Positions 1-64,000 of a DNA stretch of 64,000 nucleotides are shown here, piece after piece (within the stretch, counting starts at the first letter, position 1; every line of letters starts with the position of its first letter). The notes beneath the pieces are model-generated. The model was given only the letters and a program-made list of their open reading frames with translations. It was not told where the DNA came from and made no database searches. The stretch comes from a bacterium (GTDB taxonomy: Bacteria > Patescibacteriota > Patescibacteriia > JAACEG01 > JAGUWE01), in NCBI GenBank assembly GCA_043798995.1, contig JAZDOD010000008.1:119468-183467 (forward strand). The letters run 5' to 3'. The position numbers and the translations under genes are program-made.

Positions 1-862
1 AAGTATTGTTAAAAATTCAAAAAAAAGGCCGGTTTTAGTAAGTTTTGTTGGCGGTAAAGCAATTGCCGCCGGAGAAAAAATTTTTATCAAACGAAAGATT
101 CCTTTTTTTGAATTCCCAAATCAGGCAGTTAAGGTTTTAGCCCAAGTTTGGCAGGCCGAATTAGCTAAAGAAAAAGCCGCTCAATTCTTTAAGAATTATA
201 AGGAGACCAAAACTTTACCTAAGACCAATAAAACAAAGCAGTTAAAACTTTTTGCCGCGGCCAAGATTCTTAAAAAATATAGTTTGCCTTTAATTAAATC
301 AGTTGCGGTTAATTCTTATAGAGAAGCGCAAAAACAAGCCCGCCTTTTGGGTTTACCGGTCGTTTTAAAAATTAATTCAGAGAAAATTGTTCATAAAACC
401 GAGGTCGGAGCGGTTTTGACAAGATTAATCAGCGACAAAGAAATAAAACAAGCTTTTTTAAAACTAAAAAAGAGATTTCCGCGCGAAGAAATAGTTATTC
501 AGCCGCAACCGAAGGGGTTAGAGCTTCTCTTGGGCTTTAAACGGGATGATAATTTTGGCTTAATTTTTATTTTCGGTTTGGGAGGGATTTATACGGAGGT
601 TCTTAAAGATGCAACCTTGCGTTTAAATTCCCTGGATAAAAAAGAAATTTTAGCCATGTTTAAAGAAACCAGAGCTTATAAGCTTTTGACAGGATATCGT
701 CATTGTGTTAAAGTCGATCTTAATGATTTGGCCAATCTTTTTCTTAGGATGGTACGTTTAGCCAATGAAAATCCGCAAATTTTAGAGTTTGATATTAATC
801 CGCTTATTATTAATGATAATCTTGCTAAAATCGTTGATATTAGGATTATAACAACTAACTGA
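1..862 (+). CDS. ADP-forming acetyl/acyl-CoA synthetase (NDP-forming), 3' part with ATP-grasp domain; 5' end lies outside the window
   Basis: The frame is open from position 2 with no upstream stop. The translation shows a CoA-ligase/ATP-grasp pattern (LLGLPVVLKI, FGLGGIYTEVLKD, DINPLII). The ORF-track Met at 284 is internal. Confidence 0.55.
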   Translation, partial: SIVKNSKKRPVLVSFVGGKAIAAGEKIFIKRKIPFFEFPNQAVKVLAQVWQAELAKEKAAQFFKNYKETKTLPKTNKTKQLKLFAAAKILKKYSLPLIKSVAVNSYREAQKQARLLGLPVVLKINSEKIVHKTEVGAVLTRLISDKEIKQAFLKLKKRFPREEIVIQPQPKGLELLLGFKRDDNFGLIFIFGLGGIYTEVLKDATLRLNSLDKKEILAMFKETRAYKLLTGYRHCVKVDLNDLANLFLRMVRLANENPQILEFDINPLIINDNLAKIVDIRIITTN

Positions 863-871
863 ATTAATTTT

Positions 872-1096
872 ATGAAAGAAAAAATAATTAAGGAATTGGA
901 TTTGGTTAGAATTAATCTTCAGGCTCATGGCGGAGATGTGGAATTTGTTGATTTTGATGAAACTCAAGGCAAACTTCAAGTAAGATTAATTGGGGCTTGT
1001 CAGGGTTGTCCGATGGCAACTTTAACGCTTAAACAGGGCATTGAAAAACATTTTAAAAATAAGTTTAAAAAAATAAAAGAAGTTGAAGCAGTTTAA
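872..1096 (+). CDS. NifU-like Fe-S cluster assembly domain protein
   Basis: 74 aa carrying the CQGCPMATLTLKQGIE motif typical of the Nfu/NifU C-terminal domain. Confidence 0.7.
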   Translation: MKEKIIKELDLVRINLQAHGGDVEFVDFDETQGKLQVRLIGACQGCPMATLTLKQGIEKHFKNKFKKIKEVEAV

Positions 1097-1118
1097 ATTT
1101 TAAGAATATTACTAATTA

Positions 1119-1148
1119 TAAAACCGCCGAAAAGGCGGTTTTTTTTAA
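1119..1148. terminator. rho-independent terminator (bidirectional A-tract / hairpin / T-tract)
   Basis: CCGCC-GAAAA-GGCGG stem-loop followed by T8, with an A-run before it. It sits between convergent genes. Confidence 0.7.
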
Positions 1149-1168
1149 AATCATCTTTTTTAGAAAAA

Positions 1169-1459
1169 TCAATAAGGCTTAAAAGGATTTTTGAGATTTT
1201 CAAAATTAATTTCTTTTCCTTGTTGTTTTTTATTGAGATTTTCCGAGATTTTTTGATACAAATTTGTCTGAATGTCTTCGGTAAAGACAATCCCACTTTT
1301 CAAAGAGTTTATTTTTTCTATTTTTTGCAAAGAAAGATAGACATTCTGATATAAAAAATAACTAAAATAAGCCAGGGTAGAAATAAAAATTACTAATATC
1401 AAAAGATTTAAGTATCTGATTAACTGATAAAGTGAATTAATTTTAATTTTTAATTTCAT
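1169..1459 (-). CDS. small membrane protein, last gene of the pilus operon
   Basis: 96 aa with one hydrophobic segment, co-oriented and adjacent to the PilO-like gene. Confidence 0.35.
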   Translation of the reverse strand: MKLKIKINSLYQLIRYLNLLILVIFISTLAYFSYFLYQNVYLSLQKIEKINSLKSGIVFTEDIQTNLYQKISENLNKKQQGKEINFENLKNPFKPY

Positions 1460-1468
1460 AAAAATAAA

Positions 1469-2035
1469 TTATTGCTCATAATAAATTTTACCGGAAAGCT
1501 CAACCGTCAAATTGCCAGAAGACTCGGTCGGTAAATAAAAATCAGATCTTGAGGTTGGGCCTGAGGCGATGTCACTGGCAGTCAGATTAACTAAACTCAC
1601 TATTAAATAGTAGTTTGTTCTGTCTAGTTCATTGATAAATTTGAGAATTTTATCAAACTCGCCGAATAAAGTTATTTTTACCGGCAAAAAACTTTCGCTG
1701 CCTTCATTTTGCAGAGTGCCGATATTTGGTATCTGCTCAATCTGATATTTATCCGCCAATATTTCAATTTTCTGAATAAAAGAGAGTTCATCACCTTTTT
1801 TAATAAAAATATCAGTTTTAGATAGTTCATTTTTGATTTTATTAAGATCGGTCAAACTTTCTTTGATATTATTAGTTTTTAATTTTTTGCCTTCAAGCGA
1901 GAAAAGCTCGTCGTTCATATCTGCATTTATCTTTTTAATTTCGCCGTAAAAAGGCCAAATGACAAAATAACAAAGACCGCCGATAATGGCTAAAAGAGGA
2001 ATAAGATAATAAATTGTGCTTTTAATTTTGGCCAT
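1469..2035 (-). CDS. PilO-like pilus assembly protein
   Basis: N-terminal TM followed by coiled-coil and a periplasmic domain, placed after the PilN-like and PilM genes. Confidence 0.45.
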   Translation of the reverse strand: MAKIKSTIYYLIPLLAIIGGLCYFVIWPFYGEIKKINADMNDELFSLEGKKLKTNNIKESLTDLNKIKNELSKTDIFIKKGDELSFIQKIEILADKYQIEQIPNIGTLQNEGSESFLPVKITLFGEFDKILKFINELDRTNYYLIVSLVNLTASDIASGPTSRSDFYLPTESSGNLTVELSGKIYYEQ

Positions 2036-2050
2036 TTTAAAAGTTTTGAT

Positions 2051-2608
2051 TTAAAGATTAAAAACATCATTTTTTAGTTTGGCCATAAGCTGGAAATCAA
2101 TATTTTCTTTCTTGAGAAGATTACTGATCGGAAAGTCAACTTCACTAAAGCCGTTAGTTTGATTTAAATTAGTTTTAAGATCTAGGAGATCTTTTCTATT
2201 TTTAGCTCGGCCGTTGAGAGAAATCAGCCAGTAATAATTTTTATTTTCTTCTTTTTTTTCAATTTTAAGATTAGTCAGAAAAATATTTTCCGGCACAATT
2301 TTAATTAGAAAATCAATTTTTTCTGCCACGGGATTATAATCAGACTGAATTTTATTTATTAATTTAAGTTTATTATTTAATTCTTTAATATCCTGATTGA
2401 AACTGCTGAATTTTTTATTTCCATTTTCAGAAATTAATTGACTGTAGTTATTATTAAGAAGATATTTGCCAACACCAAGGCCCAAGCTGATAATAAAAAT
2501 CAAAAGAAAAATAAAAATAAAGAGTTTTTCAAAAAGCAGATGACTGCGTTTTTGTTCAATATGGATTCGCTGTTCAGCCGAAATTAGATTAAGATTAAGG
2601 TTAATCAT
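2051..2608 (-). CDS. PilN-like fimbrial assembly protein
   Basis: Short cytoplasmic N-terminus, one TM and a coiled-coil, immediately downstream of pilM. Confidence 0.45.
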   Translation of the reverse strand: MINLNLNLISAEQRIHIEQKRSHLLFEKLFIFIFLLIFIISLGLGVGKYLLNNNYSQLISENGNKKFSSFNQDIKELNNKLKLINKIQSDYNPVAEKIDFLIKIVPENIFLTNLKIEKKEENKNYYWLISLNGRAKNRKDLLDLKTNLNQTNGFSEVDFPISNLLKKENIDFQLMAKLKNDVFNL

Positions 2609-2616
2609 ATAAGTTT

Positions 2617-3711
2617 TTAGTAAATCAGATTTTTATCATGCACGCCCCTCAAGGCTAAGCCAAGCGCAGTAGTAAATTTAAGAGCCAAGCATTGATCGAA
2701 GGACTTATAAGTTCTGCCAATATTAACAAGGGGATTAGCTTTTTTGATATTTTTACCCAAAACAGTTTTTAGATTTTCTTCCAAGCCGCTTAAATTGGCT
2801 CCGCCTCCGCAAATGACAAGCTCGTTTATTTCTTGAGCTTCGGTAAAATGGTCTTTATAAAAGTTAATCGCTTCTTTTATTTTTTGGATTAAATGTTTGG
2901 TATTATCAGTCAATATTTCAGTTAAAATTGTCTGACATTCTTTATTTATACTACAAACAATTTTGGCTTTCTCGGCTTGTTCAAGAGAAATATTTAGGCG
3001 TTTGGCAATAGTTTCGGTTAAAATTTTGCCGGAAATCGGCAAACTGACGGTAAATTTTATATTATTCTGATCAAAAATAATAAGACTCGTTCTGACTCGG
3101 CCAAAGTCAATAATCATTTTTGCCCCGACATCTTGATTTTTATTGATCGGAAAAAGACTGCGGATGATTGCCATTGATTCAATTTCCAAAGCCACCGGTT
3201 CAAAACCGCAATATTTTAGCACCCCCAGATAATTATTAACTATGCTTTTGGGAGCAGCGCCAATCAGAATTTCAGTTGAGTTAGCGGTTTTACTAACTAC
3301 TTGCCAGTCCAGATATATTTCCTTGATTGGCAGGGGAATGTGTTCTTCGGTTTCGCGGCTGATTATCTCCGGAATTATTAACTCGCCTTTATCATATTTT
3401 TTTTCTTTAAGTTCCGAGCTTTCCGATTCAATTTTAATCCATTTAATAAATGTTTTCGGCTCAGGCAGAACCGAAATTACATTTTTGGTTTTAATTTTTT
3501 TGCCATTGATTTTCTTAAAAAGCAATTCCACACTTTTTTTGAATTGTTCCTGGTCTCGAATTTCGCCATGCTGAATACAGCCCTCCGGCAGATCTACGCT
3601 GCTAAAAGAAGTTAATTTAACAATTTTGCCGATTTTTTTTAGCTGAACTAATTTTAAAGTTAGTTCTCCAATATCCAGAGCAAAGGGCAAATTTTTTAAT
3701 ATTAAGGACAT
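2617..3711 (-). CDS. pilM: type IV pilus assembly protein PilM (actin-like ATPase fold)
   Basis: 364 aa with an FtsA/PilM-like fold and motifs (LVICGGGANLSGL, DIGELTLKLVQL), in operon context. Confidence 0.7.
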   Translation of the reverse strand: MSLILKNLPFALDIGELTLKLVQLKKIGKIVKLTSFSSVDLPEGCIQHGEIRDQEQFKKSVELLFKKINGKKIKTKNVISVLPEPKTFIKWIKIESESSELKEKKYDKGELIIPEIISRETEEHIPLPIKEIYLDWQVVSKTANSTEILIGAAPKSIVNNYLGVLKYCGFEPVALEIESMAIIRSLFPINKNQDVGAKMIIDFGRVRTSLIIFDQNNIKFTVSLPISGKILTETIAKRLNISLEQAEKAKIVCSINKECQTILTEILTDNTKHLIQKIKEAINFYKDHFTEAQEINELVICGGGANLSGLEENLKTVLGKNIKKANPLVNIGRTYKSFDQCLALKFTTALGLALRGVHDKNLIY

Positions 3712-3715
3712 AATT

Positions 3716-5176
3716 TTAGGGATTAAGTTCGCGCCATGAAATAAAAGTATATTCGCCGGATGTAGGAAAGGAGGGCGGCGGACTAAAAGTTAAGTGACCA
3801 TCGTAGGTAATGGTTCGGTTTTGATAACCCGAGCAGTAAGTTTCTCCGCAACTCCAGCTAAAACCATAACGGTTGTAAGTTGCCAGCGAACCGTATAAAG
3901 CGATTGAGTTTCTTTCATAATAAGTTGAGCTGCAACTTGAAGTAAAATAATAGCGGCCGATTCTGCCACTTTTGGCCACCAGCGAAGCGTCAATTTCCAA
4001 ATTGTCGTCACTGTATAAACCAACGGTAATGTTGCGCTGGGCAATTAAACCCAAAACATCAGAGCCGTTTTTATTAGTATACAATAAATTATGATTGATG
4101 ATAATATCAGCATCGCCGCTAGCCAAAGGTTCTCGGGCCGCTACCAAAGTAAGGCGGCTATTATTAATTTGGCCGTCAACCCAAACCTTATCTTCAATAA
4201 AGATTATGCCATTAGCCGGCAGAGGTTCGCCTAATTGAGGATTGTTCATAGTTTGGGCAATGCCGTCGGTATCGGTACTGCCACAAGTGTCTGTAACCGT
4301 TTTTACTATATAAATATCTACGGTTTGATTGGAATTAAAGTGCAGCCAATAACCGCGTTTGTTGGATTTATCAAGATAGAGTCCGTTGTTTTTAGCCAAT
4401 GTTTTTAAATCAGCCAGATTAGTAGTAAAGCCGTTAAAATCAACTGTGGTTACAGGAAATTTTCGGCCGGCTTGAAAAACATCCGTTCTTTGGGGGACAG
4501 CGGCTGGTGGTTGCGGGTCTTGAGGAGCAGTATGAGTATGGACTCCGAATTCAGTTTGGCTGTCATCTGGATCAACATAAGTTTGTCTGGCGCTGGTAAC
4601 AATATTGTGTGCCACGCCGTCAAATCTAATGCCGCCATTGGAATGAATCGGGCCATAGGTTTGGGTGCCGCTGCCAAAACGCATATCGGCATTTGCCACC
4701 ACAGCATAGGCAGAGAGCGCCGGAATGCCGTATTGAGCCAGAATTATTCGCTTGATATTTGGATAACTCAAAAGCCAGCCGGTTGATTGAATTGAAACAA
4801 TGGTAGTGTTAGGCATAGGCGTGATAATTAAGCTGAATTGGCCGATGATGTTGCCCTGAGGGTCGCGAAAATCATGGACATAAGGGCCGGCTCCGCCGGT
4901 TCCGTCCTGAAAATCGTCTGGTTCGTGCGCTAAATGCCAGCGGTAATAATTAATGCCGGCTTCAGCCACATGAATCGCTTGGGCTTTGGCTACTTTGTAT
5001 TTATTCAACTTATACTGATAAACCACCAGCGAAAGCAATCCGCCGGCTAAAATGATGAAGATGGAGGTGAAAACGAGAAGGGAAACCAAGATAGCTCCTT
5101 GATTAATAACTTCTGACTTCTGACTTTTTCCGCCAGAGGCGGATCCGCCTTTGGCGGAGACTTTTGACTTTATCAT
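3716..5176 (-). CDS. PilX-like minor pilin / pilus-associated protein
   Basis: N-terminal QGAILVSLLVF hydrophobic helix resembling the PilX_N domain, with no Glu at position +5. A large Gly/Thr-rich extracellular domain follows. Confidence 0.4.
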   Translation of the reverse strand: MIKSKVSAKGGSASGGKSQKSEVINQGAILVSLLVFTSIFIILAGGLLSLVVYQYKLNKYKVAKAQAIHVAEAGINYYRWHLAHEPDDFQDGTGGAGPYVHDFRDPQGNIIGQFSLIITPMPNTTIVSIQSTGWLLSYPNIKRIILAQYGIPALSAYAVVANADMRFGSGTQTYGPIHSNGGIRFDGVAHNIVTSARQTYVDPDDSQTEFGVHTHTAPQDPQPPAAVPQRTDVFQAGRKFPVTTVDFNGFTTNLADLKTLAKNNGLYLDKSNKRGYWLHFNSNQTVDIYIVKTVTDTCGSTDTDGIAQTMNNPQLGEPLPANGIIFIEDKVWVDGQINNSRLTLVAAREPLASGDADIIINHNLLYTNKNGSDVLGLIAQRNITVGLYSDDNLEIDASLVAKSGRIGRYYFTSSCSSTYYERNSIALYGSLATYNRYGFSWSCGETYCSGYQNRTITYDGHLTFSPPPSFPTSGEYTFISWRELNP

Positions 5177-5778
5177 AAATTGTCTTTCAAATTTCTAATT
5201 TGAATATCGGTTTCTAAATTATATTGCTGGGGTGATTTGCCGGGCTTGATATCAACTTTAAGGTAAGCGTGGACTAATCTGATTAAATTTTTGTCAATTG
5301 GTTGAGTTAATTGGTTGTTGCTACCATCAAAATAAGTAAAGATCGGAGTTGTTAGATTATTGACATAGCCGGCAATAAGAGTAATAACCTCGTTTTGGAC
5401 AAGATATTCGGCCGGCGAGCCGGTTGGGTCAATCACCCCTTTATTTAAATCAGTGCCGTTTAAAAAATAACGGACCCGTTCGGCCGAGCCATCACCATCA
5501 ATGTCAGAATAAAAAGTCAGGTTCTGCGCACCGGCATCCTCAATTAAATAGTCGCCGCGGTCGCTGGCAATTGCTTCGCGGATTTCCTTGGTCATAACTT
5601 CCAAACCATCGCGGGCGCTTTTGACTTGATAATCCAATTCAGAGCCAAAAGTACTGATCCGATAACCCTGAATAAAAAATGCCGTTGCCATACCAACAAC
5701 CATAACAAAAATACCAAGACTGATTATCATTTCTAAAAGAGTAAATCCAGCTTGATTTTTTAAAATTTTTAAATTCAT
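5173..5778 (-). CDS. type IV prepilin-like pseudopilin (N-methylation motif)
   Basis: Class III signal KNQAG/FTLLEMIISLGIF. Confidence 0.7.
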   Translation of the reverse strand: MNLKILKNQAGFTLLEMIISLGIFVMVVGMATAFFIQGYRISTFGSELDYQVKSARDGLEVMTKEIREAIASDRGDYLIEDAGAQNLTFYSDIDGDGSAERVRYFLNGTDLNKGVIDPTGSPAEYLVQNEVITLIAGYVNNLTTPIFTYFDGSNNQLTQPIDKNLIRLVHAYLKVDIKPGKSPQQYNLETDIQIRNLKDNL

Positions 5779-7968
5779 TTAATTAAGGTTTAAATAAATT
5801 GTCTGGGAAGAATTAGGCAGGAGATTAATCGGTTGGACCGGATTACTTAATTTAATGGTATAACCGCCGGTAGTGGCAATGGTGTAAAGATCCCATTCCA
5901 TAGTATTTAAAAGCAGACGACCATCGCTGTCGGTTGAAAGACTGTTGTCGGAGTATTTATGAATATCCGGATCAGTGCCGATTAATTTAGCGCCGGTAAT
6001 AGCAAGAGGAACACTGCCGACATAAGTGATTTCCTGCGGCGCTTCAAACTTGGCAGCATAAATATTAAAATTATTATTGCGGTTATCTTGCCAGGTAACA
6101 TAAACAGTGCCGCTGGAATCAACAGCCAAACTGGCTGAATATTGGTCAGTGGCCGTATTATCAGTGTTGACTCTTAAATCCGACTCCCATTGCTTGACAC
6201 CATCCAGATTATATTTTTGGGCATAAACGTCGCGATTGCCTTGGCGTTCGTCAGTCCAGGCAAAATAAACAAAATTGCCGCTGACTATAATTGAGGAATA
6301 ATATTGATCAGTCGCAGTGCTGTCGGTATTAATTTTAATGTCCGAACCCCAGAGGTTGGTGCCGTCCGGGCTGTATTTTTGAGCGTAAATATTTTGATTG
6401 CCATCGCGCCAGTCAGTCCAGCTAAAATAGATGTTGCCATTTGAGTCAAAGTCAAAACTCGTAAAATTTTGTGCGGCCGTGCCCGAGTCGGTATTAATTT
6501 TTAAATCATTAGCCCAGAGTTTAGTGCCGGCTGAATCAAATTTTTGGGAATAAATATCCTGATTGCCAGCCCGACTGTCAGTCCAGGCGACATAGACATT
6601 GTTATCGCTGTCAATTTTAAGATAGGGGTTAATCTGGCAATTGCCCGGGCTGTCGCTCGTGGCTTTAACTTCAGCTGCCCAGCCATTATTGCCAGCGGGC
6701 GTGATTTTGTGAAGATAAATGTCGCCGCAATCATCACGATCATCCTGCCAGACAACATAGCAATTATTGGCGCCGTCAACATCAATAATGGGCAAAATCT
6801 GATCAGCTGAATTAGCGCCGGTATCAATTTTTTTAGAGCCAGACCAGAGATCATTGCCGTTAGCGTCCCTCTTGATTAAGAAAACATCCTGATTGCCATT
6901 AACATCATCGTTCCAGGCGTAATAAATATTATTTTGCGAATCTAAAGCCATGTCCGGATTAACCTGGTTAACGGCGCTGGAAACGCGCGCATCCGGGCTC
7001 CAGCCCGGCGTTTCATCAGTTTTATATTTTTGAGAATAAATTCTGGGTGAGTTAGCCGAATCGCGATAATCTTCCCAAGCAAAATACATATTGCCCAGAG
7101 AATCAATTTCCAAAGTCGGGTTATAATGAGAGGCGCCGGAGCTATCGGTGTTGATTTGCCAATTGTCAGGCAAAGCTTGGCGCATGGTATAAATTGTTAA
7201 ACTACTGACTAAATCAATGGCAAAACTAATGTCGGTTTTTTGGCCGGCAAAAACCGAAGCGTGGGGTTTGGTGGGATTGGGATTTTGTATTGTTCGATCA
7301 TAAGTTTGATCAGTGCTATAACCGGTTTTGGTGACAGTAACTTTATAGCTTTCAATTGAAGCCGGAGCGCCGGGAAAGATGGCATGGCCTTCGGCGTTGG
7401 TTAAAACGTCAATTAAAATTTGTGGATTGACAGCGGAATTTTCAATATGGACATTAGCGCCGTTAATTGGATTGCCGTTAGCATTAAAAACAGTAATGTA
7501 TAATGTGCCGCCGCCGAGATTAGTTTCAATGCCTTTGGGGGCAATATCAGAAATTATTGCAACCGAACTGCCTAAATAACTTTGCCAACTAACATTGATT
7601 CTGACGCGCTTGTAATCATTGCCTAATAAATCAGCAGGAACTCCGCCAACCGTGCCATCGAAAGGATCGTCAATATAAATAACTTGGGTAGAAACAGTGT
7701 AGGTAACGCCATTTCTGATTATTTGTTCAGTTTGCGCAATACTGCCTGACGGGATACCGCCCTGAGTGCCAACACTGTTGTAGGGAAGGTTGCGGATTCG
7801 TTCCATTTTTTCATTAGCCAGAGAAATAGCGCCGATTCTGGATTTATTGGTGCCGATTATTTTCAGGGCATAATCAAACATATTAAAAATTGCCAAAACC
7901 AAAAGACTGGCAACAAAAATAGTGATAAGAACCTCAATAAGAGTAAAGCCGTAATTTTTTTTTCTCAT
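5779..7968 (-). CDS. giant type IV pilin: prepilin N-terminus, CarboxypepD_reg-like Ig domain and a 7x PD40/TolB-like beta-propeller
   Basis: Prepilin motif YG/FTLIEVL. Seven repeats of about 48 aa matching Y[FV][AV]W.D.R.GN.[DN][IV]Y.QK[YF]...G..W..D..[IV]NTD. Confidence 0.7.
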   Translation of the reverse strand: MRKKNYGFTLIEVLITIFVASLLVLAIFNMFDYALKIIGTNKSRIGAISLANEKMERIRNLPYNSVGTQGGIPSGSIAQTEQIIRNGVTYTVSTQVIYIDDPFDGTVGGVPADLLGNDYKRVRINVSWQSYLGSSVAIISDIAPKGIETNLGGGTLYITVFNANGNPINGANVHIENSAVNPQILIDVLTNAEGHAIFPGAPASIESYKVTVTKTGYSTDQTYDRTIQNPNPTKPHASVFAGQKTDISFAIDLVSSLTIYTMRQALPDNWQINTDSSGASHYNPTLEIDSLGNMYFAWEDYRDSANSPRIYSQKYKTDETPGWSPDARVSSAVNQVNPDMALDSQNNIYYAWNDDVNGNQDVFLIKRDANGNDLWSGSKKIDTGANSADQILPIIDVDGANNCYVVWQDDRDDCGDIYLHKITPAGNNGWAAEVKATSDSPGNCQINPYLKIDSDNNVYVAWTDSRAGNQDIYSQKFDSAGTKLWANDLKINTDSGTAAQNFTSFDFDSNGNIYFSWTDWRDGNQNIYAQKYSPDGTNLWGSDIKINTDSTATDQYYSSIIVSGNFVYFAWTDERQGNRDVYAQKYNLDGVKQWESDLRVNTDNTATDQYSASLAVDSSGTVYVTWQDNRNNNFNIYAAKFEAPQEITYVGSVPLAITGAKLIGTDPDIHKYSDNSLSTDSDGRLLLNTMEWDLYTIATTGGYTIKLSNPVQPINLLPNSSQTIYLNLN

Positions 7969-8100
7969 TTTTATAAAATTTAAAATTAAAAATCAAATAT
8001 AAAAAATTTAAAACACATATTTAAAAATAAAAAAATAATTTTTGCATTTTTGGTTTGCATTTTTTGTTTTTGAAATTTTATATTTTATTTTTCAGTATTT

Positions 8101-9165
8101 TTATATTGCTTGCGTTAACGAATACATCGGCATGATGACAGCAATAGCCATGCCAGCCACGGCCACGCCCAAAATAAGAATTAATACCGGTTCAATTATT
8201 GAAGGCAAATTTTTCATAATTTGATCAATGTCGTTTTCATAAAATTCAGCCAACTCTTCTAAAACATTATCAAGACTGCCGGTTTGTTCGCCAACGAGAA
8301 TCATCTGGGTGACAACCGGCGGAAAAAGAGATCCATTTTTCTTTAGTAATTCTCCCAAAGAAATACCTTTGGTAACGCTGCGCGAAGCTTTAAGCACTTC
8401 TTCTTTGTATAAAACATTGCCTAAGATATTGGCCGTGATATCAAGAGTTTGCATAATCGGAATATCAGTTTTTAAAAGGGAAGAGAAAGTGCGGGAAAAG
8501 CGGGCTAAATTTATTTTTTTGATTATCGACGCAATAATAGGTAGTCGTAAAAGTATTGAATGAAAAATATATTTGCCGCGTTTGGTTGAAATTAATTTGA
8601 AGAAAAAATAAATTAACCCGATCAAGGCAATAATAACAACCAGATAATTTTGGATAACAAACTCGCTGGTCGCCATAAGAACCCGGGTTGGCAAAGGCAA
8701 AGTTACCTCCGCTTCTTTAAAGACAGCCGTAATTTTGGGAATGACAAAAACTATCATTAAAGTGCCAATGACAATCATGGCAAAAACTACCACGGCCGGA
8801 TAAATCATCGCGCCTTTGACCTTGGAACGAAGTTCATGATCTTTTTTCATCTGAATATAGATTCGGCGCAGGACATTTTCCAACTGGCCGCTGGCTTCCC
8901 CGGCTTTAATCATATTGACAAAAAGATTGTCAAAAACACGGTTGTATTTGGCCAAATGATTGGAAAGCGGTTCACCCTTTTCCACCCCTTGAGTAATATC
9001 AACAATGATTTCTTTAAATCGTTTGTTTTCGGTTTGAAGCGAAAGCGTTTTTAAAGCCTCGGCCAGTGAAATCCCTGCTTTAAGCATTACTTCTAAGTGC
9101 TGGACGAAAAAAATTTTCTCTTTGACAGGAATTCGTTTAAACTTTTTTAAAAAATTTAATTGCAT
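8101..9165 (-). CDS. pilC: type IV pilus inner-membrane platform protein PilC (GspF family)
   Basis: T2SS-F domain motifs, 3 TM segments, 354 aa. Confidence 0.8.
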   Translation of the reverse strand: MQLNFLKKFKRIPVKEKIFFVQHLEVMLKAGISLAEALKTLSLQTENKRFKEIIVDITQGVEKGEPLSNHLAKYNRVFDNLFVNMIKAGEASGQLENVLRRIYIQMKKDHELRSKVKGAMIYPAVVVFAMIVIGTLMIVFVIPKITAVFKEAEVTLPLPTRVLMATSEFVIQNYLVVIIALIGLIYFFFKLISTKRGKYIFHSILLRLPIIASIIKKINLARFSRTFSSLLKTDIPIMQTLDITANILGNVLYKEEVLKASRSVTKGISLGELLKKNGSLFPPVVTQMILVGEQTGSLDNVLEELAEFYENDIDQIMKNLPSIIEPVLILILGVAVAGMAIAVIMPMYSLTQAI

Positions 9166-9174
9166 AAAGACAAT

Positions 9175-9252
9175 AAATTTTTATTATCAAGCGAGCGAGA
9201 CCCACCAAAGTTTTTGAAAAAAATTTAGGCGGGCGAGCGAGCGCTGATATCA
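9175..9252. repeat. GC-rich MITE-like element (copy 1), ends TTATCAAGCGAGCGAGA ... GCGAGCGCTGATATCAA
   Basis: Both ends recur in inverted orientation at 52700-52810 with a different interior. Confidence 0.6.
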
Positions 9253-9259
9253 AAGGGTC

Positions 9260-18996: not shown

Positions 18997-19962
18997 ATGC
19001 CGAGATGTTTTTACTTTCCTAAAACACGGAGCAAGCAATTGTCGAAGGGATTCAACTCTTCTTTATCAAACGTGATTGATGATCTAAACTGGCGTTTCGA
19101 CAAGACACAACGAACTAAAGCAGAAGAGAAGCACTTTAAACACGACAGAAAAAATTTGCACGAGAAGATAAAAGCAGAAACAGGAGGAGATACGATCAAA
19201 AAAACCATAGATGCGACTAACGAAATATTAAAAAAGTTAAGAATAGATGAAATCGACATAAGCCTATTTAAAACTTTGACTCCATATGATAGTGCCGAAC
19301 TCGTTTTCCCTTTTGATGGTTTTGAACTACCAATTGGACAAGGTGGCTCAGGTATAGAAATGGCCGTTGCTATTGCGTTTTTAGAGTCATTAGCAAAGAT
19401 TTCAAAAGAAGACATCGTTATTGTAATTGATGAGCCAGAATTGCACCTACACCCAACACTTCAAGAGAAGATTTTTAATCATTTCAAAGAAATATCGAGC
19501 GAAATTCAGATTATCGTTTCAACTCATTCGCCCTTTTTGTTTAGGAATGTTTATCAAAACAGTAAAGTTCAGTTGCTTTTAACAAAAAATGAAAGTGATA
19601 AAATCCTAATCCAAGACGCCAGGTCTTCTGAATTTGGGTTGTTAAATTGGAGTCCATCGTGGGGAGAAATATGTTATTTTTCTTACGATTTGCCGACAAT
19701 TGAATTCCACGATGATTTATATGCGAGTTTGCAGGACAAAAACGGAACGGAAAGTATCGCTGCAACAGAAACTTGGTTGATAGCTAATGGGCAAGCAAAG
19801 GAAATTAAATGGAAAGACGACAAAGACATTCAACAAGAAGAAACTTTAATGACCTATATAAGAAACAGAATCCATCACGGCGATAATCAAAATAGGCCAA
19901 TGTATTCTCCCGAACAGTTGAGAGATTCAATAGCGCGAATGATTACTTTACTAAAACTATGA
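18997..19962 (+). CDS. ABC/AAA_21-type ATPase, C-terminal part (signature, Walker B, H-loop) with an HEPN-like RNRIHH tail
   Basis: GQGGSGIEMAVAIAF, IVIVIDEPELHLHP and IIVSTHSP motifs. It is in a different frame from 18513-18953. Confidence 0.55.
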   Translation: MPRCFYFPKTRSKQLSKGFNSSLSNVIDDLNWRFDKTQRTKAEEKHFKHDRKNLHEKIKAETGGDTIKKTIDATNEILKKLRIDEIDISLFKTLTPYDSAELVFPFDGFELPIGQGGSGIEMAVAIAFLESLAKISKEDIVIVIDEPELHLHPTLQEKIFNHFKEISSEIQIIVSTHSPFLFRNVYQNSKVQLLLTKNESDKILIQDARSSEFGLLNWSPSWGEICYFSYDLPTIEFHDDLYASLQDKNGTESIAATETWLIANGQAKEIKWKDDKDIQQEETLMTYIRNRIHHGDNQNRPMYSPEQLRDSIARMITLLKL

Positions 19963-19993
19963 ACGAATTTTCTGAAGACAAATTAACCCCCGT
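19963..19993 (+). other. duplicated remnant of the hsdR 5' end (MNEFSEDKL...)
   Basis: ATGAACGAATTTTCTGAAGACAAATTAA here matches ATGAGCGAGTTTTCCGAAGACAAATTAA at 21665. It overlaps the upstream stop in an ATGA arrangement. Confidence 0.6.
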
Positions 19994-20230
19994 CTTGTGC
20001 GAAATACCATAACTAGCCAAGTTGTGGTGGTAAATTGAGCAAACAATCAAGCGTATAGAAACTGTCTAAAATGTGTCTAAATTAGACACTTGCAAAATAC
20101 TATACAAGAAAACACCGGTTTTTACGCTTAAAATAAGGGCAAAATAGGCAATGGCGCGTCTCTTGTAATGTATAGTTGACAAGAGATGGGCGTTTCTTGT
20201 AAACTTAAATAATCAAACAATACAAGAGTT

Positions 20231-21661
20231 ATGAACGAAGAAAGGAAAGAAAAATTATACCAATTTGTGCGCGACCAAATAGCACAGGGCGTTTTTCGCA
20301 CTCGTGCCTATGTTTTCAACGACCGTGGAGAGCGTAATCCACAAAGGAGTATGTTTTTGCGCATACAAAAATATGTCCATGATTTTATGGGCGGCAATGC
20401 TTCCGTGCGCTGGTTGGTCATGCCGGGTCTTCGCGGGTCCGGCAAGACAACTCTTTTGGCACAGTTATATCACGATACGGATGTACCAATAGAACGCAAA
20501 TTATTCTTGTCGGTGGATCAAGTTACCCAGACATTCGGCGCCTCACTGCAAGAAATTATTCAGGTATACGAAGAAGCGGTTGGTGGTTCGTTTGAGCGGC
20601 TGGAAGAACCGGTATTTTTATTTCTTGATGAAGTGCAATATGATCGTCGCTGGGCCGGATTTTTAAAAACCGTATATGACCGAACTCGGAAAGTTTTTAT
20701 TACTGCGACTGGTTCTTCTGCTCTGATGTTCAATATAAACGCGGATGTTGCTCGTCGAGCTGTATCGGAAAAATTGTATCCTATGAGTTTTACGGAATTT
20801 ATGAAAATCAAACACAATAAATATGAAGAAAAAGGATTGGGGCGAGAATTAAGACAAGCATTGCTGGATTCCAAATCAGCGCAAGAAGTTTATGATCAAC
20901 TTATATCATGCGGGGAAACAGTGAGGCACTATTGGCTGAATGTTGAACGCCAAGAAATAACGCACTATATCAATTACGGCACATTGCCGTATATGGTTGC
21001 TCTGAAAAATGAAGCTCTAGTATACGACCAAATTAAAAAATCGCTTGAGCGTGTTATTTCGGTTGATATTCCCCAAATTGGCAGATTTCGGCCAGATATT
21101 GCTTCAAAATTCCCGATGCTCTTATATGCGATAGCTGATTCAGAGCAGCTTAGTCTAAATAATCTTTCGCGCGTTATGGAGATTGGGAGACCTACACTTA
21201 TGCACATGCTTGATGTTTTGGAGCAGACGGAAACAATAATGCGTGTATATCCGCATGGATCCCATCGATCACAAGTAAGAAAACCATCAAAATATTTATT
21301 CACGTCCCCCGCATTTCGCGCGATGTATTTTAAATTCATCGGTAGCACGCAACGACAAGAAATATACGAAGGCAAGTTGTTGGAAGATATTGTCGGATTG
21401 TATTTGGGGCGGCTTTGCGAACAGCGATCAATATCCCTTACTTATGATTCTGCCGCTGGCGGTGCGGATTTTATCGTGCGAGATAACAATGCCCTTATCG
21501 CAATTGAAGTGGGTCGTGGTCAAAAAGGATTTGAACAGGTGGCACGCACCGCTAAAAAGGTCAAAGCAAAATATGGATTGGTTATTTCTGCGTCAGAATT
21601 GAAAATAGATGTAAAACATTCTGCCGTTTCAGTTCCGTTAGAATTTTTTCTACTTATATAA
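20231..21661 (+). CDS. AAA+ ATPase of the DUF4143/COG1373 family
   Basis: Walker A GLRGSGKTTLL, Walker B FLFLDEVQY and a DUF4143-like C-terminal region. Confidence 0.75.
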   Translation: MNEERKEKLYQFVRDQIAQGVFRTRAYVFNDRGERNPQRSMFLRIQKYVHDFMGGNASVRWLVMPGLRGSGKTTLLAQLYHDTDVPIERKLFLSVDQVTQTFGASLQEIIQVYEEAVGGSFERLEEPVFLFLDEVQYDRRWAGFLKTVYDRTRKVFITATGSSALMFNINADVARRAVSEKLYPMSFTEFMKIKHNKYEEKGLGRELRQALLDSKSAQEVYDQLISCGETVRHYWLNVERQEITHYINYGTLPYMVALKNEALVYDQIKKSLERVISVDIPQIGRFRPDIASKFPMLLYAIADSEQLSLNNLSRVMEIGRPTLMHMLDVLEQTETIMRVYPHGSHRSQVRKPSKYLFTSPAFRAMYFKFIGSTQRQEIYEGKLLEDIVGLYLGRLCEQRSISLTYDSAAGGADFIVRDNNALIAIEVGRGQKGFEQVARTAKKVKAKYGLVISASELKIDVKHSAVSVPLEFFLLI

Positions 21662-21664
21662 AAT

Positions 21665-24600
21665 ATGAGCGAGTTTTCCGAAGACAAATTAATAGAGCAA
21701 ACTGCTATCAAATTTTTCGGCGAGCTTTGGTCCGCTTCCGCTAAAGCTACAGCGGACAAGGGCGCTGAGAATTTCGTGAATGCTTATTCAGACGAGGGTG
21801 ACGCACGACTCGGACGAGAAAACCAGGGGCAGGTTGTTTTGATGAAATATTTAAAACCAGCACTTGAACGATTCAACCCTGATGTATCTACCGAGGGCTT
21901 AAACCTCGCGATCGACGAGATTATAAAAGACCGCTCGGCGATGAGCATGGTGAATGCGAACCGTGAAGTATGGCAACTACTTCGGGACGGCGTAAGGGTT
22001 GAGACGGAAAATGAAAAAGGCGAACAACAGACCGAGACAGTAAAGATTATTGATTTTGAAAATCCAAAAGAAAATCACTTTATGCTCGTATCCCAGCTTT
22101 GGGTAACCGGCGAATTGCATAAACGCCGTCCCGACTTAATTGGCTTTGTAAACGGCTTGCCGCTTGTGCTGATTGAGCTGAAAGCATCGCACAAAAATCT
22201 TCGCAATGCCTACCAGCAAAACATTCGGGATTACAAAGACACGATTCCGCAGCTTTTTTGGTATAACGCTTTTATAATTATTTCCAATGGTATTGAAAGC
22301 AAAGTTGGCACAATTACCGGCGCGTATGAACATTTCAACGAATGGAAGAAAATCAAGGACGAAAAAGAGGTTGGAAAAGTAAGTTTGGAAACGGTAATCA
22401 AGGGCACCTGCGAACCAGCGCGGCTTTTGGATATTATTGAAAACTTTATTCTTTTTGACGACTCCCGCGGAGAACGCGCCAAAGCGATTGCCCGATATTT
22501 TCAATTTTTCGGAGTGAACCGTGCTTTTCTGCAAGTTCAAAATCGGGAAAAAAATAAGGGCCGCCTCGGTGTTTTCTGGCACACGCAAGGGTCCGGCAAA
22601 TCATATTCAATGGTTTTCTTGTCTCAAAAAGTGTTTCGTAAGCTGACCGGAAATTTTACTTTTGTCGTGGTCACAGACCGCAAGGAACTTGATAGGCAAA
22701 TATACAAGACCTTTGCCGCCTGTGGCGCTGTTTACGAAAACGAAGTCCATGCCGATTCCGTAGAACATCTTAAGCAACTGCTTAAAGAAGACCACCGCCA
22801 TGTTTTTACGCTTATCCATAAATTTGCCGAACCAAAAGAATTATCAAACAGAAGCGATGTGATTGTGATGGCCGATGAAGCGCATCGCACGCAATACGAC
22901 CGCATGGCGGCAAATATGCGCATTGCGTTGCCTAAGGCATCATTTCTTGGCTTTACCGGCACGCCCTTGATGGCTAGCGGTGAAGAAAAAACCCGAGAAG
23001 CTTTCGGTGATTATGTCTCAACATACAACTTCGCGCAGTCAGTAAAAGACGGAGCTACGGTTCCCCTTTATTACGAAAATCGTGTTCCAAAACTGGAGAA
23101 TGTAAATCCGGATATTCAGAAAGATTTGGAACGGGTAATGAATTTTTACGATCTTGCGCCGGAAGAAGAGGAAAAACTGGAACAAGAATTTTCAACTTTC
23201 TATCATCTGATAACCCGCGAGGATCGCTTGAATAAAGTCGCAGAAGATATTGTCGCGCACTTCACCGCTCGAGGATATAACGGAAAAGCAATGGTTGTTT
23301 CTATTGATAAGAAAACGGCTATTCGAATGCACGCCAAAGTCAAAGAACAAATGCAACGCCATTTGGCAAAATTGAATATAGCTTTATCCAAAGCTGCTGA
23401 CGAACATGAAAAAGAAAAGATTCGGCAAATCATAGAACAATACGAAGGAATTGATATGGCAGTAGTGGTAAGCCAAGGCCAGAATGAAATCGCCGACATG
23501 GAAGAATTTGAGATTGATATGAGGCCGCTTAGAGCTCGTATGCAAAATGAAGATTTGGAAACCAAATTTAAAGATCCCGACAGCAACCTACGCATTGTCT
23601 TTGTTTGTGCAATGTGGATTACCGGTTTTGATGTTCTCAACCTTTCAACGCTCTACCTTGATAAGCCGCTTAAGAATCACACACTGATGCAGACCATCGC
23701 CCGCGCTAATCGAGTATATCCGGGTAAAACAAACGGCCTTATTGTTGACTACATCGGCGTATTTAGAAATATTCAAAGAGCCCTCGCAATTTATGCTACT
23801 CCGGAGAGCGGCGCGTCAATCGACGACATTATTAAAGAAAAAGAAGCACTCGTTGAGTTGTTGGTTTCAACCGCCACACAGACGAGAGGATTCTTAAAAA
23901 AGCTTGATCTTGATGTTGATAAATTGCTGAAAGCAAAAGACGCAGAAAAGATACGCCTTGTTGATGTATTCACAAATCGTATTTTGCAGGACGAACAGAC
24001 GAAGAAGAGATATCTTGATTTTGCGTCAGATGTCTACCAACTTTACAAAGCGGTATTGCCCGAGCCCAAGGCGGAAGATTATTATCAAGAAGTTATGGCC
24101 TTTAAAGTGATCGCTTCTCGTATTAAAGAAGTCATTGAGGAAGAAGCTGATGTCAGTCAAGTAAAAAAAGACCTTGAGGATTTGCTTGACCGTTCTATAA
24201 AGGCGGGAGAGTTTGTAATCAAGGAGCCAAAACTGAAAGATTTAAGTCATATTGACTTTGAAGCGCTCCGGAAATTTTTTGACGACACTGAAAACAAAAA
24301 CATTGCCGCTGAAAGTTTAAGTGCCGAGCTTGAAGAAAAAATCAAAGAAATGGCGCGGAAAAATAAGATCCGCAAACATTTTCTTGATCGTCTTAATTTA
24401 TTGATTAACGAGTACAATTCCGGCTCTCGCGATCTCGACTCATTTTTTGAAGAACTTCTCGCACTCGCAAAAGAATTAAGCGAGGAAGATCGCCGGGCGA
24501 TAAAAGAAAACCTCACGGAGGAGGAATTGGCGATATTCGATCTTCTTGCGAAGGAAAATCTTAACCCCGATGAAGTGGAGAAAGTGAAAAAAGTTGCGCT

Positions 24601-24820
24601 TGAGTTGTTGGCTAAACTTAAAGCAGAAAAGTTTGTCTTGGATTGGAAGCGGAAAGAGGAAACGCGGGCTGATGTGAAAATAACAATCCGGGATATGCTA
24701 TATGATAATTTGCCCGAGCCAGCGTACTCCGAACAAGATTGCGAAGACCGGACACAAAAAGTTTATTTCCATGTTTACGACAATTATGTGGACGCAAAAA
24801 TTAATGTTTACGCGCAGTAG
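21665..24820 (+). CDS. hsdR: type I restriction enzyme R subunit HsdR
   Basis: N-terminal PD-(D/E)xK motif (VLIELKAS), helicase motif I (HTQGSGKS), DEAH box (VIVMADEAHRTQY) and later helicase motifs. Confidence 0.9.
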   Translation: MSEFSEDKLIEQTAIKFFGELWSASAKATADKGAENFVNAYSDEGDARLGRENQGQVVLMKYLKPALERFNPDVSTEGLNLAIDEIIKDRSAMSMVNANREVWQLLRDGVRVETENEKGEQQTETVKIIDFENPKENHFMLVSQLWVTGELHKRRPDLIGFVNGLPLVLIELKASHKNLRNAYQQNIRDYKDTIPQLFWYNAFIIISNGIESKVGTITGAYEHFNEWKKIKDEKEVGKVSLETVIKGTCEPARLLDIIENFILFDDSRGERAKAIARYFQFFGVNRAFLQVQNREKNKGRLGVFWHTQGSGKSYSMVFLSQKVFRKLTGNFTFVVVTDRKELDRQIYKTFAACGAVYENEVHADSVEHLKQLLKEDHRHVFTLIHKFAEPKELSNRSDVIVMADEAHRTQYDRMAANMRIALPKASFLGFTGTPLMASGEEKTREAFGDYVSTYNFAQSVKDGATVPLYYENRVPKLENVNPDIQKDLERVMNFYDLAPEEEEKLEQEFSTFYHLITREDRLNKVAEDIVAHFTARGYNGKAMVVSIDKKTAIRMHAKVKEQMQRHLAKLNIALSKAADEHEKEKIRQIIEQYEGIDMAVVVSQGQNEIADMEEFEIDMRPLRARMQNEDLETKFKDPDSNLRIVFVCAMWITGFDVLNLSTLYLDKPLKNHTLMQTIARANRVYPGKTNGLIVDYIGVFRNIQRALAIYATPESGASIDDIIKEKEALVELLVSTATQTRGFLKKLDLDVDKLLKAKDAEKIRLVDVFTNRILQDEQTKKRYLDFASDVYQLYKAVLPEPKAEDYYQEVMAFKVIASRIKEVIEEEADVSQVKKDLEDLLDRSIKAGEFVIKEPKLKDLSHIDFEALRKFFDDTENKNIAAESLSAELEEKIKEMARKNKIRKHFLDRLNLLINEYNSGSRDLDSFFEELLALAKELSEEDRRAIKENLTEEELAIFDLLAKENLNPDEVEKVKKVALELLAKLKAEKFVLDWKRKEETRADVKITIRDMLYDNLPEPAYSEQDCEDRTQKVYFHVYDNYVDAKINVYAQ

Positions 24821-24844
24821 TTTGTGAGGTATATTCGAAGTTGA

Positions 24845-24997
24845 AATAGTGAAGTACCTATCCCACCTCTCAAAACCCAAAAACAAATTGTCGCCAAACT
24901 TTCCGCGGCCCAGGATTATAAAAAACAGCTTTTTGAACAGCGAACTAAATTGAAAGAATTATTTGATAGCGTCCTCCACAAATCTTTCAACGCCTAA
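24845..24997 (+). pseudogene. hsdS: hsdS remnant (C-terminal conserved region only)
   Basis: Translates to PIPPLKTQKQIVAKLSAAQDYKKQLFEQRTKLKELFDSVLHKSFNA, the conserved HsdS repeat region, with no TRD. Confidence 0.5.
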
Positions 24998-25047
24998 TAA
25001 CATACCAACAAACTTGAGAATGTTGGGATATTGTATATAATAAAAAT

Positions 25048-25332
25048 ATGGGGAAAATGAAAACCGCAAAACAAATGGAGCGACACCTTAAAGGTATGGC
25101 GAATCATTACCGTATTGAGATACTGCTTCTTATTGCCGAACGCGATGGAATAACGCTTGAAGATATTGTTGAAACACTCGGCGCCAACGAGAAGACTATA
25201 GGCGAGCACACGCGACGACTCTTTCAGGCGGGACTTATCAATAAAAAGTACCGCGGCAAATTTGTAGAGCACACGCTGTCGCCATACGGAAAAACATTCG
25301 TCAGCTTTCTCAAATCATTTCAACGTATATAA
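25048..25332 (+). CDS. ArsR/SmtB-family small HTH regulator (paralog 1)
   Basis: MANHYRIEIL...TIGEHTRRLFQAGLI HTH. It is flanked by 24-bp direct repeats at 25009-25032 and 25344-25367. Confidence 0.7.
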   Translation: MGKMKTAKQMERHLKGMANHYRIEILLLIAERDGITLEDIVETLGANEKTIGEHTRRLFQAGLINKKYRGKFVEHTLSPYGKTFVSFLKSFQRI

Positions 25333-25394
25333 CAACATCCTTACAAACTTGAGAATGTAAGGATATTTTAAACTTAAATATAAATAAGATAAAG

Positions 25395-25510
25395 ATTCCG
25401 TTACTGCCTCTCGAAACCCAAAAACAAATCGTTGAAAAACTCTCCGCGGCGCAGGAATACCCCAGTAGTAGAACGCAAAGCGTTCACTACGGGGCAGGCA
25501 AAAAAAAATA
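25395..25510 (+). pseudogene. hsdS: second orphan hsdS conserved-region fragment
   Basis: Translates to KIPLLPLETQKQIVEKLSAAQEY. It shares about 85% nucleotide identity with 24866-24918. Confidence 0.4.
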
Positions 25511-25549
25511 AGGAGAGAAGATCATTGTTAACTTAAAAAATTTAGGCGT

Positions 25550-26038
25550 ATGAAAAAGAAAGAAAACAATTTCGCGTTTATAGACGGCCAAAACCTTAAT
25601 CTCGGCATTCAAAGCTTGGGCTGGAAATTGAATTATTGGCGTTTTAGAAAATATCTTGCGGAAAAATATTCGGTAGCAACGGCGTATTACTTTATCGGTT
25701 ATGTAGCCGGTAACCAGCCGCTTTATTCCGAACTGCAAAAAGCCGGCTATGTGTTGGTGTTTAAGCCAACCATTCCAGATGGTGATGGAAATGTAAAGGG
25801 CAATATAGATGCCGATCTGGTTTTACAGGTGATGATTGATTTTCCAAATTATGATCAGGCAATCATTGTTTCAAGTGACGGAGATTTTTATTCGCTGGTA
25901 AAACATCTTTATCAAAACAATAAGCTGCGTTTTGTGATGAGTCCGTATATCAAAACTTGCTCAACTTTACTGAAAAAGGAAGCAAAAGAGAGAATTGTAT
26001 TTATGGATAATTTGCGAAAAAAGCTTGAATATAAATGA
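25550..26038 (+). CDS. NYN (LabA-like PIN) domain protein
   Basis: FIDGQNL at the N-terminus and IVSSDGDFYSLVKHL later, both NYN hallmarks. Confidence 0.7.
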   Translation: MKKKENNFAFIDGQNLNLGIQSLGWKLNYWRFRKYLAEKYSVATAYYFIGYVAGNQPLYSELQKAGYVLVFKPTIPDGDGNVKGNIDADLVLQVMIDFPNYDQAIIVSSDGDFYSLVKHLYQNNKLRFVMSPYIKTCSTLLKKEAKERIVFMDNLRKKLEYK

Positions 26039-26278
26039 AAAAGCACCGCTCGAGGACGAAACCTAAAGAGGTGCTCTCTCCTGTGAATTCTAATTAAAGA
26101 ATATTCCTATTATCAAATTTTGTCAAGTCTAAAAAATGTGGATAACTAAAAATTCGAAAAATCCGAGAAATAAAGCCAAAATTGGTTGAACCCCGAAGCA
26201 GTCCGACGCAAGGTCGGACACTACGGGGCAGGCAAAAAGTTGAACCCTTCGGTATACTCAAGGTGAAAAAATAAAATT

Positions 26279-26605
26279 ATGGAAAATGGAAAAGAGGACC
26301 AAATAATTAAAAAAATTGAAGAATTTTTTGAAGTTCCGGAGAGGGTTGCCGATAAAGTCAAAAATGTAGCAGAAAAAGTTAAGGGTGGTTATGTTTTGTT
26401 TGAAACGCGGCCTTGCTGGGACAGTTCTCCCGGCCCCTGGACTAAATTACCGGTGGCTAAAATTGTTTTTCATAAATCCACTCAAATCCGGAAGCTTTAT
26501 TGGATGCGGGCTTCTGGCAAATGGGAGCTTTATGGGCAATACAAAACATTAAACAGGGTTCTGAGGACAATAGAAGAAGATAAACACGGCTGTTTTTGGG
26601 GTTAA
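26279..26605 (+). CDS. hypothetical protein (Trp-rich, about 108 aa)
   Basis: Good coding statistics and an AAGGTGA Shine-Dalgarno sequence. No family recognised. Confidence 0.4.
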   Translation: MENGKEDQIIKKIEEFFEVPERVADKVKNVAEKVKGGYVLFETRPCWDSSPGPWTKLPVAKIVFHKSTQIRKLYWMRASGKWELYGQYKTLNRVLRTIEEDKHGCFWG

Positions 26606-26670
26606 TTCATAATTTAACAACATTCTCATATTCTGCAGAATATAAGAATGTGTGATATAATGGAATTGGT

Positions 26671-26955
26671 ATGAAAACAAAAACGGCAAAACAATTAGAG
26701 AGACACTTCAAAGGCATGGCGAATCATCACCGTATTGAAATTCTGAGGTTAATTGCTGAAAACGAAGGCATCAGTTTGGAGAGTATTGCGGGAAGTTTGG
26801 ATTGTAATTTCAAAACCATTTCTGAGCATACTAGGAAATTAGTTCAAGCCGGGTTGGTTAATAAAAAGTATCACGGCAGAATGGTTGCTCATTCTCTCTC
26901 GCCTTACGGCAAAATTTTTTATGAGTTTGTAAAACATTTCCAGGTTTCTAAATAA
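26671..26955 (+). CDS. ArsR/SmtB-family small HTH regulator (paralog 2)
   Basis: About 60% identical to the 25048 protein. It is flanked by direct repeats containing the palindrome ATTCTGCAGAAT. Confidence 0.7.
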   Translation: MKTKTAKQLERHFKGMANHHRIEILRLIAENEGISLESIAGSLDCNFKTISEHTRKLVQAGLVNKKYHGRMVAHSLSPYGKIFYEFVKHFQVSK

Positions 26956-27037
26956 CATTAATAACATTCTCATACTCATATTCTGCAGAATGTTGGAATG
27001 TCAAAATTTAGAGAAAAAGTAAAATGGAAAATGGACT

Positions 27038-27778
27038 ATGAAAAAGGTTTTGATTATAATTTTTATTGGTTTAGTAATAATTTTGGTCTGGTTTTTGCTT
27101 CCTAAAAAGGAATCAACAAACCAAAATCAATTTATGGGAGAAAAAAATTATTCTTTTGATAAGAATGGTTATATGGTGCTTCCCGAGCCAAGAAAGGAAA
27201 GCAAAACATCAATCGAAGAGGCGCTTTTAAAAAGGCGGAGTATTAGAGAATATAAAGACGAAGCGTTAAGTCTAGAAGAAATTTCTCAAATTTTATGGTC
27301 AGCTCAAGGAATTACTGCTCCAGAGCAGGGCGGTCGAACCGCTCCTTCAGCTGGCGCCCTCTACCCCTTGGAAATCTATTTAGTAGTAAGAAAAGCAGAA
27401 AATCTTGAGCCGGCTGTTTATCACTATTTGCCCGATGGTCATAAAATAGAAAAAGTTTTAGAAGGAGATGTTAGCGAAGATTTAGCCAAGGCAGCTTTAA
27501 ATCAGATGTTTATAAAAGAGGCGCCAGCAAACATAGTAATTTCAGCAGTTTTTTCTCGGACTACCTCAAAATACGGCGAACGAGGTAATCAATATGTTTA
27601 TATGGAGGCTGGCCATGTTTCCCAAAATATTTATTTACAGGTTGAAAGTTTGGAATTGGGGACAGTATCAGTAGGAGCTTTTTCTGGCGAAGAAGTTAAA
27701 AGAATTTTAAACCTGCAAGAAGAAATCCCCCTATACATAATGCCGATTGGGAGGATTAATAAATCCCGCACCTTTTAG
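27038..27778 (+). CDS. membrane-anchored nitroreductase-family protein
   Basis: N-terminal TM. Nitroreductase fold motifs ([28 protein letters not shown]). Confidence 0.7.
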
Positions 27779-27990
27779 CGGGGTTTTAAACCCCATTGAA
27801 AGGATTTACTTTATATTCTTTCATCCCCGCAAAAAGTTCTAGGGTACTCGAGAAAGGGAATATAAAAATATCATACCCTCTAATTCGCGCGAATAAGGGA
27901 ATAAGGAGTTGTAGTTTTTAGCTTTGCACTTTTCCCGCTTTCAGCGGGATCCCGCCATCGGCGGTGATAATTTTTACTTTAATAATTATG

Positions 27991-29109
27991 AAAATCGGCA
28001 TTGACGCCAGAATGTATGCGCCGGAGTGCACTGGCATTAGCCGTTATATCAGGGAATTAACTTATCATCTTTTTGACATTGATAAAACTAACGAATATTT
28101 AATGTTTATGCTGGAGCCGGAATATTCTAAGTTTGAAGCCCCGAATGAAAAGGTTAAAAAAATCAAAGTTGATTCCTACTGGTACGGTTATAAAGAACAG
28201 TTAATCTTGCCTTGGCAGATGTTAAAAACTGGCTGTGATTTAATCCATTTTCCTAATTTTAATACCCCGCTAATTTATCCCAAAAAATCAGTTGTCACAG
28301 TTCATGATATTACGCCGTTTTTCTTTTCCGGGCACCGCCGTCAATCAAAATGGCGTGACCGGGCTTTCCGGCAGGTTTTTTCCCGTTCGGTCAAACGAGC
28401 GACTAAAGTTATAGCTGTTTCCGAAGCCACCAAAAAGGATATTATTAGATATTTCAAAATAGCTCCGGAAAAAATTGAGGTGATTTACAACGGTCTGGAC
28501 CAAAAGTTCTTTCGGAAATCTTCTCCCTCGGAGCTTCAAAAGTTAAAAGATAAATACAAAATCCGCAGCCCATTTATTTTATATGTCGGCGTTTGGCGAA
28601 ATCATAAAAATGTGATAGGATTATTAAAAGCATTCAAGCTAATTCTTGATAAATATCAGTGCGATTATCAGTTAGTTTTATTAGGCAAGGAGTTGCCTAA
28701 ATATCCAGATATCAGAAAAACCTGGCAGCAGTTAAATTTGGAAAAAAATTTGGTTTTACCCGGTTTTGTCAGCGATGAAGAACTGTTGCTTTTTTATCAG
28801 GCAAGTGATCTGCTTGTCATTCCCTCCTTGGCCGAGGGATTTGGTTTTACCGGACTGGAAAGCTTGGCTTCAGGCACGCCGGTGGCGGCTTCAAACATTG
28901 CGGCGCTTGAGGAAGTTTTGGGAGAAAGCGCTTCTTATTTTAATCCGCACCGCTTTGAAGAAATGGCCGAAGTTATTTTTAATTTACTGACCAATCAAAG
29001 TTTGCGTCAGGAAAAATTAGCCAAAGCCGAAAATCAGATTAAAAAATACAGCTGGTTAAAAAACGCCGAACAAACCTTAAAACTTTATCAAGACGTTTTG
29101 GAAAAATAA
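27991..29109 (+). CDS. glycosyltransferase family 4
   Basis: MKIGIDAR start, as in the 12695 gene, and C-terminal AEGFGFTGLESLASGTPV. Confidence 0.75.
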   Translation, partial: KIGIDARMYAPECTGISRYIRELTYHLFDIDKTNEYLMFMLEPEYSKFEAPNEKVKKIKVDSYWYGYKEQLILPWQMLKTGCDLIHFPNFNTPLIYPKKSVVTVHDITPFFFSGHRRQSKWRDRAFRQVFSRSVKRATKVIAVSEATKKDIIRYFKIAPEKIEVIYNGLDQKFFRKSSPSELQKLKDKYKIRSPFILYVGVWRNHKNVIGLLKAFKLILDKYQCDYQLVLLGKELPKYPDIRKTWQQLNLEKNLVLPGFVSDEELLLFYQASDLLVIPSLAEGFGFTGLESLASGTPVAASNIAALEEVLGESASYFNPHRFEEMAEVIFNLLTNQSLRQEKLAKAENQIKKYSWLKNAEQTLKLYQDVLEK

Positions 29110-29111
29110 TT

Positions 29112-31607
29112 ATGCCTAAAAAACAAAAAGATAAAACTAAAAAGAAAGTGAAGAAATTAAGAAAGAAAGTTAAACTTGTTTCTAAAAAGCCCGCCCAGCG
29201 AGTAAAGCGGGCTATTAAAGTTAAAAAAGCCACAGGGAAACCATTAAAAAATGAAAATAAAATTGCCCGGATTTTTAAAAGAGAAAGCAAAATTGAAGAG
29301 CCCGAACTATTAGATTTGCCGGCCGAAACGCCAGCAGAAGAAAAAGAAGAAACAAAACAGAGTTATATTTCACCCCATCTTATTAATTTAAAAGAACCGG
29401 CCAAAGAAAAAGAAGAGCCCACCACGGATGATTTTAGAAAAACTCGGCCGGAAAAACCACGCAAGATTAGTTTTTTAAAAATTAATCTCATAAGAAAAAT
29501 TAATAAAGAGCCACGATTGACTTTTGTTTTTAGCCGAACTTTGGTGGCGGAACTGGCGATTTTTTTGTTTGTTTCTTTTGTCTTGGTTTCAATCCTTTTT
29601 TCTTTTAATTTTTTACAAAATCTAAAAGAAGGACTGCTTACAACTCGCGGCAAAGTTTTAGGCGAAGCTTCAACTGCCGTGGAACATCTTTTAAGCGGCA
29701 GCCAGGAACTTTTAAACTACAACCCCAGCAGCGCTTCCTATCAGTTTTCCCAGGCCGATGAATATTTTAATCAAGCTGGAAAAGAACTTGAAGGAATTAA
29801 TAGTTTAATTAAAGAGACGGCTAAAATTATTCCTTACGATCAGGGCGCGCTTGAGTCAGCTGATTCATTGGTTGAGGCCGGTAAAAATATCACTCTGGCC
29901 GCTTTGTATCTACCTGAAATATTAAATATCATCAATCGGCCGAACAAAGATTTTGGTTACGAAAATAGAGAATCAATTATTATTAATAATGAATCTTTAG
30001 TCGTTGGTCATTTACAGAAAAATTTTTATCAAAAATTAGAAGATTTAAATCTTAATTTAGCTTTAGCAGCTGACAGATTAACCATAGCCAATAATAATTT
30101 AACCGTAGTTAAAAGCGAAATTATTCCCGAAAATAAAAGAGAAGAATTTCTGCGCCTTAAAGAACAGTTAATGGAAGTTGAGGATAAATTTTTCCGCCTG
30201 AGCGAACTAACTGAAGCCTGGCTTGATATTTTAGGCCGAAAAGAATTAAAAAAATATTTGGTGATTTTTCAAAATAATAACGAATTGCGCTCAACAGGCG
30301 GCTTTATGGGCAGTTTTGCTTTAGTCACCGTTGACAAGGGTTTAATTAAGAAAGTTGAATTTCCCGAAGGCGGCAGTTATGACATCCAGGGCCAGCTTTT
30401 AGAGCGCGTTAAACCGCCCTCGGCGCTTAATTTAATTAATTCGCGCTGGTATTTTCACGATGCCAATTGGTGGCCGGATTTTCCGACCACGGCCCGGAAA
30501 CTCATTTGGTTTTATGAAAAAAGCGGCGGCCCGACTCCCGATGGCGTGGTGGCGATTACGGCCGATATAATGAAAGACCTATTGCAATTTACCGGTCCGG
30601 TTGAAGTGCCTGACTATCAAAAAACCATTACGGCCGAGAATTTTTATGAAGAAACGCAAAGAGCCGTTGAATTAGAATATGACAAAGAGGCCAATCGTCC
30701 AAAAAAATTTATGGTAGCTCTGGCTCTTGAATTTTTTAAAAAATTTACCCAGGATGAGAAAAATTTTCAGAATTTTTTCCAACTTTCGGATAAAATTTTT
30801 TCCCAAAAAACGATCCAATTTTACTTTACTAATGAAAAGACCGAAAAAGTTTTTACCTATTTTAATTTAACAGGCCAAATTAAAAATTTGCCAGGCGATT
30901 ATTTGGCAATTATCAATACCAATTTGCGCGGCGGTAAGACCGATAATTTTATTAAAGAAAAACTTTATTTGGAAACTGAGATTGATAATAATGGTCAAAT
31001 TATAAACAAATTGACTCTGGAAAGGACTCATACCGGGGACCCAAATAATTTTTTTGGAAAAACAGTCAATCTTGATTATTTAAGAATTTATGCGCCAAAA
31101 GGAGCTAAACTTCTGAGCGCTTCGGGTTTTAATCCGCCGGAAGCCAAAAGCTATTATTCAGAAGATGAAACATTGGCGCTTGATGCGGATTTAGCCCGTC
31201 TTGAAAATGAGGTGACCATTGATCCCCCCAGCGGCACCAAAATTTATGATCAGTTTGGTAAAACTGTTTTTGCCAACTGGGTTCAGGTAGCGCCGGGTGA
31301 AACTTCAAAAATTATTTTGACTTATCAGCTGCCTTTTACTTTAGACAAGAGATCGGAAAAAGAAGAGAAAAATTATTATGATTTAATTCTGGGAAAACTA
31401 TTAGGCAAAGAAAATATTGATTCTCAGGAAGATTTTCGGACTTATACTTTATTGATCCAAAAACAGGCCGGTGATAATAATTTAGTGTTTAATCAGAAGA
31501 TTAATTTACCGAATAATTGGCAGCTTATTTGGCAGAATAAAGAATTGCCGGCTGAAATTAATCTGCTTCAAGATAATTTTTACGGCGTAATTTATCAGGT
31601 TAAATAA
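29112..31607 (+). CDS. large Lys-rich membrane/surface protein, DUF4012-like
   Basis: K-rich N-terminus, a TM segment and an LRSTGGFMGSFALV core block. The DUF4012 assignment is from memory of that family. Confidence 0.45.
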   Translation: MPKKQKDKTKKKVKKLRKKVKLVSKKPAQRVKRAIKVKKATGKPLKNENKIARIFKRESKIEEPELLDLPAETPAEEKEETKQSYISPHLINLKEPAKEKEEPTTDDFRKTRPEKPRKISFLKINLIRKINKEPRLTFVFSRTLVAELAIFLFVSFVLVSILFSFNFLQNLKEGLLTTRGKVLGEASTAVEHLLSGSQELLNYNPSSASYQFSQADEYFNQAGKELEGINSLIKETAKIIPYDQGALESADSLVEAGKNITLAALYLPEILNIINRPNKDFGYENRESIIINNESLVVGHLQKNFYQKLEDLNLNLALAADRLTIANNNLTVVKSEIIPENKREEFLRLKEQLMEVEDKFFRLSELTEAWLDILGRKELKKYLVIFQNNNELRSTGGFMGSFALVTVDKGLIKKVEFPEGGSYDIQGQLLERVKPPSALNLINSRWYFHDANWWPDFPTTARKLIWFYEKSGGPTPDGVVAITADIMKDLLQFTGPVEVPDYQKTITAENFYEETQRAVELEYDKEANRPKKFMVALALEFFKKFTQDEKNFQNFFQLSDKIFSQKTIQFYFTNEKTEKVFTYFNLTGQIKNLPGDYLAIINTNLRGGKTDNFIKEKLYLETEIDNNGQIINKLTLERTHTGDPNNFFGKTVNLDYLRIYAPKGAKLLSASGFNPPEAKSYYSEDETLALDADLARLENEVTIDPPSGTKIYDQFGKTVFANWVQVAPGETSKIILTYQLPFTLDKRSEKEEKNYYDLILGKLLGKENIDSQEDFRTYTLLIQKQAGDNNLVFNQKINLPNNWQLIWQNKELPAEINLLQDNFYGVIYQVK

Positions 31608-31613
31608 TATAAT

Positions 31614-33569
31614 ATGCCCAAAATTCCTATCAACAATAATTCCCCGCAGCCAGAGGAATCGGAAGACGGCGTTTTTCATCAGAAAGAAATCAAAGATGAT
31701 TTGATGGACATTTATCGTGATGGAGACGGCAAAATCCCGGATATGAGCCGAATTGAAATTGACAAAAAATCTCGGCTGAAATTGTTTTTGGCAAGATTCT
31801 TTTCTTTTCTCTTTATTATCGGGTTGATCGGTTTGGTGATTTATCTCATCATTCAGCGAGTTAATTATAATAATCAAGGCAAGCAGAGTCTTTCGCTGGA
31901 GGTGCAGGCGCCGCAGGTTTTGGCCTCGGGCGACAAGATAGTTTACAAAATTAATTATATTAATAATGAACAGGCGGCTTTGAATAATAATCAGCTTAAT
32001 GTTGATTATCCCGAAGGTTTTGTTTTTGAATCAGCTGATCCGGCGCCAAGCTCTGAATACAAAAACGTTTGGCAATTGGGTCGGCTTGAGGCCGGCGAGA
32101 AAAAGCTGGTAACAATTATCGGCCGTTTGATTGCGTCGCCTGATTCCGAGCAGAATCTAAAAATCATTGCTTCCTATGAGCCGGAAAATTTCCATTCTGA
32201 GTTTCAGAAATCGGTATTTTTCGCAACTAAGATAGTGGCTAATGTGATTGATTTGACAATTGAGGGTCCGGATAAGATTTTAGCCGATCAGTCAACTATT
32301 TATAGAATCAAATATAAAAACAATTCAGATCAGCCGATAGAAAAAATGCAGATAGATCTTGTCTACCCTTCAGATTTTAAATTTATTGAAGCCAGCCCCG
32401 TGCCTTCAAGCCCGATTGAGGGCGAAAAACAAAATAATCTCTGGTTAGTTGAAAGTTTGGGAGGGCTCTCTTCGGGTGAAATTAATATTAAAGGCTCTTA
32501 TCCGCAAAATTTAACCCAAGACCAGCAGTTAAAGGTTCAGATAAAAATTAAAGATCTTAACGATCAGCTGAAAATTTTAACAGAAAAAGATTTTACGAGC
32601 CACACTCTCGGTAGCGCCTTAAGTTTGAATTTAATCATTAATGGCGCTTCGGCCGACAATTCGGCTAATTTTGATGACTGGTTAAATTATTCCATTGTTT
32701 ATAAAAATAAAAGCGATACACCGCTTAATAATGTCAAAATTAGTGTTCAGGTTTTAGCTTCAGCCGGTGATACGCCATTTAATTTTATTGATTGGTCAAA
32801 AATTGCCGATGATAATCACGGCCAGCTTTCAGACAATCAAATTAACTGGACAAGCAATGAAATTTCAGAATTAAACTCACTTGATGCCGGCGAGGAAGGC
32901 GTGATTGATTTTAAAATTAAGCTCAAATCTTATCAGGAGCTGGAAGAACAAATTAAAAAAATAAGCTCAACTGATTATAAAATTGTTTCTCAAGCCAGCT
33001 TGCAAGGCGAAAACGGCTCTACAACCCAGTCAGACGGACAAACCTTGCCAATTATTTTAAAAAGCAATCAAATAACCACCCGAATTTTAAGCAACGCGAC
33101 TTTTACGGCCCAGGCCCGTTATTTTAATGATGACAACATCGCGGTTGGCAGCGGCCCCTTACCGCCGAAAGTTGGGCAGACTGCTAAATATCGCATTTAC
33201 TGGACAATCGGCAACAGCCTCCATGAGTTGGAAAATATCACTATTACGGCTAATTTATCGCCAAATATTAATTTCAGCAACCGGACCAACGCCGCTCAAG
33301 GAGAAATTTCTTATTCGTCTTCAAGCAGGGCCGTCAACTGGACCGTAAAATCTATCGCGGCTAAGGCCGGCGAGATTGAGGCTGATTTTGAAGTTGAGGT
33401 CACGCCTCGCGAAGAAGATTTGAATAAAATAATCAGTCTGGTTGGCCAATCAACTTTAACCGCCACCGACAAACAAAACAACCTCCCCTTAACTTTGAAC
33501 GCCAAACCGCTTACTTCTAATTTAGACGGTGATCCTATTGCCGAAGGCAAAGGACTGGTGACAAATTAA
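31614..33569 (+). CDS. membrane-anchored surface protein with tandem Ig-like (DUF11/CARDB-like) repeats
   Basis: N-terminal TM, then about 5 repeats containing GEKKLVTIIGRL, GEINIKGSY and GEIEADFEVEV. Confidence 0.4.
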   Translation: MPKIPINNNSPQPEESEDGVFHQKEIKDDLMDIYRDGDGKIPDMSRIEIDKKSRLKLFLARFFSFLFIIGLIGLVIYLIIQRVNYNNQGKQSLSLEVQAPQVLASGDKIVYKINYINNEQAALNNNQLNVDYPEGFVFESADPAPSSEYKNVWQLGRLEAGEKKLVTIIGRLIASPDSEQNLKIIASYEPENFHSEFQKSVFFATKIVANVIDLTIEGPDKILADQSTIYRIKYKNNSDQPIEKMQIDLVYPSDFKFIEASPVPSSPIEGEKQNNLWLVESLGGLSSGEINIKGSYPQNLTQDQQLKVQIKIKDLNDQLKILTEKDFTSHTLGSALSLNLIINGASADNSANFDDWLNYSIVYKNKSDTPLNNVKISVQVLASAGDTPFNFIDWSKIADDNHGQLSDNQINWTSNEISELNSLDAGEEGVIDFKIKLKSYQELEEQIKKISSTDYKIVSQASLQGENGSTTQSDGQTLPIILKSNQITTRILSNATFTAQARYFNDDNIAVGSGPLPPKVGQTAKYRIYWTIGNSLHELENITITANLSPNINFSNRTNAAQGEISYSSSSRAVNWTVKSIAAKAGEIEADFEVEVTPREEDLNKIISLVGQSTLTATDKQNNLPLTLNAKPLTSNLDGDPIAEGKGLVTN

Positions 33570-33696
33570 ATCCCAATATCCAAATCCCAATTTCAAATCA
33601 AATTCTAAATCCCAATAAAAAATAGTTTTTTGGATTTTGGACTTTGGATTTGATCCGCCAACTGGCGGATTGAGTTTGGGATTTTTGATTTCTAGT

Positions 33697-34995
33697 ATGT
33701 TTCAAATAATTAAAAAAAGTTCAAAAAGTTCTGCTCGAGTCGGAATTATTACAACACCTCACGGAGAAGTTAAGACCCCTTGTTTTATGCCGATCGCGAC
33801 TAAGGGGGCGGTGAAAAATTTAACGCCGGAGGAATTAAAATTTTTAGGTGCTGATTTGATTTTGGGCAATACCTATCATTTATGGCTAAGACCGGGCGTA
33901 AAAGTTATCAATAAAGTTGGCGGTTTACATAAATTTATGAATTGGTCTGGCCCGATTTTGACCGATTCAGGGGGATATCAGGTATTCTCTTTAGAGAATA
34001 AAGTCAAAAGTCAAAAGTCAAAAGTCAAAAATTTAAGTCAAAATTCAAAAGGTTATAAAAATAATTCTTTAAGTTTGGTTAAAATCGCCGATAGGGGGGT
34101 TGAGTTTAGAGATCCGTTTGATGGCAAAACTTATTTTTTAACTCCGGAAAAGGCAATTGAGATTCAATTGAAACTCGGCTCGGATATTATTATGGTTTTG
34201 GACGAATGCCCGCCTTACCCCTGCACCCGCGAACAGGCCAAAAAAGCGGTACATCGGACAACCGAATGGGCGAGAAGATGCAAAAAATTTTTCATAAAAC
34301 ATGTAACATGTAACCTGAAACATGAAAAAAGACCGTTGCTGTTTGGGATAATACAGGGTTCGGTTTATCAAGGTTTAAGAATAAAAGCTATCAGAGATTT
34401 ACTGGCAATAGGCTTTTCCGCCAAAGGCGGACCAGCCTCTGGCTGGGACGGTTATGCTATTGGCGGCGTGGCAGTAGGCGAGCCGCGGCAATATTTGGCT
34501 AAAATTCTAAAATGGGTAATACCGCTTTTACCCGAGGACAAACCTTGTTATTTAATGGGCTTAGGCAGGCCCGAAGAAATTGTTGAAGCGGTGAAATTGG
34601 GCATTGATCTTTTTGACTGCGTCATCCCAACGAGAGAAGCGAGACATGGCAGGTTATACCTTTGGAAAAATCCGAAATCCGAAATCCCTGCCCGCCATCG
34701 GCTTACACCTCAGGCGTTAGCAGGCGGGCGAAATCCGAAAAAAATCCGAAATCCGAAATCCAAAAATAAGAATTGGGAATTTTATGAGATGATAAATATT
34801 TTAAACTCTAAATATAAAAACGATTCTAATCCTATTAATCAAACTAATTTAAAAAGTTATTCAAGGGCATATTTACACCATCTTTTTAAAATGGGTGAAC
34901 CTTTAGCCCAACGGCTGGCCACATTAAACAATTTAGAATTTTATTTATCTTTAATGGTGAACTTGCGTCAGGCAGTTAAAATTGACAAAATTTAA
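33697..34995 (+). CDS. tgt: queuine tRNA-ribosyltransferase Tgt with two in-frame repeat-derived insertions
   Basis: PCFMPIATKGAVK, LGNTYHLWLRPG, GPILTDSGGYQVFSL, GYAIGGVAVGE and SRAYLHHL. The Zn cysteines are absent. The start is the ATG at 33697. Confidence 0.85.
   Translation: MFQIIKKSSKSSARVGIITTPHGEVKTPCFMPIATKGAVKNLTPEELKFLGADLILGNTYHLWLRPGVKVINKVGGLHKFMNWSGPILTDSGGYQVFSLENKVKSQKSKVKNLSQNSKGYKNNSLSLVKIADRGVEFRDPFDGKTYFLTPEKAIEIQLKLGSDIIMVLDECPPYPCTREQAKKAVHRTTEWARRCKKFFIKHVTCNLKHEKRPLLFGIIQGSVYQGLRIKAIRDLLAIGFSAKGGPASGWDGYAIGGVAVGEPRQYLAKILKWVIPLLPEDKPCYLMGLGRPEEIVEAVKLGIDLFDCVIPTREARHGRLYLWKNPKSEIPARHRLTPQALAGGRNPKKIRNPKSKNKNWEFYEMINILNSKYKNDSNPINQTNLKSYSRAYLHHLFKMGEPLAQRLATLNNLEFYLSLMVNLRQAVKIDKI
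34002..34031. repeat. heptanucleotide microsatellite (AAAGTCA)x4 inside tgt
   Basis: Direct tandem repeats. Confidence 0.8.
34666..34760. repeat. composite insertion inside tgt: (AAATCCG)n direct repeats flanking a GCCCGCC/GGCGGGC hairpin
   Basis: aaatccgaaatccgaaatcc - hairpin - cgaaatccgaaaaaaatccgaaatccgaaatcc. Confidence 0.7.
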
Positions 34996-35060
34996 ACTAA
35001 AAAGTCCTTTCAAAAAGGACTTTTTTTATGGTCCCAGAAAAAACTCACATCGCTGAGGTT

Positions 35061-35915
35061 TTAATAAGCGATTATTTCCTTTAGTAATTTATTAACAAAA
35101 GTCATTTCAGAATCTTTGGTGATAACGATATCAAAATTCTTCCGATAATTTTTGAGATTTTCTTTGACATTTTTATTCAAAAAACCAATTTTGATTAAGT
35201 TGTCATATCTAAAACCTTTAATCATACCAATATCTGATAAATTATCGCCCAGTAAAATGACATTTTTTCTTTTTTTAATTATTTTATAGACCGGGAAATT
35301 TTTAACCATTGTTTCGTCTTTGTTTAACGAATGAATAATTGGCTTTTTAACGCCTATTATTTTGCCCCGTTGGCTCCACTTAAGAGAATTAGATATAATA
35401 TAAATGTTGGGGTATAATCGTTTTTTATTTTTAAAATACATTGAAATTGACTCAGTGCCCAGTCCGCTAGCCGACATAACAACGAGAGGTATTTTAAAGC
35501 GGTAAAGCAGATCGAAAAATTGCAGAGCGCCCTTTCTAAACTGAATTTTTCCTGAGTCAATGACTCGCTTGACATCTTTTAATTTGAGCCCGGTTTTTAT
35601 TAATAATTTAAAGTGCGTAGTCCACCACTTTTGCATTTCTTTCTTTCTTTTGGCAAGGGGAATGTTCTGGTCGACTTCTATTGGATGATATTTTTCAAAA
35701 AGCGCAATGGCTTTCTTGGTATAATCCGCTGTTAAAAGATTACCCGACCTTAAAATTGAGAGAAGAGAGGGCGTTTCCTTGCCGGCAACGAAGGCCTTGG
35801 TCAAAGTTCGGTCAAAATCAGCCAAAATATGAAGTTTATCAACGCCGTCTTTGGCAATTTTTTGTTTTATTTTTTCTAGTTTTTTCAAGTTAGTTATGAT
35901 AACATTTTTTGGCAT
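35061..35915 (-). CDS. HAD-superfamily hydrolase, pyrimidine 5'-nucleotidase-like
   Basis: Motif I DFDRTLT and C-terminal LLGDNLSD. Confidence 0.5.
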   Translation of the reverse strand: MPKNVIITNLKKLEKIKQKIAKDGVDKLHILADFDRTLTKAFVAGKETPSLLSILRSGNLLTADYTKKAIALFEKYHPIEVDQNIPLAKRKKEMQKWWTTHFKLLIKTGLKLKDVKRVIDSGKIQFRKGALQFFDLLYRFKIPLVVMSASGLGTESISMYFKNKKRLYPNIYIISNSLKWSQRGKIIGVKKPIIHSLNKDETMVKNFPVYKIIKKRKNVILLGDNLSDIGMIKGFRYDNLIKIGFLNKNVKENLKNYRKNFDIVITKDSEMTFVNKLLKEIIAY

Positions 35916-35968
35916 AATTTTGGCTTAAAATCCTTTTTATGTTACAATTTTAATACGAAGATTTTATT

Positions 35969-36742
35969 TTGGCAAGCTTTATGGAGGAAATAATCAAAAT
36001 TTTAATTGTCAGCGTCGCCGGTTTTTTAGGCGGTTTTTTAGGCGGGCAGGTTGGGGGAGGGGCTCTTATTACTTTGCCCGTTCTTCTGGCCTTGGGGCTG
36101 GCGCCGTCGGTGGCGATGGGCACCAATGTGCTTCATGGCGTTTTTGGCAATTTAACCAGCGGCTTAAGATATTTTAAAGACAGAAGAATTAATTTTAAAA
36201 AACTTTTGCCTTATTTGATTTTAGCTTTTTTGGGCGCGGCCATTGGCGCTAAGATTAATATTTCTTTTGATCAAATTCTTCTTAAAAAAATCATTGCTTG
36301 GCTTCTGGCGGCTTTAGCAATTTTTACTTTTTTTAAAGATTATTTAGATAAAAAACTTAAAGTAGTTGAAGCGCGCCATAAAAAAGAAATGGAGTACTTT
36401 TCTTTGGTTTTAATTTTTCTTTTGGGAATCTACGGCGGAATGTTCAGCATTGCCATTACCACGCTTATCGCTTTTCTTTTCCTACTTTTTTTAGGTAAAA
36501 ATTTTATTGACAGCATGGCCCATTCGTTTGTGGTGACAACCTTCTGTCTTTTAGGCGGCTCGCTTGTTTACCTTAGCCAAGGCGCGGTTAATTTTTTTTA
36601 TTTTTGGCCGCTCACGATTTTTACTTGTTTAGGTTCCTGGCTCGGGACCGGTTTTGCGATTAAAAAGGGGGAGAGATGGATTCACCAGCTGTTTTTGGTA
36701 ATTGTAATAATTTTAGTTTTGAAATTAATATTGGATTGGTAA
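35969..36742 (+). CDS. TauE/SafE (DUF81) family membrane transporter
   Basis: 8 TM segments and a Gly-rich AMGTNVLHGVFGN motif. Confidence 0.7.
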   Translation: MASFMEEIIKILIVSVAGFLGGFLGGQVGGGALITLPVLLALGLAPSVAMGTNVLHGVFGNLTSGLRYFKDRRINFKKLLPYLILAFLGAAIGAKINISFDQILLKKIIAWLLAALAIFTFFKDYLDKKLKVVEARHKKEMEYFSLVLIFLLGIYGGMFSIAITTLIAFLFLLFLGKNFIDSMAHSFVVTTFCLLGGSLVYLSQGAVNFFYFWPLTIFTCLGSWLGTGFAIKKGERWIHQLFLVIVIILVLKLILDW

Positions 36743-36871
36743 ACCCTCTCTAATTTTTAAAACTAAGTGTGGGGGTAAAATTGACAAGAAATGAAAATTA
36801 ACTTAGAATTGACAGATAAAAAGCAAGAAACGTCTCGTTCTTTTTAAAATTTTTTAAAAGGAGGTATTTAA

Positions 36872-37918
36872 ATGGGAGAAAGAATTACGATTCGACGGCC
36901 GGATGATTGGCATACTCATTTACGCGAGAATGAAATGCTGAAATGGGTTTTGCCTTACAGTAATGTTTTTGGCAGGGTGGTAGCAATAGGGAACTTGAAT
37001 AGACCGATTGTTGATGCTTATGATGTTAAAAAATATCGAATGGAGATACTCCGTCAAAAACCTCGCTTTCAACCAGTAATGAGTATTATGTTAGTCAAAC
37101 AGACCACCCCACAGATTATTTGCCGCGCCTTTGAAGAAGGGGCCAGAGTTTTAAAATTCATTCCGGCTGATACTTCAACCGGCTCTCAGGAAGGAATTTC
37201 TCTAATCAATCTTAAAGATTATTACCCGGTATTAGAAATGGCGGAGCGCTTAGTCATGATTTTTTCCGGTCATTGGGAGCTAACCAAAGATCCTGAAACT
37301 GCCCGGGTAATTCCTGAGTTAGAAAGAGAAGAAGCCGCTTTACCTTATCTCAAAAAAGTGATTGATGATTTCCCGAACCTTAAAATTGTTGTTGAACATG
37401 TATCTACGGCTAAAATGATTTATTTTATTGAAAAAGCCCCAGCCAATGTTGCCGCGACTCTGACCGCTCATCATATTGGACCAGCTTATTACCCTAATGT
37501 TTTCAATGAAAAAGGCGAAATAGAAGAACCATTTTATTATTGCCGACCGGTTATCAAAAATATTAAAGATGCGGATGCCGTGATGCGGGCAATGACCAGC
37601 GGCAACCCCAAATTTTTCTTTGGTTCTGATTCAGCGCCTCATCCGATTGAAAAAAAGCTGAAAAATCCGCCCGCGGCCGGTATTTTTTCCGCGCCAGTTG
37701 CTCTCGTGTGGGTATGGACTGCCTTTCAACATAGAAATAATGGTAAAGAATTATTTGAGAACTTTATTTCTCGCTCTGGCGCTGAATTCTACGGCCTGCC
37801 CCTGAATAACAATTATTTAACTCTTGTTAAACAGAAATGGACTGTTCCTAAAACTTATAATGGCATCGTTCCTTTTTTAGCCGGTTTTAAGCTTTATTGG
37901 CAAATCGCCGAGCAGTAA
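36872..37918 (+). CDS. pyrC: dihydroorotase (class II, E. coli type)
   Basis: IRRPDDWHTHLRE and LGSDSAPH motifs. Collinear with E. coli PyrC, with a strong AAAGGAGG Shine-Dalgarno sequence. Confidence 0.85.
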   Translation: MGERITIRRPDDWHTHLRENEMLKWVLPYSNVFGRVVAIGNLNRPIVDAYDVKKYRMEILRQKPRFQPVMSIMLVKQTTPQIICRAFEEGARVLKFIPADTSTGSQEGISLINLKDYYPVLEMAERLVMIFSGHWELTKDPETARVIPELEREEAALPYLKKVIDDFPNLKIVVEHVSTAKMIYFIEKAPANVAATLTAHHIGPAYYPNVFNEKGEIEEPFYYCRPVIKNIKDADAVMRAMTSGNPKFFFGSDSAPHPIEKKLKNPPAAGIFSAPVALVWVWTAFQHRNNGKELFENFISRSGAEFYGLPLNNNYLTLVKQKWTVPKTYNGIVPFLAGFKLYWQIAEQ

Positions 37919-37921
37919 ACC

Positions 37922-38002
37922 CCCACACCTAAATCTTTAGATTTAGGTGTGGGGGTAAATTTTCAATAGCCCACTCAAAAAACATCAAAGTGGGCTTTTT
38001 CT
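37922..38002. terminator. tandem hairpins after pyrC
   Basis: A 36-bp perfect palindrome of the CCCCCACACC family (CCCCCACACCTAAATCTTTAGATTTAGGTGTGGGGG), then a GCCCACT...AGTGGGC + T5 terminator. Confidence 0.65.
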
Positions 38003-38139
38003 TGACTTTTTTCTTTTTTTATGTTATCTTTAAATTATTAATTATTTAGTTAGTTTGGAAAAAACAATCTTTTCAAAGCTCGACTATTTTTAGGTCATTT
38101 GAGAAGTAGTTTGCCAAACACGAAAGGTCATTTAAAAAA

Positions 38140-38331
38140 ATGAATTCTCAAAATGACTTTGGTAGTCGTCAAATGTACCAAGGCGATTGGACTTGCGCAG
38201 AATGCGGAGCTAAAATCACCGAACTGCCTTTTCAGCCAGATGGTGACAGACCGATTTATTGTCGGGATTGCCACCGGACCCGCCGACGTAGTAGCGATCA
38301 AGGCGATCGTGGATCAAGACGAAGATACTAA
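38140..38331 (+). CDS. small zinc-ribbon protein with an Arg-rich tail
   Basis: CAEC...CRDCH. Confidence 0.4.
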   Translation: MNSQNDFGSRQMYQGDWTCAECGAKITELPFQPDGDRPIYCRDCHRTRRRSSDQGDRGSRRRY

Positions 38332-38342
38332 AGATAAACCTA

Positions 38343-38369
38343 AAAATCCGCTTAAAAGCGGATTTTTAG
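38343..38369 (+). terminator. rho-independent terminator
   Basis: AAATCCGCTTAAAAGCGGATTTTT. Confidence 0.7.
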
Positions 38370-38562
38370 ATTGCCAAGAACTAAAAAACCAACCTCAACG
38401 GTTGGCTTTTTAGTTCTTGTATATTAAGGCGCGTAGAACCAGTGTTTTAAAATGGCAAATTTTTCTTTTCTTTGTCCATTATAGCGGATTTAAAAAATTT
38501 GTCAAGAGCCACGATCTGTTATATACTAATAACTAACAACTATTAACTAATAACTAAACCAT

Positions 38563-38892
38563 ATGAACATCACTATCAAGGCCACTAATTTGGAGCTAAC
38601 TCCCGAGCTTAGAGCTTATATTGAGGAAAAATTTCAGCATTTGACCCATTATTTTGATAATATTTTAGAAGCTCACGTTGAAATTGAAAAAACCACTCGC
38701 CATCATCAGAAAGGTGAAATTTTCCGCGCCGAAGCTAATTTAAGAGTGCCGGTTAAAGGCGTGTTGCGGGTAGAAAAAACAGAAAAAGACATTTATAAAG
38801 CCATTGATAAGGTTAAGGATCATTTTAAGGAAGAAATTATAAGATATAAAGAAAAATTAAGAGAACATAGCTCTCGGCCAGATAAAACTTAG
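38563..38892 (+). CDS. hpf: ribosome hibernation promoting factor (HPF/RaiA, short form)
   Basis: MNITIKATNLELTPELRAYIEEKFQHL...HVEIEK. Confidence 0.8.
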   Translation: MNITIKATNLELTPELRAYIEEKFQHLTHYFDNILEAHVEIEKTTRHHQKGEIFRAEANLRVPVKGVLRVEKTEKDIYKAIDKVKDHFKEEIIRYKEKLREHSSRPDKT

Positions 38893-38930
38893 TTTTAGTA
38901 AAATAATGTAAAAATTTAAAAGGAGGAGAA

Positions 38931-39062
38931 ATGGAAATATGGGAGGCACTTAAGATATTTTTTAATCCCGTAAAAATGTTAGTCGGGGTGGTAGTTGTGC
39001 TGATAACCTATCTGATCCTGCGTAAAATCTTTGGAGAAAAAGAAACAAAAAGAAAATCCTGA
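38931..39062 (+). CDS. small (43 aa) single-TM protein, absent from the ORF track
   Basis: AAAGGAGGAG Shine-Dalgarno sequence 4-7 nt upstream. Hydrophobic core MLVGVVVVLITYLIL. A terminator hairpin follows directly at 39080-39107. Confidence 0.45.
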   Translation: MEIWEALKIFFNPVKMLVGVVVVLITYLILRKIFGEKETKRKS

Positions 39063-39079
39063 AAATAATAAAAACTTTT

Positions 39080-39107
39080 AGCAGGCCTCAAAAACCTGCT
39101 TTTTTTA
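39080..39107 (+). terminator. rho-independent terminator
   Basis: AGCAGG-cctcaaaaa-CCTGCT + T7. Confidence 0.7.
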
Positions 39108-39190
39108 TTTACCCTGAGTTTATCGAAGGGTTTTATCCCCTTGAATTTTTGCTTAATTTGGAATATAATTAGGAAGTAATATTCTTCAAA

Positions 39191-39313
39191 TTGTCATTCC
39201 GGACTTGATCCGGAATCCAGATTATTTCTATGACAAATTATTTCACTGGATTCCTGCTCCCCGCTTTCGCGGGGACAAGTTTACCCCTGCGGAAGCAGGG
39301 GCAGGAATGACAG
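39191..39313. repeat. hairpin-repeat cluster (TGTC-hairpin-CCAG / CTGG-hairpin-GACA family), including a predicted three-way junction
   Basis: TGTCATTCCGGActtgaTCCGGAATCCAG, then CTGGATTCCTGC[CCCCGCtttcGCGGGG]...[CCCCTGCggaaGCAGGGG]GCAGGAATGACAG. Confidence 0.7.
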
Positions 39314-39333
39314 ATTATGTATTTTGTTTTCTT

Positions 39334-42129
39334 ATGAATATTTTAACAAAAATTTTAGGCGATCCGAATCAGCGGGTGATTGATAAACTTGAGCCGTTAG
39401 TTGAAAAAATTAATCAACTTGAGTCAAAATTTGAAAAATTAAGCCCCGAGGAATTAAAGGCGCAAACCGAGCTTTTTCAAGAGCGACTTAAAAAAGGCGA
39501 AACCCTGGATGAGCTTTTGCCCGAGGCCTTTGCCGCGGTGCGTGAAGCAGCCAAAAGGACTCTTGGTCAGCGCCATTTTGATGTTCAGTTAATCGGCGGC
39601 ATTGTGCTTCATCGCGGTGAAATTGCGGAAATGAAAACAGGTGAAGGCAAAACTTTAACGGCCACTTTGCCGGTTTATTTGAATGCTTTGACCGGCAAGG
39701 GCGTTCATCTGATAACAGTCAATGATTATTTAGCTCAACGCGATTCAGTTTGGATGGGGCAAGTTTATCATGCCTTGGGATTAACCATCGGCTGCATACA
39801 ACATGAAACTGCTTTTTTATTTGATCAGGCAGTGGAAAATTCCTTAAAACCCGTAAACCGTAAAGAAGCTTATTTGGCTGACATTACTTATGGCACCAAT
39901 AATGAATTTGGTTTTGATTATCTGCGCGATAATATGGTGGATGATTTAGAGAGGATGGTGCAAAGGGAACTACATTTCGCGATTGTTGACGAGGTTGACA
40001 GTATTTTAATTGACGAAGCTCGCACCCCGCTTATTATTTCCGCACCGGCCGAAGAAGGGACCGAGATGTATTATAAATTCTCCCAATTGGTTAAACGATT
40101 GAAAGAAAACGAGGATTACAACATTGATGAGAAAATGCGCGCGGCTACTCTGACCGAAGAGGGCATTAATAAAATGGAACGTTGGCTTGGCGTTGATAAT
40201 ATTTATACTGCCGGCGGCGTTCGGATGGTCCATCATATTGAACAGGCGCTAAGGGCTATGGCGCTTTTTAAACTTGATCGCGATTATGTTATAAAAGACG
40301 GCGAAATAATTATTGTTGACGAATTTACCGGTCGGCTGATGTTTGGCCGGCGTTACAGCGAAGGGCTTCATCAAGCCATTGAAGCCAAAGAAGGAGTGCC
40401 AATCCAGCGCGAATCGCAGACACTGGCCACTATTACTTTTCAGAATTATTTCCGGCTTTATGAAAAATTGGCCGGTATGACCGGCACGGCCGTAACCGAA
40501 GCCGAAGAATTCGCCAAAATTTATAATTTAGAAGTTGTAATAATTCCGACCAATAAACCAATGATCCGGCGCGATTTAGCTGATAGAGTTTATCGCAGTG
40601 AGGCCGGAAAATTTCAAGCAGTAATTGAAGAAATTAAAATTCATCATCAAAAAGGCCAGCCGCTTTTAGTTGGCACTATTTCTATTGAAAAAAATGAATT
40701 TTTAAGCCAGCTGCTTAGCCGTGCCGGCATTGCGCATAATCTTTTGAATGCCAAACAGCATGAAAAAGAGGCGCAGATTATCGCTGACGCCGGTAAAATC
40801 GGGGCTGTGACTATTGCCACCAATATGGCCGGCCGCGGTGTGGATATTATCCTTGGCGGCAGGCCGCCCGCGGAACTAATAACTAATAACTTACAACTTA
40901 CAACAGAGCAAAAGGGGAAATTGACAAAATGGCAGGAGGAGCACGATAAAGTGGTGGCATCAGGGGGGTTGCACATCATCGGTACTGAACGCCACGAATC
41001 GCGCCGCATTGACAATCAGTTGCGTGGTCGCAGCGGCCGTCAGGGTGATCCGGGGAGTAGCCAGTTTTATGTTTCTATGGAAGATGATTTAATGAGAATT
41101 TTCGGCGGTGAAAGAATGAAAAATTTAATGACCACTCTCAGAGTGCCGGAAGATATGCCGATTGAAAACAGAATGGTTTCCCGCTCAATTGAATCAGCCC
41201 AGAAAAAAGTGGAGGCCCATCACTTTGATATTAGAAAACATTTGGTTGAATATGACGACATTATTAATAAACACCGGGAGGTAATTTATAAAAAGCGTTG
41301 CGAGATTTTAGAAATAGTGAAAGCCGAAGAGGAAGAAAAAGCCGAGGAAAAGCTGCATGATGAAATTTTGAAAATGGTGGAAAAAGAAATTGAGCAGATT
41401 GTTCTTTTTCATACCGATGAATCAAAAGGCGACTGGAGTTTGAAAGAAATTTATGAGGCGGTCAAGACGATTTTTCCGGTTACCCAGGAGTTAGAGCTTA
41501 GAATTGAAGAAATTAGCCAAGATAAAGGCCAACTGGGCGTGGCTGAAATTAGAACGAAAATCATTAATTATTTATTTGATTTGGCGCATAAAGCGTATGA
41601 ACAGTTGGAAAATAAGGTTCTTACCAACAGCAATGATCCAAAATTGATGCGGGTAATTGAAAAAGGCATACTGCTTAGGGTGATTGATACGCTTTGGATT
41701 GAACATTTGGAAGCAATTGACCACTTGCGCACCGGCATTGGGCTGCGCGGCTATGGCCAGCGCGATCCTTTAGTTGAATATAAGAAAGAAGCTTTTCGCA
41801 TATTCACTGAACTGGTGAATTTAATTCAAAAAGAAGTGGTCTATAGTATTTATAAAATCAGCTTTGCCCAAAAAATCGCGCCATCTTTGATGCAAACTGA
41901 CGCTATTAATGTTTTGGCGCCAAGCAAAACCATGGAAAAAGGAACCGATCGCTGGGCTCAAACGCCGCTTACTAAAGAGGCAAACCAGCGCAGCCAAGAT
42001 TCAATTCCCGCCAAAATGCGCGATGCTGCCGGCCAAAAAGTCGGTAGAAACGATCCGTGCCCATGTGGAGCGACTAAATCAGACGGTCGTCCGATTAAAT
42101 ATAAACATTGCCATGGTAAGGGTGCTTAA
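39334..42129 (+). CDS. secA: preprotein translocase ATPase SecA
   Basis: Walker A (MKTGEGKT), DEAD-like DEVD motif, HIIGTERHESRRIDNQLRGRSGRQGDPG and a C-terminal Zn motif CPCG...CHG. The ORF-track start at 39205 is an artefact of the repeat. Confidence 0.9.
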   Translation: MNILTKILGDPNQRVIDKLEPLVEKINQLESKFEKLSPEELKAQTELFQERLKKGETLDELLPEAFAAVREAAKRTLGQRHFDVQLIGGIVLHRGEIAEMKTGEGKTLTATLPVYLNALTGKGVHLITVNDYLAQRDSVWMGQVYHALGLTIGCIQHETAFLFDQAVENSLKPVNRKEAYLADITYGTNNEFGFDYLRDNMVDDLERMVQRELHFAIVDEVDSILIDEARTPLIISAPAEEGTEMYYKFSQLVKRLKENEDYNIDEKMRAATLTEEGINKMERWLGVDNIYTAGGVRMVHHIEQALRAMALFKLDRDYVIKDGEIIIVDEFTGRLMFGRRYSEGLHQAIEAKEGVPIQRESQTLATITFQNYFRLYEKLAGMTGTAVTEAEEFAKIYNLEVVIIPTNKPMIRRDLADRVYRSEAGKFQAVIEEIKIHHQKGQPLLVGTISIEKNEFLSQLLSRAGIAHNLLNAKQHEKEAQIIADAGKIGAVTIATNMAGRGVDIILGGRPPAELITNNLQLTTEQKGKLTKWQEEHDKVVASGGLHIIGTERHESRRIDNQLRGRSGRQGDPGSSQFYVSMEDDLMRIFGGERMKNLMTTLRVPEDMPIENRMVSRSIESAQKKVEAHHFDIRKHLVEYDDIINKHREVIYKKRCEILEIVKAEEEEKAEEKLHDEILKMVEKEIEQIVLFHTDESKGDWSLKEIYEAVKTIFPVTQELELRIEEISQDKGQLGVAEIRTKIINYLFDLAHKAYEQLENKVLTNSNDPKLMRVIEKGILLRVIDTLWIEHLEAIDHLRTGIGLRGYGQRDPLVEYKKEAFRIFTELVNLIQKEVVYSIYKISFAQKIAPSLMQTDAINVLAPSKTMEKGTDRWAQTPLTKEANQRSQDSIPAKMRDAAGQKVGRNDPCPCGATKSDGRPIKYKHCHGKGA

Positions 42130-42222
42130 ATTTAAGAAAAAAGCAAGCGGAGTCCACCAAAGCCTTGGCGTCGGCGGATGGGTCAGGTAAGAAATATAAA
42201 AAGTGTTGCGGGAAATAAAATT

Positions 42223-42651
42223 ATGGAACAAAACAAGCCAAAAGTTGGTGTCGGCGTGATGATTCTTAAGGATGGCAAGGTTTTGCTTGGCAAAAGAAAA
42301 GGATCGCACGGAGAAGGAGAATATGCTTTCCCTGGCGGCCACCTTGAGTATATGGAATCTTTTGAGGATTGTGCGAGGAGGGAGGTTAATGAAGAATGCG
42401 GCATTGAAATTAAAAATATCCGATTCCAGTTTTTAGCCAACATAACGAAATACGCCCCCAAACACTATGTGCACATCGGATTATTAGTAGATTGGAAAAG
42501 TGGCGATCCTAAAGTATTGGAGCCAGAGAAGTCGGAATCATGGGATTGGTATGAGCTTGATAAATTACCGCAGCCGATGTTTGAGATGTGTAAATTAGCC
42601 ATTGATAGCTATAAGACTGGCAGGAATTATTATGATGTTCCTGCGGACTAA
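42223..42651 (+). CDS. NUDIX hydrolase
   Basis: Nudix box GGHLEYMESFEDCARREVNEECGI. Confidence 0.7.
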   Translation: MEQNKPKVGVGVMILKDGKVLLGKRKGSHGEGEYAFPGGHLEYMESFEDCARREVNEECGIEIKNIRFQFLANITKYAPKHYVHIGLLVDWKSGDPKVLEPEKSESWDWYELDKLPQPMFEMCKLAIDSYKTGRNYYDVPAD

Positions 42652-42672
42652 GAAATAAATATAAGAAGTGCC

Positions 42673-43137
42673 TTGGGGCGTAAAAATATGCCAAAATTTA
42701 AACCCAAACCGGGACAAATTGATTTTAGCCAGGCTCGTTGGGCGCCGGTGATTAATTGCGTGGTAAAATACAAAGATAAAATTTTAATTGTCCAGCGAAG
42801 CCAGGATTCTAATTTTTATCCCGGCTACTGGAACGGCATTTCCGGCTTTTTGGACGATGATAGAAGTTTGGAAGAAAAAGTCAAAAAAGAATTACAAGAA
42901 GAATTGGGGATTGAGCAGGCAAATATAATCTCAATTCGTTTGGGAGCAATTTTTCACGAAGATGCGCCAAAATATAATAAAACCTGGATTGTTCATCCGG
43001 TTTTGGTAGGGGTGGCAACAGACAAAATTAAACTTGATTGGGAGGCGCAAAATTATCAGTGGGTTACTCTCAAAGAAGTAAAAAATTTCAATTTATTGCC
43101 GGGATTTGATAGGGTGTTAGAGAATTTGTTTAATTAA
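42673..43137 (+). CDS. NUDIX hydrolase (second, divergent)
   Basis: GFLDDDRSLEEKVKKELQEELGI. Confidence 0.6.
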   Translation: MGRKNMPKFKPKPGQIDFSQARWAPVINCVVKYKDKILIVQRSQDSNFYPGYWNGISGFLDDDRSLEEKVKKELQEELGIEQANIISIRLGAIFHEDAPKYNKTWIVHPVLVGVATDKIKLDWEAQNYQWVTLKEVKNFNLLPGFDRVLENLFN

Positions 43138-43142
43138 CAACC

Positions 43143-43233
43143 TGTCATCCCGCACTTAATGCGGGATCCAGAACTTGCCCTTGTTAAAGTAAGGAACTAT
43201 CAAAACTGGATTCCTGCTTTCGCAGGAATGACA
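43143..43233. repeat. MITE-like composite of two inverted hairpin-repeat units
   Basis: TGTCATCCCGCActtaaTGCGGGATCCAG ... CTGGATTCCTGCtttcGCAGGAATGACA. Confidence 0.7.
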
Positions 43234-43286
43234 ATCTTTTTATTATTTGATTTTTTTTTAAGTTTGTTGTATATTTAAAATAATAT

Positions 43287-44030
43287 ATGATTGAGTTAAT
43301 TTGGCATGATTTTTTGTACCAGCCGTTTTTGAATTTACTGATTCTGATTTATAACAATTACACGAATTTTAATCTGGGATTGGCGGTTATTTATTTGACC
43401 GTTCTTTTACGATTAGTGCTTTTGCCCTTTACATTTGTTTCCGAACGTGATAAATTGCGCTGGGAGCGGCTTAACGAGGAAGTTAAGAAGATCAAAGAGG
43501 ATTATAAAAAAGATCCGGTGATGATGAAAGAAATGGTCCGCGAAACTTTAAAAAAATATCAGATTCGGCCCTGGGCTAAAACCGTGGTTTTGGGAATTCA
43601 ACTTCTGGTTTTGATTGTCTTATATCAGGTTTTTATGGGTGGAATTAATAATAAATTTAATGATTTATATAACGGCGTAGACGCGCCTGATTTTATTCAG
43701 CTGATCTTTTTGCCTATTAATCGATTAAATTTTTCCGGTTTTAATTTGGGGGCGACCAGAGATTTAATTTTACCAGCTTTAGTCGGCATAATTTTGTATC
43801 TTGAAATTTATCTTAGCCAGAGAGCCCGCAGCGAAATTTTAACCCGTTCGGACGCGGCTTTTCGATTTTTTTTCCCGCTTTTTAGTTTTTTCGCCCTTTA
43901 TTATCTGCCGACGGTGAAATCAGTTTTTATATTGACTTCAATGTTTTTTTCCATTATTGTTTCACTGATAGCTTGGCCGTTTAGAATGGCGATGCTTAGG
44001 GCGAATAAACTAAATATTAATAAAACTTAA
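43287..44030 (+). CDS. yidC: membrane protein insertase YidC/Oxa1 (short form)
   Basis: LGLAVIYLTVLLRLVLLPFT, KKYQIRP, 5 TM segments. Confidence 0.7.
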   Translation: MIELIWHDFLYQPFLNLLILIYNNYTNFNLGLAVIYLTVLLRLVLLPFTFVSERDKLRWERLNEEVKKIKEDYKKDPVMMKEMVRETLKKYQIRPWAKTVVLGIQLLVLIVLYQVFMGGINNKFNDLYNGVDAPDFIQLIFLPINRLNFSGFNLGATRDLILPALVGIILYLEIYLSQRARSEILTRSDAAFRFFFPLFSFFALYYLPTVKSVFILTSMFFSIIVSLIAWPFRMAMLRANKLNINKT

Positions 44031-44164
44031 CAGGTTTAGTTAAAAGTTTAAAGTTTAAAGTGAAAAGTCAAAGTCCAAAATTAAAAATTATTGCTAAAAG
44101 CTAAAATTTTAACTTGAAAATTTAATTTTTAACTTTTCATTTTTAACTTTTAACTATTTATTTT

Positions 44165-44746
44165 ATGGCCGAAGCAATTGATAAGATGATGTATTCCTTT
44201 GTGGTTGAGGATGTTTTGAAGGGATTTTTTATCAAAGTCCCGCCCGGTTATGTCGCCTGCGTTTATGACTTGGGCAGGGGGGTTTTAAAAAGAGTTTTAA
44301 AGCCGGGACTGCATTTAAAAATTCCCTTTTGGCAGAAAGCCAAACTTTTCAACACCCAGACCTTGGAATACAACATCAGTAAGAATTTTGATTCTAAAAA
44401 CGAAAAATTAATGGGCGATGAATTAGTTCGCGTTGTTTCCTTTGACAGTCGAAGTGGCTTAGTGGAAGGAACTATTCTTCTTCGCTTAGATGTGGAACAA
44501 ATCCCGCATATCTGGCAAAATATCGGCGAAGAATTTGTTGAAAAAATTATCCGGCCAACCATCCGTTCCCGCGTCAGAATGATTGCCACTAAATATAACC
44601 TCAAGGACTTAATATCAACCCATCGCGGTCAGGTTGAAATTGAAATCAAGCAGGAATTGGAGAAAATTTTTTATTCCCGTGGCATTTTAGTCGAAAATGT
44701 ATTGCTTTCAGAAATCAAACCCATCTCAGGTAGCGATCAGAAATGA
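44165..44746 (+). CDS. SPFH/band-7 domain protein
   Basis: Prohibitin-like core with no obvious TM segment. Confidence 0.5.
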   Translation: MAEAIDKMMYSFVVEDVLKGFFIKVPPGYVACVYDLGRGVLKRVLKPGLHLKIPFWQKAKLFNTQTLEYNISKNFDSKNEKLMGDELVRVVSFDSRSGLVEGTILLRLDVEQIPHIWQNIGEEFVEKIIRPTIRSRVRMIATKYNLKDLISTHRGQVEIEIKQELEKIFYSRGILVENVLLSEIKPISGSDQK

Positions 44747-44766
44747 AATTCTATACCCTTTAAATT

Positions 44767-46485
44767 ATGAAATTTTTGACTCCTTTTTTTAGAAAATTAT
44801 TATTTCGCAAATCAGATCAAAAACCCAAAGCCAAAATTCGCTGGCTTGTTTTTGGTTTATTTATCATAGCACTTTTAGTAGCTGCCTTTGATTTTCCGTC
44901 TTATTTTAATGGGGGCGTTGACTGGATTAATGCCAAGACCAGTTTGGGGCTACCCAAGATGTATGATAAACCGTTTAAATTGGGGCTTGATTTGCAGGGT
45001 GGCACTCGTTTAATTTACGAAGCTGATGTTGCCAACATTCCGGATACTGACCGTAATTCAGCCATGGACGGAGTGCGTGATGTTATTGAAAGACGCGTTA
45101 ATGCCTTTGGCGTTTCTGAACCGATTGTTCAGACCAGTAAAACCAGCGGCCAGTGGCTGGTGGTAGTTGAATTAGCCGGCATTAAGGACGTTAATCAGGC
45201 CATAAAAATGATCGGCGAGACACCTCTTTTGGAGTTTAAAGAAGAAAATCAGCCAACTCAAAAGGAATTAACGCCAAAAGAGCAAAAAGAACTGGATGAT
45301 TATAACAAAAAAGCCGAGGAAAAAGCAACAGAAATTCTGAAAGAAGCTCTCAAGCCGGGAGCCGATTTCGCCGAATTAGCTAAAAAAAATTCAGAAGATC
45401 CTGGTTCGGCCCAAAGTGGAGGCGATTTAGGGTTTTTTAAAAAGGGGCAAATGGCGCCGGAATTTGAAAAAGCCGCTTTTGAATTAGGCAATGGGGAGAT
45501 TAGCAAAAATTTAGTTCAGTCAATGTTTGGTTATCACATTATTAAAAGGGAAGAATCGCGCGGGGGAGCACAACCGGACGGTACCGATACCACCGAAGTC
45601 AGAGCCCGCCATATTTTAATTAAAACCAAGTCTAGGGCTGACTTTCAGCCAGAAGCTCCGGCTTGGCTTAACACTCAACTTTCCGGCAAACATTTAAAGC
45701 GTGCTTATGTTCAGTTTGATCCTAATACCCAGGCGCCGGAAGTGAGTTTGGAATTTAATGATGAAGGTAAAAATTTATTTGCCGAAATTACTTCACGTAA
45801 TATCGGCAAGAAAGTAGCTATCTTTTTAGACGAAACGCCAATCAGTATTCCCACTGTCCGTGAGGCAATTAAGGAAGGCAAGGCTATTATCAGCGGCGAT
45901 TTTACTTTAGCCGAAGCTAAATTATTAGCTCAACGGCTTAATGCCGGCGCACTACCCGTGCCGATTAAATTAGTCAGTCAAAATACAGTCGGGGCGACCC
46001 TAGGCAGTATTTCGCTTGAAAAAAGCTTAACCGCTGGTTTTATTGGTTTGGTGGCCGTGGTTTTATTTATGATTTTACTTTATGGCCTAAATGGTCTTCT
46101 GGCTGATTTCGCCCTTTTAGTTTATGGCGTAACAACCCTGGCAATTTTTAAATTATTTGGTATTACTTTGACTTTAGCTGGCATTGCCGGTTTTATCCTT
46201 TCAATCGGGATGGCTGTTGATGCCAATATTTTGATTTTTGCCAGAATGCGCGAAGAAAAAAAATTGGGCAAAAGCGGTTTTCAACTTATTGAAGACGGCT
46301 TCAAACGAGCCTGGCCCTCCATTCGCGACAGCAACATTGCTACTATAATTACTTCTTTAATTTTAATCTGGTTTTCTACCAGCGTTGTTAAGGGTTTTGC
46401 CATAACTTTAATTCTCGGCGTTTTAGTCTCAATGTTTACCGCTATTGTTGTGACGCGATTACTGCTTAAAGCATTTAGAAGTTGA
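44767..46485 (+). CDS. secD: protein-export membrane protein SecD carrying an embedded PpiC/parvulin-type PPIase domain
   Basis: SecD P1 head and C-terminal 6-TM segments. The internal block ADFAELAKKNSEDPGSAQSGGDLGFFKKGQMAPEFEKAAFEL...MFGYHIIKRE is a parvulin signature. Confidence 0.8.
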   Translation: MKFLTPFFRKLLFRKSDQKPKAKIRWLVFGLFIIALLVAAFDFPSYFNGGVDWINAKTSLGLPKMYDKPFKLGLDLQGGTRLIYEADVANIPDTDRNSAMDGVRDVIERRVNAFGVSEPIVQTSKTSGQWLVVVELAGIKDVNQAIKMIGETPLLEFKEENQPTQKELTPKEQKELDDYNKKAEEKATEILKEALKPGADFAELAKKNSEDPGSAQSGGDLGFFKKGQMAPEFEKAAFELGNGEISKNLVQSMFGYHIIKREESRGGAQPDGTDTTEVRARHILIKTKSRADFQPEAPAWLNTQLSGKHLKRAYVQFDPNTQAPEVSLEFNDEGKNLFAEITSRNIGKKVAIFLDETPISIPTVREAIKEGKAIISGDFTLAEAKLLAQRLNAGALPVPIKLVSQNTVGATLGSISLEKSLTAGFIGLVAVVLFMILLYGLNGLLADFALLVYGVTTLAIFKLFGITLTLAGIAGFILSIGMAVDANILIFARMREEKKLGKSGFQLIEDGFKRAWPSIRDSNIATIITSLILIWFSTSVVKGFAITLILGVLVSMFTAIVVTRLLLKAFRS

Positions 46486-46518
46486 AAATATAAAATTAAA
46501 ATGACAAAAAATGTCATA

Positions 46519-46614
46519 ATGTCATTGCGAGTCCAGCCCTTTCCGAATAAAGGGCTGGGCGTGGCAATCTCATTAATTACTAATTTGTCATGCTGAACTT
46601 GTTTCAGCATCTCA
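46519..46614. repeat. hairpin-repeat units (two)
   Basis: TGTCATTGCGAGTCCAGCCCTTTccgaataAAGGGCTGGgcgtgGCAATCTCA and TGTCATGCTGAACttgTTTCAGCATCTCA. Confidence 0.65.
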
Positions 46615-46702
46615 ATTAAAATTAGGTTTAATTAAGTTCACATAAAATCCAATCAGAGATCGAATATACAAAAACACATCACCTAAAAACGAGTTAGGTG
46701 AA

Positions 46703-47251
46703 ATGCTTGCTTATTTGTATACGAATCATATGAAAAAAACTATATTAAAAATTGCCATAATCGTTTTTGCATTACTTCTATTATTTAGTTTGTCAACATA
46801 TACATGGTATATTGGCGTTTTTGTAGGATTACTTTTTTCAGCAATGCCATTCCTCATATCAATCATTACCTTAATAATTGGTATTATTATTTTCGTTACT
46901 CGCAAAAAGATATTATTAGCATTATATTCGTTGATGATAATCATAACAATTATATTGAGTTTTTTCATCGGATCATATATTGGGGAGCTTAAAGAAAAAA
47001 ATACCGCTAAGAATGCCGAGGAAGTTATAGTATTGTTAGAATCTTATAAAATTAAACACAACGAATATCCGGAAAATATTTTATTGTTATTTTCTGATTT
47101 TCCGGACAGCAAAGTTAAATTCAAAAATATTACTTATAATTATATAAACGGCAAAGAATATGAACTATTTCTTAATACAACAAACTGTGGAAAGATATAT
47201 ATAAACAGAACAACAGAACAAAAATGGGATTCTTTGCCATGTCTTCCATAA
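46703..47251 (+). CDS. hypothetical membrane protein inserted between secD and secF
   Basis: 3 TM segments and a C-terminal soluble domain. Hairpin repeats lie on both sides. Confidence 0.4.
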   Translation: MLAYLYTNHMKKTILKIAIIVFALLLLFSLSTYTWYIGVFVGLLFSAMPFLISIITLIIGIIIFVTRKKILLALYSLMIIITIILSFFIGSYIGELKEKNTAKNAEEVIVLLESYKIKHNEYPENILLLFSDFPDSKVKFKNITYNYINGKEYELFLNTTNCGKIYINRTTEQKWDSLPCLP

Positions 47252-47413
47252 ACAAGCAAGTACATCGCCTAACACCGAATAAACGGAAAAGTCCTCGGTT
47301 CGAACTTTTCGCAAATTTTCTTCGCTACGCTTCAGAAAAACTTCGTTTATTCGGATATGTTAGACGAAATAAATTTTATAACCCCCCTTATTTTCTAATT
47401 AACCTCCATTCAA

Positions 47414-47442
47414 CAGATCCCGAAACAAGTTCGGGATGACAG
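47414..47442. repeat. hairpin-repeat unit whose ATGACA end supplies the secF start codon
   Basis: CAGATCCCGAAacaagTTCGGGATGACAG, with the secF ATG at 47436. Confidence 0.65.
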
Positions 47443-48413
47443 ACAAGAAGAATATGTTCAATATCATTGGCAAAAAAAATTATTACTTCATTTTTTCCGG
47501 CGCTTTGTTTGTTTTAAGCGTGATTGCTTTATTCTTATGGGGTCTTAGAATCGGTATTGATTTTGTCGGCGGCAGTTCCTTGGAGGTAGAATTTGCTAAT
47601 GCTAATCGTCCAGACAGCCAAGAAGTAACGGAAGCTCTTAAAGATTTTAATTTAGGCGAAATAATTGTTCAGCCGGTAGCCGAGCAAGATATGATTTTAA
47701 AATTAAAATCAATTGATGAAGAAACTCATCAGAAAATTTTGGAAAAATTGCGCGGTTTGATTAAAACCGAAAGCGCTGTCCAGCAGAATAAAGACAGTCA
47801 AACGTTAGCCAGCGCAAATCAAAAGCCGGAATTGATTGAAAAACAATTTACTTCCATTGGCCCGACTATTGGCAAGGAATTAACCCGAAAAACCATTTGG
47901 GCCCTGATTTTAGCGAATATTTTAATTACCATTTACATTGCTTTTTCTTTCCGTAAAGTTTCCAAGCCGGTTCCTTCATGGCAGTATGGAGTAGCCGCTG
48001 TTTTGGCCTTGATTCATGATGTGATTATCACTTTAGGCGTTTTCGCCTTTTTGGGTCATTTCTTTAACATTGAGATTGACGCTTCATTTATTGCCGCGAT
48101 TTTAACCGTGATTGGTTTTTCAGTTCACGACTCAATCGTTGTTTTCGACAGAACCAGAGAAAATTTAATTAAGACCGTCCAGCAGTTTGAAGAAACTGTA
48201 AATTTCAGCGTTAACCAGACATTAGGCCGTTCAATTAGCACCTCAATGACGGCCATAATTGCAGTTTTAGCTATTTATCTTTTCGGCGGCCAGTCAACCA
48301 AATTAATCAGTTTGGCTTTAGTTATAGGTATTTTCTTCGGCACTTATTCTTCAATTTTTTTAGCCAGCCCTCTTTTGGTTGTTTGGCAAAAATTGAGCCA
48401 AAAAAGAAGATAA
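47436..48413 (+). CDS. secF: protein-export membrane protein SecF
   Basis: GIDFVGGSSLEVEF start, 6 TM segments, typical SecF length. Confidence 0.85.
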   Translation: MTDKKNMFNIIGKKNYYFIFSGALFVLSVIALFLWGLRIGIDFVGGSSLEVEFANANRPDSQEVTEALKDFNLGEIIVQPVAEQDMILKLKSIDEETHQKILEKLRGLIKTESAVQQNKDSQTLASANQKPELIEKQFTSIGPTIGKELTRKTIWALILANILITIYIAFSFRKVSKPVPSWQYGVAAVLALIHDVIITLGVFAFLGHFFNIEIDASFIAAILTVIGFSVHDSIVVFDRTRENLIKTVQQFEETVNFSVNQTLGRSISTSMTAIIAVLAIYLFGGQSTKLISLALVIGIFFGTYSSIFLASPLLVVWQKLSQKRR

Positions 48414-48562
48414 AATAAATTTAAAATTCTTTAAAAGTCCTAATATTAATTACAAAATAACCTCAAATTTAATTAAGTTCGCGTAAAAAGATACGATAAA
48501 GGTAAAGGTCGATTTTGCGAAAACACCCAAATTTTAATAATTTAATAATAAGGAAAAAAAAT

Positions 48563-48874
48563 ATGAGTATTGAAAATCCAAATTTAAACCAAGGGGAACA
48601 AAAAGAAATAATAAAAGAGGAGTTTGAGACCAGAAATTTTAATGACACTATTATGGTTAGAGTAACCGACCGTGGGAAAGAGATATTAAAAGAAAAAGGT
48701 GTTGATTATCTCAAGGAGAATGAGGAGGGCTGGACTGAAATAGCGCATTCTGATTTGATGAAAATTTTTGGCGAAGAGATGACCGTAGGTTCTTTTGTTG
48801 ATCATCCTAACAAAAAATTTCAGTTGCCTATCGAGCCAGATTACAGAATTAAAAAGCTAAAAGAAAAAAAATAA
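48563..48874 (+). CDS. hypothetical acidic protein
   Basis: Start placed at MSIENPNL, preceded by AAGGAAAAAAAA. No family recognised. Confidence 0.3.
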   Translation: MSIENPNLNQGEQKEIIKEEFETRNFNDTIMVRVTDRGKEILKEKGVDYLKENEEGWTEIAHSDLMKIFGEEMTVGSFVDHPNKKFQLPIEPDYRIKKLKEKK

Positions 48875-48934
48875 AAATAAAATTTGTTCTGAACAGCGAA
48901 CTTCACTTGCCTGCCTCGTCGAGTCAAGGCGGGT

Positions 48935-49090
48935 TTCAGAGTTCCTTCGCTGTGTCACCCTGAGATCGTTTCAGGGTCTCAATGAGATGCTGAAACAAGT
49001 TCAGCATGACAAGATGGGCGAATCAGCAGACGGATTATTTCTCAATCTCCCGAGGCGGGACAAGTAAGTTCGGGATGACATTAAATAAGA
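48935..49090. repeat. hairpin-repeat array (at least 3 units)
   Basis: TGTCACCCTGAgatcgtTTCAGGGTCTCA; AGATGCTGAAacaagTTCAGCATGACA; ...TTCGGGATGACA. Confidence 0.65.
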
Positions 49091-49104
49091 AAGGGGGTGA
49101 GATT

Positions 49105-49362
49105 ATGGCAGAAGAAAAATTGATTGGCAAAATCACCCATTATTTTTCTAAAATCGGCGTGGCCGTGATTGGGTTAAGCGATACTTTAAAAGTCGGCAGT
49201 ACAATCCATATCAAAAACAGTGATCGCGACTTTAATCAGCAAGTTTCTTCCCTGCAGATTGAGCACGAACAGGTTAAAGAGGCAACCGCCGGCCAATCCG
49301 CTGGTCTTAAGGTTGATCAGAAAGTCCATGAAGGCGACGAGGTTTATTTGGTGAGCGAATAA
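49105..49362 (+). CDS. small beta-barrel protein resembling EF-Tu domain 2
   Basis: AAGGGGGTGA Shine-Dalgarno sequence 5 nt upstream. G.V..G.L..GD.V.I pattern. The ORF-track start at 49006 comes from the repeat ATG. Confidence 0.35.
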   Translation: MAEEKLIGKITHYFSKIGVAVIGLSDTLKVGSTIHIKNSDRDFNQQVSSLQIEHEQVKEATAGQSAGLKVDQKVHEGDEVYLVSE

Positions 49363-49389
49363 AAATAATATTATCTCAAATTATTATTC

Positions 49390-49515
49390 TATGTCACTGC
49401 GCACTTGCCTGCTCGCCGTAATTTTAATGCAGGCGGGATGCGGAATCCATACATTGTTTCTGTGAAAAAATAGATTATTGTTTAAAACTGGATTCCCGCT
49501 TTCGCGGGAATGACA
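49390..49515. repeat. hairpin-repeat units
   Basis: TGTCACTGCGCActtgCCTGC...GCAGGCGGGATGCGGAATCCA ... CTGGATTCCCGCtttcGCGGGAATGACA. Confidence 0.6.
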
Positions 49516-49705
49516 GATTAGAGATTAAAAATTTTCAAAGTTTTTTAATTGTGAGCAAAAGTTCATTTTTTTATTTTTTAAATACCCAATGATCTTGCCA
49601 GAAATTATTTTTTGCTATATATAAATAACTAATCAAAGCTCTTTAACAATCAAATAATTCGATATTTTATAAAAATGATAAAAACCATGTGAAAAGGAGG
49701 AGAAA

Positions 49706-50854
49706 ATGGAAGAAAAATGCAGAATTTGCGGTAATCCAGAAGCTTATGATGGGGTAAGTAATTTAGTACAATACATAGAATATCCTGAGAAATTATGCAG
49801 TGGTTGCATAAAATGGCTTCGCGGATTTTATGAAGGAAAGGAAAAAAGTTTAACCTACAAAGATAGCGGCGTTGACATCGAGGCCGGAAATCAAGCTGTT
49901 CAACTAATTAAAAACAAGATTGAACAAACCTTTAAGTTTTTCCCCGGAAAAGTTTTAAATGAATTGGGCGGCTTTTGTTCCGTAGCAGAATTGCAAAACG
50001 GAACAGTTATCGGCACAACTACCGACGGAGTTGGCACTAAAGTTAAAATCGCGATTTTATTAAATAGACACGACACCATTGGCATTGATTTAGTAGCAAT
50101 GTGCGTTAATGATTTAATTGTCCATAACGTCAACCCAGCTGGTTTTCTTGACTATATTGCCCAAGGAAAACAGATTCCGGAGCGAACGGACGCGTTAATT
50201 AGTGGTATGATTTCCAGCTGTAATTCAGCCAAAACAGCGCTCTTAGGCGGAGAAATGGCGGAAATGCCTGGAATATACAAAGAGGAAGATTATGATTTGG
50301 CTGGTTTTGCTTTTGGTTTTGCTAAATCAAAGGGTGATCTAATTTTTGGCCAGAAAATAAGACCGGGGATGAAGGTTTTTGGGTTGCCGTCTTTCGGTCT
50401 CCATTCCAATGGTTATAGTTTGGCAAGAAAAGTCTACGGTATTGATGACTCTAAACCCGAGGAAGCGATCAAAATATTAAACAGCCAATTCATGCGCACC
50501 ACTTTCTCTCTTGGCGATGAGTTGCTAAGAGCTACAATGATTTATGTTCAAACGGTCGAATATTTGTTAAAAAGATACGAAATAGCCGGCATGGCTCATA
50601 TTACCGGCGGGGGATTAGTTGAAAATCCGCTGCGAATTTTACCCGAAGGTTGTGCTATACGAATTGATTGGGAACGCTGGCCGATTTTGCCGATTTTCAA
50701 AGATATCCAGCAAAAAGGCAACATCTCGGATAGAGAAATGCGTCGGACCTTTAATAACGGCATTGGTTTTATTTTGATTTCTCCCGATGAAATTCAAGAG
50801 GCCTATGAAATCGGCGAAATTATCGAAGGTGAAAGAGTTGTTATTTTTGATTAA
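49706..50854 (+). CDS. purM: phosphoribosylformylglycinamidine cyclo-ligase (AIR synthase) with an N-terminal 4-Cys zinc-ribbon extension
   Basis: The PurM body begins at SLTYKDSGVDIEAGN. The 45 aa before it read CRICGN...CSGC. Confidence 0.8.
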   Translation: MEEKCRICGNPEAYDGVSNLVQYIEYPEKLCSGCIKWLRGFYEGKEKSLTYKDSGVDIEAGNQAVQLIKNKIEQTFKFFPGKVLNELGGFCSVAELQNGTVIGTTTDGVGTKVKIAILLNRHDTIGIDLVAMCVNDLIVHNVNPAGFLDYIAQGKQIPERTDALISGMISSCNSAKTALLGGEMAEMPGIYKEEDYDLAGFAFGFAKSKGDLIFGQKIRPGMKVFGLPSFGLHSNGYSLARKVYGIDDSKPEEAIKILNSQFMRTTFSLGDELLRATMIYVQTVEYLLKRYEIAGMAHITGGGLVENPLRILPEGCAIRIDWERWPILPIFKDIQQKGNISDREMRRTFNNGIGFILISPDEIQEAYEIGEIIEGERVVIFD

Positions 50855-50911
50855 CAAAGAAGAATTCAATACTGAGGTTCAAAAAATTCTCAAAGAAAAA
50901 AGGAGGTTAAA

Positions 50912-51106
50912 ATGCCAAAAAAAGAAGTGAAACAAATAGTTTGTCCGCTTTGCTTGCAAGAAATGAGAGTAGAAAAAAGGCAATTTATTTTTGAATGTTT
51001 TGAAGGCAAAATTCACTCTTTTACCACCGATACCCAGACCAGCCCATTGGCTAAAAAAGTTGCTGAGCTGGACTGCCAGATCGCCCATCAACTTATTCTG
51101 TCTTAA
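50912..51106 (+). CDS. small CxxC-containing hypothetical protein
   Basis: AAAGGAGG Shine-Dalgarno sequence. Two terminator hairpins follow. Confidence 0.4.
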   Translation: MPKKEVKQIVCPLCLQEMRVEKRQFIFECFEGKIHSFTTDTQTSPLAKKVAELDCQIAHQLILS

Positions 51107-51120
51107 AACTTGACGCCAAA

Positions 51121-51206
51121 CCCTCTTTATGTTAAAAACAAAACAAGGAGGGTTTTTCTTTATTGATTAAAAAAATTTAAAAAGGCCTTCGCGAGAAGCC
51201 TTTTTT
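51121..51206 (+). terminator. two consecutive rho-independent terminators
   Basis: CCCTC...GAGGG + T5 at 51121-51161 and AAGGC...GCCTT + T6 at 51182-51206. Confidence 0.6.
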
Positions 51207-51263
51207 CTTTCTTGAATTGCATAAGTTCACATACATATTGGACTCTTTGAAGGAATCCAGGGT

Positions 51264-52322
51264 ATGCAAATCCACTCTAAGTACCGGGGAATAAAAGGTT
51301 TTGTCAGAACCTACAATTATGGCCTAAAATGGTTGCATATGATTACTGACAAAGCCAAGTACAAAGCCCGAGTTTTGGCCTTTTGGTCAAAACACGGCCT
51401 TCAGGCCACCCTCGATGCCTTTCCGGCCAAACGTTCAATCTTGTTTTACTGGAAAAGAAAACTCAAGGCAGGCCAAGGAAAACTCGAATCTTTAAACAAC
51501 CAATCACGCACACCTCAAGCTAAAAGGAAACGCCTTTGGCCTGAGCCGGTCTTAGCAGAAATCAAGCGCCTAAGATGGACTTATCCTAATTTAGGCAAAG
51601 ACAAAATCTATCCTTTGCTCCTAAAATACTGTCAGGCCAACAATCTTAAATGTCCCACTGCCTCAACTATCGGCCGGTTGATTCAGGATCTGGGCGGACT
51701 GCGGATTTTCCCTCAAAAGGTAAGTCATTTTGGCAAGGTTAAACTACTAAAAAGAGCCAAAGTTTTTAGAAAACCCAAAGATTTTAAAGCAGAATACCCT
51801 GGTCATCTGGTCGCCTTAGACACGATTGAAAGGTTTATCCACGGCGTCAGGCGTTATGTTATCACCTTTGAAGATATTTACACCCGTTTCAGTTTTGCTT
51901 GGGCAACTAAAAGTCATGCCAGTTTGGCAGCTAAAGAATTCTTTAACTACTGCTGCTTAGTTTTTCCCTATCCCATAACCTTTGCCCTAACTGATAATGG
52001 CAGTGAATTTAAAAAACATTTTAACAGCGAGCTGATTAAGTTGCATATTGCTCATTATCATACTTATCCCAGGACTCCTAAAATGAACTCTCACTGCGAA
52101 AGATTCAACCGCACCATCCAGGAAGAGTTTGTTGATTACCATGCCGGTGAGTTGCTTGAACCGGCAAGCTTTAACCGCTCTCTGATGACCTGGCTCATCT
52201 GGTACAATACCGAAAGGCCGCACTTTGCTTTTCAAAACAAGCTTTCGCCTGTACAATACATCGTGTCTTTAGAAAGAGCTAAAAAACTAACCGAGTCCAA
52301 AGTAGGGTGGACGCATACATGA
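51264..52322 (+). CDS. DDE transposase with integrase-core (rve) domain, IS481/IS3-superfamily-like
   Basis: N-terminal HTH. Catalytic pattern D(LVALD)...D(LTDNGSEF)...E(HCERFNRTIQEE), plus YPRTPKMN. Confidence 0.75.
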   Translation: MQIHSKYRGIKGFVRTYNYGLKWLHMITDKAKYKARVLAFWSKHGLQATLDAFPAKRSILFYWKRKLKAGQGKLESLNNQSRTPQAKRKRLWPEPVLAEIKRLRWTYPNLGKDKIYPLLLKYCQANNLKCPTASTIGRLIQDLGGLRIFPQKVSHFGKVKLLKRAKVFRKPKDFKAEYPGHLVALDTIERFIHGVRRYVITFEDIYTRFSFAWATKSHASLAAKEFFNYCCLVFPYPITFALTDNGSEFKKHFNSELIKLHIAHYHTYPRTPKMNSHCERFNRTIQEEFVDYHAGELLEPASFNRSLMTWLIWYNTERPHFAFQNKLSPVQYIVSLERAKKLTESKVGWTHT

Positions 52323-52446
52323 ATTTGACATTTTTAATTAAATTAATTAAAATACATTTAAGTGTTGACAGGTTTTAATAATTAAGATAAAATAATTTTG
52401 TTTGGGGTTTGTTAAAGAACGAATTCCCCAAATTTTTTAGTTTTTT

Positions 52447-52683
52447 ATGGAACAGCACTCCACCTCCTCTCCTAGCAAAGATTTTCTTGAATCCCGGGGC
52501 AAAGTAATGGAATTGTTGCCGGCAGCGACATTCAAGGTTAAACTTGAAAACGGCCATGAGATTATTGCCCATCTTTCCGGCAGAATGCGGCTTAATAAAA
52601 TCCGGATTTTACCCGGCGATGAGGTTAAGGTCCAGATGACGCCTTATGATTTAACTAAAGGGAGAATTATCTATCGCCATTAA
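52447..52683 (+). CDS. infA: translation initiation factor IF-1
   Basis: [31 protein letters not shown]...[24 protein letters not shown]. Confidence 0.8.
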
Positions 52684-52699
52684 ATAAAGGGCATTAAAC

Positions 52700-52810
52700 C
52701 CCTTGATATCAGCGCTCGCCTCGCCTCGCCGTAGCCTTCGGCGAAGCGCGGGTCGGAAATGAATCCGCCAGCTGGTGGATTCATAACTCTCGCTCGCTTG
52801 ATAATAAAAA
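52700..52810. repeat. GC-rich MITE-like element (copy 2, inverted relative to 9175-9252)
   Basis: It shares both ends with copy 1. The interior holds the GAATCCGCCAGCTGGTGGATTC hairpin. Confidence 0.6.
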
Positions 52811-52853
52811 AATTGTTTTTTTGTTTGTTCGGTCTTGTTTTAATTTAAAGATT

Positions 52854-52967
52854 ATGAAAGTAGGGGCTTCAGCTAAGAAAATTTGTAAGGATTGTCGCGT
52901 TGTCAGAAGGAAAAAACGCGTTTTTATTATTTGTAAAAATCCAAAACACAAACAAAGACAAGGATAA
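52854..52967 (+). CDS. rpmJ: 50S ribosomal protein L36, absent from the ORF track
   Basis: [37 protein letters not shown]. Confidence 0.85.
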
Positions 52968-53230
52968 GCGCTTGCGAATCAAGGGAAATTACAAGCTCCA
53001 AACTCCAAATCCCAAACAAATCCCAATCTTTTGGGGTTATGGTCTAAGGTTTACGGTTTATGGAAGCCAGTTTAGTAAAATGGTTTAAGGTTTATAGTAA
53101 AAAATAATACCAAAGACAATAAACTATTAACCAAACCAGCAGCCATAAACTATAAACTAAAGACAAAAATCTTTAATTTATTTAGGTTAATTAGAATAAT
53201 TAGGTCAATTAGAAATTTTGATTGAAACAT

Positions 53231-53620
53231 ATGCCTCGTATTGCCGGAGTAAATTTACCACAAAGCAAAAGAATTGAAATAGGTTTAACCTATATTTTTG
53301 GTATTGGCAGAAGTTTGTCCAATAAAATTTTGGCTACAGCGAAAATTAATCCGGATAAACGGAGTTCAGAGCTAACCGAAGCCGAGGTTAATACTTTGCG
53401 CGAAATCATTGAAAAACAGCATAAAGTTGAAGGTGATTTAAAAAGAGAAATTTTGTCCAATATTAAGCGATTAAAGGAAATTGGTTGTTACCGGGGCATT
53501 CGGCATACAAGGCATTTGCCAGTCAGGGGGCAGAGAACAAAAACTAATACTAGAACCGTCCGCGGCAATGTTCGCCGAACCACAGGATCTGGCCGTCGAC
53601 CAACGGCGCAAAAAACCTAA
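53231..53620 (+). CDS. rpsM: 30S ribosomal protein S13
   Basis: [10 protein letters not shown]...GIG...RHL. Confidence 0.9.
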
Positions 53621-53700
53621 ACCAATGCTAATAATATGCGAATTGAATGCGAATGCTACGAATATAATTTTAAAAATAAAGAATTGAATATTAAATTTTT

Positions 53701-54159
53701 ATGGTAGAAGAAAAATCAATAAAACAATCGGACGAGAAAACTGAAGTTTTGTTTTCCGAGCAGCCGGCTAAAGCAGTAAAAAAAGGTGGCCAAAGCAAAA
53801 AAATGCCAAGGCAAGTAGCCAACGGCCGAGCTTATGTTAAAGCAACTTATAATAATACTATTGTCACTTTAACCGATCAGGCAGGCAATGTTCTTGCCAG
53901 TGCGAGCGCGGGACAGGCCGGTTTTAAGGGGCCGAAAAAATCAACGCCCTACGCTGCTTCAATTATTGTCAGAAATGCGGTTGATAAAGTTAGAATTTAC
54001 GGCTTAAAAAATGTCAGTGTTTTTGTTAAGGGCGTTGGTTCTGGCCGAGAGTCTGCCATCCGGGCTTTTAATACCAATGGTTTAAATGTTGTTTCAATAA
54101 AAGATGTCACGCCGATTCCTCATAACGGTTGTCGTCCGAAAAAACCAAGACGTGTCTAA
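53701..54159 (+). CDS. rpsK: 30S ribosomal protein S11
   Basis: [11 protein letters not shown]...GFKG..KSTPYAA. Confidence 0.9.
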
Positions 54160-54172
54160 AATAAATTTAATT

Positions 54173-54817
54173 ATGCAAAAGACTAATGCTAAATGTAAAA
54201 AATGTCGCCGTGAAGGCAAGAAGCTGTTTCTAAAAGGGGAGCGCTGTTTTAGCGCTAAATGCGCTATTGTAAAAAGAAATTATCCGCCGGGGATTCACGG
54301 AACAAAAGCCAGGACCAAATCAAAAAGAGGTTTAAGTGCTTACGGTCAGCAGCTTAGAGAAAAGCAGGTTGCCAAAAAAGTTTATAATCTTAATGAAAAA
54401 CAATTTGCCAATTATTTCAAGAAAGCTATCAGACAAAAAGGCGATACCGGCGAAAATCTTCTTCAGTTTTTAGAATTACGACTTGATAATGTTATTTATC
54501 GGGTCGGTTTAGTGTCTTCGCGAAAATTAGCCCGCCAATTAGTAAGTCATGGTTATTTTCAGGTCAATGGTAAAAATATTAATATTCCTTCCTACAATTT
54601 AAAAACAAACGATAAAATAACCATTAAACCGGCAAAAATTAATAAAAAAATCCTAGATAATATTAAAGAATCAATCAAAGAAAAAAAAGACAATTTCTCT
54701 AGCTGGTTAAATTTAGATAAAGATAGTTTTGCAATTACCATCTTGGCAAAACCAAACTTTAAAGAGGTGGAACGTCTTTTTGATATTAAGATGATCGTTG
54801 AGTTTTACTCCAAATAA
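54173..54817 (+). CDS. rpsD: 30S ribosomal protein S4
   Basis: Zn-finger start CKKCRREG...C..KC and an S4 RNA-binding domain. The ORF-track start at 54104 is an upstream extension. Confidence 0.9.
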   Translation: MQKTNAKCKKCRREGKKLFLKGERCFSAKCAIVKRNYPPGIHGTKARTKSKRGLSAYGQQLREKQVAKKVYNLNEKQFANYFKKAIRQKGDTGENLLQFLELRLDNVIYRVGLVSSRKLARQLVSHGYFQVNGKNINIPSYNLKTNDKITIKPAKINKKILDNIKESIKEKKDNFSSWLNLDKDSFAITILAKPNFKEVERLFDIKMIVEFYSK

Positions 54818-54844
54818 TAATCATTAAAATAGATAAAAAAAATT

Positions 54845-55669
54845 ATGGAAAAAATACCTTTGCCCGCAAAAATCATTTTTGAAAAAACTTCTAATCAAAA
54901 TCAAATTATCGCAACCATAGAGCCGTTTTATCCCGGTTATGGCACGACTATCGGTAATAGCTTAAGAAGAATAATGCTTTCTTCTTTGACCGGCGCAGCT
55001 ATTACCGGCATTAAAATTAAAGGCATCCAGCATGAATTTTCAACCATTCCTAATATTTTAGAGGATTTTATTCAGATAGTTTTGAATCTTAAATTAGTTC
55101 GTCTTAAGGTTTTTACTGACGAAACTGTCAAATTAATTTTATCAGCCAAAGGCGAGGGCAAGGTTACCACTAAAGACATTAAGACAACCAGTGATGCAGA
55201 AATAGTTAATCCTAATCAGCCTATTGCCACCCTAACGGCCAAGAATGCCGAGCTTAACATGGAAATCTATGCCAAGCGTGGTCGTGGTTTTTGGCCGGTT
55301 GAGGAAAGGGCCGGCGAACAGGAAGTCGGCGTTATTGCCATTGATGCGCTTTTTACTCCGGTCAGAAAAGTAGGACTACGAATTGAAAATGTCCGGGTCG
55401 GACAGATGACCAATTATGAAAAAGTCGTTTTTGACATTGAAACCGATGGCACCATCCGTCCAGAGCAAGCTCTTCTTGACTCGGTAAAAATTTTGATTGA
55501 ACAATTTAATTTTTTTGTTGAAAATATTAAAATTGAAGAAGAAAAAAAAGCGCGAAAAGGAGAAAAGGCCGAGGCAGAAACCAAACCTAAAAAGACCAAA
55601 GAAAAAAAAGAAAAGAAAGAAAAAGAATCTTCTAAAGCTCAAAAAACTAAGAAAAAAGCAAAAAAGTAA
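54845..55669 (+). CDS. rpoA: RNA polymerase alpha subunit, N-terminal domain only, with a Lys/Glu-rich tail in place of the alpha-CTD
   Basis: An alpha-NTD of about 228 aa, followed by EEEKKARKGEKAEAETKPKKTKEKKEKKEKESSKAQKTKKKAKK. Confidence 0.8.
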   Translation: MEKIPLPAKIIFEKTSNQNQIIATIEPFYPGYGTTIGNSLRRIMLSSLTGAAITGIKIKGIQHEFSTIPNILEDFIQIVLNLKLVRLKVFTDETVKLILSAKGEGKVTTKDIKTTSDAEIVNPNQPIATLTAKNAELNMEIYAKRGRGFWPVEERAGEQEVGVIAIDALFTPVRKVGLRIENVRVGQMTNYEKVVFDIETDGTIRPEQALLDSVKILIEQFNFFVENIKIEEEKKARKGEKAEAETKPKKTKEKKEKKEKESSKAQKTKKKAKK

Positions 55670-55672
55670 AAT

Positions 55673-56023
55673 ATGAGACATCAAAAAAAAACGATAAAAC
55701 TCGACCGAAAGTCAGGACCAAGAAAAGCATTGCTTAAAAATTTAGCCATGAGCGTTATAATTTATGAAAAGATTACAACCACCGAAGCTAAAGCCAAAGC
55801 GGTTAAGCCGCTGGTTGAGAAATTAGTAACTTTAGGCAAGGAAAATAGTTTAGCAAATTATCGCAAGCTTCTTCGGTCTTTACCGACAGAAAAAGCGGCC
55901 AAAAAAGTTATAGAAGTTTTGGGGCCAAAATACAAAGAAAGAAAAGGCGGCTACCTCCGGCTTGTTAAGGTTATTTCGAGAAAAGGCGATGGAGCAAAAA
56001 TGGTAAGAGTAGAATTTGTTTGA
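55673..56023 (+). CDS. rplQ: 50S ribosomal protein L17
   Basis: MRHQKK..KL.R....R.ALL.NL. Confidence 0.9.
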   Translation: MRHQKKTIKLDRKSGPRKALLKNLAMSVIIYEKITTTEAKAKAVKPLVEKLVTLGKENSLANYRKLLRSLPTEKAAKKVIEVLGPKYKERKGGYLRLVKVISRKGDGAKMVRVEFV

Positions 56024-56077
56024 AAATTAATATATTATATATATACATACATATATTTTAAAATTAATTTTTAAAAA

Positions 56078-56665
56078 ATGTTTGGTAAAATTTCTTTTCT
56101 CACAGGTACTTTGTTTTTAATTTTAGTAGCTTTAATCGGCGGAGTTGTGATTTATTTCGTTTATGATGCTTCGTTAAACGAAATAACAAGAATTAATCAA
56201 ATCTACGCCAAAACTAAAGAAACCATCGCCGTAGATGTCTACTTTTGTCACAGCGGTCCGGGGGAAGCTCAGTCCTGCGAATGTGATTCGCCGGTAAGCA
56301 GACGAATTACCAGTTCACCGAATATGAAAATTGTTGCGACCGCGGCCATTAATAAATTTTTGGAAAGCCCGACCGTTAAAGAAAAAGAAGAGGGTTATTC
56401 AAGCGGTATTCCCACTAAAGAACAGATCGCAAGTTATAAGAGCGCTACGGGTAAAGAAATAGGGGATGAGATAAAACTTTTAGGGTTAACAATTGAAAAC
56501 AGCATGGCCACAGCTAATTTTTCTGAAGAATTATTGGCTTATGGCGGCAGTAGTTGCCGGGCCAAATCAATCAGCTCTTCAATTGCCAATACTTTGCTTC
56601 AGTTCAGCAGCATAAAAGGCGTCAAAATTTTAGTTAATAATAATCCAACCAGTTTACAGCCTTAA
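56078..56665 (+). CDS. membrane-anchored GerMN-like domain protein
   Basis: N-terminal TM followed by a GerMN-like pattern (VDVYF..., LLQFSSIKGVKILVNN). Confidence 0.5.
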   Translation: MFGKISFLTGTLFLILVALIGGVVIYFVYDASLNEITRINQIYAKTKETIAVDVYFCHSGPGEAQSCECDSPVSRRITSSPNMKIVATAAINKFLESPTVKEKEEGYSSGIPTKEQIASYKSATGKEIGDEIKLLGLTIENSMATANFSEELLAYGGSSCRAKSISSSIANTLLQFSSIKGVKILVNNNPTSLQP

Positions 56666-56673
56666 ATTAAAAT

Positions 56674-57048
56674 ATGAAAAAGAAAACCGTTAAAAATCCG
56701 GCAAAAAAAGTTTATACTTTAGATGCCACCGGACAAATTTTAGGTCGTTTGGCAAGTCAGACAGCCATCCTTTTACTTGGTAAAAATAAAGTTTCATATT
56801 TGCCTAATAAATTAAATCAAGACGAAGTAATTGTTAAAAATATCTCAAAATTGAGGTTTTCCGGCAAGAAAACCGAGCAAAAAAAATATTACCATTATTC
56901 CGGCTACCCCGGCGGCTTAAAGACAAAAAAGTTTGAAGAAATTTTTGCCAAAAATCCAGCCCAAATTTTTAAACAGGCCGTTTCCAAGATGCTGCCGAAA
57001 AATAGATTGAGGCCAAAACTTTTAAAACATCTTAAGCCTGAAAATTAG
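56674..57048 (+). CDS. rplM: 50S ribosomal protein L13
   Basis: LDATGQILGRLAS, YYHYSGYPGGLK and MLPKNRL. Confidence 0.85.
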   Translation: MKKKTVKNPAKKVYTLDATGQILGRLASQTAILLLGKNKVSYLPNKLNQDEVIVKNISKLRFSGKKTEQKKYYHYSGYPGGLKTKKFEEIFAKNPAQIFKQAVSKMLPKNRLRPKLLKHLKPEN

Positions 57049-57050
57049 TT

Positions 57051-57491
57051 ATGACAAAAAAAATTATTAAAACTGAAAAAGTCAAAACCAAAAAAGAAGA
57101 GCCGAAAGGCAATGTTTTTGCGGTTGGCAGAAGAAAATCGGCCATTGCTCAAGTTAGATTAACCCGAGGCAAAGGAGAAATAAAAATTAATAGCAAGACG
57201 TTAAAAGAATTTTTTCCTTATTTTGAATTTCAGCAGATTATTTTGGCGCCATTTAAGGCGGTCGGAGAAGCTGAAAAATACGATGCCCAGGCCAAAATTG
57301 TTGGCGGCGGCAAACACGGCCAGGCCGAGGCCCTACGATTGGCCATTGCCCGCGCTTTGCTTAAAATTGACTCTTCCTTCCGTCAACCACTAAAAAACCT
57401 TGGCTTTTTGACCCGCGATGCCAGAGTTAAAGAAAGAAAAAAACCCGGCCTCAAGCGCGCCCGAAGGGCACCGCAGTGGCAAAAAAGATAA
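57051..57491 (+). CDS. rpsI: 30S ribosomal protein S9
   Basis: GRRKSAIA..., GGG...QA.A...A.ARAL and KKPGLKRARRAPQ. Confidence 0.9.
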   Translation: MTKKIIKTEKVKTKKEEPKGNVFAVGRRKSAIAQVRLTRGKGEIKINSKTLKEFFPYFEFQQIILAPFKAVGEAEKYDAQAKIVGGGKHGQAEALRLAIARALLKIDSSFRQPLKNLGFLTRDARVKERKKPGLKRARRAPQWQKR

Positions 57492-57607
57492 TATCTTTTT
57501 TGCCAACCCTTCCGTAGCTTTACGCGAAGGAGGGTGGCCAGAAGAGGTAGTTTTTACACTATTAAACTAAACGAAAAATAATTTTATTAATTAATTTATT
57601 AAAATCT

Positions 57608-57895
57608 ATGGGAATTGAAAAATTAGAACCTCAAAAACCAAGAGAAATCATTGAAGTTAAAAACAAAGAAGAATGGTTTAATGAAGCGCCTCAATTAAAA
57701 GATTTTCTTGAAAAATTAACTGATCCTATCTTGGGTGCCGAGGAAATCGAAAAAATGCTTTTTGATTACAATGCTAAAGCAAAAGATTTGCCGCCAGGAG
57801 AAATAAAGCGTTACGCCTTCACCACTGAAAACGGAATTACCATCGAACTCTGTAAAGACGAAGAAGGAAAAATCGCTTTTAATTGGTCAAAATAA
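57608..57895 (+). CDS. hypothetical protein
   Basis: 95 aa. A clean terminator follows at 57910-57938. Confidence 0.3.
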   Translation: MGIEKLEPQKPREIIEVKNKEEWFNEAPQLKDFLEKLTDPILGAEEIEKMLFDYNAKAKDLPPGEIKRYAFTTENGITIELCKDEEGKIAFNWSK

Positions 57896-57909
57896 CATAT
57901 TTTTGACAA

Positions 57910-57938
57910 AAAAACGGCCCGATTTTAGCCGTTTTTTT
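57910..57938 (+). terminator. rho-independent terminator
   Basis: AAACGGCccgattttaGCCGTTTTTTT. Confidence 0.7.
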
Positions 57939-57979
57939 ATTTGACCGCAGTGGTTAATTTGACTATAATTTAAATAGTT

Positions 57980-59428
57980 ATGTCTGATGATTATCAATCA
58001 GGAAAAATCACCAAAAATACCGGCTATTTAATTGCCTCTTATATTGGACAAAATTTTTTGTCTTTTATTTTTTTTATTATCTTAGCTCGTTTCTTGGGAG
58101 TAGAAGATTTGGGTAAATATGTCTTTGCTTTTTCTTTTGCTACTCTTTTTAGCATCGCGGTTGATCTTAATTTAAGTCAAGTTCTCACTCGCGAGATAGC
58201 TAAATTTAAAGACAAGGCAGAAAATTATTTGAACAATATCATAGCTTTCAAGTTAATTACAGCGGCGCTAACTTATTTGACGGTAGTTTTGTTAATTAAT
58301 TTTTTGAATTACCCCGATCTCACTAAAATTTTAGTTTACCTTACAGGGTTAGTGATGATTTTAGATTCTTTTTCTTTAACTTTTTATGGCGCCTTGCGCG
58401 GCATTCAAAATCTCAAATTTGAGGCCTTAAGTACAATCTACGGTCAATTAATCATTATTTCTTTAGGCACTGTAGCTTTATTTTTAGGTTTACCTTTACC
58501 CGTCTTAATTGTAATTTATATTTTGGCCAGTTTATTTAAATTTATTTATTCCTTTTGGCAGGTTAAGAAAAATCTTAGGGTAAAATTTAGACCAAATCTT
58601 GACAAGTCAATTTTAAAATTACTTTTTGCTCTAGCCCTACCCTTTGCTTTAGCGGGAATTTTCAACAGAGTTTTTTATTATACTGATACAATTTTCCTTT
58701 CTAAATTAATAGGTGATGTGGCGGTTGGTATTTATAGCATTGCTTATAAATTAACTTATTCTTTGCAATTTATTCCCGCTGCTTTAGGAGCAGCCCTTTT
58801 TCCGGCTATGAGCAGTTTTTATCTTACTTCACCGGAGAACCTTAAAAAATCGTTTGAAAAATCATTTTTATATCTTTCGTTTATAGCCCTGCCAATTACT
58901 TTTGGCACTATTGCTTTAGCGCCAGAATTAATCAAAACTCTTTATAGCGAAAAGTATCTTGAGGCAATTTTACCACTTCAACTTTTGATTATGGCTGTTA
59001 TTTTTATTTTTCTTAATTATCCCATTGGCTCACTGCTTAATGCTTGCGATAGACAAAAAGCCAACACTTTTAATGTTGGGATAGCGATGGCGGCTAATAT
59101 TATTTTAAATATTATTTTAATTCCGCGTTTCAGTTACGTTGGTGCGGCAATCTCAGGTTTGGTAAGTCAAACTTTGTGGTTTGTTCTTGGTCTTTATCAG
59201 GCCAATAAATTGATAAAAATTGATAAAAAAATGTTGGGCAGAAAAACAGCTTTAATATTTTTATCGGCCGTGATAATGTTTTTTATGATTGTGATGTTTA
59301 AAAAAGTTAACTGGCTTTTAGCCGGTGGATTTTCAACTATTTTTTATTTGATGCTGATAATTGTGTTTAGAGTTATTAAGATAGTTGAAATCAAAGAGTT
59401 GATAAGCACGGTTATTAAGAAAACTTAA
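57980..59428 (+). CDS. polysaccharide/oligosaccharide flippase (MOP superfamily, Wzx-like)
   Basis: 482 aa with about 14 TM segments. Confidence 0.7.
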   Translation: MSDDYQSGKITKNTGYLIASYIGQNFLSFIFFIILARFLGVEDLGKYVFAFSFATLFSIAVDLNLSQVLTREIAKFKDKAENYLNNIIAFKLITAALTYLTVVLLINFLNYPDLTKILVYLTGLVMILDSFSLTFYGALRGIQNLKFEALSTIYGQLIIISLGTVALFLGLPLPVLIVIYILASLFKFIYSFWQVKKNLRVKFRPNLDKSILKLLFALALPFALAGIFNRVFYYTDTIFLSKLIGDVAVGIYSIAYKLTYSLQFIPAALGAALFPAMSSFYLTSPENLKKSFEKSFLYLSFIALPITFGTIALAPELIKTLYSEKYLEAILPLQLLIMAVIFIFLNYPIGSLLNACDRQKANTFNVGIAMAANIILNIILIPRFSYVGAAISGLVSQTLWFVLGLYQANKLIKIDKKMLGRKTALIFLSAVIMFFMIVMFKKVNWLLAGGFSTIFYLMLIIVFRVIKIVEIKELISTVIKKT

Positions 59429-59432
59429 GACA

Positions 59433-59560
59433 TTGTCATTCCCGTTCCGTATCAAGAGTCCGGGGATTGTCATGCTGAACTCGTTTCAGCATCTCAGAGA
59501 CCCTGAAACAAGTTCAGGGTGACACAAGAAAATGTCCTGAAATAAATTCAGGATGACCAT
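59433..59560. repeat. tandem array of four hairpin-repeat units
   Basis: TGTCATTCCCG...CCGGGGAT; TGTCATGCTGAACtcgTTTCAGCATCTCAG; GACCCTGAAacaagTTCAGGGTGACA; TGTCCTGAAataaaTTCAGGATGACCA. Confidence 0.7.
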
Positions 59561-59568
59561 AAATAATT

Positions 59569-60726
59569 ATGAAAAAAGTTTTGCTTTTAACTTTGGATTT
59601 TCCGCCGCAGACCGGCGGAGTTGCTAATTATTTGGCTAATATTAGCCAAAATTTGTCAGCAGATAAAATTTCCATTTTAACAGTCAGGCAAAGTGGTTCA
59701 GCTAAATTTGATCAAAAACAGGGCTATAAAATTTATCGGGAAAATTTAATAAGTCAACTGCCAATTTGGCCCAAGTGGCTTGCGGCAATTTATCACGCTT
59801 TTCAGGTTATTAAAAAAGAAAAACCGGATTTAATTTTAGTTGGTCAAATTTTGCCTTTAGGCACGGTCGCTTTAGTCATTAAAAAACTTACAGGTCTTAA
59901 CTATTTTGTCTCTTGTCATGGTATGGATATTTTGCTGGCGCAAAAAAACAAGCGAAAAAAATGGCTGACAACTCTAATAATTAAAAACTCCCAACAGATT
60001 ATTGCTAATAGCCAATTTACTAAAAAAGAAATTATGAAATTGGGGGCAGGGGAGAATAAAATAACGGTAATTTATCCTTGCCCCCACACCAATATAATTG
60101 GTGTGGGGGCTTGTCCGAATATAACTAACAACCAACAACTTAACAACAAACAACTAAATGAAAAATTTAATTTATCTAATAAGAAAGTTCTTTTAACCGT
60201 TGGCAGATTAGTTGAACGAAAAGGACAAGACCAAGTTATTCGGGCTTTACCCGAGGTGATTAAAAGTTTTCCCAAACTCGTTTATTTTATTGTTGGCAGC
60301 GGGCCTTATCAGGGCGAGTTAGAAAAATTAGCCAAAGAATTAAATTTAGAAGATAAGATTATTTTTGCCGGCAGAGTGAATGATGAAGAATTAACCAATT
60401 ATTACCAAACAGCTGATATTTTTATTATGGCATCAAGACAAATTGCCGGCGATGTTGAGGGCTTTGGCATTGTTTATTTGGAGGCGGCTTCTTTCGGCTT
60501 GCCCGTCATTGCCGGCCGATCCGGCGGAGTAGGAGAAGCTGTGTTAGATGGACAAACTGGTATTTTGGTTAATCCGGAAAACATAAAAGAGATTGCCCAA
60601 GCAATTATAAAATTATTGGCAGATGAGAATTTAGCCAAAAAAATGGGACAAACAGGGAAGGAAAGAGTAGAAAAGGAATTTCAGTGGTCTAAACAAGCAG
60701 CGAAGTTAAAAGAATTATTAAAATAA
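59569..60726 (+). CDS. glycosyltransferase family 4 carrying an in-frame palindrome insertion
   Basis: GT4 C-terminal motifs (VGRLVERKGQD, EGFGIVYLEAASFGLPVIA). The 29-bp CCCCCACACC palindrome at 60081-60109 encodes PHTNIIGVGA. Confidence 0.8.
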   Translation: MKKVLLLTLDFPPQTGGVANYLANISQNLSADKISILTVRQSGSAKFDQKQGYKIYRENLISQLPIWPKWLAAIYHAFQVIKKEKPDLILVGQILPLGTVALVIKKLTGLNYFVSCHGMDILLAQKNKRKKWLTTLIIKNSQQIIANSQFTKKEIMKLGAGENKITVIYPCPHTNIIGVGACPNITNNQQLNNKQLNEKFNLSNKKVLLTVGRLVERKGQDQVIRALPEVIKSFPKLVYFIVGSGPYQGELEKLAKELNLEDKIIFAGRVNDEELTNYYQTADIFIMASRQIAGDVEGFGIVYLEAASFGLPVIAGRSGGVGEAVLDGQTGILVNPENIKEIAQAIIKLLADENLAKKMGQTGKERVEKEFQWSKQAAKLKELLK

Positions 60727-60953
60727 AAAACGAGGTGATAATAAATATTCACCCCATTTTCTCTTTGGCAACCAGAAAATTTATTAAGTAAAGTTGGCAA
60801 ACCTTGACATTAAGATTAACTCAAGGTTTTTTTTATTTGTTTTAAAAGAGCCCTTTTGAGATTTTTTTTGTTCTTGACAAAATTGAAAATATTTGCTTAG
60901 ATTGAAAGCAGATTATATGTTTAATCATTCTTTCTAAAAAGGAGGAAAAAATT

Positions 60954-61166
60954 ATGTCAAACTGCGGTTGTGAAGGCAGCTGCCCAGTTTGTCGCTTGGG
61001 CGAAGTGGATAATCATAAATGCGCTCGTTGCGGGGCGGAGTTCTGCCCGAAGTGTCATGGCATCACGAATAATGTCAAATCGAAAAATGTGTTGCTCTGC
61101 AAGTGCAAGAAGGTTGTGAATAAGAAGAAAAAAAAGAAGAAAGAAAAAAAGAAGCGCAAAAGGTAG
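60954..61166 (+). CDS. Cys-rich small protein (12 Cys in 50 aa) with a poly-Lys tail
   Basis: AAAGGAGGAAAAAATT Shine-Dalgarno sequence. A terminator follows at 61192-61221. Confidence 0.5.
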   Translation: MSNCGCEGSCPVCRLGEVDNHKCARCGAEFCPKCHGITNNVKSKNVLLCKCKKVVNKKKKKKKEKKKRKR

Positions 61167-61191
61167 TTTTTTATCGACGCACAAACAATCA

Positions 61192-61221
61192 TGGCCACAT
61201 GCTTCGTCCTGTGGCTTTTTT
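61192..61221 (+). terminator. rho-independent terminator
   Basis: GGCCACAtgcttcgtccTGTGGC + T7. Confidence 0.7.
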
Positions 61222-61401
61222 TCTTTCCAAAAAAATTTTAAAAAGGTTCATCCGCCAGCTGGCGGGGAAAATGTAAAAAATTATTTGTGATTTTTTGTTA
61301 GCCCAATTCCGATTTTTTTTATTCTATTTTAAAAGGACAAAATAAATTTATTTCGCCTATTTAAGTTTCGGAGTGAACGGATTTTGCACAATGGGCGGCG
61401 G

Positions 61402-61848
61402 CTACAAACCTTCTTTAATTTTATCAACTATCTTCTTTTTAACTATAGTGGATACTTCTCCCCCCCTTTCTTTATTATAATGATGACCAAATTCTGGATC
61501 TTCAAAAATTTTACCGGCGAATTCAACTTTATAATTATATCTTGGTCGGAAATGCCAATGAACATGGGGATTCGGCGGATCATTTTGATAAGCATTGTTC
61601 ATTAAACAAGTCCAATTAAACATTGTTGCATCAAAAGACCTTTTCAAAGCTGATTCAATTCTTTTGACAAGTTTAATGAAATCAGACCATTCAGAATTTT
61701 TTAATTCAGCCAAATCCCCACAATGTCTTTTCAAAGTTATATAACATCGACCAAGATATGCCTGATCGGATGCAATAGTCACTTTCCAGAATTTGGTCTG
61801 GTAAATCAAATCATTCTTATTCGGTTTTTGACAACCATCGCATTTCAT
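61402..61848 (-). CDS. HIT-family (histidine triad) protein
   Basis: HVHWHFRPRY triad. The probable start is MKCDGCQ at 61848. The ORF-track start at 62022 is an extension. Confidence 0.6.
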   Translation of the reverse strand: MKCDGCQKPNKNDLIYQTKFWKVTIASDQAYLGRCYITLKRHCGDLAELKNSEWSDFIKLVKRIESALKRSFDATMFNWTCLMNNAYQNDPPNPHVHWHFRPRYNYKVEFAGKIFEDPEFGHHYNKERGGEVSTIVKKKIVDKIKEGL

Positions 61849-61903
61849 AAGTTTATATAAATTATGTATTATATACGAAATATACGCAAAAACCACGATT
61901 TTT

Positions 61904-62380
61904 TTAACTGAACCTTGAGTTGAGCCAGTCGCCGAGATAGTGGCTAAGAATAACAACGAGTAAGGCGATAAACAAATGCTCGGCCACGGCTGGCCAGGGT
62001 TTGCTTTTTTGTTCTTTGGCAATATAAAAACTAAAAATTCCTAAAAGTATTAGTCCGCTGATGACACTGATAATTATTGCCTTACCAAGCGGAAGCAGCA
62101 AGACCGGAATAATAAATATCAGCGTGAAGATGAATTTAAACAAAAAAGTGGTCAAAGTTGATTCCCAGATTTCTTTTTTAGTATGTCTGTTTTCTGATTC
62201 TTCGGCAATGTGGATGCCTAAAGCATCGGAAAAGGCATCGGCAACAGCAATGGTTAGAATTCCGCCGATAACCGCCAATTTTGAGTGCGTGCCTGAATGG
62301 AGGCCGACCATTAATCCTAAAGTTGTAATTATGCCCGAGGTCAGCCCAAAACTCAGGCCAACTTGTAACGAATGCCGCAT
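61904..62380 (-). CDS. VIT1/CCC1 (DUF125) family membrane protein
   Basis: GLSFGLTSGIITTLGLMVG...AVADAFSDALG pattern, 4-5 TM segments. Confidence 0.55.
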   Translation of the reverse strand: MRHSLQVGLSFGLTSGIITTLGLMVGLHSGTHSKLAVIGGILTIAVADAFSDALGIHIAEESENRHTKKEIWESTLTTFLFKFIFTLIFIIPVLLLPLGKAIIISVISGLILLGIFSFYIAKEQKSKPWPAVAEHLFIALLVVILSHYLGDWLNSRFS

Positions 62381-62389
62381 AAATAAAAA

Positions 62390-63994
62390 TTAGTTGATTT
62401 CTAATTTGCTTAGAATATCAGTTTGATAACTCTCTAATCCTTGAATAAATTGATCTAAAAATTTTGTTACTTCTTCATTATTTAATAAGCTTGGTTTTCC
62501 TGCGTTAGAGTGGAAGGGGAATAAATATAAGGTAGTTTTTTGCTGTGCAGCAATAACGCCGACTGAAAGACCAATATTTACTTCTTCTGGAGAATCTTGA
62601 TCAAATATAAAGTTGCCTAATGAATAAAAAATCGGTTTGCCTTGGTAGATTTCTAGCGGCTGAATAACGTGAGGATGATGGCCAATGATTAAATCAGCGC
62701 CGGCATTAATAAATTTTTGAGCAAGATCTCTCTGTCGGGTTGTAGGCATAGTGCCGTATTCTTCCCCCCAATGGACATTTAAAAAAACAAAATCGTGATT
62801 TTTTTTGGCATTGCTGATAATTTGTAGTGCCGGTTCAGTCGGTAAGACGCCCCCAACGTCATTAAACCCACAGAGAGCGATTTTTAAGTTGTTTTTATCA
62901 ATTGTTGCGCAGGTTTTGTTGTTTATTTCATAAGCCCCAAATGACCGAATATTTGCTTTGTTTAGAAAATTTCGAGTATCTTCATCACCTGCTAAAAAAT
63001 AGTCTAAGGTATGGTTATTAGCCAGATTAAGAAGGTTGAACCTATATTTTTTCAGTAATGGCAATACTTGCTCAGGATTAAAGCGAAAAATCACTGGTTT
63101 ATTTTGTGCTTTTTTTTGATAACTTAAAACTCCTTCTAAATTTAGAATATTAAAATTATTGCCTTTGAAAAATCGTTCTTCTTGTCCGGCGATCGTAGAC
63201 AAAATATCTTCAGCCCCCAGCAGAGAAGCAATTTTTCGATCAAACATGGCATCGCCAAAAAAATGCAGACTAATTTGTGGAGATTGTTTTTTTTCCCCTG
63301 AAGAAAAAGAAATGTAAAGATGGCTAGTTGTTTGCTCAGGTTTTTGTTGGAAAAAAAAGTCCTGGCTATTGGTATGATTTAACAATGAAACATTCATGAG
63401 ATTTTCTTTTTCTGCCCAACGAGTTATCGCTCGTAAAGATGCTGGTGAATCTACTTCAATAGACTTAAGTTCATCATAATCAAAGTTTTGTATGGCCGTA
63501 AATGAGGATTGATCATGAAAATCTGCGACCGAATATGGCATATAATGCGAGAAGTCAACGCTGGCAATTACTAAAATATCTTGCTTATCAGCTAATAAAT
63601 TCATATATAAAGCCAACTGGTCAATTTCTTTATCAGAAGTATCTACTTTTAGGGTGAAAGGAACAAACTCAGCAGTTGGGAAAAATTCTTTTATGAATGT
63701 CGCGTGCGCATATATGCTATGTTCTTTTTCAAATGATTGACAATTAATAGCAGCTAAATTTTTTTGGGTCACTTCTTGAACAATCTTTGGGGTTGTTTTT
63801 AAATCTCCCCGAACGGTAGTATATGTGCTGTTACAAGTTTGGATATTTTGCTCGCCTTTTTCAAAATGATTGGGGCCAACTAATATAACTACTTTCGGTT
63901 GAAATTGCTCTGATAAGCTGCGATAAATTTTTGTTAGTTCTGGCGCTGTAATCAAATGATGCGGAAGGATAACCGCACGAGTTGAGCCCGGCAC
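62390..63994 (-). CDS. fusion protein: N-terminal MEMO1-family (AmmeMemoRadiSam protein B-like) domain and C-terminal CapA/PgsA metallophosphatase-like domain
   Basis: N-terminus AVILPHH...VVILVGPNH...VDFSHY. C-terminus LANNHTLDY...HWGEEY...IIGHHPH...YSLGNFIFDQ. Confidence 0.6.
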   Translation of the reverse strand: MPGSTRAVILPHHLITAPELTKIYRSLSEQFQPKVVILVGPNHFEKGEQNIQTCNSTYTTVRGDLKTTPKIVQEVTQKNLAAINCQSFEKEHSIYAHATFIKEFFPTAEFVPFTLKVDTSDKEIDQLALYMNLLADKQDILVIASVDFSHYMPYSVADFHDQSSFTAIQNFDYDELKSIEVDSPASLRAITRWAEKENLMNVSLLNHTNSQDFFFQQKPEQTTSHLYISFSSGEKKQSPQISLHFFGDAMFDRKIASLLGAEDILSTIAGQEERFFKGNNFNILNLEGVLSYQKKAQNKPVIFRFNPEQVLPLLKKYRFNLLNLANNHTLDYFLAGDEDTRNFLNKANIRSFGAYEINNKTCATIDKNNLKIALCGFNDVGGVLPTEPALQIISNAKKNHDFVFLNVHWGEEYGTMPTTRQRDLAQKFINAGADLIIGHHPHVIQPLEIYQGKPIFYSLGNFIFDQDSPEEVNIGLSVGVIAAQQKTTLYLFPFHSNAGKPSLLNNEEVTKFLDQFIQGLESYQTDILSKLEIN

Positions 63995-64000
63995 AGCTAT

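Follow-up and report, generated by a model that had tools for sequence, protein, structure and literature searches.

Heptanucleotide arrays and small GC-rich hairpins lie in frame in the tgt gene of an uncultured Patescibacteriota bacterium

Short repeat modules, consisting of heptanucleotide arrays and small GC-rich hairpins, were found in frame within the tgt gene of an uncultured, ultra-small member of the Patescibacteriota, and again between genes and in other open reading frames. The window, that is, the whole stretch of DNA that was analysed, comprised 64,000 nt (GCA_043798995.1, contig JAZDOD010000008.1, positions 119,468-183,467 of the forward strand). Because the same repeats occur in other genes and in intergenic DNA, they were read as tolerated repeat DNA and not as a tgt-specific switch. 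We consider it likely that they are genome-wide modules that are tolerated, and translated, in surface loops of Tgt as passengers and not as a device regulating the gene. Features are listed in Table 1.

Table 1. Positions of the features of tgt and of related modules in the window.
Feature	Positions	Strand	Evidence
Module at 5' end of ORF 3716-5176, read as MIKSKVSAKGGSASGGKSQKSEV	5100..5176	-	repeat and hairpin searches
Second copy of 12-mer CCCGCCATCGGC, in an intergenic pair of small GC hairpins	27951..27962	+	sequence search
Intergenic composite of AAATCCCAA-type (AAATCCC-type) and inverted TTGGATTT units, GC hairpin ATCCGCCAACTGGCGGAT (33653-33670) and T-rich tail	33565..33696	+	folding
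tgt CDS, 432 aa, intact	33697..34995	+	profile searches, alignment to E. coli Tgt, catalytic residues
Insert 1, aa 100-133, VFSL to GVEFRDP (net insertion aa 101-127)	33994..34095	+	alignment; pLDDT <50 at aa 116-124
Heptamer array, perfect (AAAGTCA)x4 at 34000-34030, then degenerate units	34000..34051	+	TRF x7.6
Weak heptamer imprint, CATGAAA/CATGTAA-like x5, 82% matches	34293..34327	+	TRF
Twin GC hairpin TCCGCCAAAGGCGGA + CCAGCCTCTGGCTGG, encoding SAKGGPASGW	34417..34446	+	folding, hairpin search, covariation
Insert 2, aa 323-364, turn between strands ...GRLYLW and FYEMINI	34663..34788	+	alignment; pLDDT <50 at aa 326-359
Left AAATCCG half-array AAAAATCCGAAATCCGAAATCC	34666..34687	+	TRF 34668-34687; 100% identical to right copy
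GC-rich hairpin, GCCCGCC (34690-34696)...GGCGGGC (34723-34729), loop internally paired, encoding PARHRLTPQALAGG	34689..34730	+	
Right AAATCCG array, containing the 22-nt perfect repeat 34740-34761	34731..34765	+	TRF 34742-34765
Zinc-loop remnant PINQTNLK, aa 379-386, 4-aa deletion	34831..34854	+	alignment; pLDDT <50
Asn411 codon, replacing the fourth zinc ligand His (ATLNNL)	34927..34929	+	alignment
Terminator-like hairpin AAAAAGTCCTTTCAAAAAGGACTTTTT, between tgt and the convergent gene	34999..35025	.	terminator scoring
Inverted intergenic array pair, (AAAGTTT/AAAGTCA)n then (TTTAACT)n	44038..44160	.	repeat and folding analysis
Module in linker of GT4 glycosyltransferase ORF	60080..60157	+	repeat and hairpin searches

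The ORF at 33697-34995 (+) matched the Pfam family TGT (PF01702) with E=1.6e-125 and scored 425 bits against TIGR00430 (curated cutoff 306.75). Both catalytic Asp residues were located (D90 in LTDSGG, D307 in FDCV), as were the Cys (LDEC) and Val (GGVAVGE) of preQ1-type enzymes and the stacking Tyr; the LTDSGGYQ, FDCV, LDEC and GGVAVGE columns were invariant across the Tgt alignment. In Zymomonas mobilis numbering these positions are D102, D280, Tyr106, Cys158 and Val233 (numbering in part after PMC6165067). The protein, a singleton at 90% identity for which an exact look-up gave no record and no entry in the contig index, also shares the barrel core and the aromatic dimer patch YSRAYLHHL with the canonical enzymes of E. 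coli and Z. mobilis, but differs from them in having four loop insertions and in lacking all four ligands of their zinc domain. The core of its AF2 model was confident, with pLDDT <50 at aa 116-124, 242-244, 326-359 and 379-386. The product is probably an active tRNA-guanine transglycosylase. An intein or intron was ruled out by size, and no matching features were seen.

The first-pass annotation of this DNA had described two in-frame insertions absent from E. coli-type Tgt. Alignment to E. coli Tgt (PDB 10fb) broke at both, giving query blocks 11-100, 128-322 and 365-431, and thereby insert lengths of 27 aa versus 2 (insert 1) and 42 aa versus 3 (insert 2). The lengths given earlier (34 versus 9 and 67 versus 32) were reproduced by counting between the anchors used there. 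The reading frame passes through all three phases of the insert-1 array, giving KVKSQKSKVKN... A 57%-identical, Zn-containing orthologue (L001) carries an identical AAT(AAAGTCA)x4, also with four copies, at the same site, the identity to the window array extending over 36 nt. Codons in the array were identical between the two genes at 12 of 13 positions, versus 40% elsewhere in the gene (P=1.4e-4). The array has thus stayed perfect while the other sequence of insert 1 diverged from L001, which indicates that some active DNA-level process still operates; given such a process, occasional frameshifting slips may occur at the array. The weak heptamer imprint of Table 1 falls in a third hypervariable loop (aa ~199-210), which is 19-75 aa long in homologues.

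In insert 2 the AAATCCG half-arrays at 34666-34687 and 34740-34761 form a perfect 22-nt direct repeat around the GC hairpin, and A7 runs are present. The recurrence of the hairpin core at 27951 that had been pointed out earlier was borne out: the 12-mer CCCGCCATCGGC is found exactly twice in the window, at 27951 and 34691, with 0.10 matches expected when one mismatch is allowed. A blastn search of the window and all fetched loci returned no second full copy of this hairpin, only 12-14-nt matches, and the insert-2 peptide had no match in the protein database. Translational bypass between the 22-nt repeats was considered and rejected: they are spaced by 74 nt, a number not divisible by 3, and no stop interrupts the zero frame.

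Modules of the same kind were located elsewhere in the window, which contains 21 GC hairpins versus 1.6 expected. Strong runs of period 7 numbered five, three of them inside tgt, versus 0-1 for each of periods 5, 6, 8 and 9 and none in shuffles. Repeats and a hairpin had been noted just upstream of tgt, and were indeed found at 33565-33696, inverted units included; this segment folds at -38.3 kcal/mol (z=-4.15) and scores as terminator-like for the upstream gene. The module at 5100-5176 consists of AAAGTCA units, a twin hairpin (5132-5157) and then AAAGTCA/GAAGTCA units. That of the GT4 ORF consists of a GC hairpin with a 14-bp stem, the same stem as in the intergenic hairpin at 37919-37956, followed by a heptamer array (60123-60157). 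Tandem 7-nt units pass through all three phases, so a heptamer inside an ORF needs all seven of its triplets to be stop-free. Every perfect in-ORF array of at least 3 units was built from such a stop-free heptamer, and stops were present in all five intergenic arrays checked. Uptake-signal-like sequences were rejected as an explanation on account of the many different heptamers within one window. As an idea only, the heptamers could be tandemised left arms of terminators (AAATCCG compared with ATCCGCC, AAAGTCA with AAAAAGTCC); two cases in the window agree with this, L001 does not.

Among 120 Patescibacteria homologues of Tgt, both insert sites and the third loop were hypervariable, the insert-1 segment ranging from 12 to 93 aa and the insert-2 segment from 21 to 69 aa. 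Exact stretches of at least 8 aa, as encoded by a perfect heptamer array, were present in 13 of the 120 (0.1 expected by shuffling), all 13 at these three sites. At least 10 further recurring peptide types of hairpin- or palindrome-like character occur there with a patchy phylogenetic distribution, and for the one type checked at the DNA level (SLRSLAMT in L001) the coding sequence is a palindrome. Two AAAGTCA copies were found in L086 and L097, AAAGTYA arrays at both insert sites in L083, AAATYCC arrays at insert 2 in L084 and L085, and (CTCAGGC)x4 at insert 1 in L004. Insert 2 of L106 (Moranbacteria) has the order array, GC hairpin, array, and an array pair of 13 units lies just upstream of its tgt; all arrays of L106 are of period 7 except for one period-8 run. 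The closest relative, L002, has the same gene order, is Zn-less, and has short loops with none of the arrays. Period-7 arrays occurred at 10.5 per 100 kb in Patescibacteria loci versus 1.3 in other bacteria, on a choice of loci that was partly biased. A contig scan built on the Tgt alignment, with generic motifs, yielded mostly non-Patescibacteria loci; its use was confined to providing an outgroup and a few CPR loci (L003, L004 and L074). The alignment of CPR orthologues confirmed the insert loops and the zinc loss reported at first, while the variation in loop length and the unrelated arrays speak against the switch proposed with them. The refuting outcome named in the first-pass annotation, the same peptides in orthologues free of the repeats, was the opposite of what was seen: orthologues sharing the inserted peptide also share the DNA repeat, and L002 has neither.

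In-frame (AAAGTCA)x4, in two reading phases, was also found in enolase, a DegT aminotransferase, ValRS and the uL4 N-terminus, on metagenome contigs that may not be from Patescibacteria; the left flank GANAAY of these matches was set by the search pattern. Four or 4-like copies of AAAGTCA were modal in unrelated genes. Copy-number change was looked for in arrays of the same family at other loci, in four sets of close relatives (flanks 96.5-100% identical, 96.5-99.5% between strains), and none was seen. Enolase and ValRS are normally essential, and frequent frameshifts at an array inside them would therefore be costly.

The 10-aa insert at the SAKGGPASGW site is present in ~45% of Patescibacteria Tgt homologues, and the twin hairpin encoding it occurs twice in the 64 kb, in two unrelated ORFs. 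In a covariation set of six sequences (five orthologues and one unrelated copy), 97.2% of cells were paired and 4 pairs doubly changed, a result reached in 0 of 500 shuffles. Pairing was preserved by compensatory and G-U changes, and the stems were conserved at synonymous sites while the loops vary. These observations would fit a function at the nucleic-acid level, in which the hairpins, and perhaps the arrays, are RNA or DNA elements inside the coding sequence and the peptide is a by-product. Such elements may act as an mRNA stabiliser, an RNase site, an antisense terminator, a protein-binding site or a hairpin for a single-strand transposase. The terminator-like character of related intergenic hairpins points the same way, as does the insert-2 hairpin, which on the minus strand is followed by T-rich GGATTTC units as in the upstream terminator module. 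We nevertheless hold this explanation to be unlikely: the fold of insert 2 was not better than that of shuffles (z=-1.54), a search of the entire window against Rfam was without a match, the covariation comes from only six sequences, and conserved structure is also predicted for a selfish element dependent on its hairpin for spreading.

Selection of the inserts as basic loops, rich in Lys and Arg and serving tRNA contacts or replacing the stabilisation lost with the zinc site, was judged distinctly improbable. The inserts are strongly basic (KVKSQKSKVKN; RNPKKIRNPKSKNKN), insert 2 stands at the entry to the former zinc subdomain, and an insert-1 peptide of the type ENK.K.QK appears in several lineages. 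Against this, the same arrays lie in enolase and DegT, which are not RNA-binding, and unrelated elements that are not basic occupy the same sites in other lineages. Loops are short in the Zn-less sister L002, and the Zn-containing L001 has the same insert 1. The DNA identity moreover goes beyond what peptide selection explains.

The first-pass annotation had raised the possibility of a contingency switch, in which slippage by one or two copies of a 7-nt unit frameshifts tgt and toggles queuosine modification in the population. As in the contingency loci of Haemophilus and Neisseria, the units inside the ORF (34000-34030, 34666-34687 and 34740-34761) are not a multiple of three, and a one-unit slip would shift the frame. 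The four perfect AAAGTCA copies, the persistence of a perfect array in diverged surroundings, which fits ongoing slippage, and the A7 runs of insert 2 would suit such a switch. Contingency loci combine a long perfect tract with a dispensable gene, usually of a surface or restriction-modification function. The tracts here reach at most 4 perfect units, which is short compared with known phase-variable SSRs; they lie in housekeeping genes, some normally essential, and tgt is neither a surface nor a restriction-modification gene. A copy number of 4 recurs in L001 and as the mode in unrelated genes, related arrays were constant in the four strain sets, the arrays are missing from the closest relative, and the same array sits in enolase and ValRS, where frequent frameshifts would be lethal. 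The proposal was therefore set aside as very improbable.

That the inserts are an artefact of assembly or gene calling, or that the gene is a decaying pseudogene, is scarcely credible even though the contig comes from a MAG, repeats are assembly-prone and the hallmark zinc site is gone, since the frame stays open across four separate inserts, the catalytic residues are intact, independent assemblies of other samples show the same features, the protein is conserved despite saturation at synonymous sites (same codon at 40-54% of identical residues), and Zn-less C-termini make up a large family (46 of the 133 representatives that could be scored).

Under the preferred reading, that of tolerated passenger repeats, modules made of tandem heptanucleotide arrays, in many cases together with small GC-rich hairpins, would be common in the genomes of this lineage. 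Intergenic modules would take the form of array, hairpin and inverted array and resemble terminators. Those surviving inside genes would be a filtered set, with a length that keeps the frame, a permissive loop and a stop-free heptamer. The ribosome would read through these copies to give extra disordered loops rich in Lys, Ser, Asn and Gln. A process at the DNA level, be it slippage during replication or transfer of sequence from copies elsewhere in the genome, would create the arrays and keep them uniform, and the hairpins would be maintained by selection for base pairing. An alternative in the first-pass annotation, a tolerated MITE, stood in part: copies of the modules do lie between genes and in other ORFs, and in loops modelled with low confidence. 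In the strict sense the inserts are no MITEs: insert 2 is flanked by the 22-nt direct repeats of its array and has no inverted ends, and its hairpin lacks a second full copy in the window.

The pattern in tgt resembles Rickettsia palindromic elements (RPEs) built from heptamer arrays of the cyanobacterial type. RPEs are short repeats dispersed through intergenic DNA and, in frame, through unrelated housekeeping ORFs, where they add a peptide at fold-compatible positions (PMC10969869). The window modules are placed likewise: one repeat family was found both in intergenic DNA and in unrelated ORFs, the frame is kept, and the model places insert 2 and part of insert 1 in low-pLDDT loops, at sites that vary among homologues. 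RPEs are ~150-bp palindromes of a single alphaproteobacterial genus and fall into ten families, every family having its conserved peptide, whereas the window modules are heptamer arrays of 20-50 nt and GC hairpins of 15-40 nt, often combined, and those of Tgt recur in the same loops across a phylum-level radiation; the likeness is an analogy and relatedness is not expected. Heptanucleotide arrays are described as intergenic for STRR of Calothrix/Nostoc, GGGAATC of Xanthomonas and TAACTGA of Beggiatoaceae (PMC4692102, PMC4679880). The excess of 7-nt units over other periods and the frequent inverted intergenic pairs able to form stem-loops are shared with the window; the unit sequences are unrelated, and the stop-free heptamers of the window are apparently also read through in conserved enzymes. 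REP/REPIN, MITE and SPRITE elements (PMC3116915) share with the window modules the multicopy small GC-rich hairpins, the compensatory changes and the terminator-like position between genes, but copies inside ORFs of the window are apparently translated, and insert 2 has no terminal inverted repeats. For Patescibacteria, we found no description of heptamer/hairpin modules read in frame.

More tentatively, and with less than even confidence, these could be Patescibacteria-wide, undescribed modules of ~4.5 heptamer units, with or without a covarying GC hairpin, that are actively spreading within and between genomes, prefer sites in or beside existing arrays and recolonise the same permissive loops of housekeeping proteins. 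This is suggested by the identical AAT(AAAGTCA)x4 in tgt, enolase, DegT, ValRS and uL4, by the occurrence of the array in two tgt lineages between which lie relatives with the ancestral short loop, and by the array/hairpin/array order at insert 2, which is seen in the DNA of the window and of L106 and which the peptides of P0019, P0092 and P0103 also suggest. Were it true, translated selfish DNA would account for a measurable share of the variation in protein length of this radiation. The extra loops and low-complexity stretches of CPR proteins are usually ignored or read as lineage-specific adaptations; if many are translated repeats, such segments should be masked in annotation, alignment and phylogeny, and CPR would be a second and much broader natural case, after Rickettsia, of repeat DNA shaping proteins. 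The preference for 7-nt units in bacteria would then also become testable where selection on frame and stops leaves a clear footprint.

The zinc domain has been called a hallmark of TGT (PMC6165067), and the motif CxCxxC...H was already reported as missing in the first description of this gene. The alignment agrees, in that all four ligands are absent: the zinc loop reads PINQT----NLKSYSRAYLHHL, with CxCxxC replaced and 4 aa deleted. Having lost three Cys and one His, the protein was classed as a Zn-less homologue of Tgt. Its lineage is a curiosity separate from the repeats; a sizeable natural lineage without the hallmark site raises the question of whether the metal is dispensable for the fold. 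All four ligands are kept in 117 of the 120 Patescibacteria homologues, His at the fourth position likewise in 117 of 120, and the same loss of ligands was found in P0002 and P0115.

The ORF at 33697-34995(+) was identified as a tRNA-guanine transglycosylase (Tgt) using Pfam (TGT, E=1.6e-125) and TIGR00430 (425 bits, cutoff 306.75), and its start ATG at 33697 agreed with the N-termini of homologues. The nearest non-identical relative was 62% identical, and named relatives came from Moranbacteria, Portnoybacteria and Parcubacteria, which makes a Patescibacteria (CPR) bacterium the probable source. Alignment to E. coli Tgt gave three blocks (query 11-100, 128-322 and 365-431), separated by insert 1 (27 aa versus 2 in E. 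coli) and insert 2 (42 aa versus 3). The first-pass annotation had counted 34 versus 9 and 67 versus 32 residues between its own anchors; these counts were right, and its observation on tgt was confirmed down to every detail. The heptamer repeats and GC hairpin that it had described in the inserts were located (see table). The repeats and hairpin just upstream of the gene were found as AAATCCC-type units, the same units inverted, and a GC hairpin followed by a T-rich tail, in an intergenic region that folded far more strongly than shuffles (z=-4.15) and was called as a terminator by scan. The recurrence of the hairpin core at 27951 proved to be a 12-mer in common with the insert 2 hairpin, improbable by chance. 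The gene order (DUF4012 protein), CLIPPER-like protein of 640-650 aa, tgt was kept in several Patescibacteria (window 29112-36742; loci L002, L001, L086 and L106). Between tgt and the TauE gene the window had an additional, convergent HAD-like ORF (35061-35915), missing from L002.

Repeat features of the window, with positions in window coordinates
Feature	Position	Strand	Description
Insert 1 array	34000-34030	+	(AAAGTCA)x4, perfect; degenerate units on to 34051
Third loop of Tgt	34293-34327	+	Weaker heptamer imprint
Twin hairpin	34417-34446	+	Two adjacent perfect hairpins encoding the 10-aa insert SAKGGPASGW
Insert 2 half-arrays	34666-34687, 34740-34761	+	AAATCCG, two identical, 22 nt each
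Insert 2 hairpin	34690-34729	+	GC-rich, GCCCGCC...GGCGGGC, between the half-arrays
Second twin hairpin	5132-5157	-	5' end of ORF 3716-5176; AAAGTCA-type units on both sides
GT4 linker	60080-60157		Interdomain linker of GT4 glycosyltransferase ORF 59569-60726; GC hairpin with 14-bp stem (GCCCCCACACC...GGTGTGGGGGC), then heptamer array
Terminator-like hairpin	37919-37956		Intergenic, after gene ending at 37918; same stem as GT4 linker hairpin
SecA hairpins	39258-39301		Two adjacent GC hairpins in codons 1-41 of the longest SecA ORF
Intergenic arrays	44038-44160; 7975-8107; 52990-53220; 38525-38557		Heptamers, often followed by inverted copies
AT-rich palindrome	14678-14721		Intergenic, perfect 20-bp stem (TTGTAATCAATTCTGATTACAA / TTGTAATCAGAATTGATTACAA); called by TRF as a 22-nt tandem

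Orthologous loci were compared at the DNA level. In L001, an orthologue with 57% identity that retains the zinc site, the insert 1 site read AAT(AAAGTCA)x4AAAAAT, 36 nt identical to the window. The same codon was used at 40% of identical residues outside the array and at 12 of 13 inside it (P=1.4e-4). The tail of insert 1 had diverged between the two genes and the array was perfect in both, so the insert looks homologous, with its array preserved perfect; an array still perfect in both of two lineages so far apart suggests that homogenisation continues, through slippage or through copying from copies elsewhere. Elsewhere, insert 1 carried two AAAGTCA units followed by degenerate sequence (L086, L097) or, in a genome of 53% GC, (CTCAGGC)x4 (L004); AAAGTYA arrays occupied both insert sites in L083, and insert 2 carried AAATYCC arrays in L084 and L085, the latter with two half-arrays as in the window and without the GC hairpin. 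In the Moranbacteria locus L106, insert 2 was an AATTTCC array broken by a GC hairpin. Directly upstream of its tgt (5728-5853) lay nine CAAGTAA and four CAAATAA units, then inverted TTACTAG units; this 13-unit array was the longest found in this analysis, and all short tandem arrays found in the 17 kb of L106 had period 7 except one of period 8. L002, the closest relative, had the gene order of the window, short loops and no arrays within 10.6 kb.

The twin hairpin (26-30 nt, encoding SA.GGPASGW) was found at loci including L083, L084, L074 and L106. Six sequences were compared, five from tgt orthologues plus the unrelated copy in the window: pairing held in 97.2% of cells, a level that none of 500 shuffles reached. 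Four pairs had changed on both sides, one of them by a synonymous Gly change compensating an Ala-to-Ser change. With pairing preserved through compensatory and G-U changes, synonymous sites included, the hairpins behave like structured repeat elements. Hairpins and arrays occurred together: the DNA had the layout array, hairpin, array at insert 2 of the window tgt, at insert 2 of L106 and in window ORF 3716-5176, and peptides suggest it for insert 2 of three protein homologues (P0019, P0092, P0103). Hairpins may have inserted into arrays, or arrays may have grown beside hairpins.

The 120 best Tgt homologues were aligned and their loop lengths surveyed. The segments ranged from 12 to 93 aa (insert 1), 21 to 69 aa (insert 2) and 19 to 75 aa (third loop), and the twin-hairpin segment was all-or-none, at 23 or 13 aa, with the 10-aa insert in about 45%. 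An exact stretch of at least 8 residues corresponding to translation of a perfect heptamer array was present in 13 of the 120 (shuffled expectation 0.1); all 13 stretches fell in the three variable loops, and at least seven different heptamers lay behind them. Other peptides also recurred in these loops, such as SLRSLAMT, PVKS..GTAKQ.FNRV, ARNASRAKLAL..RSDAGG and SA.GGPASGW. Several occupied different sites in different lineages (insert 1 or insert 2), and homologue P0092 had SA.GGPASGW at the insert 2 site. They are read as probable translations of palindromic DNA elements, a reading checked at the DNA level for SLRSLAMT alone (L001).

JGI metagenome contigs were scanned with the pattern GANAAYAAAGTCAAAAGTCAAAA, which imposes the left flank and leaves copy number free. 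The scan yielded 19 loci at 11 distinct places, one of them tgt. At four others an identifiable gene held the (AAAGTCA) array in frame, in one of two reading phases and mostly with a unit count of exactly four: AAT(AAAGTCA)x4 in enolase (L087/L099/L101/L102; net gain of 5 aa versus a solved enolase), a DegT-family aminotransferase (L089), valyl-tRNA synthetase (ValRS; L103) and the N-terminus of ribosomal protein uL4 (L094). One array-bearing contig and a Patescibacteria tgt locus originated in one and the same groundwater sample. Within the window (37.7% GC), GC-rich perfect hairpins numbered 21 versus 1.6 in block shuffles, and only period 7 was in clear excess among tandem arrays. In SecA a short run of heptamers lay in a variable linker and added no net length; SecA similarity begins only at aa 42, so the hairpins near the 5' end of the ORF probably belong to the 5' untranslated region. 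Inverted intergenic arrays, such as AAAGTTT/AAAGTCA followed by TTTAACT, would make long AT-rich stem-loops between co-directional genes.

The first-pass annotation had offered two readings of the tgt inserts. That of a tolerated MITE is essentially right as regards tolerated repeat DNA, the same arrays and hairpins being present between genes and in other ORFs; in the strict sense the inserts are not MITEs, insert 2 being flanked by direct and not inverted repeats. The other, that slippage of the heptamer arrays is an on/off switch for queuosine modification, is unlikely: the tracts are short, a distant orthologue has an equal copy number, the modal number in unrelated contexts is also four units, and the array occurs within two normally essential genes, enolase and ValRS. 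Copy number was moreover identical within all four sets of close relatives compared, namely the enolase locus (flanks 96.5-100% identical), another locus (97-99%), one whose alignable flank was just 128 nt (96.1%) and tgt itself (L086 versus L097, 99.5%). Occasional slips surely occur and would inactivate tgt; nothing suggests that the cell uses them.

Tolerance of repeat DNA would depend on the reading frame. A ribosome would traverse all three phases of a 7-nt unit every three units, so an array of at least three units would stay open only with a heptamer whose seven cyclic triplets include no stop. This was so on the sense strand for all perfect in-ORF arrays of three units or more; none of the five intergenic arrays checked was stop-free. 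An insert would also need a total length that is a multiple of three and a location tolerant of extra residues. In the AF2 model the barrel core of Tgt was confident, and pLDDT was below 50 at residues 116-124, 242-244, 326-359 and 379-386. These stretches correspond to the C-terminal portion of insert 1, a handful of twin-hairpin residues, almost the whole of insert 2 and the former zinc loop. Where insert 1 begins, in its array-encoded portion, the model extends helix 93-110. Together these filters would leave repeats common between genes, and within genes only at certain loops, orientations and sequences. The arrays themselves would originate by a DNA-level process; heptamers are reported as the SSR class that is in excess in many bacteria, with the polymerase footprint as a possible reason (PMC4692102).

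The nearest analogy in function is with Rickettsia palindromic elements, whose in-frame insertions affect many housekeeping genes (PMC10969869). In sequence type it is with the tandem heptanucleotide arrays of cyanobacteria, Xanthomonas and Beggiatoaceae, described as intergenic and often in inverted pairs (PMC4692102; PMC4679880), and for the GC hairpins with REP/REPIN and terminator-like repeats. The tgt inserts are one case of a broader pattern across this radiation of bacteria, seemingly undescribed: the literature searched contained no account of heptamer arrays or hairpin elements lying in frame in proteins of Patescibacteria, which does not in itself prove novelty.

TGTs are said to have two hallmarks, one of them the zinc domain (PMC6165067). 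The CxCxxC...H motif of this domain was missing from the window Tgt, as first annotated: all four ligands were absent, CxCxxC being replaced with a 4-aa deletion (remnant of the loop at 34831-34854) and His by Asn (34927-34929). Only three of the 120 closest full-length homologues lacked the site, and these clustered together; L002 was zinc-less like the window protein. The C-terminal 68 aa were searched against 1.84 billion representatives, and among the best 150 matches (P0121-P0270) 46 were without CxCxxC, 87 had it and 17 were unscorable. Most of the zinc-less proteins among these matches had Asn for His (ATLNNLEFY), so zinc-less Tgt looks like a sizeable natural lineage rather than a decaying gene. 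Homologues P0002 and P0115 show the loss as well.

Follow-up and report, generated by a model that had tools for sequence, protein, structure and literature searches.

REP elements typically carry the 5′ tetranucleotide GTAG, and REP families are usually species-specific. Another kind of small palindromic repeat that invades compact genomes is the Rickettsia palindromic element (RPE, ~100–150 bp), for which we know of no dedicated nuclease. The described system closest to the repeats reported here is the NTS/dRS3 repeat of Neisseria, which belongs to a family called Ssn-related motifs (SRM; Chenal et al., Nat Commun 2025, PMC11893778). The NTS consensus is CGTCATTCCCGCGMAVGCGGGAATCYRG, and the pattern published for the family is HGTCWYN(0-2)YYVSBRHN(0-5)WNVSBRGN(0-2)RNCYNB (PMC11893778). 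SsnA needs GTC on the 5′ side and C on the 3′ side of the palindrome for cleavage and binding, its activity is abolished by changes to the stem sequence, and it binds ssDNA, not RNA (PMC11893778). Strand-specific binding and cleavage of ssDNA have been shown for the Neisseria and Wolbachia proteins only. An Ssn homologue is encoded by 81% of the genomes with more than 200 SRM copies, and in Neisseria the system limits recombination of incoming ssDNA (PMC11893778).

Here we describe a family of hairpin repeats in a 64-kb stretch of DNA (the window) from a small-genome, Patescibacteria-like MAG. Like the Neisseria repeats, these units are oriented hairpins of ~28 nt in which an 8-bp palindrome is preceded by GTC and followed by C. 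They also cluster around genes and, in other genomes, form a repeat–gene–repeat arrangement around a ~95-aa single-domain GIY-YIG protein and flank proteins homologous to those flanked by NTS (38% identity, E 1e-30). The two systems differ in their hosts, since the Patescibacteria-like group is absent from the main text of PMC11893778. They differ further in that the 64-kb window holds no ssn gene flanked by units and in that the present variants are known from sequence alone. We put at roughly 80% the probability that the units are DNA hairpin repeats of the SRM class, which includes Neisseria NTS/dRS3, that they flank GIY-YIG Ssn cassettes elsewhere, and that they are served by the cognate nuclease proposed below.

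Results and Discussion

The original prediction described about ten units of a dispersed hairpin family at seven or more intergenic sites. All seven sites and all the stems named in it are present, and the count rises to 16 oriented units in seven intergenic gaps between 39.2 and 59.6 kb; no hairpin unit was found in 1–39 kb of the window. The additions are degenerate or interrupted copies (49040–49080, 49392–49450, 59434–59467 and 59530–59558) and a third class, TGTCATTGCGAG...GGCAATCTCA, at 46520–46572. All 16 units are intergenic, eight in each orientation, and every neighboring gene lies on the + strand. The units are:

39192–39220 (+): type A′ unit, TGTC-ATTCCGGA-cttga-TCCGGAAT-CCAG (45.6 bits, model R1)
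39246–39312 (−): unit with stem ATTCCTGC/GCAGGAAT, its loop holding two more hairpins (39258–39275 and 39284–39301)
43143–43171 (+): unit TGTCATCCCGCACTTAATGCGGGATCCAG; fits the published SRM regex
43206–43233 (−): unit CTGG-ATTCCTGC-tttc-GCAGGAAT-GACA, convergent with the 43143 unit (untrained model match, 15.9 bits)
46520–46572 (+): type C unit, TGTCATTGCGAG-(long inner hairpin)-CGTGGCAATCTCA (DNA fold)
46586–46614 (+): type B unit, TGTC-ATGCTGAA-cttgt-TTCAGCAT-CTCA (51.8 bits, covariance model)
47413–47441 (−): type B unit with stem ATCCCGAA and an acaag loop, closing the secD/secF insert on the right (strict rule)
48953–48981 (+): type B variant, TGTC-ACCCTGA-gatcgtt-TCAGGGT-CTCA (strict rule)
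48983–49011 (−): type B unit with stem ATGCTGAA and an acaag loop; forms a convergent pair with the 48953 unit (strict rule)
49040–49080 (−): interrupted type B unit, TCTCA-ATCTCCCGA...TTCGGGAT-GACA (untrained model match, 14.9 bits)
49392–49450 (+): degenerate unit, TGTCACTGCGCA...TGCGGAATCCAT, enclosing a further hairpin (DNA fold)
49488–49515 (−): type A unit TGTCATTCCCGCGAAAGCGGGAATCCAG; matches the Neisseria NTS consensus at 27/28 positions and fits the SRM regex
59434–59467 (+): degenerate type A unit whose loop is enlarged, TGTCATTCCCG...CCGGGGAT (DNA fold)
59468–59496 (+): type B unit, stem ATGCTGAA, loop ctcgt (strict rule)
59496–59524 (−): type B unit with stem ACCCTGAA and an acaag loop; forms a convergent pair with the 59468 unit (strict rule)
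59530–59558 (−): degenerate copy of type B that ends TGACC, with stem TCCTGAA and loop ataaa (28.3 bits)

A strict rule demands GTC, then a loop of 3–9 nt closed by a perfect stem of 6 bp or more, and C after the stem. It matches the window ten times, and all ten matches are intergenic family members. Chance would yield 0.55 matches, the average over 40 dinucleotide-preserving shuffles, none of which gave more than 3. The covariance-model search that had been suggested as a check was run on the window: a model trained on nine units recovered three untrained members and gave no credible match over 1–39,000. The hairpins are also recovered when the sequences are folded as DNA, and so is the branched structure at 39246–39312. 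This segment had been described as a nested three-way junction (39246–39313), and the DNA fold computed for 39187–39318 is multibranched (z = −8.7). The inverted pair reported at 43143–43233 corresponds to the convergent units 43143(+) and 43206(−), and all three adjacent unit pairs in the window are convergent. The supposed tandem array of four units at 59433–59560 does contain four units, but these are not in tandem: two + units are followed by two − units, in convergent order, and the units at 59468 and 59496 jointly fold into one long hairpin. A second palindrome family is also found in the window, as an in-frame insertion in a protein-coding gene (60080–60110).

Read in their own orientation, the units share a frame made of (T)GTC, an 8-bp stem starting with A[T/C], a loop of 4–5 nt, the complementary arm and C(T/C)C; those of the window have stems of 7–8 bp and loops of 4–7 nt. 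All clean window units have GTCA before the stem, and nearly all have TC after it. The frame with GTC 5′ and C 3′ is found in 10/10 strict units and also in 231 and 174 units of other genomes. Stem positions are paired in 98.6% of cases, with double changes in four of the eight pairs, compared to 19–53% pairing in slid controls. For a set of 147 units pairing reaches 99.8%, and one-sided changes (G–U intermediates) occur in 1 of 1176 cells. The covariation of the units is DNA-like, strictly Watson–Crick and virtually without G–U. From such compensatory changes the original prediction concluded that selection acts on structure and not on sequence. The changes themselves are evident, and they occur in an oriented, dispersed repeat family, but they are confined to three of the eight stem positions. 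The other five positions, both flanks and the loop are conserved in sequence across phyla, and a near-identical unit of the CTTGT/ACAAG-loop type is present in more than 20 phyla.

The published SRM regex fits two window units, 43143(+) and 49488(−). The commoner window type, with the CTTGT/ACAAG loop, lies outside this pattern. So do most of the window units, namely those of types B and C, which have either ..C[T/C]GAA stems and a CTTGT loop or belong to the ATTGCGAG class. String searches of the literature with type B and type C cores found no relevant paper. The SRM/Ssn class is already described, but a search with its published pattern overlooks motifs of the CTGAA/CTTGT class. Since SsnA is inactive on changed stems, types B and C would need distinct cognate nucleases.

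The units are recent, lineage-specific insertions into tight gene junctions of the Patescibacteria-like host. This is apparent from a comparison with related loci (L202–L208), of which L202 is 95–96% identical in nucleotide sequence: the blastn alignment with L202 breaks exactly at the unit sites, and five relatives contain no strict (perfect) unit at the orthologous sites. The inserted segments are:

43130–43246: ~100-bp insert relative to L202, a convergent doublet that separates the NUDIX gene from yidC
46480–47450: ~970-bp insert from the secD stop to the secF start; the blastn alignment with L202 breaks here
48421–49080: ~660-bp insert between secF and the EF-Tu-D2-like gene, absent in L202
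59429–59568: 140-bp block of four units that separates the polysaccharide-synthesis gene from the GT4 gene

The secD/secF insert consists of two + units, an ORF for a 182-aa membrane protein (46703–47251) and a − unit. In relatives secD and secF abut, as TAAtATG in L202, L203 and L204 and as TAAtatATG in L206. The insert at 48421–49080 contains a 119-aa ORF (48515–48874) and a unit cluster, and the TGACA end of the unit at 49040–49080 forms its right edge, as judged from the junction with L202. In L204 the polysaccharide-synthesis and GT4 genes abut (TGAtATG) with no block between them. We also searched 137 convergent pairs for target-site duplications (offsets of 0–4 nt, lengths of 2–5 nt) and found no excess of direct repeats. 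Given that neither a target-site duplication nor another transposition footprint is seen, the argument for mobility is drawn only from presence and absence. RPE are likewise small palindromic repeats in a compact genome, and they are longer (~100–150 bp) than the units described here.

The link to Ssn proteins comes from other genomes. We examined 80 metagenomic loci that were chosen by protein similarity only and not by their repeats. In these loci a ~95-aa single-domain GIY-YIG gene is bracketed by units of the CTTGT/ACAAG-loop type in the order unit(+)–gene–unit(−), and in 51 of 75 loci it has a unit on either side. A unit occurs within 200 bp upstream of the gene in 60/78 cases and downstream in 59/77. 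The nearest upstream unit is in + orientation in 51/60 and the nearest downstream unit in − orientation in 55/59, with median gaps to the gene of 30 and 21 bp, respectively. The stems of these units are the same as those in the window. For example, a unit identical to the one at 39192–39220 sits upstream of the GIY-YIG gene in locus L146, and the type C frame, GTCATTGCGAG...GGCAATC, occurs 39 times in the fetched loci, in some cases adjoining Ssn-type genes. Convergent order also dominates among 91 adjacent pairs elsewhere (59 +−, 13 −+, 12 ++ and 7 −−), and solo units and gene-less convergent doublets are scattered through the intergenic DNA of other genomes.

In four unrelated genomes (L077, L090, L091 and L107), GIY-YIG ORFs (PF01541, E ~1e-16) are enclosed by type B units. 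The encoded proteins are ~95 aa long with GIY-YIG as the sole Pfam domain, and their catalytic Tyr/Tyr/Glu spacing of 11 and 58 residues equals that of Y6, Y17 and E64 in SsnA. GIY-YIG proteins flanked by NTS (L310, L250 and L211) match an HMM of the type-B-flanked proteins with E values of 6e-26 to 6e-32, and the two groups align without gaps. Length, domain content, residue spacing and this homology lend indirect support to a putative placement of the flanked proteins in the CDD family cd10448. A PDB sequence search with a type-B-flanked protein returned only distant UPF0213 structures and no Ssn entry. The sequences TGTCATGCTGAACTTGTTTCAGCATCTCA and NNNNNNNNTGTCATGCTGAACTTGTTTCAGCATCTCA are candidate ssDNA targets of the type-B-flanked GIY-YIG protein. 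Within the 64-kb window, we found no Ssn-type gene flanked by these units; the only GIY-YIG ORF (15899–16117) is a shorter, truncated-looking relative flanked by a different repeat. Two Treponema loci (L026 and L035) with + and − units ~1 kb apart were considered as autonomous elements and rejected, as ordinary lipoprotein/substrate-binding genes lie between the units. A viral scan for the CCCCCACACC palindrome was uninformative, as it returned generic GC-rich, terminator-like hairpins without GIY-YIG neighbors.

The original prediction compared the repeats to REP/BIME elements, which would make them REPINs mobilized by a RAYT, that is, by an IS200/IS605-like Y1 HUH transposase encoded elsewhere in the genome. 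Several traits are indeed shared: REPs and the present units alike are small palindromes outside genes, their conserved 5′ box is asymmetric, they often occur as inverted doublets, target-site duplications are missing as in IS200/IS605, a dedicated nuclease gene is flanked by repeats, and expansion is lineage-specific. The comparison breaks down at the box and at the partner. The conserved 5′ box is (T)GTC-A instead of GTAG, and the gene between convergent units in the 51 of 75 loci encodes a GIY-YIG nuclease, whereas REPs go with a Y1 HUH transposase; the present units also extend over more than 20 phyla. The partner supported by the data is not a RAYT but the ~95-aa GIY-YIG gene bracketed by units in other genomes. 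The statement that no RAYT lies in the window holds, as a Pfam scan of ~60 window ORFs found no Y1_Tnp and no other Y1/HUH transposase, although the window is only part of the genome. With phmmer we found no IS200/IS608-like ORF in the window or in 121 repeat-bearing loci, in what is a weak test. IS200/IS605 elements themselves have subterminal DNA hairpins that are recognized as single strands, strand-specific cleavage adjacent to these hairpins, and no target-site duplication, features that the units would share. In contrast to these elements, the units come without TnpA/TnpB, and the two ends are inverted copies of one hairpin. Mobilization by a RAYT is very unlikely.

The hairpins were also suggested to be structured RNAs, which could act as cis-regulatory hairpins, terminators or mRNA-stabilizing elements in the transcripts of the flanking operons. 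The hairpins are stable, their stems show compensatory changes, and they lie between codirectional genes, so that they are probably transcribed. However, an RNA element would not be expected eight times in each orientation among genes that are all on the + strand, or to be missing as a perfect unit from the orthologous junctions of relatives that are 95–96% identical in DNA. The strictly Watson–Crick covariation, with virtually no G–U, and the published binding of the nuclease to ssDNA and not to RNA (PMC11893778) also argue against RNA. No unit has an Rfam match at the gathering score, and with E ≤ 1 the best sub-threshold matches were chance-level miRNA models. A terminator scan called no unit terminator-like, and a tRNA scan found none. 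The structured-RNA alternative therefore has little to recommend it, and we consider it highly improbable.

Hardly credible is the idea that the units are MITEs of a classical DDE transposon such as the rve-type IS at 51264–52322: convergent doublets resemble terminal inverted repeats (TGTCA...TGACA) and the rve transposase gene is located within the same 20 kb, but the 137 convergent pairs show no target-site duplication, the rve gene has no flanking unit-like inverted repeats, and what such ends enclose in the full-length element is a GIY-YIG gene and no DDE transposase.

For hairpin repeats of the SRM class, a mechanism may be drawn by analogy to the experiments on N. meningitidis SsnA (PMC11893778). 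Replication, repair or DNA uptake would expose the single strands on which the hairpin forms. A cognate Ssn nuclease of the GIY-YIG type, encoded beyond the window, would bind this hairpin in a sequence- and strand-specific manner and would cut the DNA a few nucleotides before GTC. Convergent pairs would thereby be cut at their outer edges, once on each strand, and this arrangement would lend itself to excising or copying the cassette and its derivatives that lack the gene.

It is conceivable, if rather doubtful, that unit(+)–GIY-YIG–unit(−) constitutes an autonomous, pan-bacterial mobile element in which an ssDNA nuclease replaces the transposase. Gene-less doublets would then be MITE-like, and types A, B and C would cocirculate even in tiny CPR genomes. 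The unit ends could also carry passenger genes, as suggested by the ~970-bp insert with its 182-aa membrane ORF.

Conclusions

This analysis ties a common annotation nuisance, near-identical hairpins of ~29 nt that give rise to spurious small ORFs in many phyla, to the Ssn family of GIY-YIG ssDNA nucleases, and it extends the family of Ssn repeats to Patescibacteria-like genomes. The contrast between filled and empty gene junctions shows that the repeats are recent, which bears on the question of whether Ssn cassettes are mobile. Finally, the proteins flanked by type B units are candidates for new specificities in ssDNA cleavage.

Hairpin units in the window

Reading of the seven intergenic sites and enumeration of perfect hairpins confirmed the predicted dispersed hairpin family. 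The units consist of (T)GTC, an 8-bp stem opening with A[T/C], a 4-5-nt loop (most commonly CTTGT/ACAAG), the complementary arm, and C(C/T)(C/A)(A/G). Ten units in the window, all of them family members and all intergenic, pass a strict rule that demands GTC, a stem of ≥6 without mismatch, a loop of 3-9, and C; 40 dinucleotide-preserving shuffles contain 0.55 such units on average and at most 3. A covariance model trained on nine window units picks up three members outside the training set (49483-, 43201-, and 49038-), and scanning of positions 1-39,000 gave no match above noise. With degenerate and interrupted copies included, there are about 16 units, eight per orientation. Adjacent units are mostly convergent (+ then -), and the block originally described as a 4-unit tandem array actually runs + + - -. 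The stems are 98.6% paired with double changes in 4 of 8 pairs, against 19-53% pairing in slid controls. DNA folding yields the hairpins and also reproduces the nested branched structure at 39246-39312. The stems fall into three classes.

Stem classes among the window units
Type A: ATTCC(C/T/G)GC; NTS-like
Type B: A(T/C)NC(T/C)GAA; CTTGT loop
Type C: ATTGCGAG...GGCAAT; encloses a variable inner hairpin

The neighboring genes are housekeeping genes, all on the + strand (hpf, secA, NUDIX, yidC, a secD-PPIase fusion, secF, AIR-synthase-like, ribosomal proteins, and glycosyltransferases). The window SecF has a database entry from a MAG with 100% identity, and its named homologues, at about 50% identity, are from Patescibacteria/CPR.

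Match to a nuclease-associated motif

A full-text literature search with the type A core led to a study by Chenal et al. from 2025 (PMC11893778). The Neisseria repeat NTS described there, CGTCATTCCCGCGMAVGCGGGAATCYRG, includes dRS3 and has been generalized as the Ssn-related motif (SRM). Its nuclease SsnA, a 94-aa single-domain GIY-YIG protein (cd10448), binds and cuts the motif only as ssDNA, not as dsDNA or RNA. Cleavage depends most on the trinucleotide 5' of the palindrome and binding on the C immediately 3' of it; the motif typically occurs on both sides of ssn genes (PMC11893778). Unit 49488(-) is identical to NTS at 27 of 28 positions and is practically an NTS. This unit and 43143(+) match the published SRM regex, whereas type B and type C units do not. 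The frame common to NTS and the window, GTC and the 3' C, is kept exactly in all clean window units, including those that misfit the regex.

Link to GIY-YIG genes

Among loci selected by pattern, four unrelated organisms carry a small GIY-YIG ORF (PF01541, E ~1e-16) between two type B units, one upstream (+) and one downstream (-). The aligned proteins then served as query in a metagenome scan with protein similarity as the sole criterion. Among the best 80 of 470 relatives, a unit lies within 200 bp of the GIY-YIG gene upstream in 60/78, downstream in 59/77, and on both sides in 51/75 cases. The nearest upstream unit is + in 51/60 and the nearest downstream unit - in 55/59, at median gaps of 30 and 21 bp. 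Stems around these genes are the same as window stems (ATGCTGAA, ATCCTGAA, ACCCTGAA, ATTCCGAA, and ATCCCGAA); type C units also occur in such loci, some directly adjoining the gene.

To connect type B with the published family, we searched viral and prophage contigs with the type A core. Three of these contigs (L310, L250, and L211) have GIY-YIG ORFs between canonical NTS units (+/-), and the proteins match the HMM of the type-B-flanked proteins with E values of 6e-26 to 6e-32. The two groups align without gaps (38% identity, E 1e-30) and have in common a C-terminal REKxxKxWxRxWK(I/L)xLIE..NP motif. Residues Y10, Y21, and E68 of the alignment have the spacing of Y6, Y17, and E64 in SsnA. The window units belong to a superfamily of oriented hairpin repeats; in many phyla, repeats of this superfamily sit in inverted orientation on either side of a small GIY-YIG gene, making up a cassette.

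When GTDB was searched for the type B frame, with each species represented by one genome, at least 120 stretches matched. The matches listed come from Nitrospirota, Firmicutes, Melainabacteria, Cyanobacteria, Bacteroidota, Ignavibacteria, Elusimicrobia, Spirochaetes, Zixibacteria, Chloroflexi, Caldiserica, four proteobacterial classes, and many CPR lineages, and among them the type B consensus is identical across all groups. Viral contigs from IMG/VR commonly carry the type A core, with at least 120 stretches (L209-L328); among the matches listed for them, one exact type B unit has the stem ATGCTGAA. Prophage regions from hosts in the Proteobacteria may account for this.

Filled and empty sites compared with relatives

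Five contigs with SecF identities of 96, 94, 92, 89, and 73% to the window were compared, and none contains a strict unit. In blastn, the alignment with the relative L202, whose flanking genes are 95-96% identical at the nucleotide level, is interrupted precisely where the units lie, at 43130-43246, 46480-47450, 48421-49080, and 49367-49533. The junction of the secD stop and secF start reads TAAtATG in L202, L203, and L204 and TAAtatATG in L206, all contigs of relatives.

Unit-associated inserts missing in L202, the closest relative, and their ORFs
46480-47450: ~970-bp secD/secF insert; units (+,+), 182-aa membrane ORF, unit (-)
46703-47251: the ORF of this insert, predicted 182-aa membrane protein, no Pfam match
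48515-48874: 119-aa ORF within the insert at 48421-49080, no Pfam match

Both ORFs may be passenger genes. In L204, polysaccharide-synthesis and GT4 genes abut (TGAtATG) where the window has a 140-bp four-unit block. The secF/EF-Tu-D2 junction holds different insertions in the window, L203, L204, and L206, and the right edge of the window insert coincides exactly with the TGACA terminus of a unit. At this junction L206 (94% SecF identity) carries its own convergent type C doublet (2690-2790; TGTCATTGCGAG...CAATCTC and GAGATCGCC...CTCGCGATGACA), and L204 has other accessory genes, which makes this junction a hotspot. The window copies are lineage-specific insertions; as to polarity, parsimony favors insertion in the window lineage over five separate deletions.

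Other repeats and loci nearby

Several further features of the window were noted.

14678-14721: perfect palindrome, 20-bp stem, TTGTAATCAATTCTGATTAC aatt GTAATCAGAATTGATTACAA, preceded by TTGACA, between radC-like and nucleotidyltransferase genes; looks like an operator
15774-16181: cassette with the repeat-gene-repeat architecture of Ssn cassettes but another motif
15899-16117: 72-aa single-domain GIY-YIG ORF in this cassette, GTG start, Pfam E 2e-16
16230-24820: type I restriction-modification locus (HsdM fused to S domain, AAA_14/DUF4143 gene, HsdR); adjacent ORFs 18513-18953 and 18997-19962 resemble an AAA_15 ATPase split in two
37919-37956 and 60080-60110: perfect palindromes
44032-44149: AT-rich insert of ~118 bp relative to L202, between yidC and a Band_7 gene; outside the hairpin family
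51264-52322: rve-type (DDE) transposase gene, 352 aa, between the AIR-synthase-like gene and infA; missing there in relatives
52700-52800: GC-rich hairpin cluster after infA, CGCTCGCCTCGCCTCGCCG...TTCGGCGAAGCGCGGG...

The 72-aa protein shares 30% identity with an Ssn-type protein flanked by NTS but lacks the C-terminal motif. Another repeat, CCCCCACACCAATT, encloses its gene in two inverted copies (15774+ and 16168-), inside which lies a degenerate second pair (15802+ and about 15886-). The two perfect palindromes are gene-less doublets of this cassette, each formed by two inverted copies of CCCCCACACC(AAT/TAA), a motif found 8 times in the window versus 0.68 expected. The one at 60080-60110 lies in frame within a GT4 glycosyltransferase gene, contributing 10 residues that the 81%-identical L204 orthologue lacks. 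A search around the rve gene revealed no inverted repeats resembling the units. The cluster at 52700-52800, which resembles 4225-4275 of L203 at the secF/EF-Tu-D2 junction of that contig, may be another small repeat family.

Proposed mode of action and novelty

Across 147 distinct units from 80 metagenomic loci, pairing reaches 99.8% in a model-fitted alignment that favors pairing. In the same alignment, covariation at stem positions 2, 3, and 5 is confined to Watson-Crick changes, with 1 one-sided change in 1176 cells, and positions 1, 4, 6, and 8 are invariant. The proposed structured-RNA reading of the units is not supported. An Rfam search with the units gave no match, a terminator scan classed no unit as terminator-like, and the degree to which type B is conserved among phyla speaks for a sequence-specific partner that can be transferred, not for a local regulatory RNA.

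The suggested resemblance to REP/BIME elements holds for how the system works, but the units do not qualify as members, since they differ in both enzyme and 5' box. The window yielded no Y1 transposase, in line with the original statement that it contains no RAYT gene, and neither did 121 loci, the latter a weak test. Adjacent pairs outside the window are again mostly convergent (59 +-, 13 -+, 12 ++, and 7 --), and 137 convergent pairs give no sign of target-site duplication. Judging from the published biochemistry, the hairpins would serve as ssDNA sites that cognate Ssn nucleases cut just 5' of GTC; a convergent pair would be cut at its two outer edges, on opposite strands.

This kind of hairpin-repeat/nuclease system is already known from the 2025 study, and from dRS3 before. 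A literature string search for the type B and C core sequences returned no paper containing them. What is new is the member and a motif class missed by the published SRM regex, the occurrence of the motif in a Patescibacteria-like genome, a group absent from the main text of PMC11893778, and the clear filled-versus-empty unit sites.

Follow-up and report, generated by a model that had tools for sequence, protein, structure and literature searches.

A palindrome in the GT4 glycosyltransferase gene of a Patescibacteria genome: probable hairpin-only derivative of an inverted-repeat-bounded GIY-YIG element family

How did a perfect palindrome, closely followed by an AAC-rich stretch, come to lie within the reading frame of a glycosyltransferase gene, and does it have a mobile relative? 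We addressed this question in a stretch of 64,000 nucleotides from a Patescibacteria contig, referred to here as the window. The features of the locus are as follows (TIR, terminal inverted repeat; TSD, target-site duplication).

59569–60726, + strand: GT4 glycosyltransferase, the host gene, 385 aa, assigned from Pfam, orthologs and their alignment, synteny and an AlphaFold model
60077–60080, no strand: left copy of the TSD CTTG; the empty site in L001 is TATCCTTG|TCCGAAT
60081–60109, no strand: hairpin-only (TIR–TIR) mini element CCCCCACACCAAT-ATA-ATTGGTGTGGGGG, 29 bp, inside the GT4 reading frame
60110–60113, no strand: right copy of the TSD CTTG; the filled site reads TATCCTTG[element]CTTGTCCGAAT
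60124–60155, + strand: AAC-rich segment encoding NNQQLNNKQLN, a native linker helix outside the insert

The palindrome, whose exact letters are CCCCCACACCAATATAATTGGTGTGGGGG, consists of two perfect arms of 13 nt (14 with the flanking G/C pair included) around a loop of 3 nt. From 100 shuffles 0 matches are expected by chance, and folded as single-stranded DNA it reaches −17.9 kcal/mol (z = −7.35 against shuffles). A known RNA element could be ruled out, since an Rfam search of the entire 64-kb window returned no family and no intron match. The terminator scan flagged neither this palindrome nor a second one at 37920–37955.

The ortholog L001/P0002, which is 89% identical, lacks the palindrome and retains an intact empty site, while the filled site of the window consists of CTTG, 29 bp and CTTG, a net gain of 33 bp or 11 codons. 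The palindrome is a genuine insertion, with its point of entry at ...TATCCTTG|TCC... and duplication of 4 bp (CTTG), and it is read as CPHTNIIGVGA, residues 171–181 of the protein. The initial annotation had already placed the palindrome within the ORF, read PHTNIIGVGA from it, regarded it as an insertion that keeps the frame and concluded that such an element invades coding DNA. All of this holds: 60081–60109 lies inside ORF 59569–60726, the net 33 bp and the empty site in L001 establish the in-frame insertion, and coding DNA is invaded in GT4 and in many other genes. The proposed length of 25 aa has to be corrected, since the insert comprises exactly 11 aa, encoded by the 29-bp element together with the 4-bp target duplication.

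Pfam assigns Glyco_transf_4 to residues 16–170 (E = 3e-19) and Glycos_transf_1 to residues 198–366 (E = 1e-48). The AlphaFold model (mean pLDDT 83.4) displays two Rossmann-like halves, and with both domains and this predicted GT-B fold the protein is classified as GT4; a Wzx-type flippase gene lies upstream, in synteny with the orthologs. In the model the insert forms a loop after strand 165–167, with pLDDT < 50 at residues 175–187. The 11 added residues fall within the flexible linker that joins the two Rossmann domains and so leave reading frame and fold intact. The Pfam boundaries thus agree with the earlier placement of palindrome and AAC-rich stretch in the inter-domain linker. The AAC-rich stretch (about 60124–60155, NITNNQQLNNKQLN), in which TRF detects a weak 15-bp x2 repeat at 60126–60155, had been counted as part of the insertion, which it is not: the closest palindrome-free orthologs carry an N/Q-rich segment of equal length (ITDNQQLNNQQL in P0002 and IHDLQLTTNNKQL in P0003), and NNQQLNNKQLN is modelled as an ordinary linker helix at residues 189–199. 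The comparison with orthologs, suggested at the outset as a check, therefore separates the two parts, with palindrome-free orthologs lacking PHTNIIGVGA, as an insertion predicts, yet possessing the NNQQL segment, which refutes an insertion there.

The window holds three copies and one nested element, each with a 4-bp direct flank repeat. Besides the copy in GT4, the following features belong to them.

15774–16180, + strand: TIR-bounded element with a GIY-YIG gene, 407 bp, TSD TTTA at 15770–15773 and 16181–16184
15802–15899, no strand: nested element of a related TIR family (CCCGCCCACCAAT...ATTGGTGGGTGAG), 98 bp, TSD TGTA at 15798–15801 and 15900–15903
15899–16117, + strand: GIY-YIG nuclease ORF, 72 aa as present, Pfam PF01541, E = 1.9e-16
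37920–37955, no strand: second hairpin-only copy CCCCCACACCTAAATCT-TT-AGATTTAGGTGTGGGGG, 36 bp, flanked by TAAA at 37916–37919 and 37956–37959

The left TAAA flank of the second hairpin-only copy is the source of the stop codon of ORF 36872–37918. The TIRs of the element at 15774–16180 (CCCCCACACCAATT / AATTGGTGTGGGGG) share 13 identical nucleotides with the arms of the GT4 hairpin, linking the latter to a coding element. Its nuclease gene, the single GIY-YIG gene found when an HMM of the nuclease family was run against six-frame translations of the window, is degenerate. Alignment with intact homologs of 84–86 aa and reconstruction of the ORF place the original start at the ATG at 15788 (MFYVYILKS...); the nested 98-bp element splits the frame after codon 4–5, and a premature TAA stands at its end.

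A scan of species-representative genomes, in which both arms had to contain the exact 10-nt core and the counts of which represent a sample, detected at least 120 loci with the core, mostly in Patescibacteria. Some of the matches elsewhere may derive from binning contamination or chance, and those in high-GC actinobacteria look like chance. The mini elements are 24–50 bp long, with a mode of 28–29 bp. Among the matches listed, an exact 4-bp TSD flanks 44 of 102 mini copies, whereas 2000 permutations gave 8.2 on average and never more than 18; full elements reach 12 of 32, compared to a mean of 1.7. The duplicated sequence varies between copies (TAAA, TATA, CTTG, CATG and others), and the 61 copies with exact TSD yield a loosely palindromic target consensus, G|TWWA|Y. 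Over half of the copies have no exact TSD; many of these are off at one position, which would fit decay. Palindromes can come from amplification or assembly chimeras, and an assembly artefact or a local origin such as template switching could in this way yield a palindrome in GT4. We regard its probability as practically negligible, considering that more than 100 independent assemblies (JGI, ENA, Logan, NCBI) contain the same core and that TSDs and a precise empty site are present. In viral contigs, the 66 matches were nearly all of high GC with inverted instead of direct flanks, and flanks were identical only in three trivial cases, so the family is essentially absent there.

The full element is about 300 bp long and is composed of TIRs of 13–24 bp with the core CCCCCACACC and one gene for a single-domain GIY-YIG nuclease of the UPF0213/Slx1-like type, 84–86 aa in length. 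In about 70 of 80 metagenomic GIY-YIG loci the gene is bracketed by an inverted-repeat pair of at least 12 nt, spanning 266–322 bp; in about 40 of these 70 the CCCACACC core is present at either end, while other TIR sequences accompany the more distant nuclease homologs. Three further GIY-YIG genes from the loci, one of them plainly YhbQ-like, have no TIRs of at least 12 nt and serve as negative control. None of 32 element ends has a hairpin partner of its own, and the ends are therefore true TIRs. The nuclease homologs, of 84–86 aa, conserve the GIY, YIG, R, H and E motifs, and their best PDB relatives are the UPF0213 proteins 1zg2 and 1ywl. No stop codon interrupts any of the 52 matched coding segments, and dN/dS has a median of 0.19 (0.35 for pairs with dS < 1), so that the nuclease is under purifying selection and, as judged from sequence comparison, functional. 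Full and mini copies with matching TIRs occur together in one locus in three cases: the window, L128 and L169.

Within the TIRs we found no DDE, HUH, serine or tyrosine enzyme, the GIY-YIG nuclease being the only gene. A search for longer elements (60–5000 bp) that share these ends and have a TSD in about 120 loci and the window returned only the GIY-YIG element of the window and one tandem case; there is therefore no sign of a conventional transposase partner. Four-bp TSDs and a palindromic target consensus are, on the other hand, typical of DDE transposases, and GIY-YIG enzymes are hydrolytic nucleases. It could thus be argued that the TIR element is mobile with the nuclease as a passenger or addiction module, while an unlinked transposase recognises the CCCCCACACC ends and is responsible for the 4-bp duplications; the occurrence of mini copies in the window despite its defective nuclease copy would also be compatible with such an enzyme. 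We consider this unlikely, since the nuclease gene is the sole content of the TIR pair in about 70 of 80 loci with spans of only about 266–322 bp, since no longer element with the same ends and TSD emerged from about 120 loci and the window, and since the nuclease is under purifying selection.

The family shares with bacterial MITEs (Correia/NEMIS, RUP, ERIC and others; PMC10969869) the TIRs, the TSD, the non-coding and multi-copy nature of the short copies and ends in common with a longer coding element. The arms are perfect over 13–14 nt with a core common to about 100 copies, the TSD is accompanied by an empty site in a relative (CTTG; L001), and the same ends enclose the coding element at 15774–16180 and those of about 40 metagenomic loci. 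Unlike in usual MITEs, the partner encodes a GIY-YIG nuclease (PF01541) in place of a recognised transposase, and the copies are far shorter, being essentially two TIRs and a loop. We therefore hold with considerable confidence that the GT4 palindrome is a MITE-like, non-autonomous, hairpin-only derivative of a family of TIR-bounded GIY-YIG elements residing mainly in Patescibacteria. The REP/REPIN–RAYT and IS200/IS605 systems, which PMC11893778 discusses as well, likewise combine short hairpin-forming repeats with a small nuclease directed at DNA hairpins. However, their enzymes are of the HUH (Y1) type, and their repeats are extragenic, with a fixed flanking tetra- or pentanucleotide and no TSD, in contrast to the variable TSD, the GIY-YIG gene and the about 20% of genic copies observed here.

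In open-access papers and on bioRxiv we found no description of the element; the closest report concerns the Ssn nucleases and their NTS/SRM hairpin repeats (Chenal et al., Nat Commun 2025, PMC11893778). There, SsnA (94 aa) binds its own hairpin repeat in single-stranded DNA and cuts a few nucleotides upstream, the NTS/SsnA pair of Neisseria modulates incoming or single-stranded DNA, the clade corresponds to CDD cd10448 with the SRM consensus HGTCWY..RNCYNB, and the authors noted that the arrangement of gene and repeats resembles an insertion sequence (PMC11893778). The resemblance to our family is substantial: the GIY-YIG protein is a tiny single-domain one (84–86 aa here and 94 aa for SsnA, both within the limit of about 100 aa), the inverted-repeat sequence brackets the gene and recurs throughout the genome as many short hairpin-forming copies, and repeat and protein vary by lineage; the hosts of our family are Patescibacteria. 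Given this common architecture (PMC11893778), and with two canonical SRM/NTS-like motifs in the window where 0.07 are expected, the hairpins could be genomic sites of a domesticated Ssn-type nuclease that modulates incoming or single-stranded DNA, the GT4 copy being a by-product of their spread instead of the work of an actively selfish transposon. We judge this to be quite improbable. The SRM consensus is matched by 0 of 143 elements, the gene lies within one split hairpin with true TIRs whereas the Ssn gene lies between two complete hairpins, and 4-bp duplications with an empty site indicate transposition-like insertion, which was not demonstrated for Ssn. Furthermore, about 20% of our copies are genic and in frame compared to 2% of NTS (PMC11893778), and domestication would leave the spread of the copies unexplained.

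Returning to the MITE-like derivative, its mobilisation can be pictured by analogy with SsnA. The nuclease encoded by the element would recognise the TIR or the hairpin and introduce the staggered breaks, leaving it to host repair or ligation to finish the insertion; hairpin-only copies would depend on mobilisation in trans. Since the only nuclease copy in the window is broken, the GT4 copy would either be old or have been served by a nuclease copy elsewhere in the genome. The role of the nuclease itself as the mover is suggested by this analogy, and TIR and protein could also co-vary through simple linkage and not through recognition. To our knowledge, no GIY-YIG enzyme is known for transposition or strand transfer. 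Tentatively, and at somewhat less than even chance, the family may represent a class of prokaryotic DNA transposon that has so far gone unrecognised. Its sole protein would be a single-domain GIY-YIG nuclease of 84–86 aa acting on its own 13–24-bp TIRs, and it would insert at G|TWWA|Y with 4-bp duplication and spawn 24–50-bp hairpin-only copies in frame in essential Patescibacteria genes, repeatedly at the same site. If true, the known transposases would gain a sixth enzyme type, and the missing evidence of mobility for Ssn-like pairs of hairpin and nuclease would be supplied. The hairpins are tied here to a minimal GIY-YIG nuclease and show clear signatures of insertion (TSD, empty site, target consensus), which are absent from the 2025 Ssn/NTS description. 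Whether a GIY-YIG nuclease can drive transposition can therefore be put to a direct test with a substrate of 29 bp and a protein of 85 aa, and the pairs of nuclease and TIR are candidates for new sequence-specific DNA tools. The elements may moreover account for the non-intron insertions with GIY-YIG genes that have been reported from CPR rRNA genes (PMC11270868).

The GT4 site itself bears on repeated targeting. The palindrome is missing from 113 of 120 GT4 orthologs, and six or seven carry a hairpin at the same site, so that one nucleotide position appears to have been struck in several lineages with differing duplications (CTTG, CATG, CGTG). A palindrome between short direct repeats is easily deleted with precision. 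One old insertion could thus have been passed on and, through slippage between the 4-bp repeats across the hairpin, have undergone precise loss many times, with no repeated targeting; P0006 and P0009, which are non-sisters in the tree and share the diverged flank pair CATG/CGCG, fit this history. It nevertheless has only a modest chance of being correct. Per lineage, both TSD copies carry the identical synonymous variant (CTTG/CTTG, CATG/CATG, CGTG/CGTG), as would follow if each insertion had duplicated the local sequence. In addition, the arms in the window end in ..CCAAT compared to ..CCAAAA in other lineages, P0007 and P0011 have the hairpin centre in opposite orientations, and the closest relatives of the window display a pristine empty site. 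That the 4-bp repeats are sticky-end ligation scars moved between sites was set aside, as CTTG, CATG and CGTG at the GT4 site each match the local codon.

Beyond GT4, hairpin-only copies reside in frame in genes for GuaA, a histidine kinase, PolX, DegT, a P-type ATPase, PurL, PolA, MiaA, an M16 peptidase and QueA. Among the matches listed, about 20% of the copies are genic, and their length plus 4 is a multiple of three in 16 of 21 cases, compared to 34 of 81 other copies (binomial p = 7e-5; Fisher p = 0.005). Because this sum is a multiple of three in genes, the genic copies appear, as far as their sequences tell, to be translated and filtered by selection and not spliced out. An intein, intron or homing-endonuclease insertion, which would be removed from RNA or protein and spread by homing into an identical empty allele with no TSD, does not agree with the frame kept in 16 of 21 genic copies, the TSDs and the lack of an Rfam intron match. 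It could further be asked whether the insert in GT4 was kept as useful, as a functional surface loop or regulatory mRNA hairpin and not as a tolerated parasite, considering that six or seven orthologs carry it at one site. This is very improbable: the same element is found in unrelated proteins and in intergenic DNA, 113 of 120 orthologs manage without it, the loop is of low confidence (pLDDT < 50 at residues 175–187), and the hairpin is neither terminator-like nor a member of an Rfam family.

In their genic setting, the hairpin copies resemble the Rickettsia palindromic elements, repeats of about 100–150 bp summarised in PMC10969869, which likewise lie in frame in housekeeping genes unrelated to one another, where they contribute a conserved peptide with no apparent loss of protein function. 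They differ in size (24–50 bp compared to about 150 bp), in the clear TSD and known full-length partner element and in the host phylum, the comparison drawing on the published description of the Rickettsia elements. The hairpin elements can thus be considered the Patescibacteria counterpart of this group, and the smallest, most streamlined bacterial genomes would carry an active class of hairpin elements that writes short peptides into essential enzymes. As a side observation, the inserts display three frame-specific peptide signatures, PHT..GVG, PPH..CGG/WCG and PTP..VWG, which mark such inserts in protein annotations.

The palindrome in the GT4 glycosyltransferase gene (order across it TATCCTTG CCCCCACACCAATATAATTGGTGTGGGGG CTTGTCCGAAT) was confirmed in sequence and position at 60081-60109, and translation returned the peptides given in the initial annotation. 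Its 13-nt arms are perfect (14 nt counting the flanking G/C pair) around a 3-nt loop, no match to it arose in 100 shuffles, and as single-stranded DNA it folds with -17.9 kcal/mol (z = -7.35). The host ORF (59569-60726, 385 aa) comprises the Pfam domains Glyco_transf_4 (residues 16-170) and Glycos_transf_1 (198-366). Among the 120 GT4 orthologs returned by our search, the closest (P0002, P0003 and P0004, with 89%, 84% and 70% identity) are 10-11 residues shorter at the insert point, reading YP-CPN, compared to YP-CPHTNIIGVGA-CPN in the window. The DNA of the P0002 locus presents a clean empty site (TATCCTTGTCCGAATATAACT), while the window reads CTTG + 29 bp + CTTG, and the insertion therefore consists of the 29-bp palindrome and a 4-bp target duplication, 33 bp or 11 codons in total. 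Invasion of coding DNA, as initially proposed, is thus borne out by the shorter orthologs and the empty site. The adjoining AAC-rich segment had been taken as part of the insertion, which did not hold, since P0002 (ITDNQQLNNQQL) and P0003 have the same N/Q-rich stretch. With this stretch the linker aligns at equal length with that of all other orthologs, and it is native; at the DNA level TRF finds just a weak 15-bp x2 repeat. According to the AlphaFold model (mean pLDDT 83.4), strand 165-167 is followed by the insert, which lies in a loop with residues 175-187 below pLDDT 50, and the N/Q-rich stretch forms helix 189-199, running into the C-terminal domain.

The 29-bp hairpin is found at the identical nucleotide in 6 of the 120 orthologs, window included, between TG and the third base of the Cys codon following YP. 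Left and right flanks agree in the window (CTTG/CTTG), P0005 (CATG/CATG), P0007 and P0011 (both CGTG/CGTG), and a local synonymous variant is present in both copies of the target-site duplication (TSD). Filled orthologs are dispersed over the neighbour-joining tree, the nearest neighbours of each being empty. The hairpin arms end in ..CCAAT in the window versus ..CCAAAA in the other filled orthologs, and between P0007 and P0011 the hairpin centre is flipped. The simplest reading of these sequences would be at least three or four independent insertions at this site; some shared ancestry with precise loss is possible as well, because P0006 and P0009 have the same diverged flank (CATG/CGCG). In P0004 just the left arm (TCCCCACACCAAAA) remains at this GT4 position, and behind it lies an element of another kind, about 110 bp long with the ends GTCATTGCGAG...CTCGCAATGAC, which recodes the linker (+23 aa). 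Three hairpins are also located in the flippase-GT4 spacer of this locus. It looks as if several hairpin families use linker and spacer as hot spots.

The window has three occurrences of the hairpin core, CCCCCACACC/GGTGTGGGGG, one of which contains a further, nested element:

60081-60109: hairpin copy in the GT4 gene, flanks CTTG/CTTG
37920-37955: hairpin copy of 36 bp, flanks TAAA/TAAA
15774-16180: 407-bp unit with a GIY-YIG nuclease ORF (Pfam E = 1.9e-16), flanks TTTA/TTTA
15802-15899: nested element of 98 bp, terminal inverted repeats (TIRs) CCCGCCCACCAAT / ATTGGTGGGTGAG, related but distinct, TSD TGTA

The ORF upstream of the 36-bp copy takes its stop codon from the left TAAA. The ends of the 407-bp unit (CCCCCACACCAATT ... 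AATTGGTGTGGGGG) share 13 identical nucleotides with the GT4 hairpin arms. The GIY-YIG copy of the window is defective: the nested element interrupts its ORF after codon 4-5, in frame by length (98 + 4 = 102) but with a TGA stop at its end, and a premature TAA removes about 12 last residues compared to intact homologs. In the vicinity, a 62-bp near-perfect palindrome without sequence relation to the CCCCCACACC family (14669-14730; 31-nt arms, 87% complementary) is located between an ORF end at 14670 and an ORF start at 14726, and directly downstream of the unit a 759-aa ORF (16230-18509) resembles, by eye, a type I restriction-modification methylase with a fused specificity domain.

Searching metagenomes with the nuclease protein as query gave 80 loci of 54-83% identity. 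In about 70 of these the gene lies between paired inverted repeats of 12 nt or longer, forming a unit of 266-322 bp (median span 300 bp for full elements of CCCCCACACC type, n = 30). The CCCACACC core flanks the gene on both sides in about 40 loci, chiefly those of closer homologs, and more distant homologs display other TIRs such as ACCCCGTTAGAGA or GCCCCTCACCTA. Not one of 32 ends possesses its own hairpin partner, which makes these true TIRs rather than a pair of separate hairpins. The canonical nuclease has 84-86 aa (MFYVYILKS...YIGST...EHN...YYE...RE..LK), and no stop interrupts any of the 52 full-length matched segments; with a median dN/dS of 0.19 (0.35 where dS < 1), its coding sequences point clearly to purifying selection. 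Among solved structures, the UPF0213 proteins 1zg2 and 1ywl come closest to it, a type described as minimal Slx1-like GIY-YIG domains by Dunin-Horkawicz et al. (PMC1564403), and at E <= 1e-3 the nuclease matches 5645 cluster representatives. TIRs of at least 12 nt were absent from three other GIY-YIG genes of the fetched loci, one of them plainly YhbQ-like, so the association is specific to this nuclease subfamily. At one locus (L136, 2501-2749) a nuclease ORF itself contains an insert (..EAYKFPPPMYWCGDKSE..) that resembles a hairpin and keeps the frame; the family's own nuclease gene seems to be among its targets.

A search for the hairpin form, with each species represented by a single genome, gave at least 120 loci. 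The matches listed are mostly from Patescibacteria (Nomura-, Falkow-, Wolfe-, Nealson-, Buchanan-, Campbell- and Yonathbacteria, Saccharibacteria, Paceibacterota), with few from Omnitrophota, Elusimicrobia or Planctomycetes MAGs; some high-GC matches look like chance, and some outside Patescibacteria may be due to MAG contamination. With elements anchored on the core and 2000 permutation runs, exact 4-bp direct flank repeats were counted in 44 of 102 hairpin-only mini copies (permutation mean 8.2, maximum 18) and in 12 of 32 full elements (mean 1.7, maximum 6), and the target sites reconstruct to the loosely palindromic consensus G|TWWA|Y. An intermediate size class of about 70-170 bp, mostly about 100-110 bp, has the same core ends (L003 13435-13541; also L130, L132, L133, L136, L162 and L169) and in most cases exact 4-bp TSDs (TAAA, CTTG, TTGA, GTTA). 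The window, L128 and L169 each contain both full and mini copies whose TIRs match.

Well within long reading frames of low-GC loci we observed 21 of the 102 mini copies. For ten hosts confirmed by Pfam (GuaA, histidine kinase, PolX, DegT aminotransferase, P-type ATPase, PurL, PolA, MiaA, M16 peptidase and QueA) the domain envelope spans or adjoins the insert. Length + 4 is divisible by three in 16 of the 21 genic copies versus 34 of 81 elsewhere (binomial p = 7e-5; Fisher p = 0.005), which argues that genic inserts are translated and that selection would retain frame-preserving copies only. Every frame of the core is free of stop codons, and the three frames give the peptide signatures PHT..GVG, PPH..CGG/WCG and PTP..VWG. 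Multiple copies also occur: three in frame in one long ORF resembling DNA polymerase III delta, HolA, by eye (L085, 3627-4339), and two at L060 (391-3096), of which at least 3068-3096 lies within a P-type ATPase ORF, whose protein displays a degenerate second copy (pphqkfgggg).

The elements thus insert at a target that can be defined and duplicate 4 bp there, their full-length partner has the same ends as the mini copies, and their survival in genes is filtered by frame. From the exclusive TIR-nuclease association and the analogy to SsnA, the GIY-YIG ssDNA nuclease paired with NTS/SRM hairpin repeats (PMC11893778), we infer that the nuclease would recognise the TIR or hairpin and make breaks, and that host functions would finish joining. 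On either strand, each TSD copy has its outer edge 4 nt upstream of the hairpin, a geometry compatible with SsnA-style cutting. Because strand transfer is not known for any GIY-YIG enzyme, a nuclease that merely travels as a passenger of the element is a live rival to its proposed role as cutter.

The closest described system is Ssn/NTS, which likewise combines a tiny nuclease, dispersed hairpins and an IS-like layout. However, 0 of 143 elements match the SRM consensus of Ssn, the gene resides inside one split hairpin, and the present elements further display TSDs, an empty site and frequent copies within genes. Functionally, the genic copies behave like Rickettsia palindromic elements, which are about 150 bp long and in frame in housekeeping genes (PMC10969869), but are five times shorter. 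The elements conform structurally to MITEs, except that their partner lacks a recognised transposase; identity with REP/RAYT or IS200/IS605 is ruled out by TSD, variable flanks and enzyme type. GIY-YIG ORFs have been reported in non-intron insertions of CPR rRNA genes, unlike homing elements in behaviour (PMC11270868), and elements of the present kind would account for them. No description of the family itself was found in open-access papers and bioRxiv. The GT4 insertion is a well-delimited case of an apparently undescribed variant of hairpin/GIY-YIG mobile DNA, which stands out by unusually clean evidence of insertion and by its striking habit of inserting in frame and at the same site.

Other hairpin repeats populate the window as well:

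43143-43171 (+): SRM-consensus match
49488-49515 (-): SRM-consensus match, TGTCATTCCCGCGAAAGCGGGAATCCAG, a nearly canonical Neisseria NTS
46583-46615, 48984-49014 and 59465-59553: (T)TGTCATGCTGAACTYGTTTCAGCATCTCA family, built like SRM (GTCAT + stem-loop + ATCTCA)

The two SRM matches compare with 0.07 expected from shuffles; no Ssn-like gene is present in the window, its sole GIY-YIG ORF being that at 15899. For the (T)TGTCATGCTGAACTYGTTTCAGCATCTCA family, the pattern CTGAAN{3,8}TTCAG has 7 matches versus 0.27 expected. In the window, the flippase-GT4 spacer of 140 bp is filled by three hairpins; the orthologous loci L002 and L003 have no such spacer, their two genes abutting or overlapping. 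Both intergenic flanks of ORF 49006-49362 (48880-49100 and 49380-49520) are dense with several GTCAY-type hairpin repeats, which look like a BIME-like cluster.
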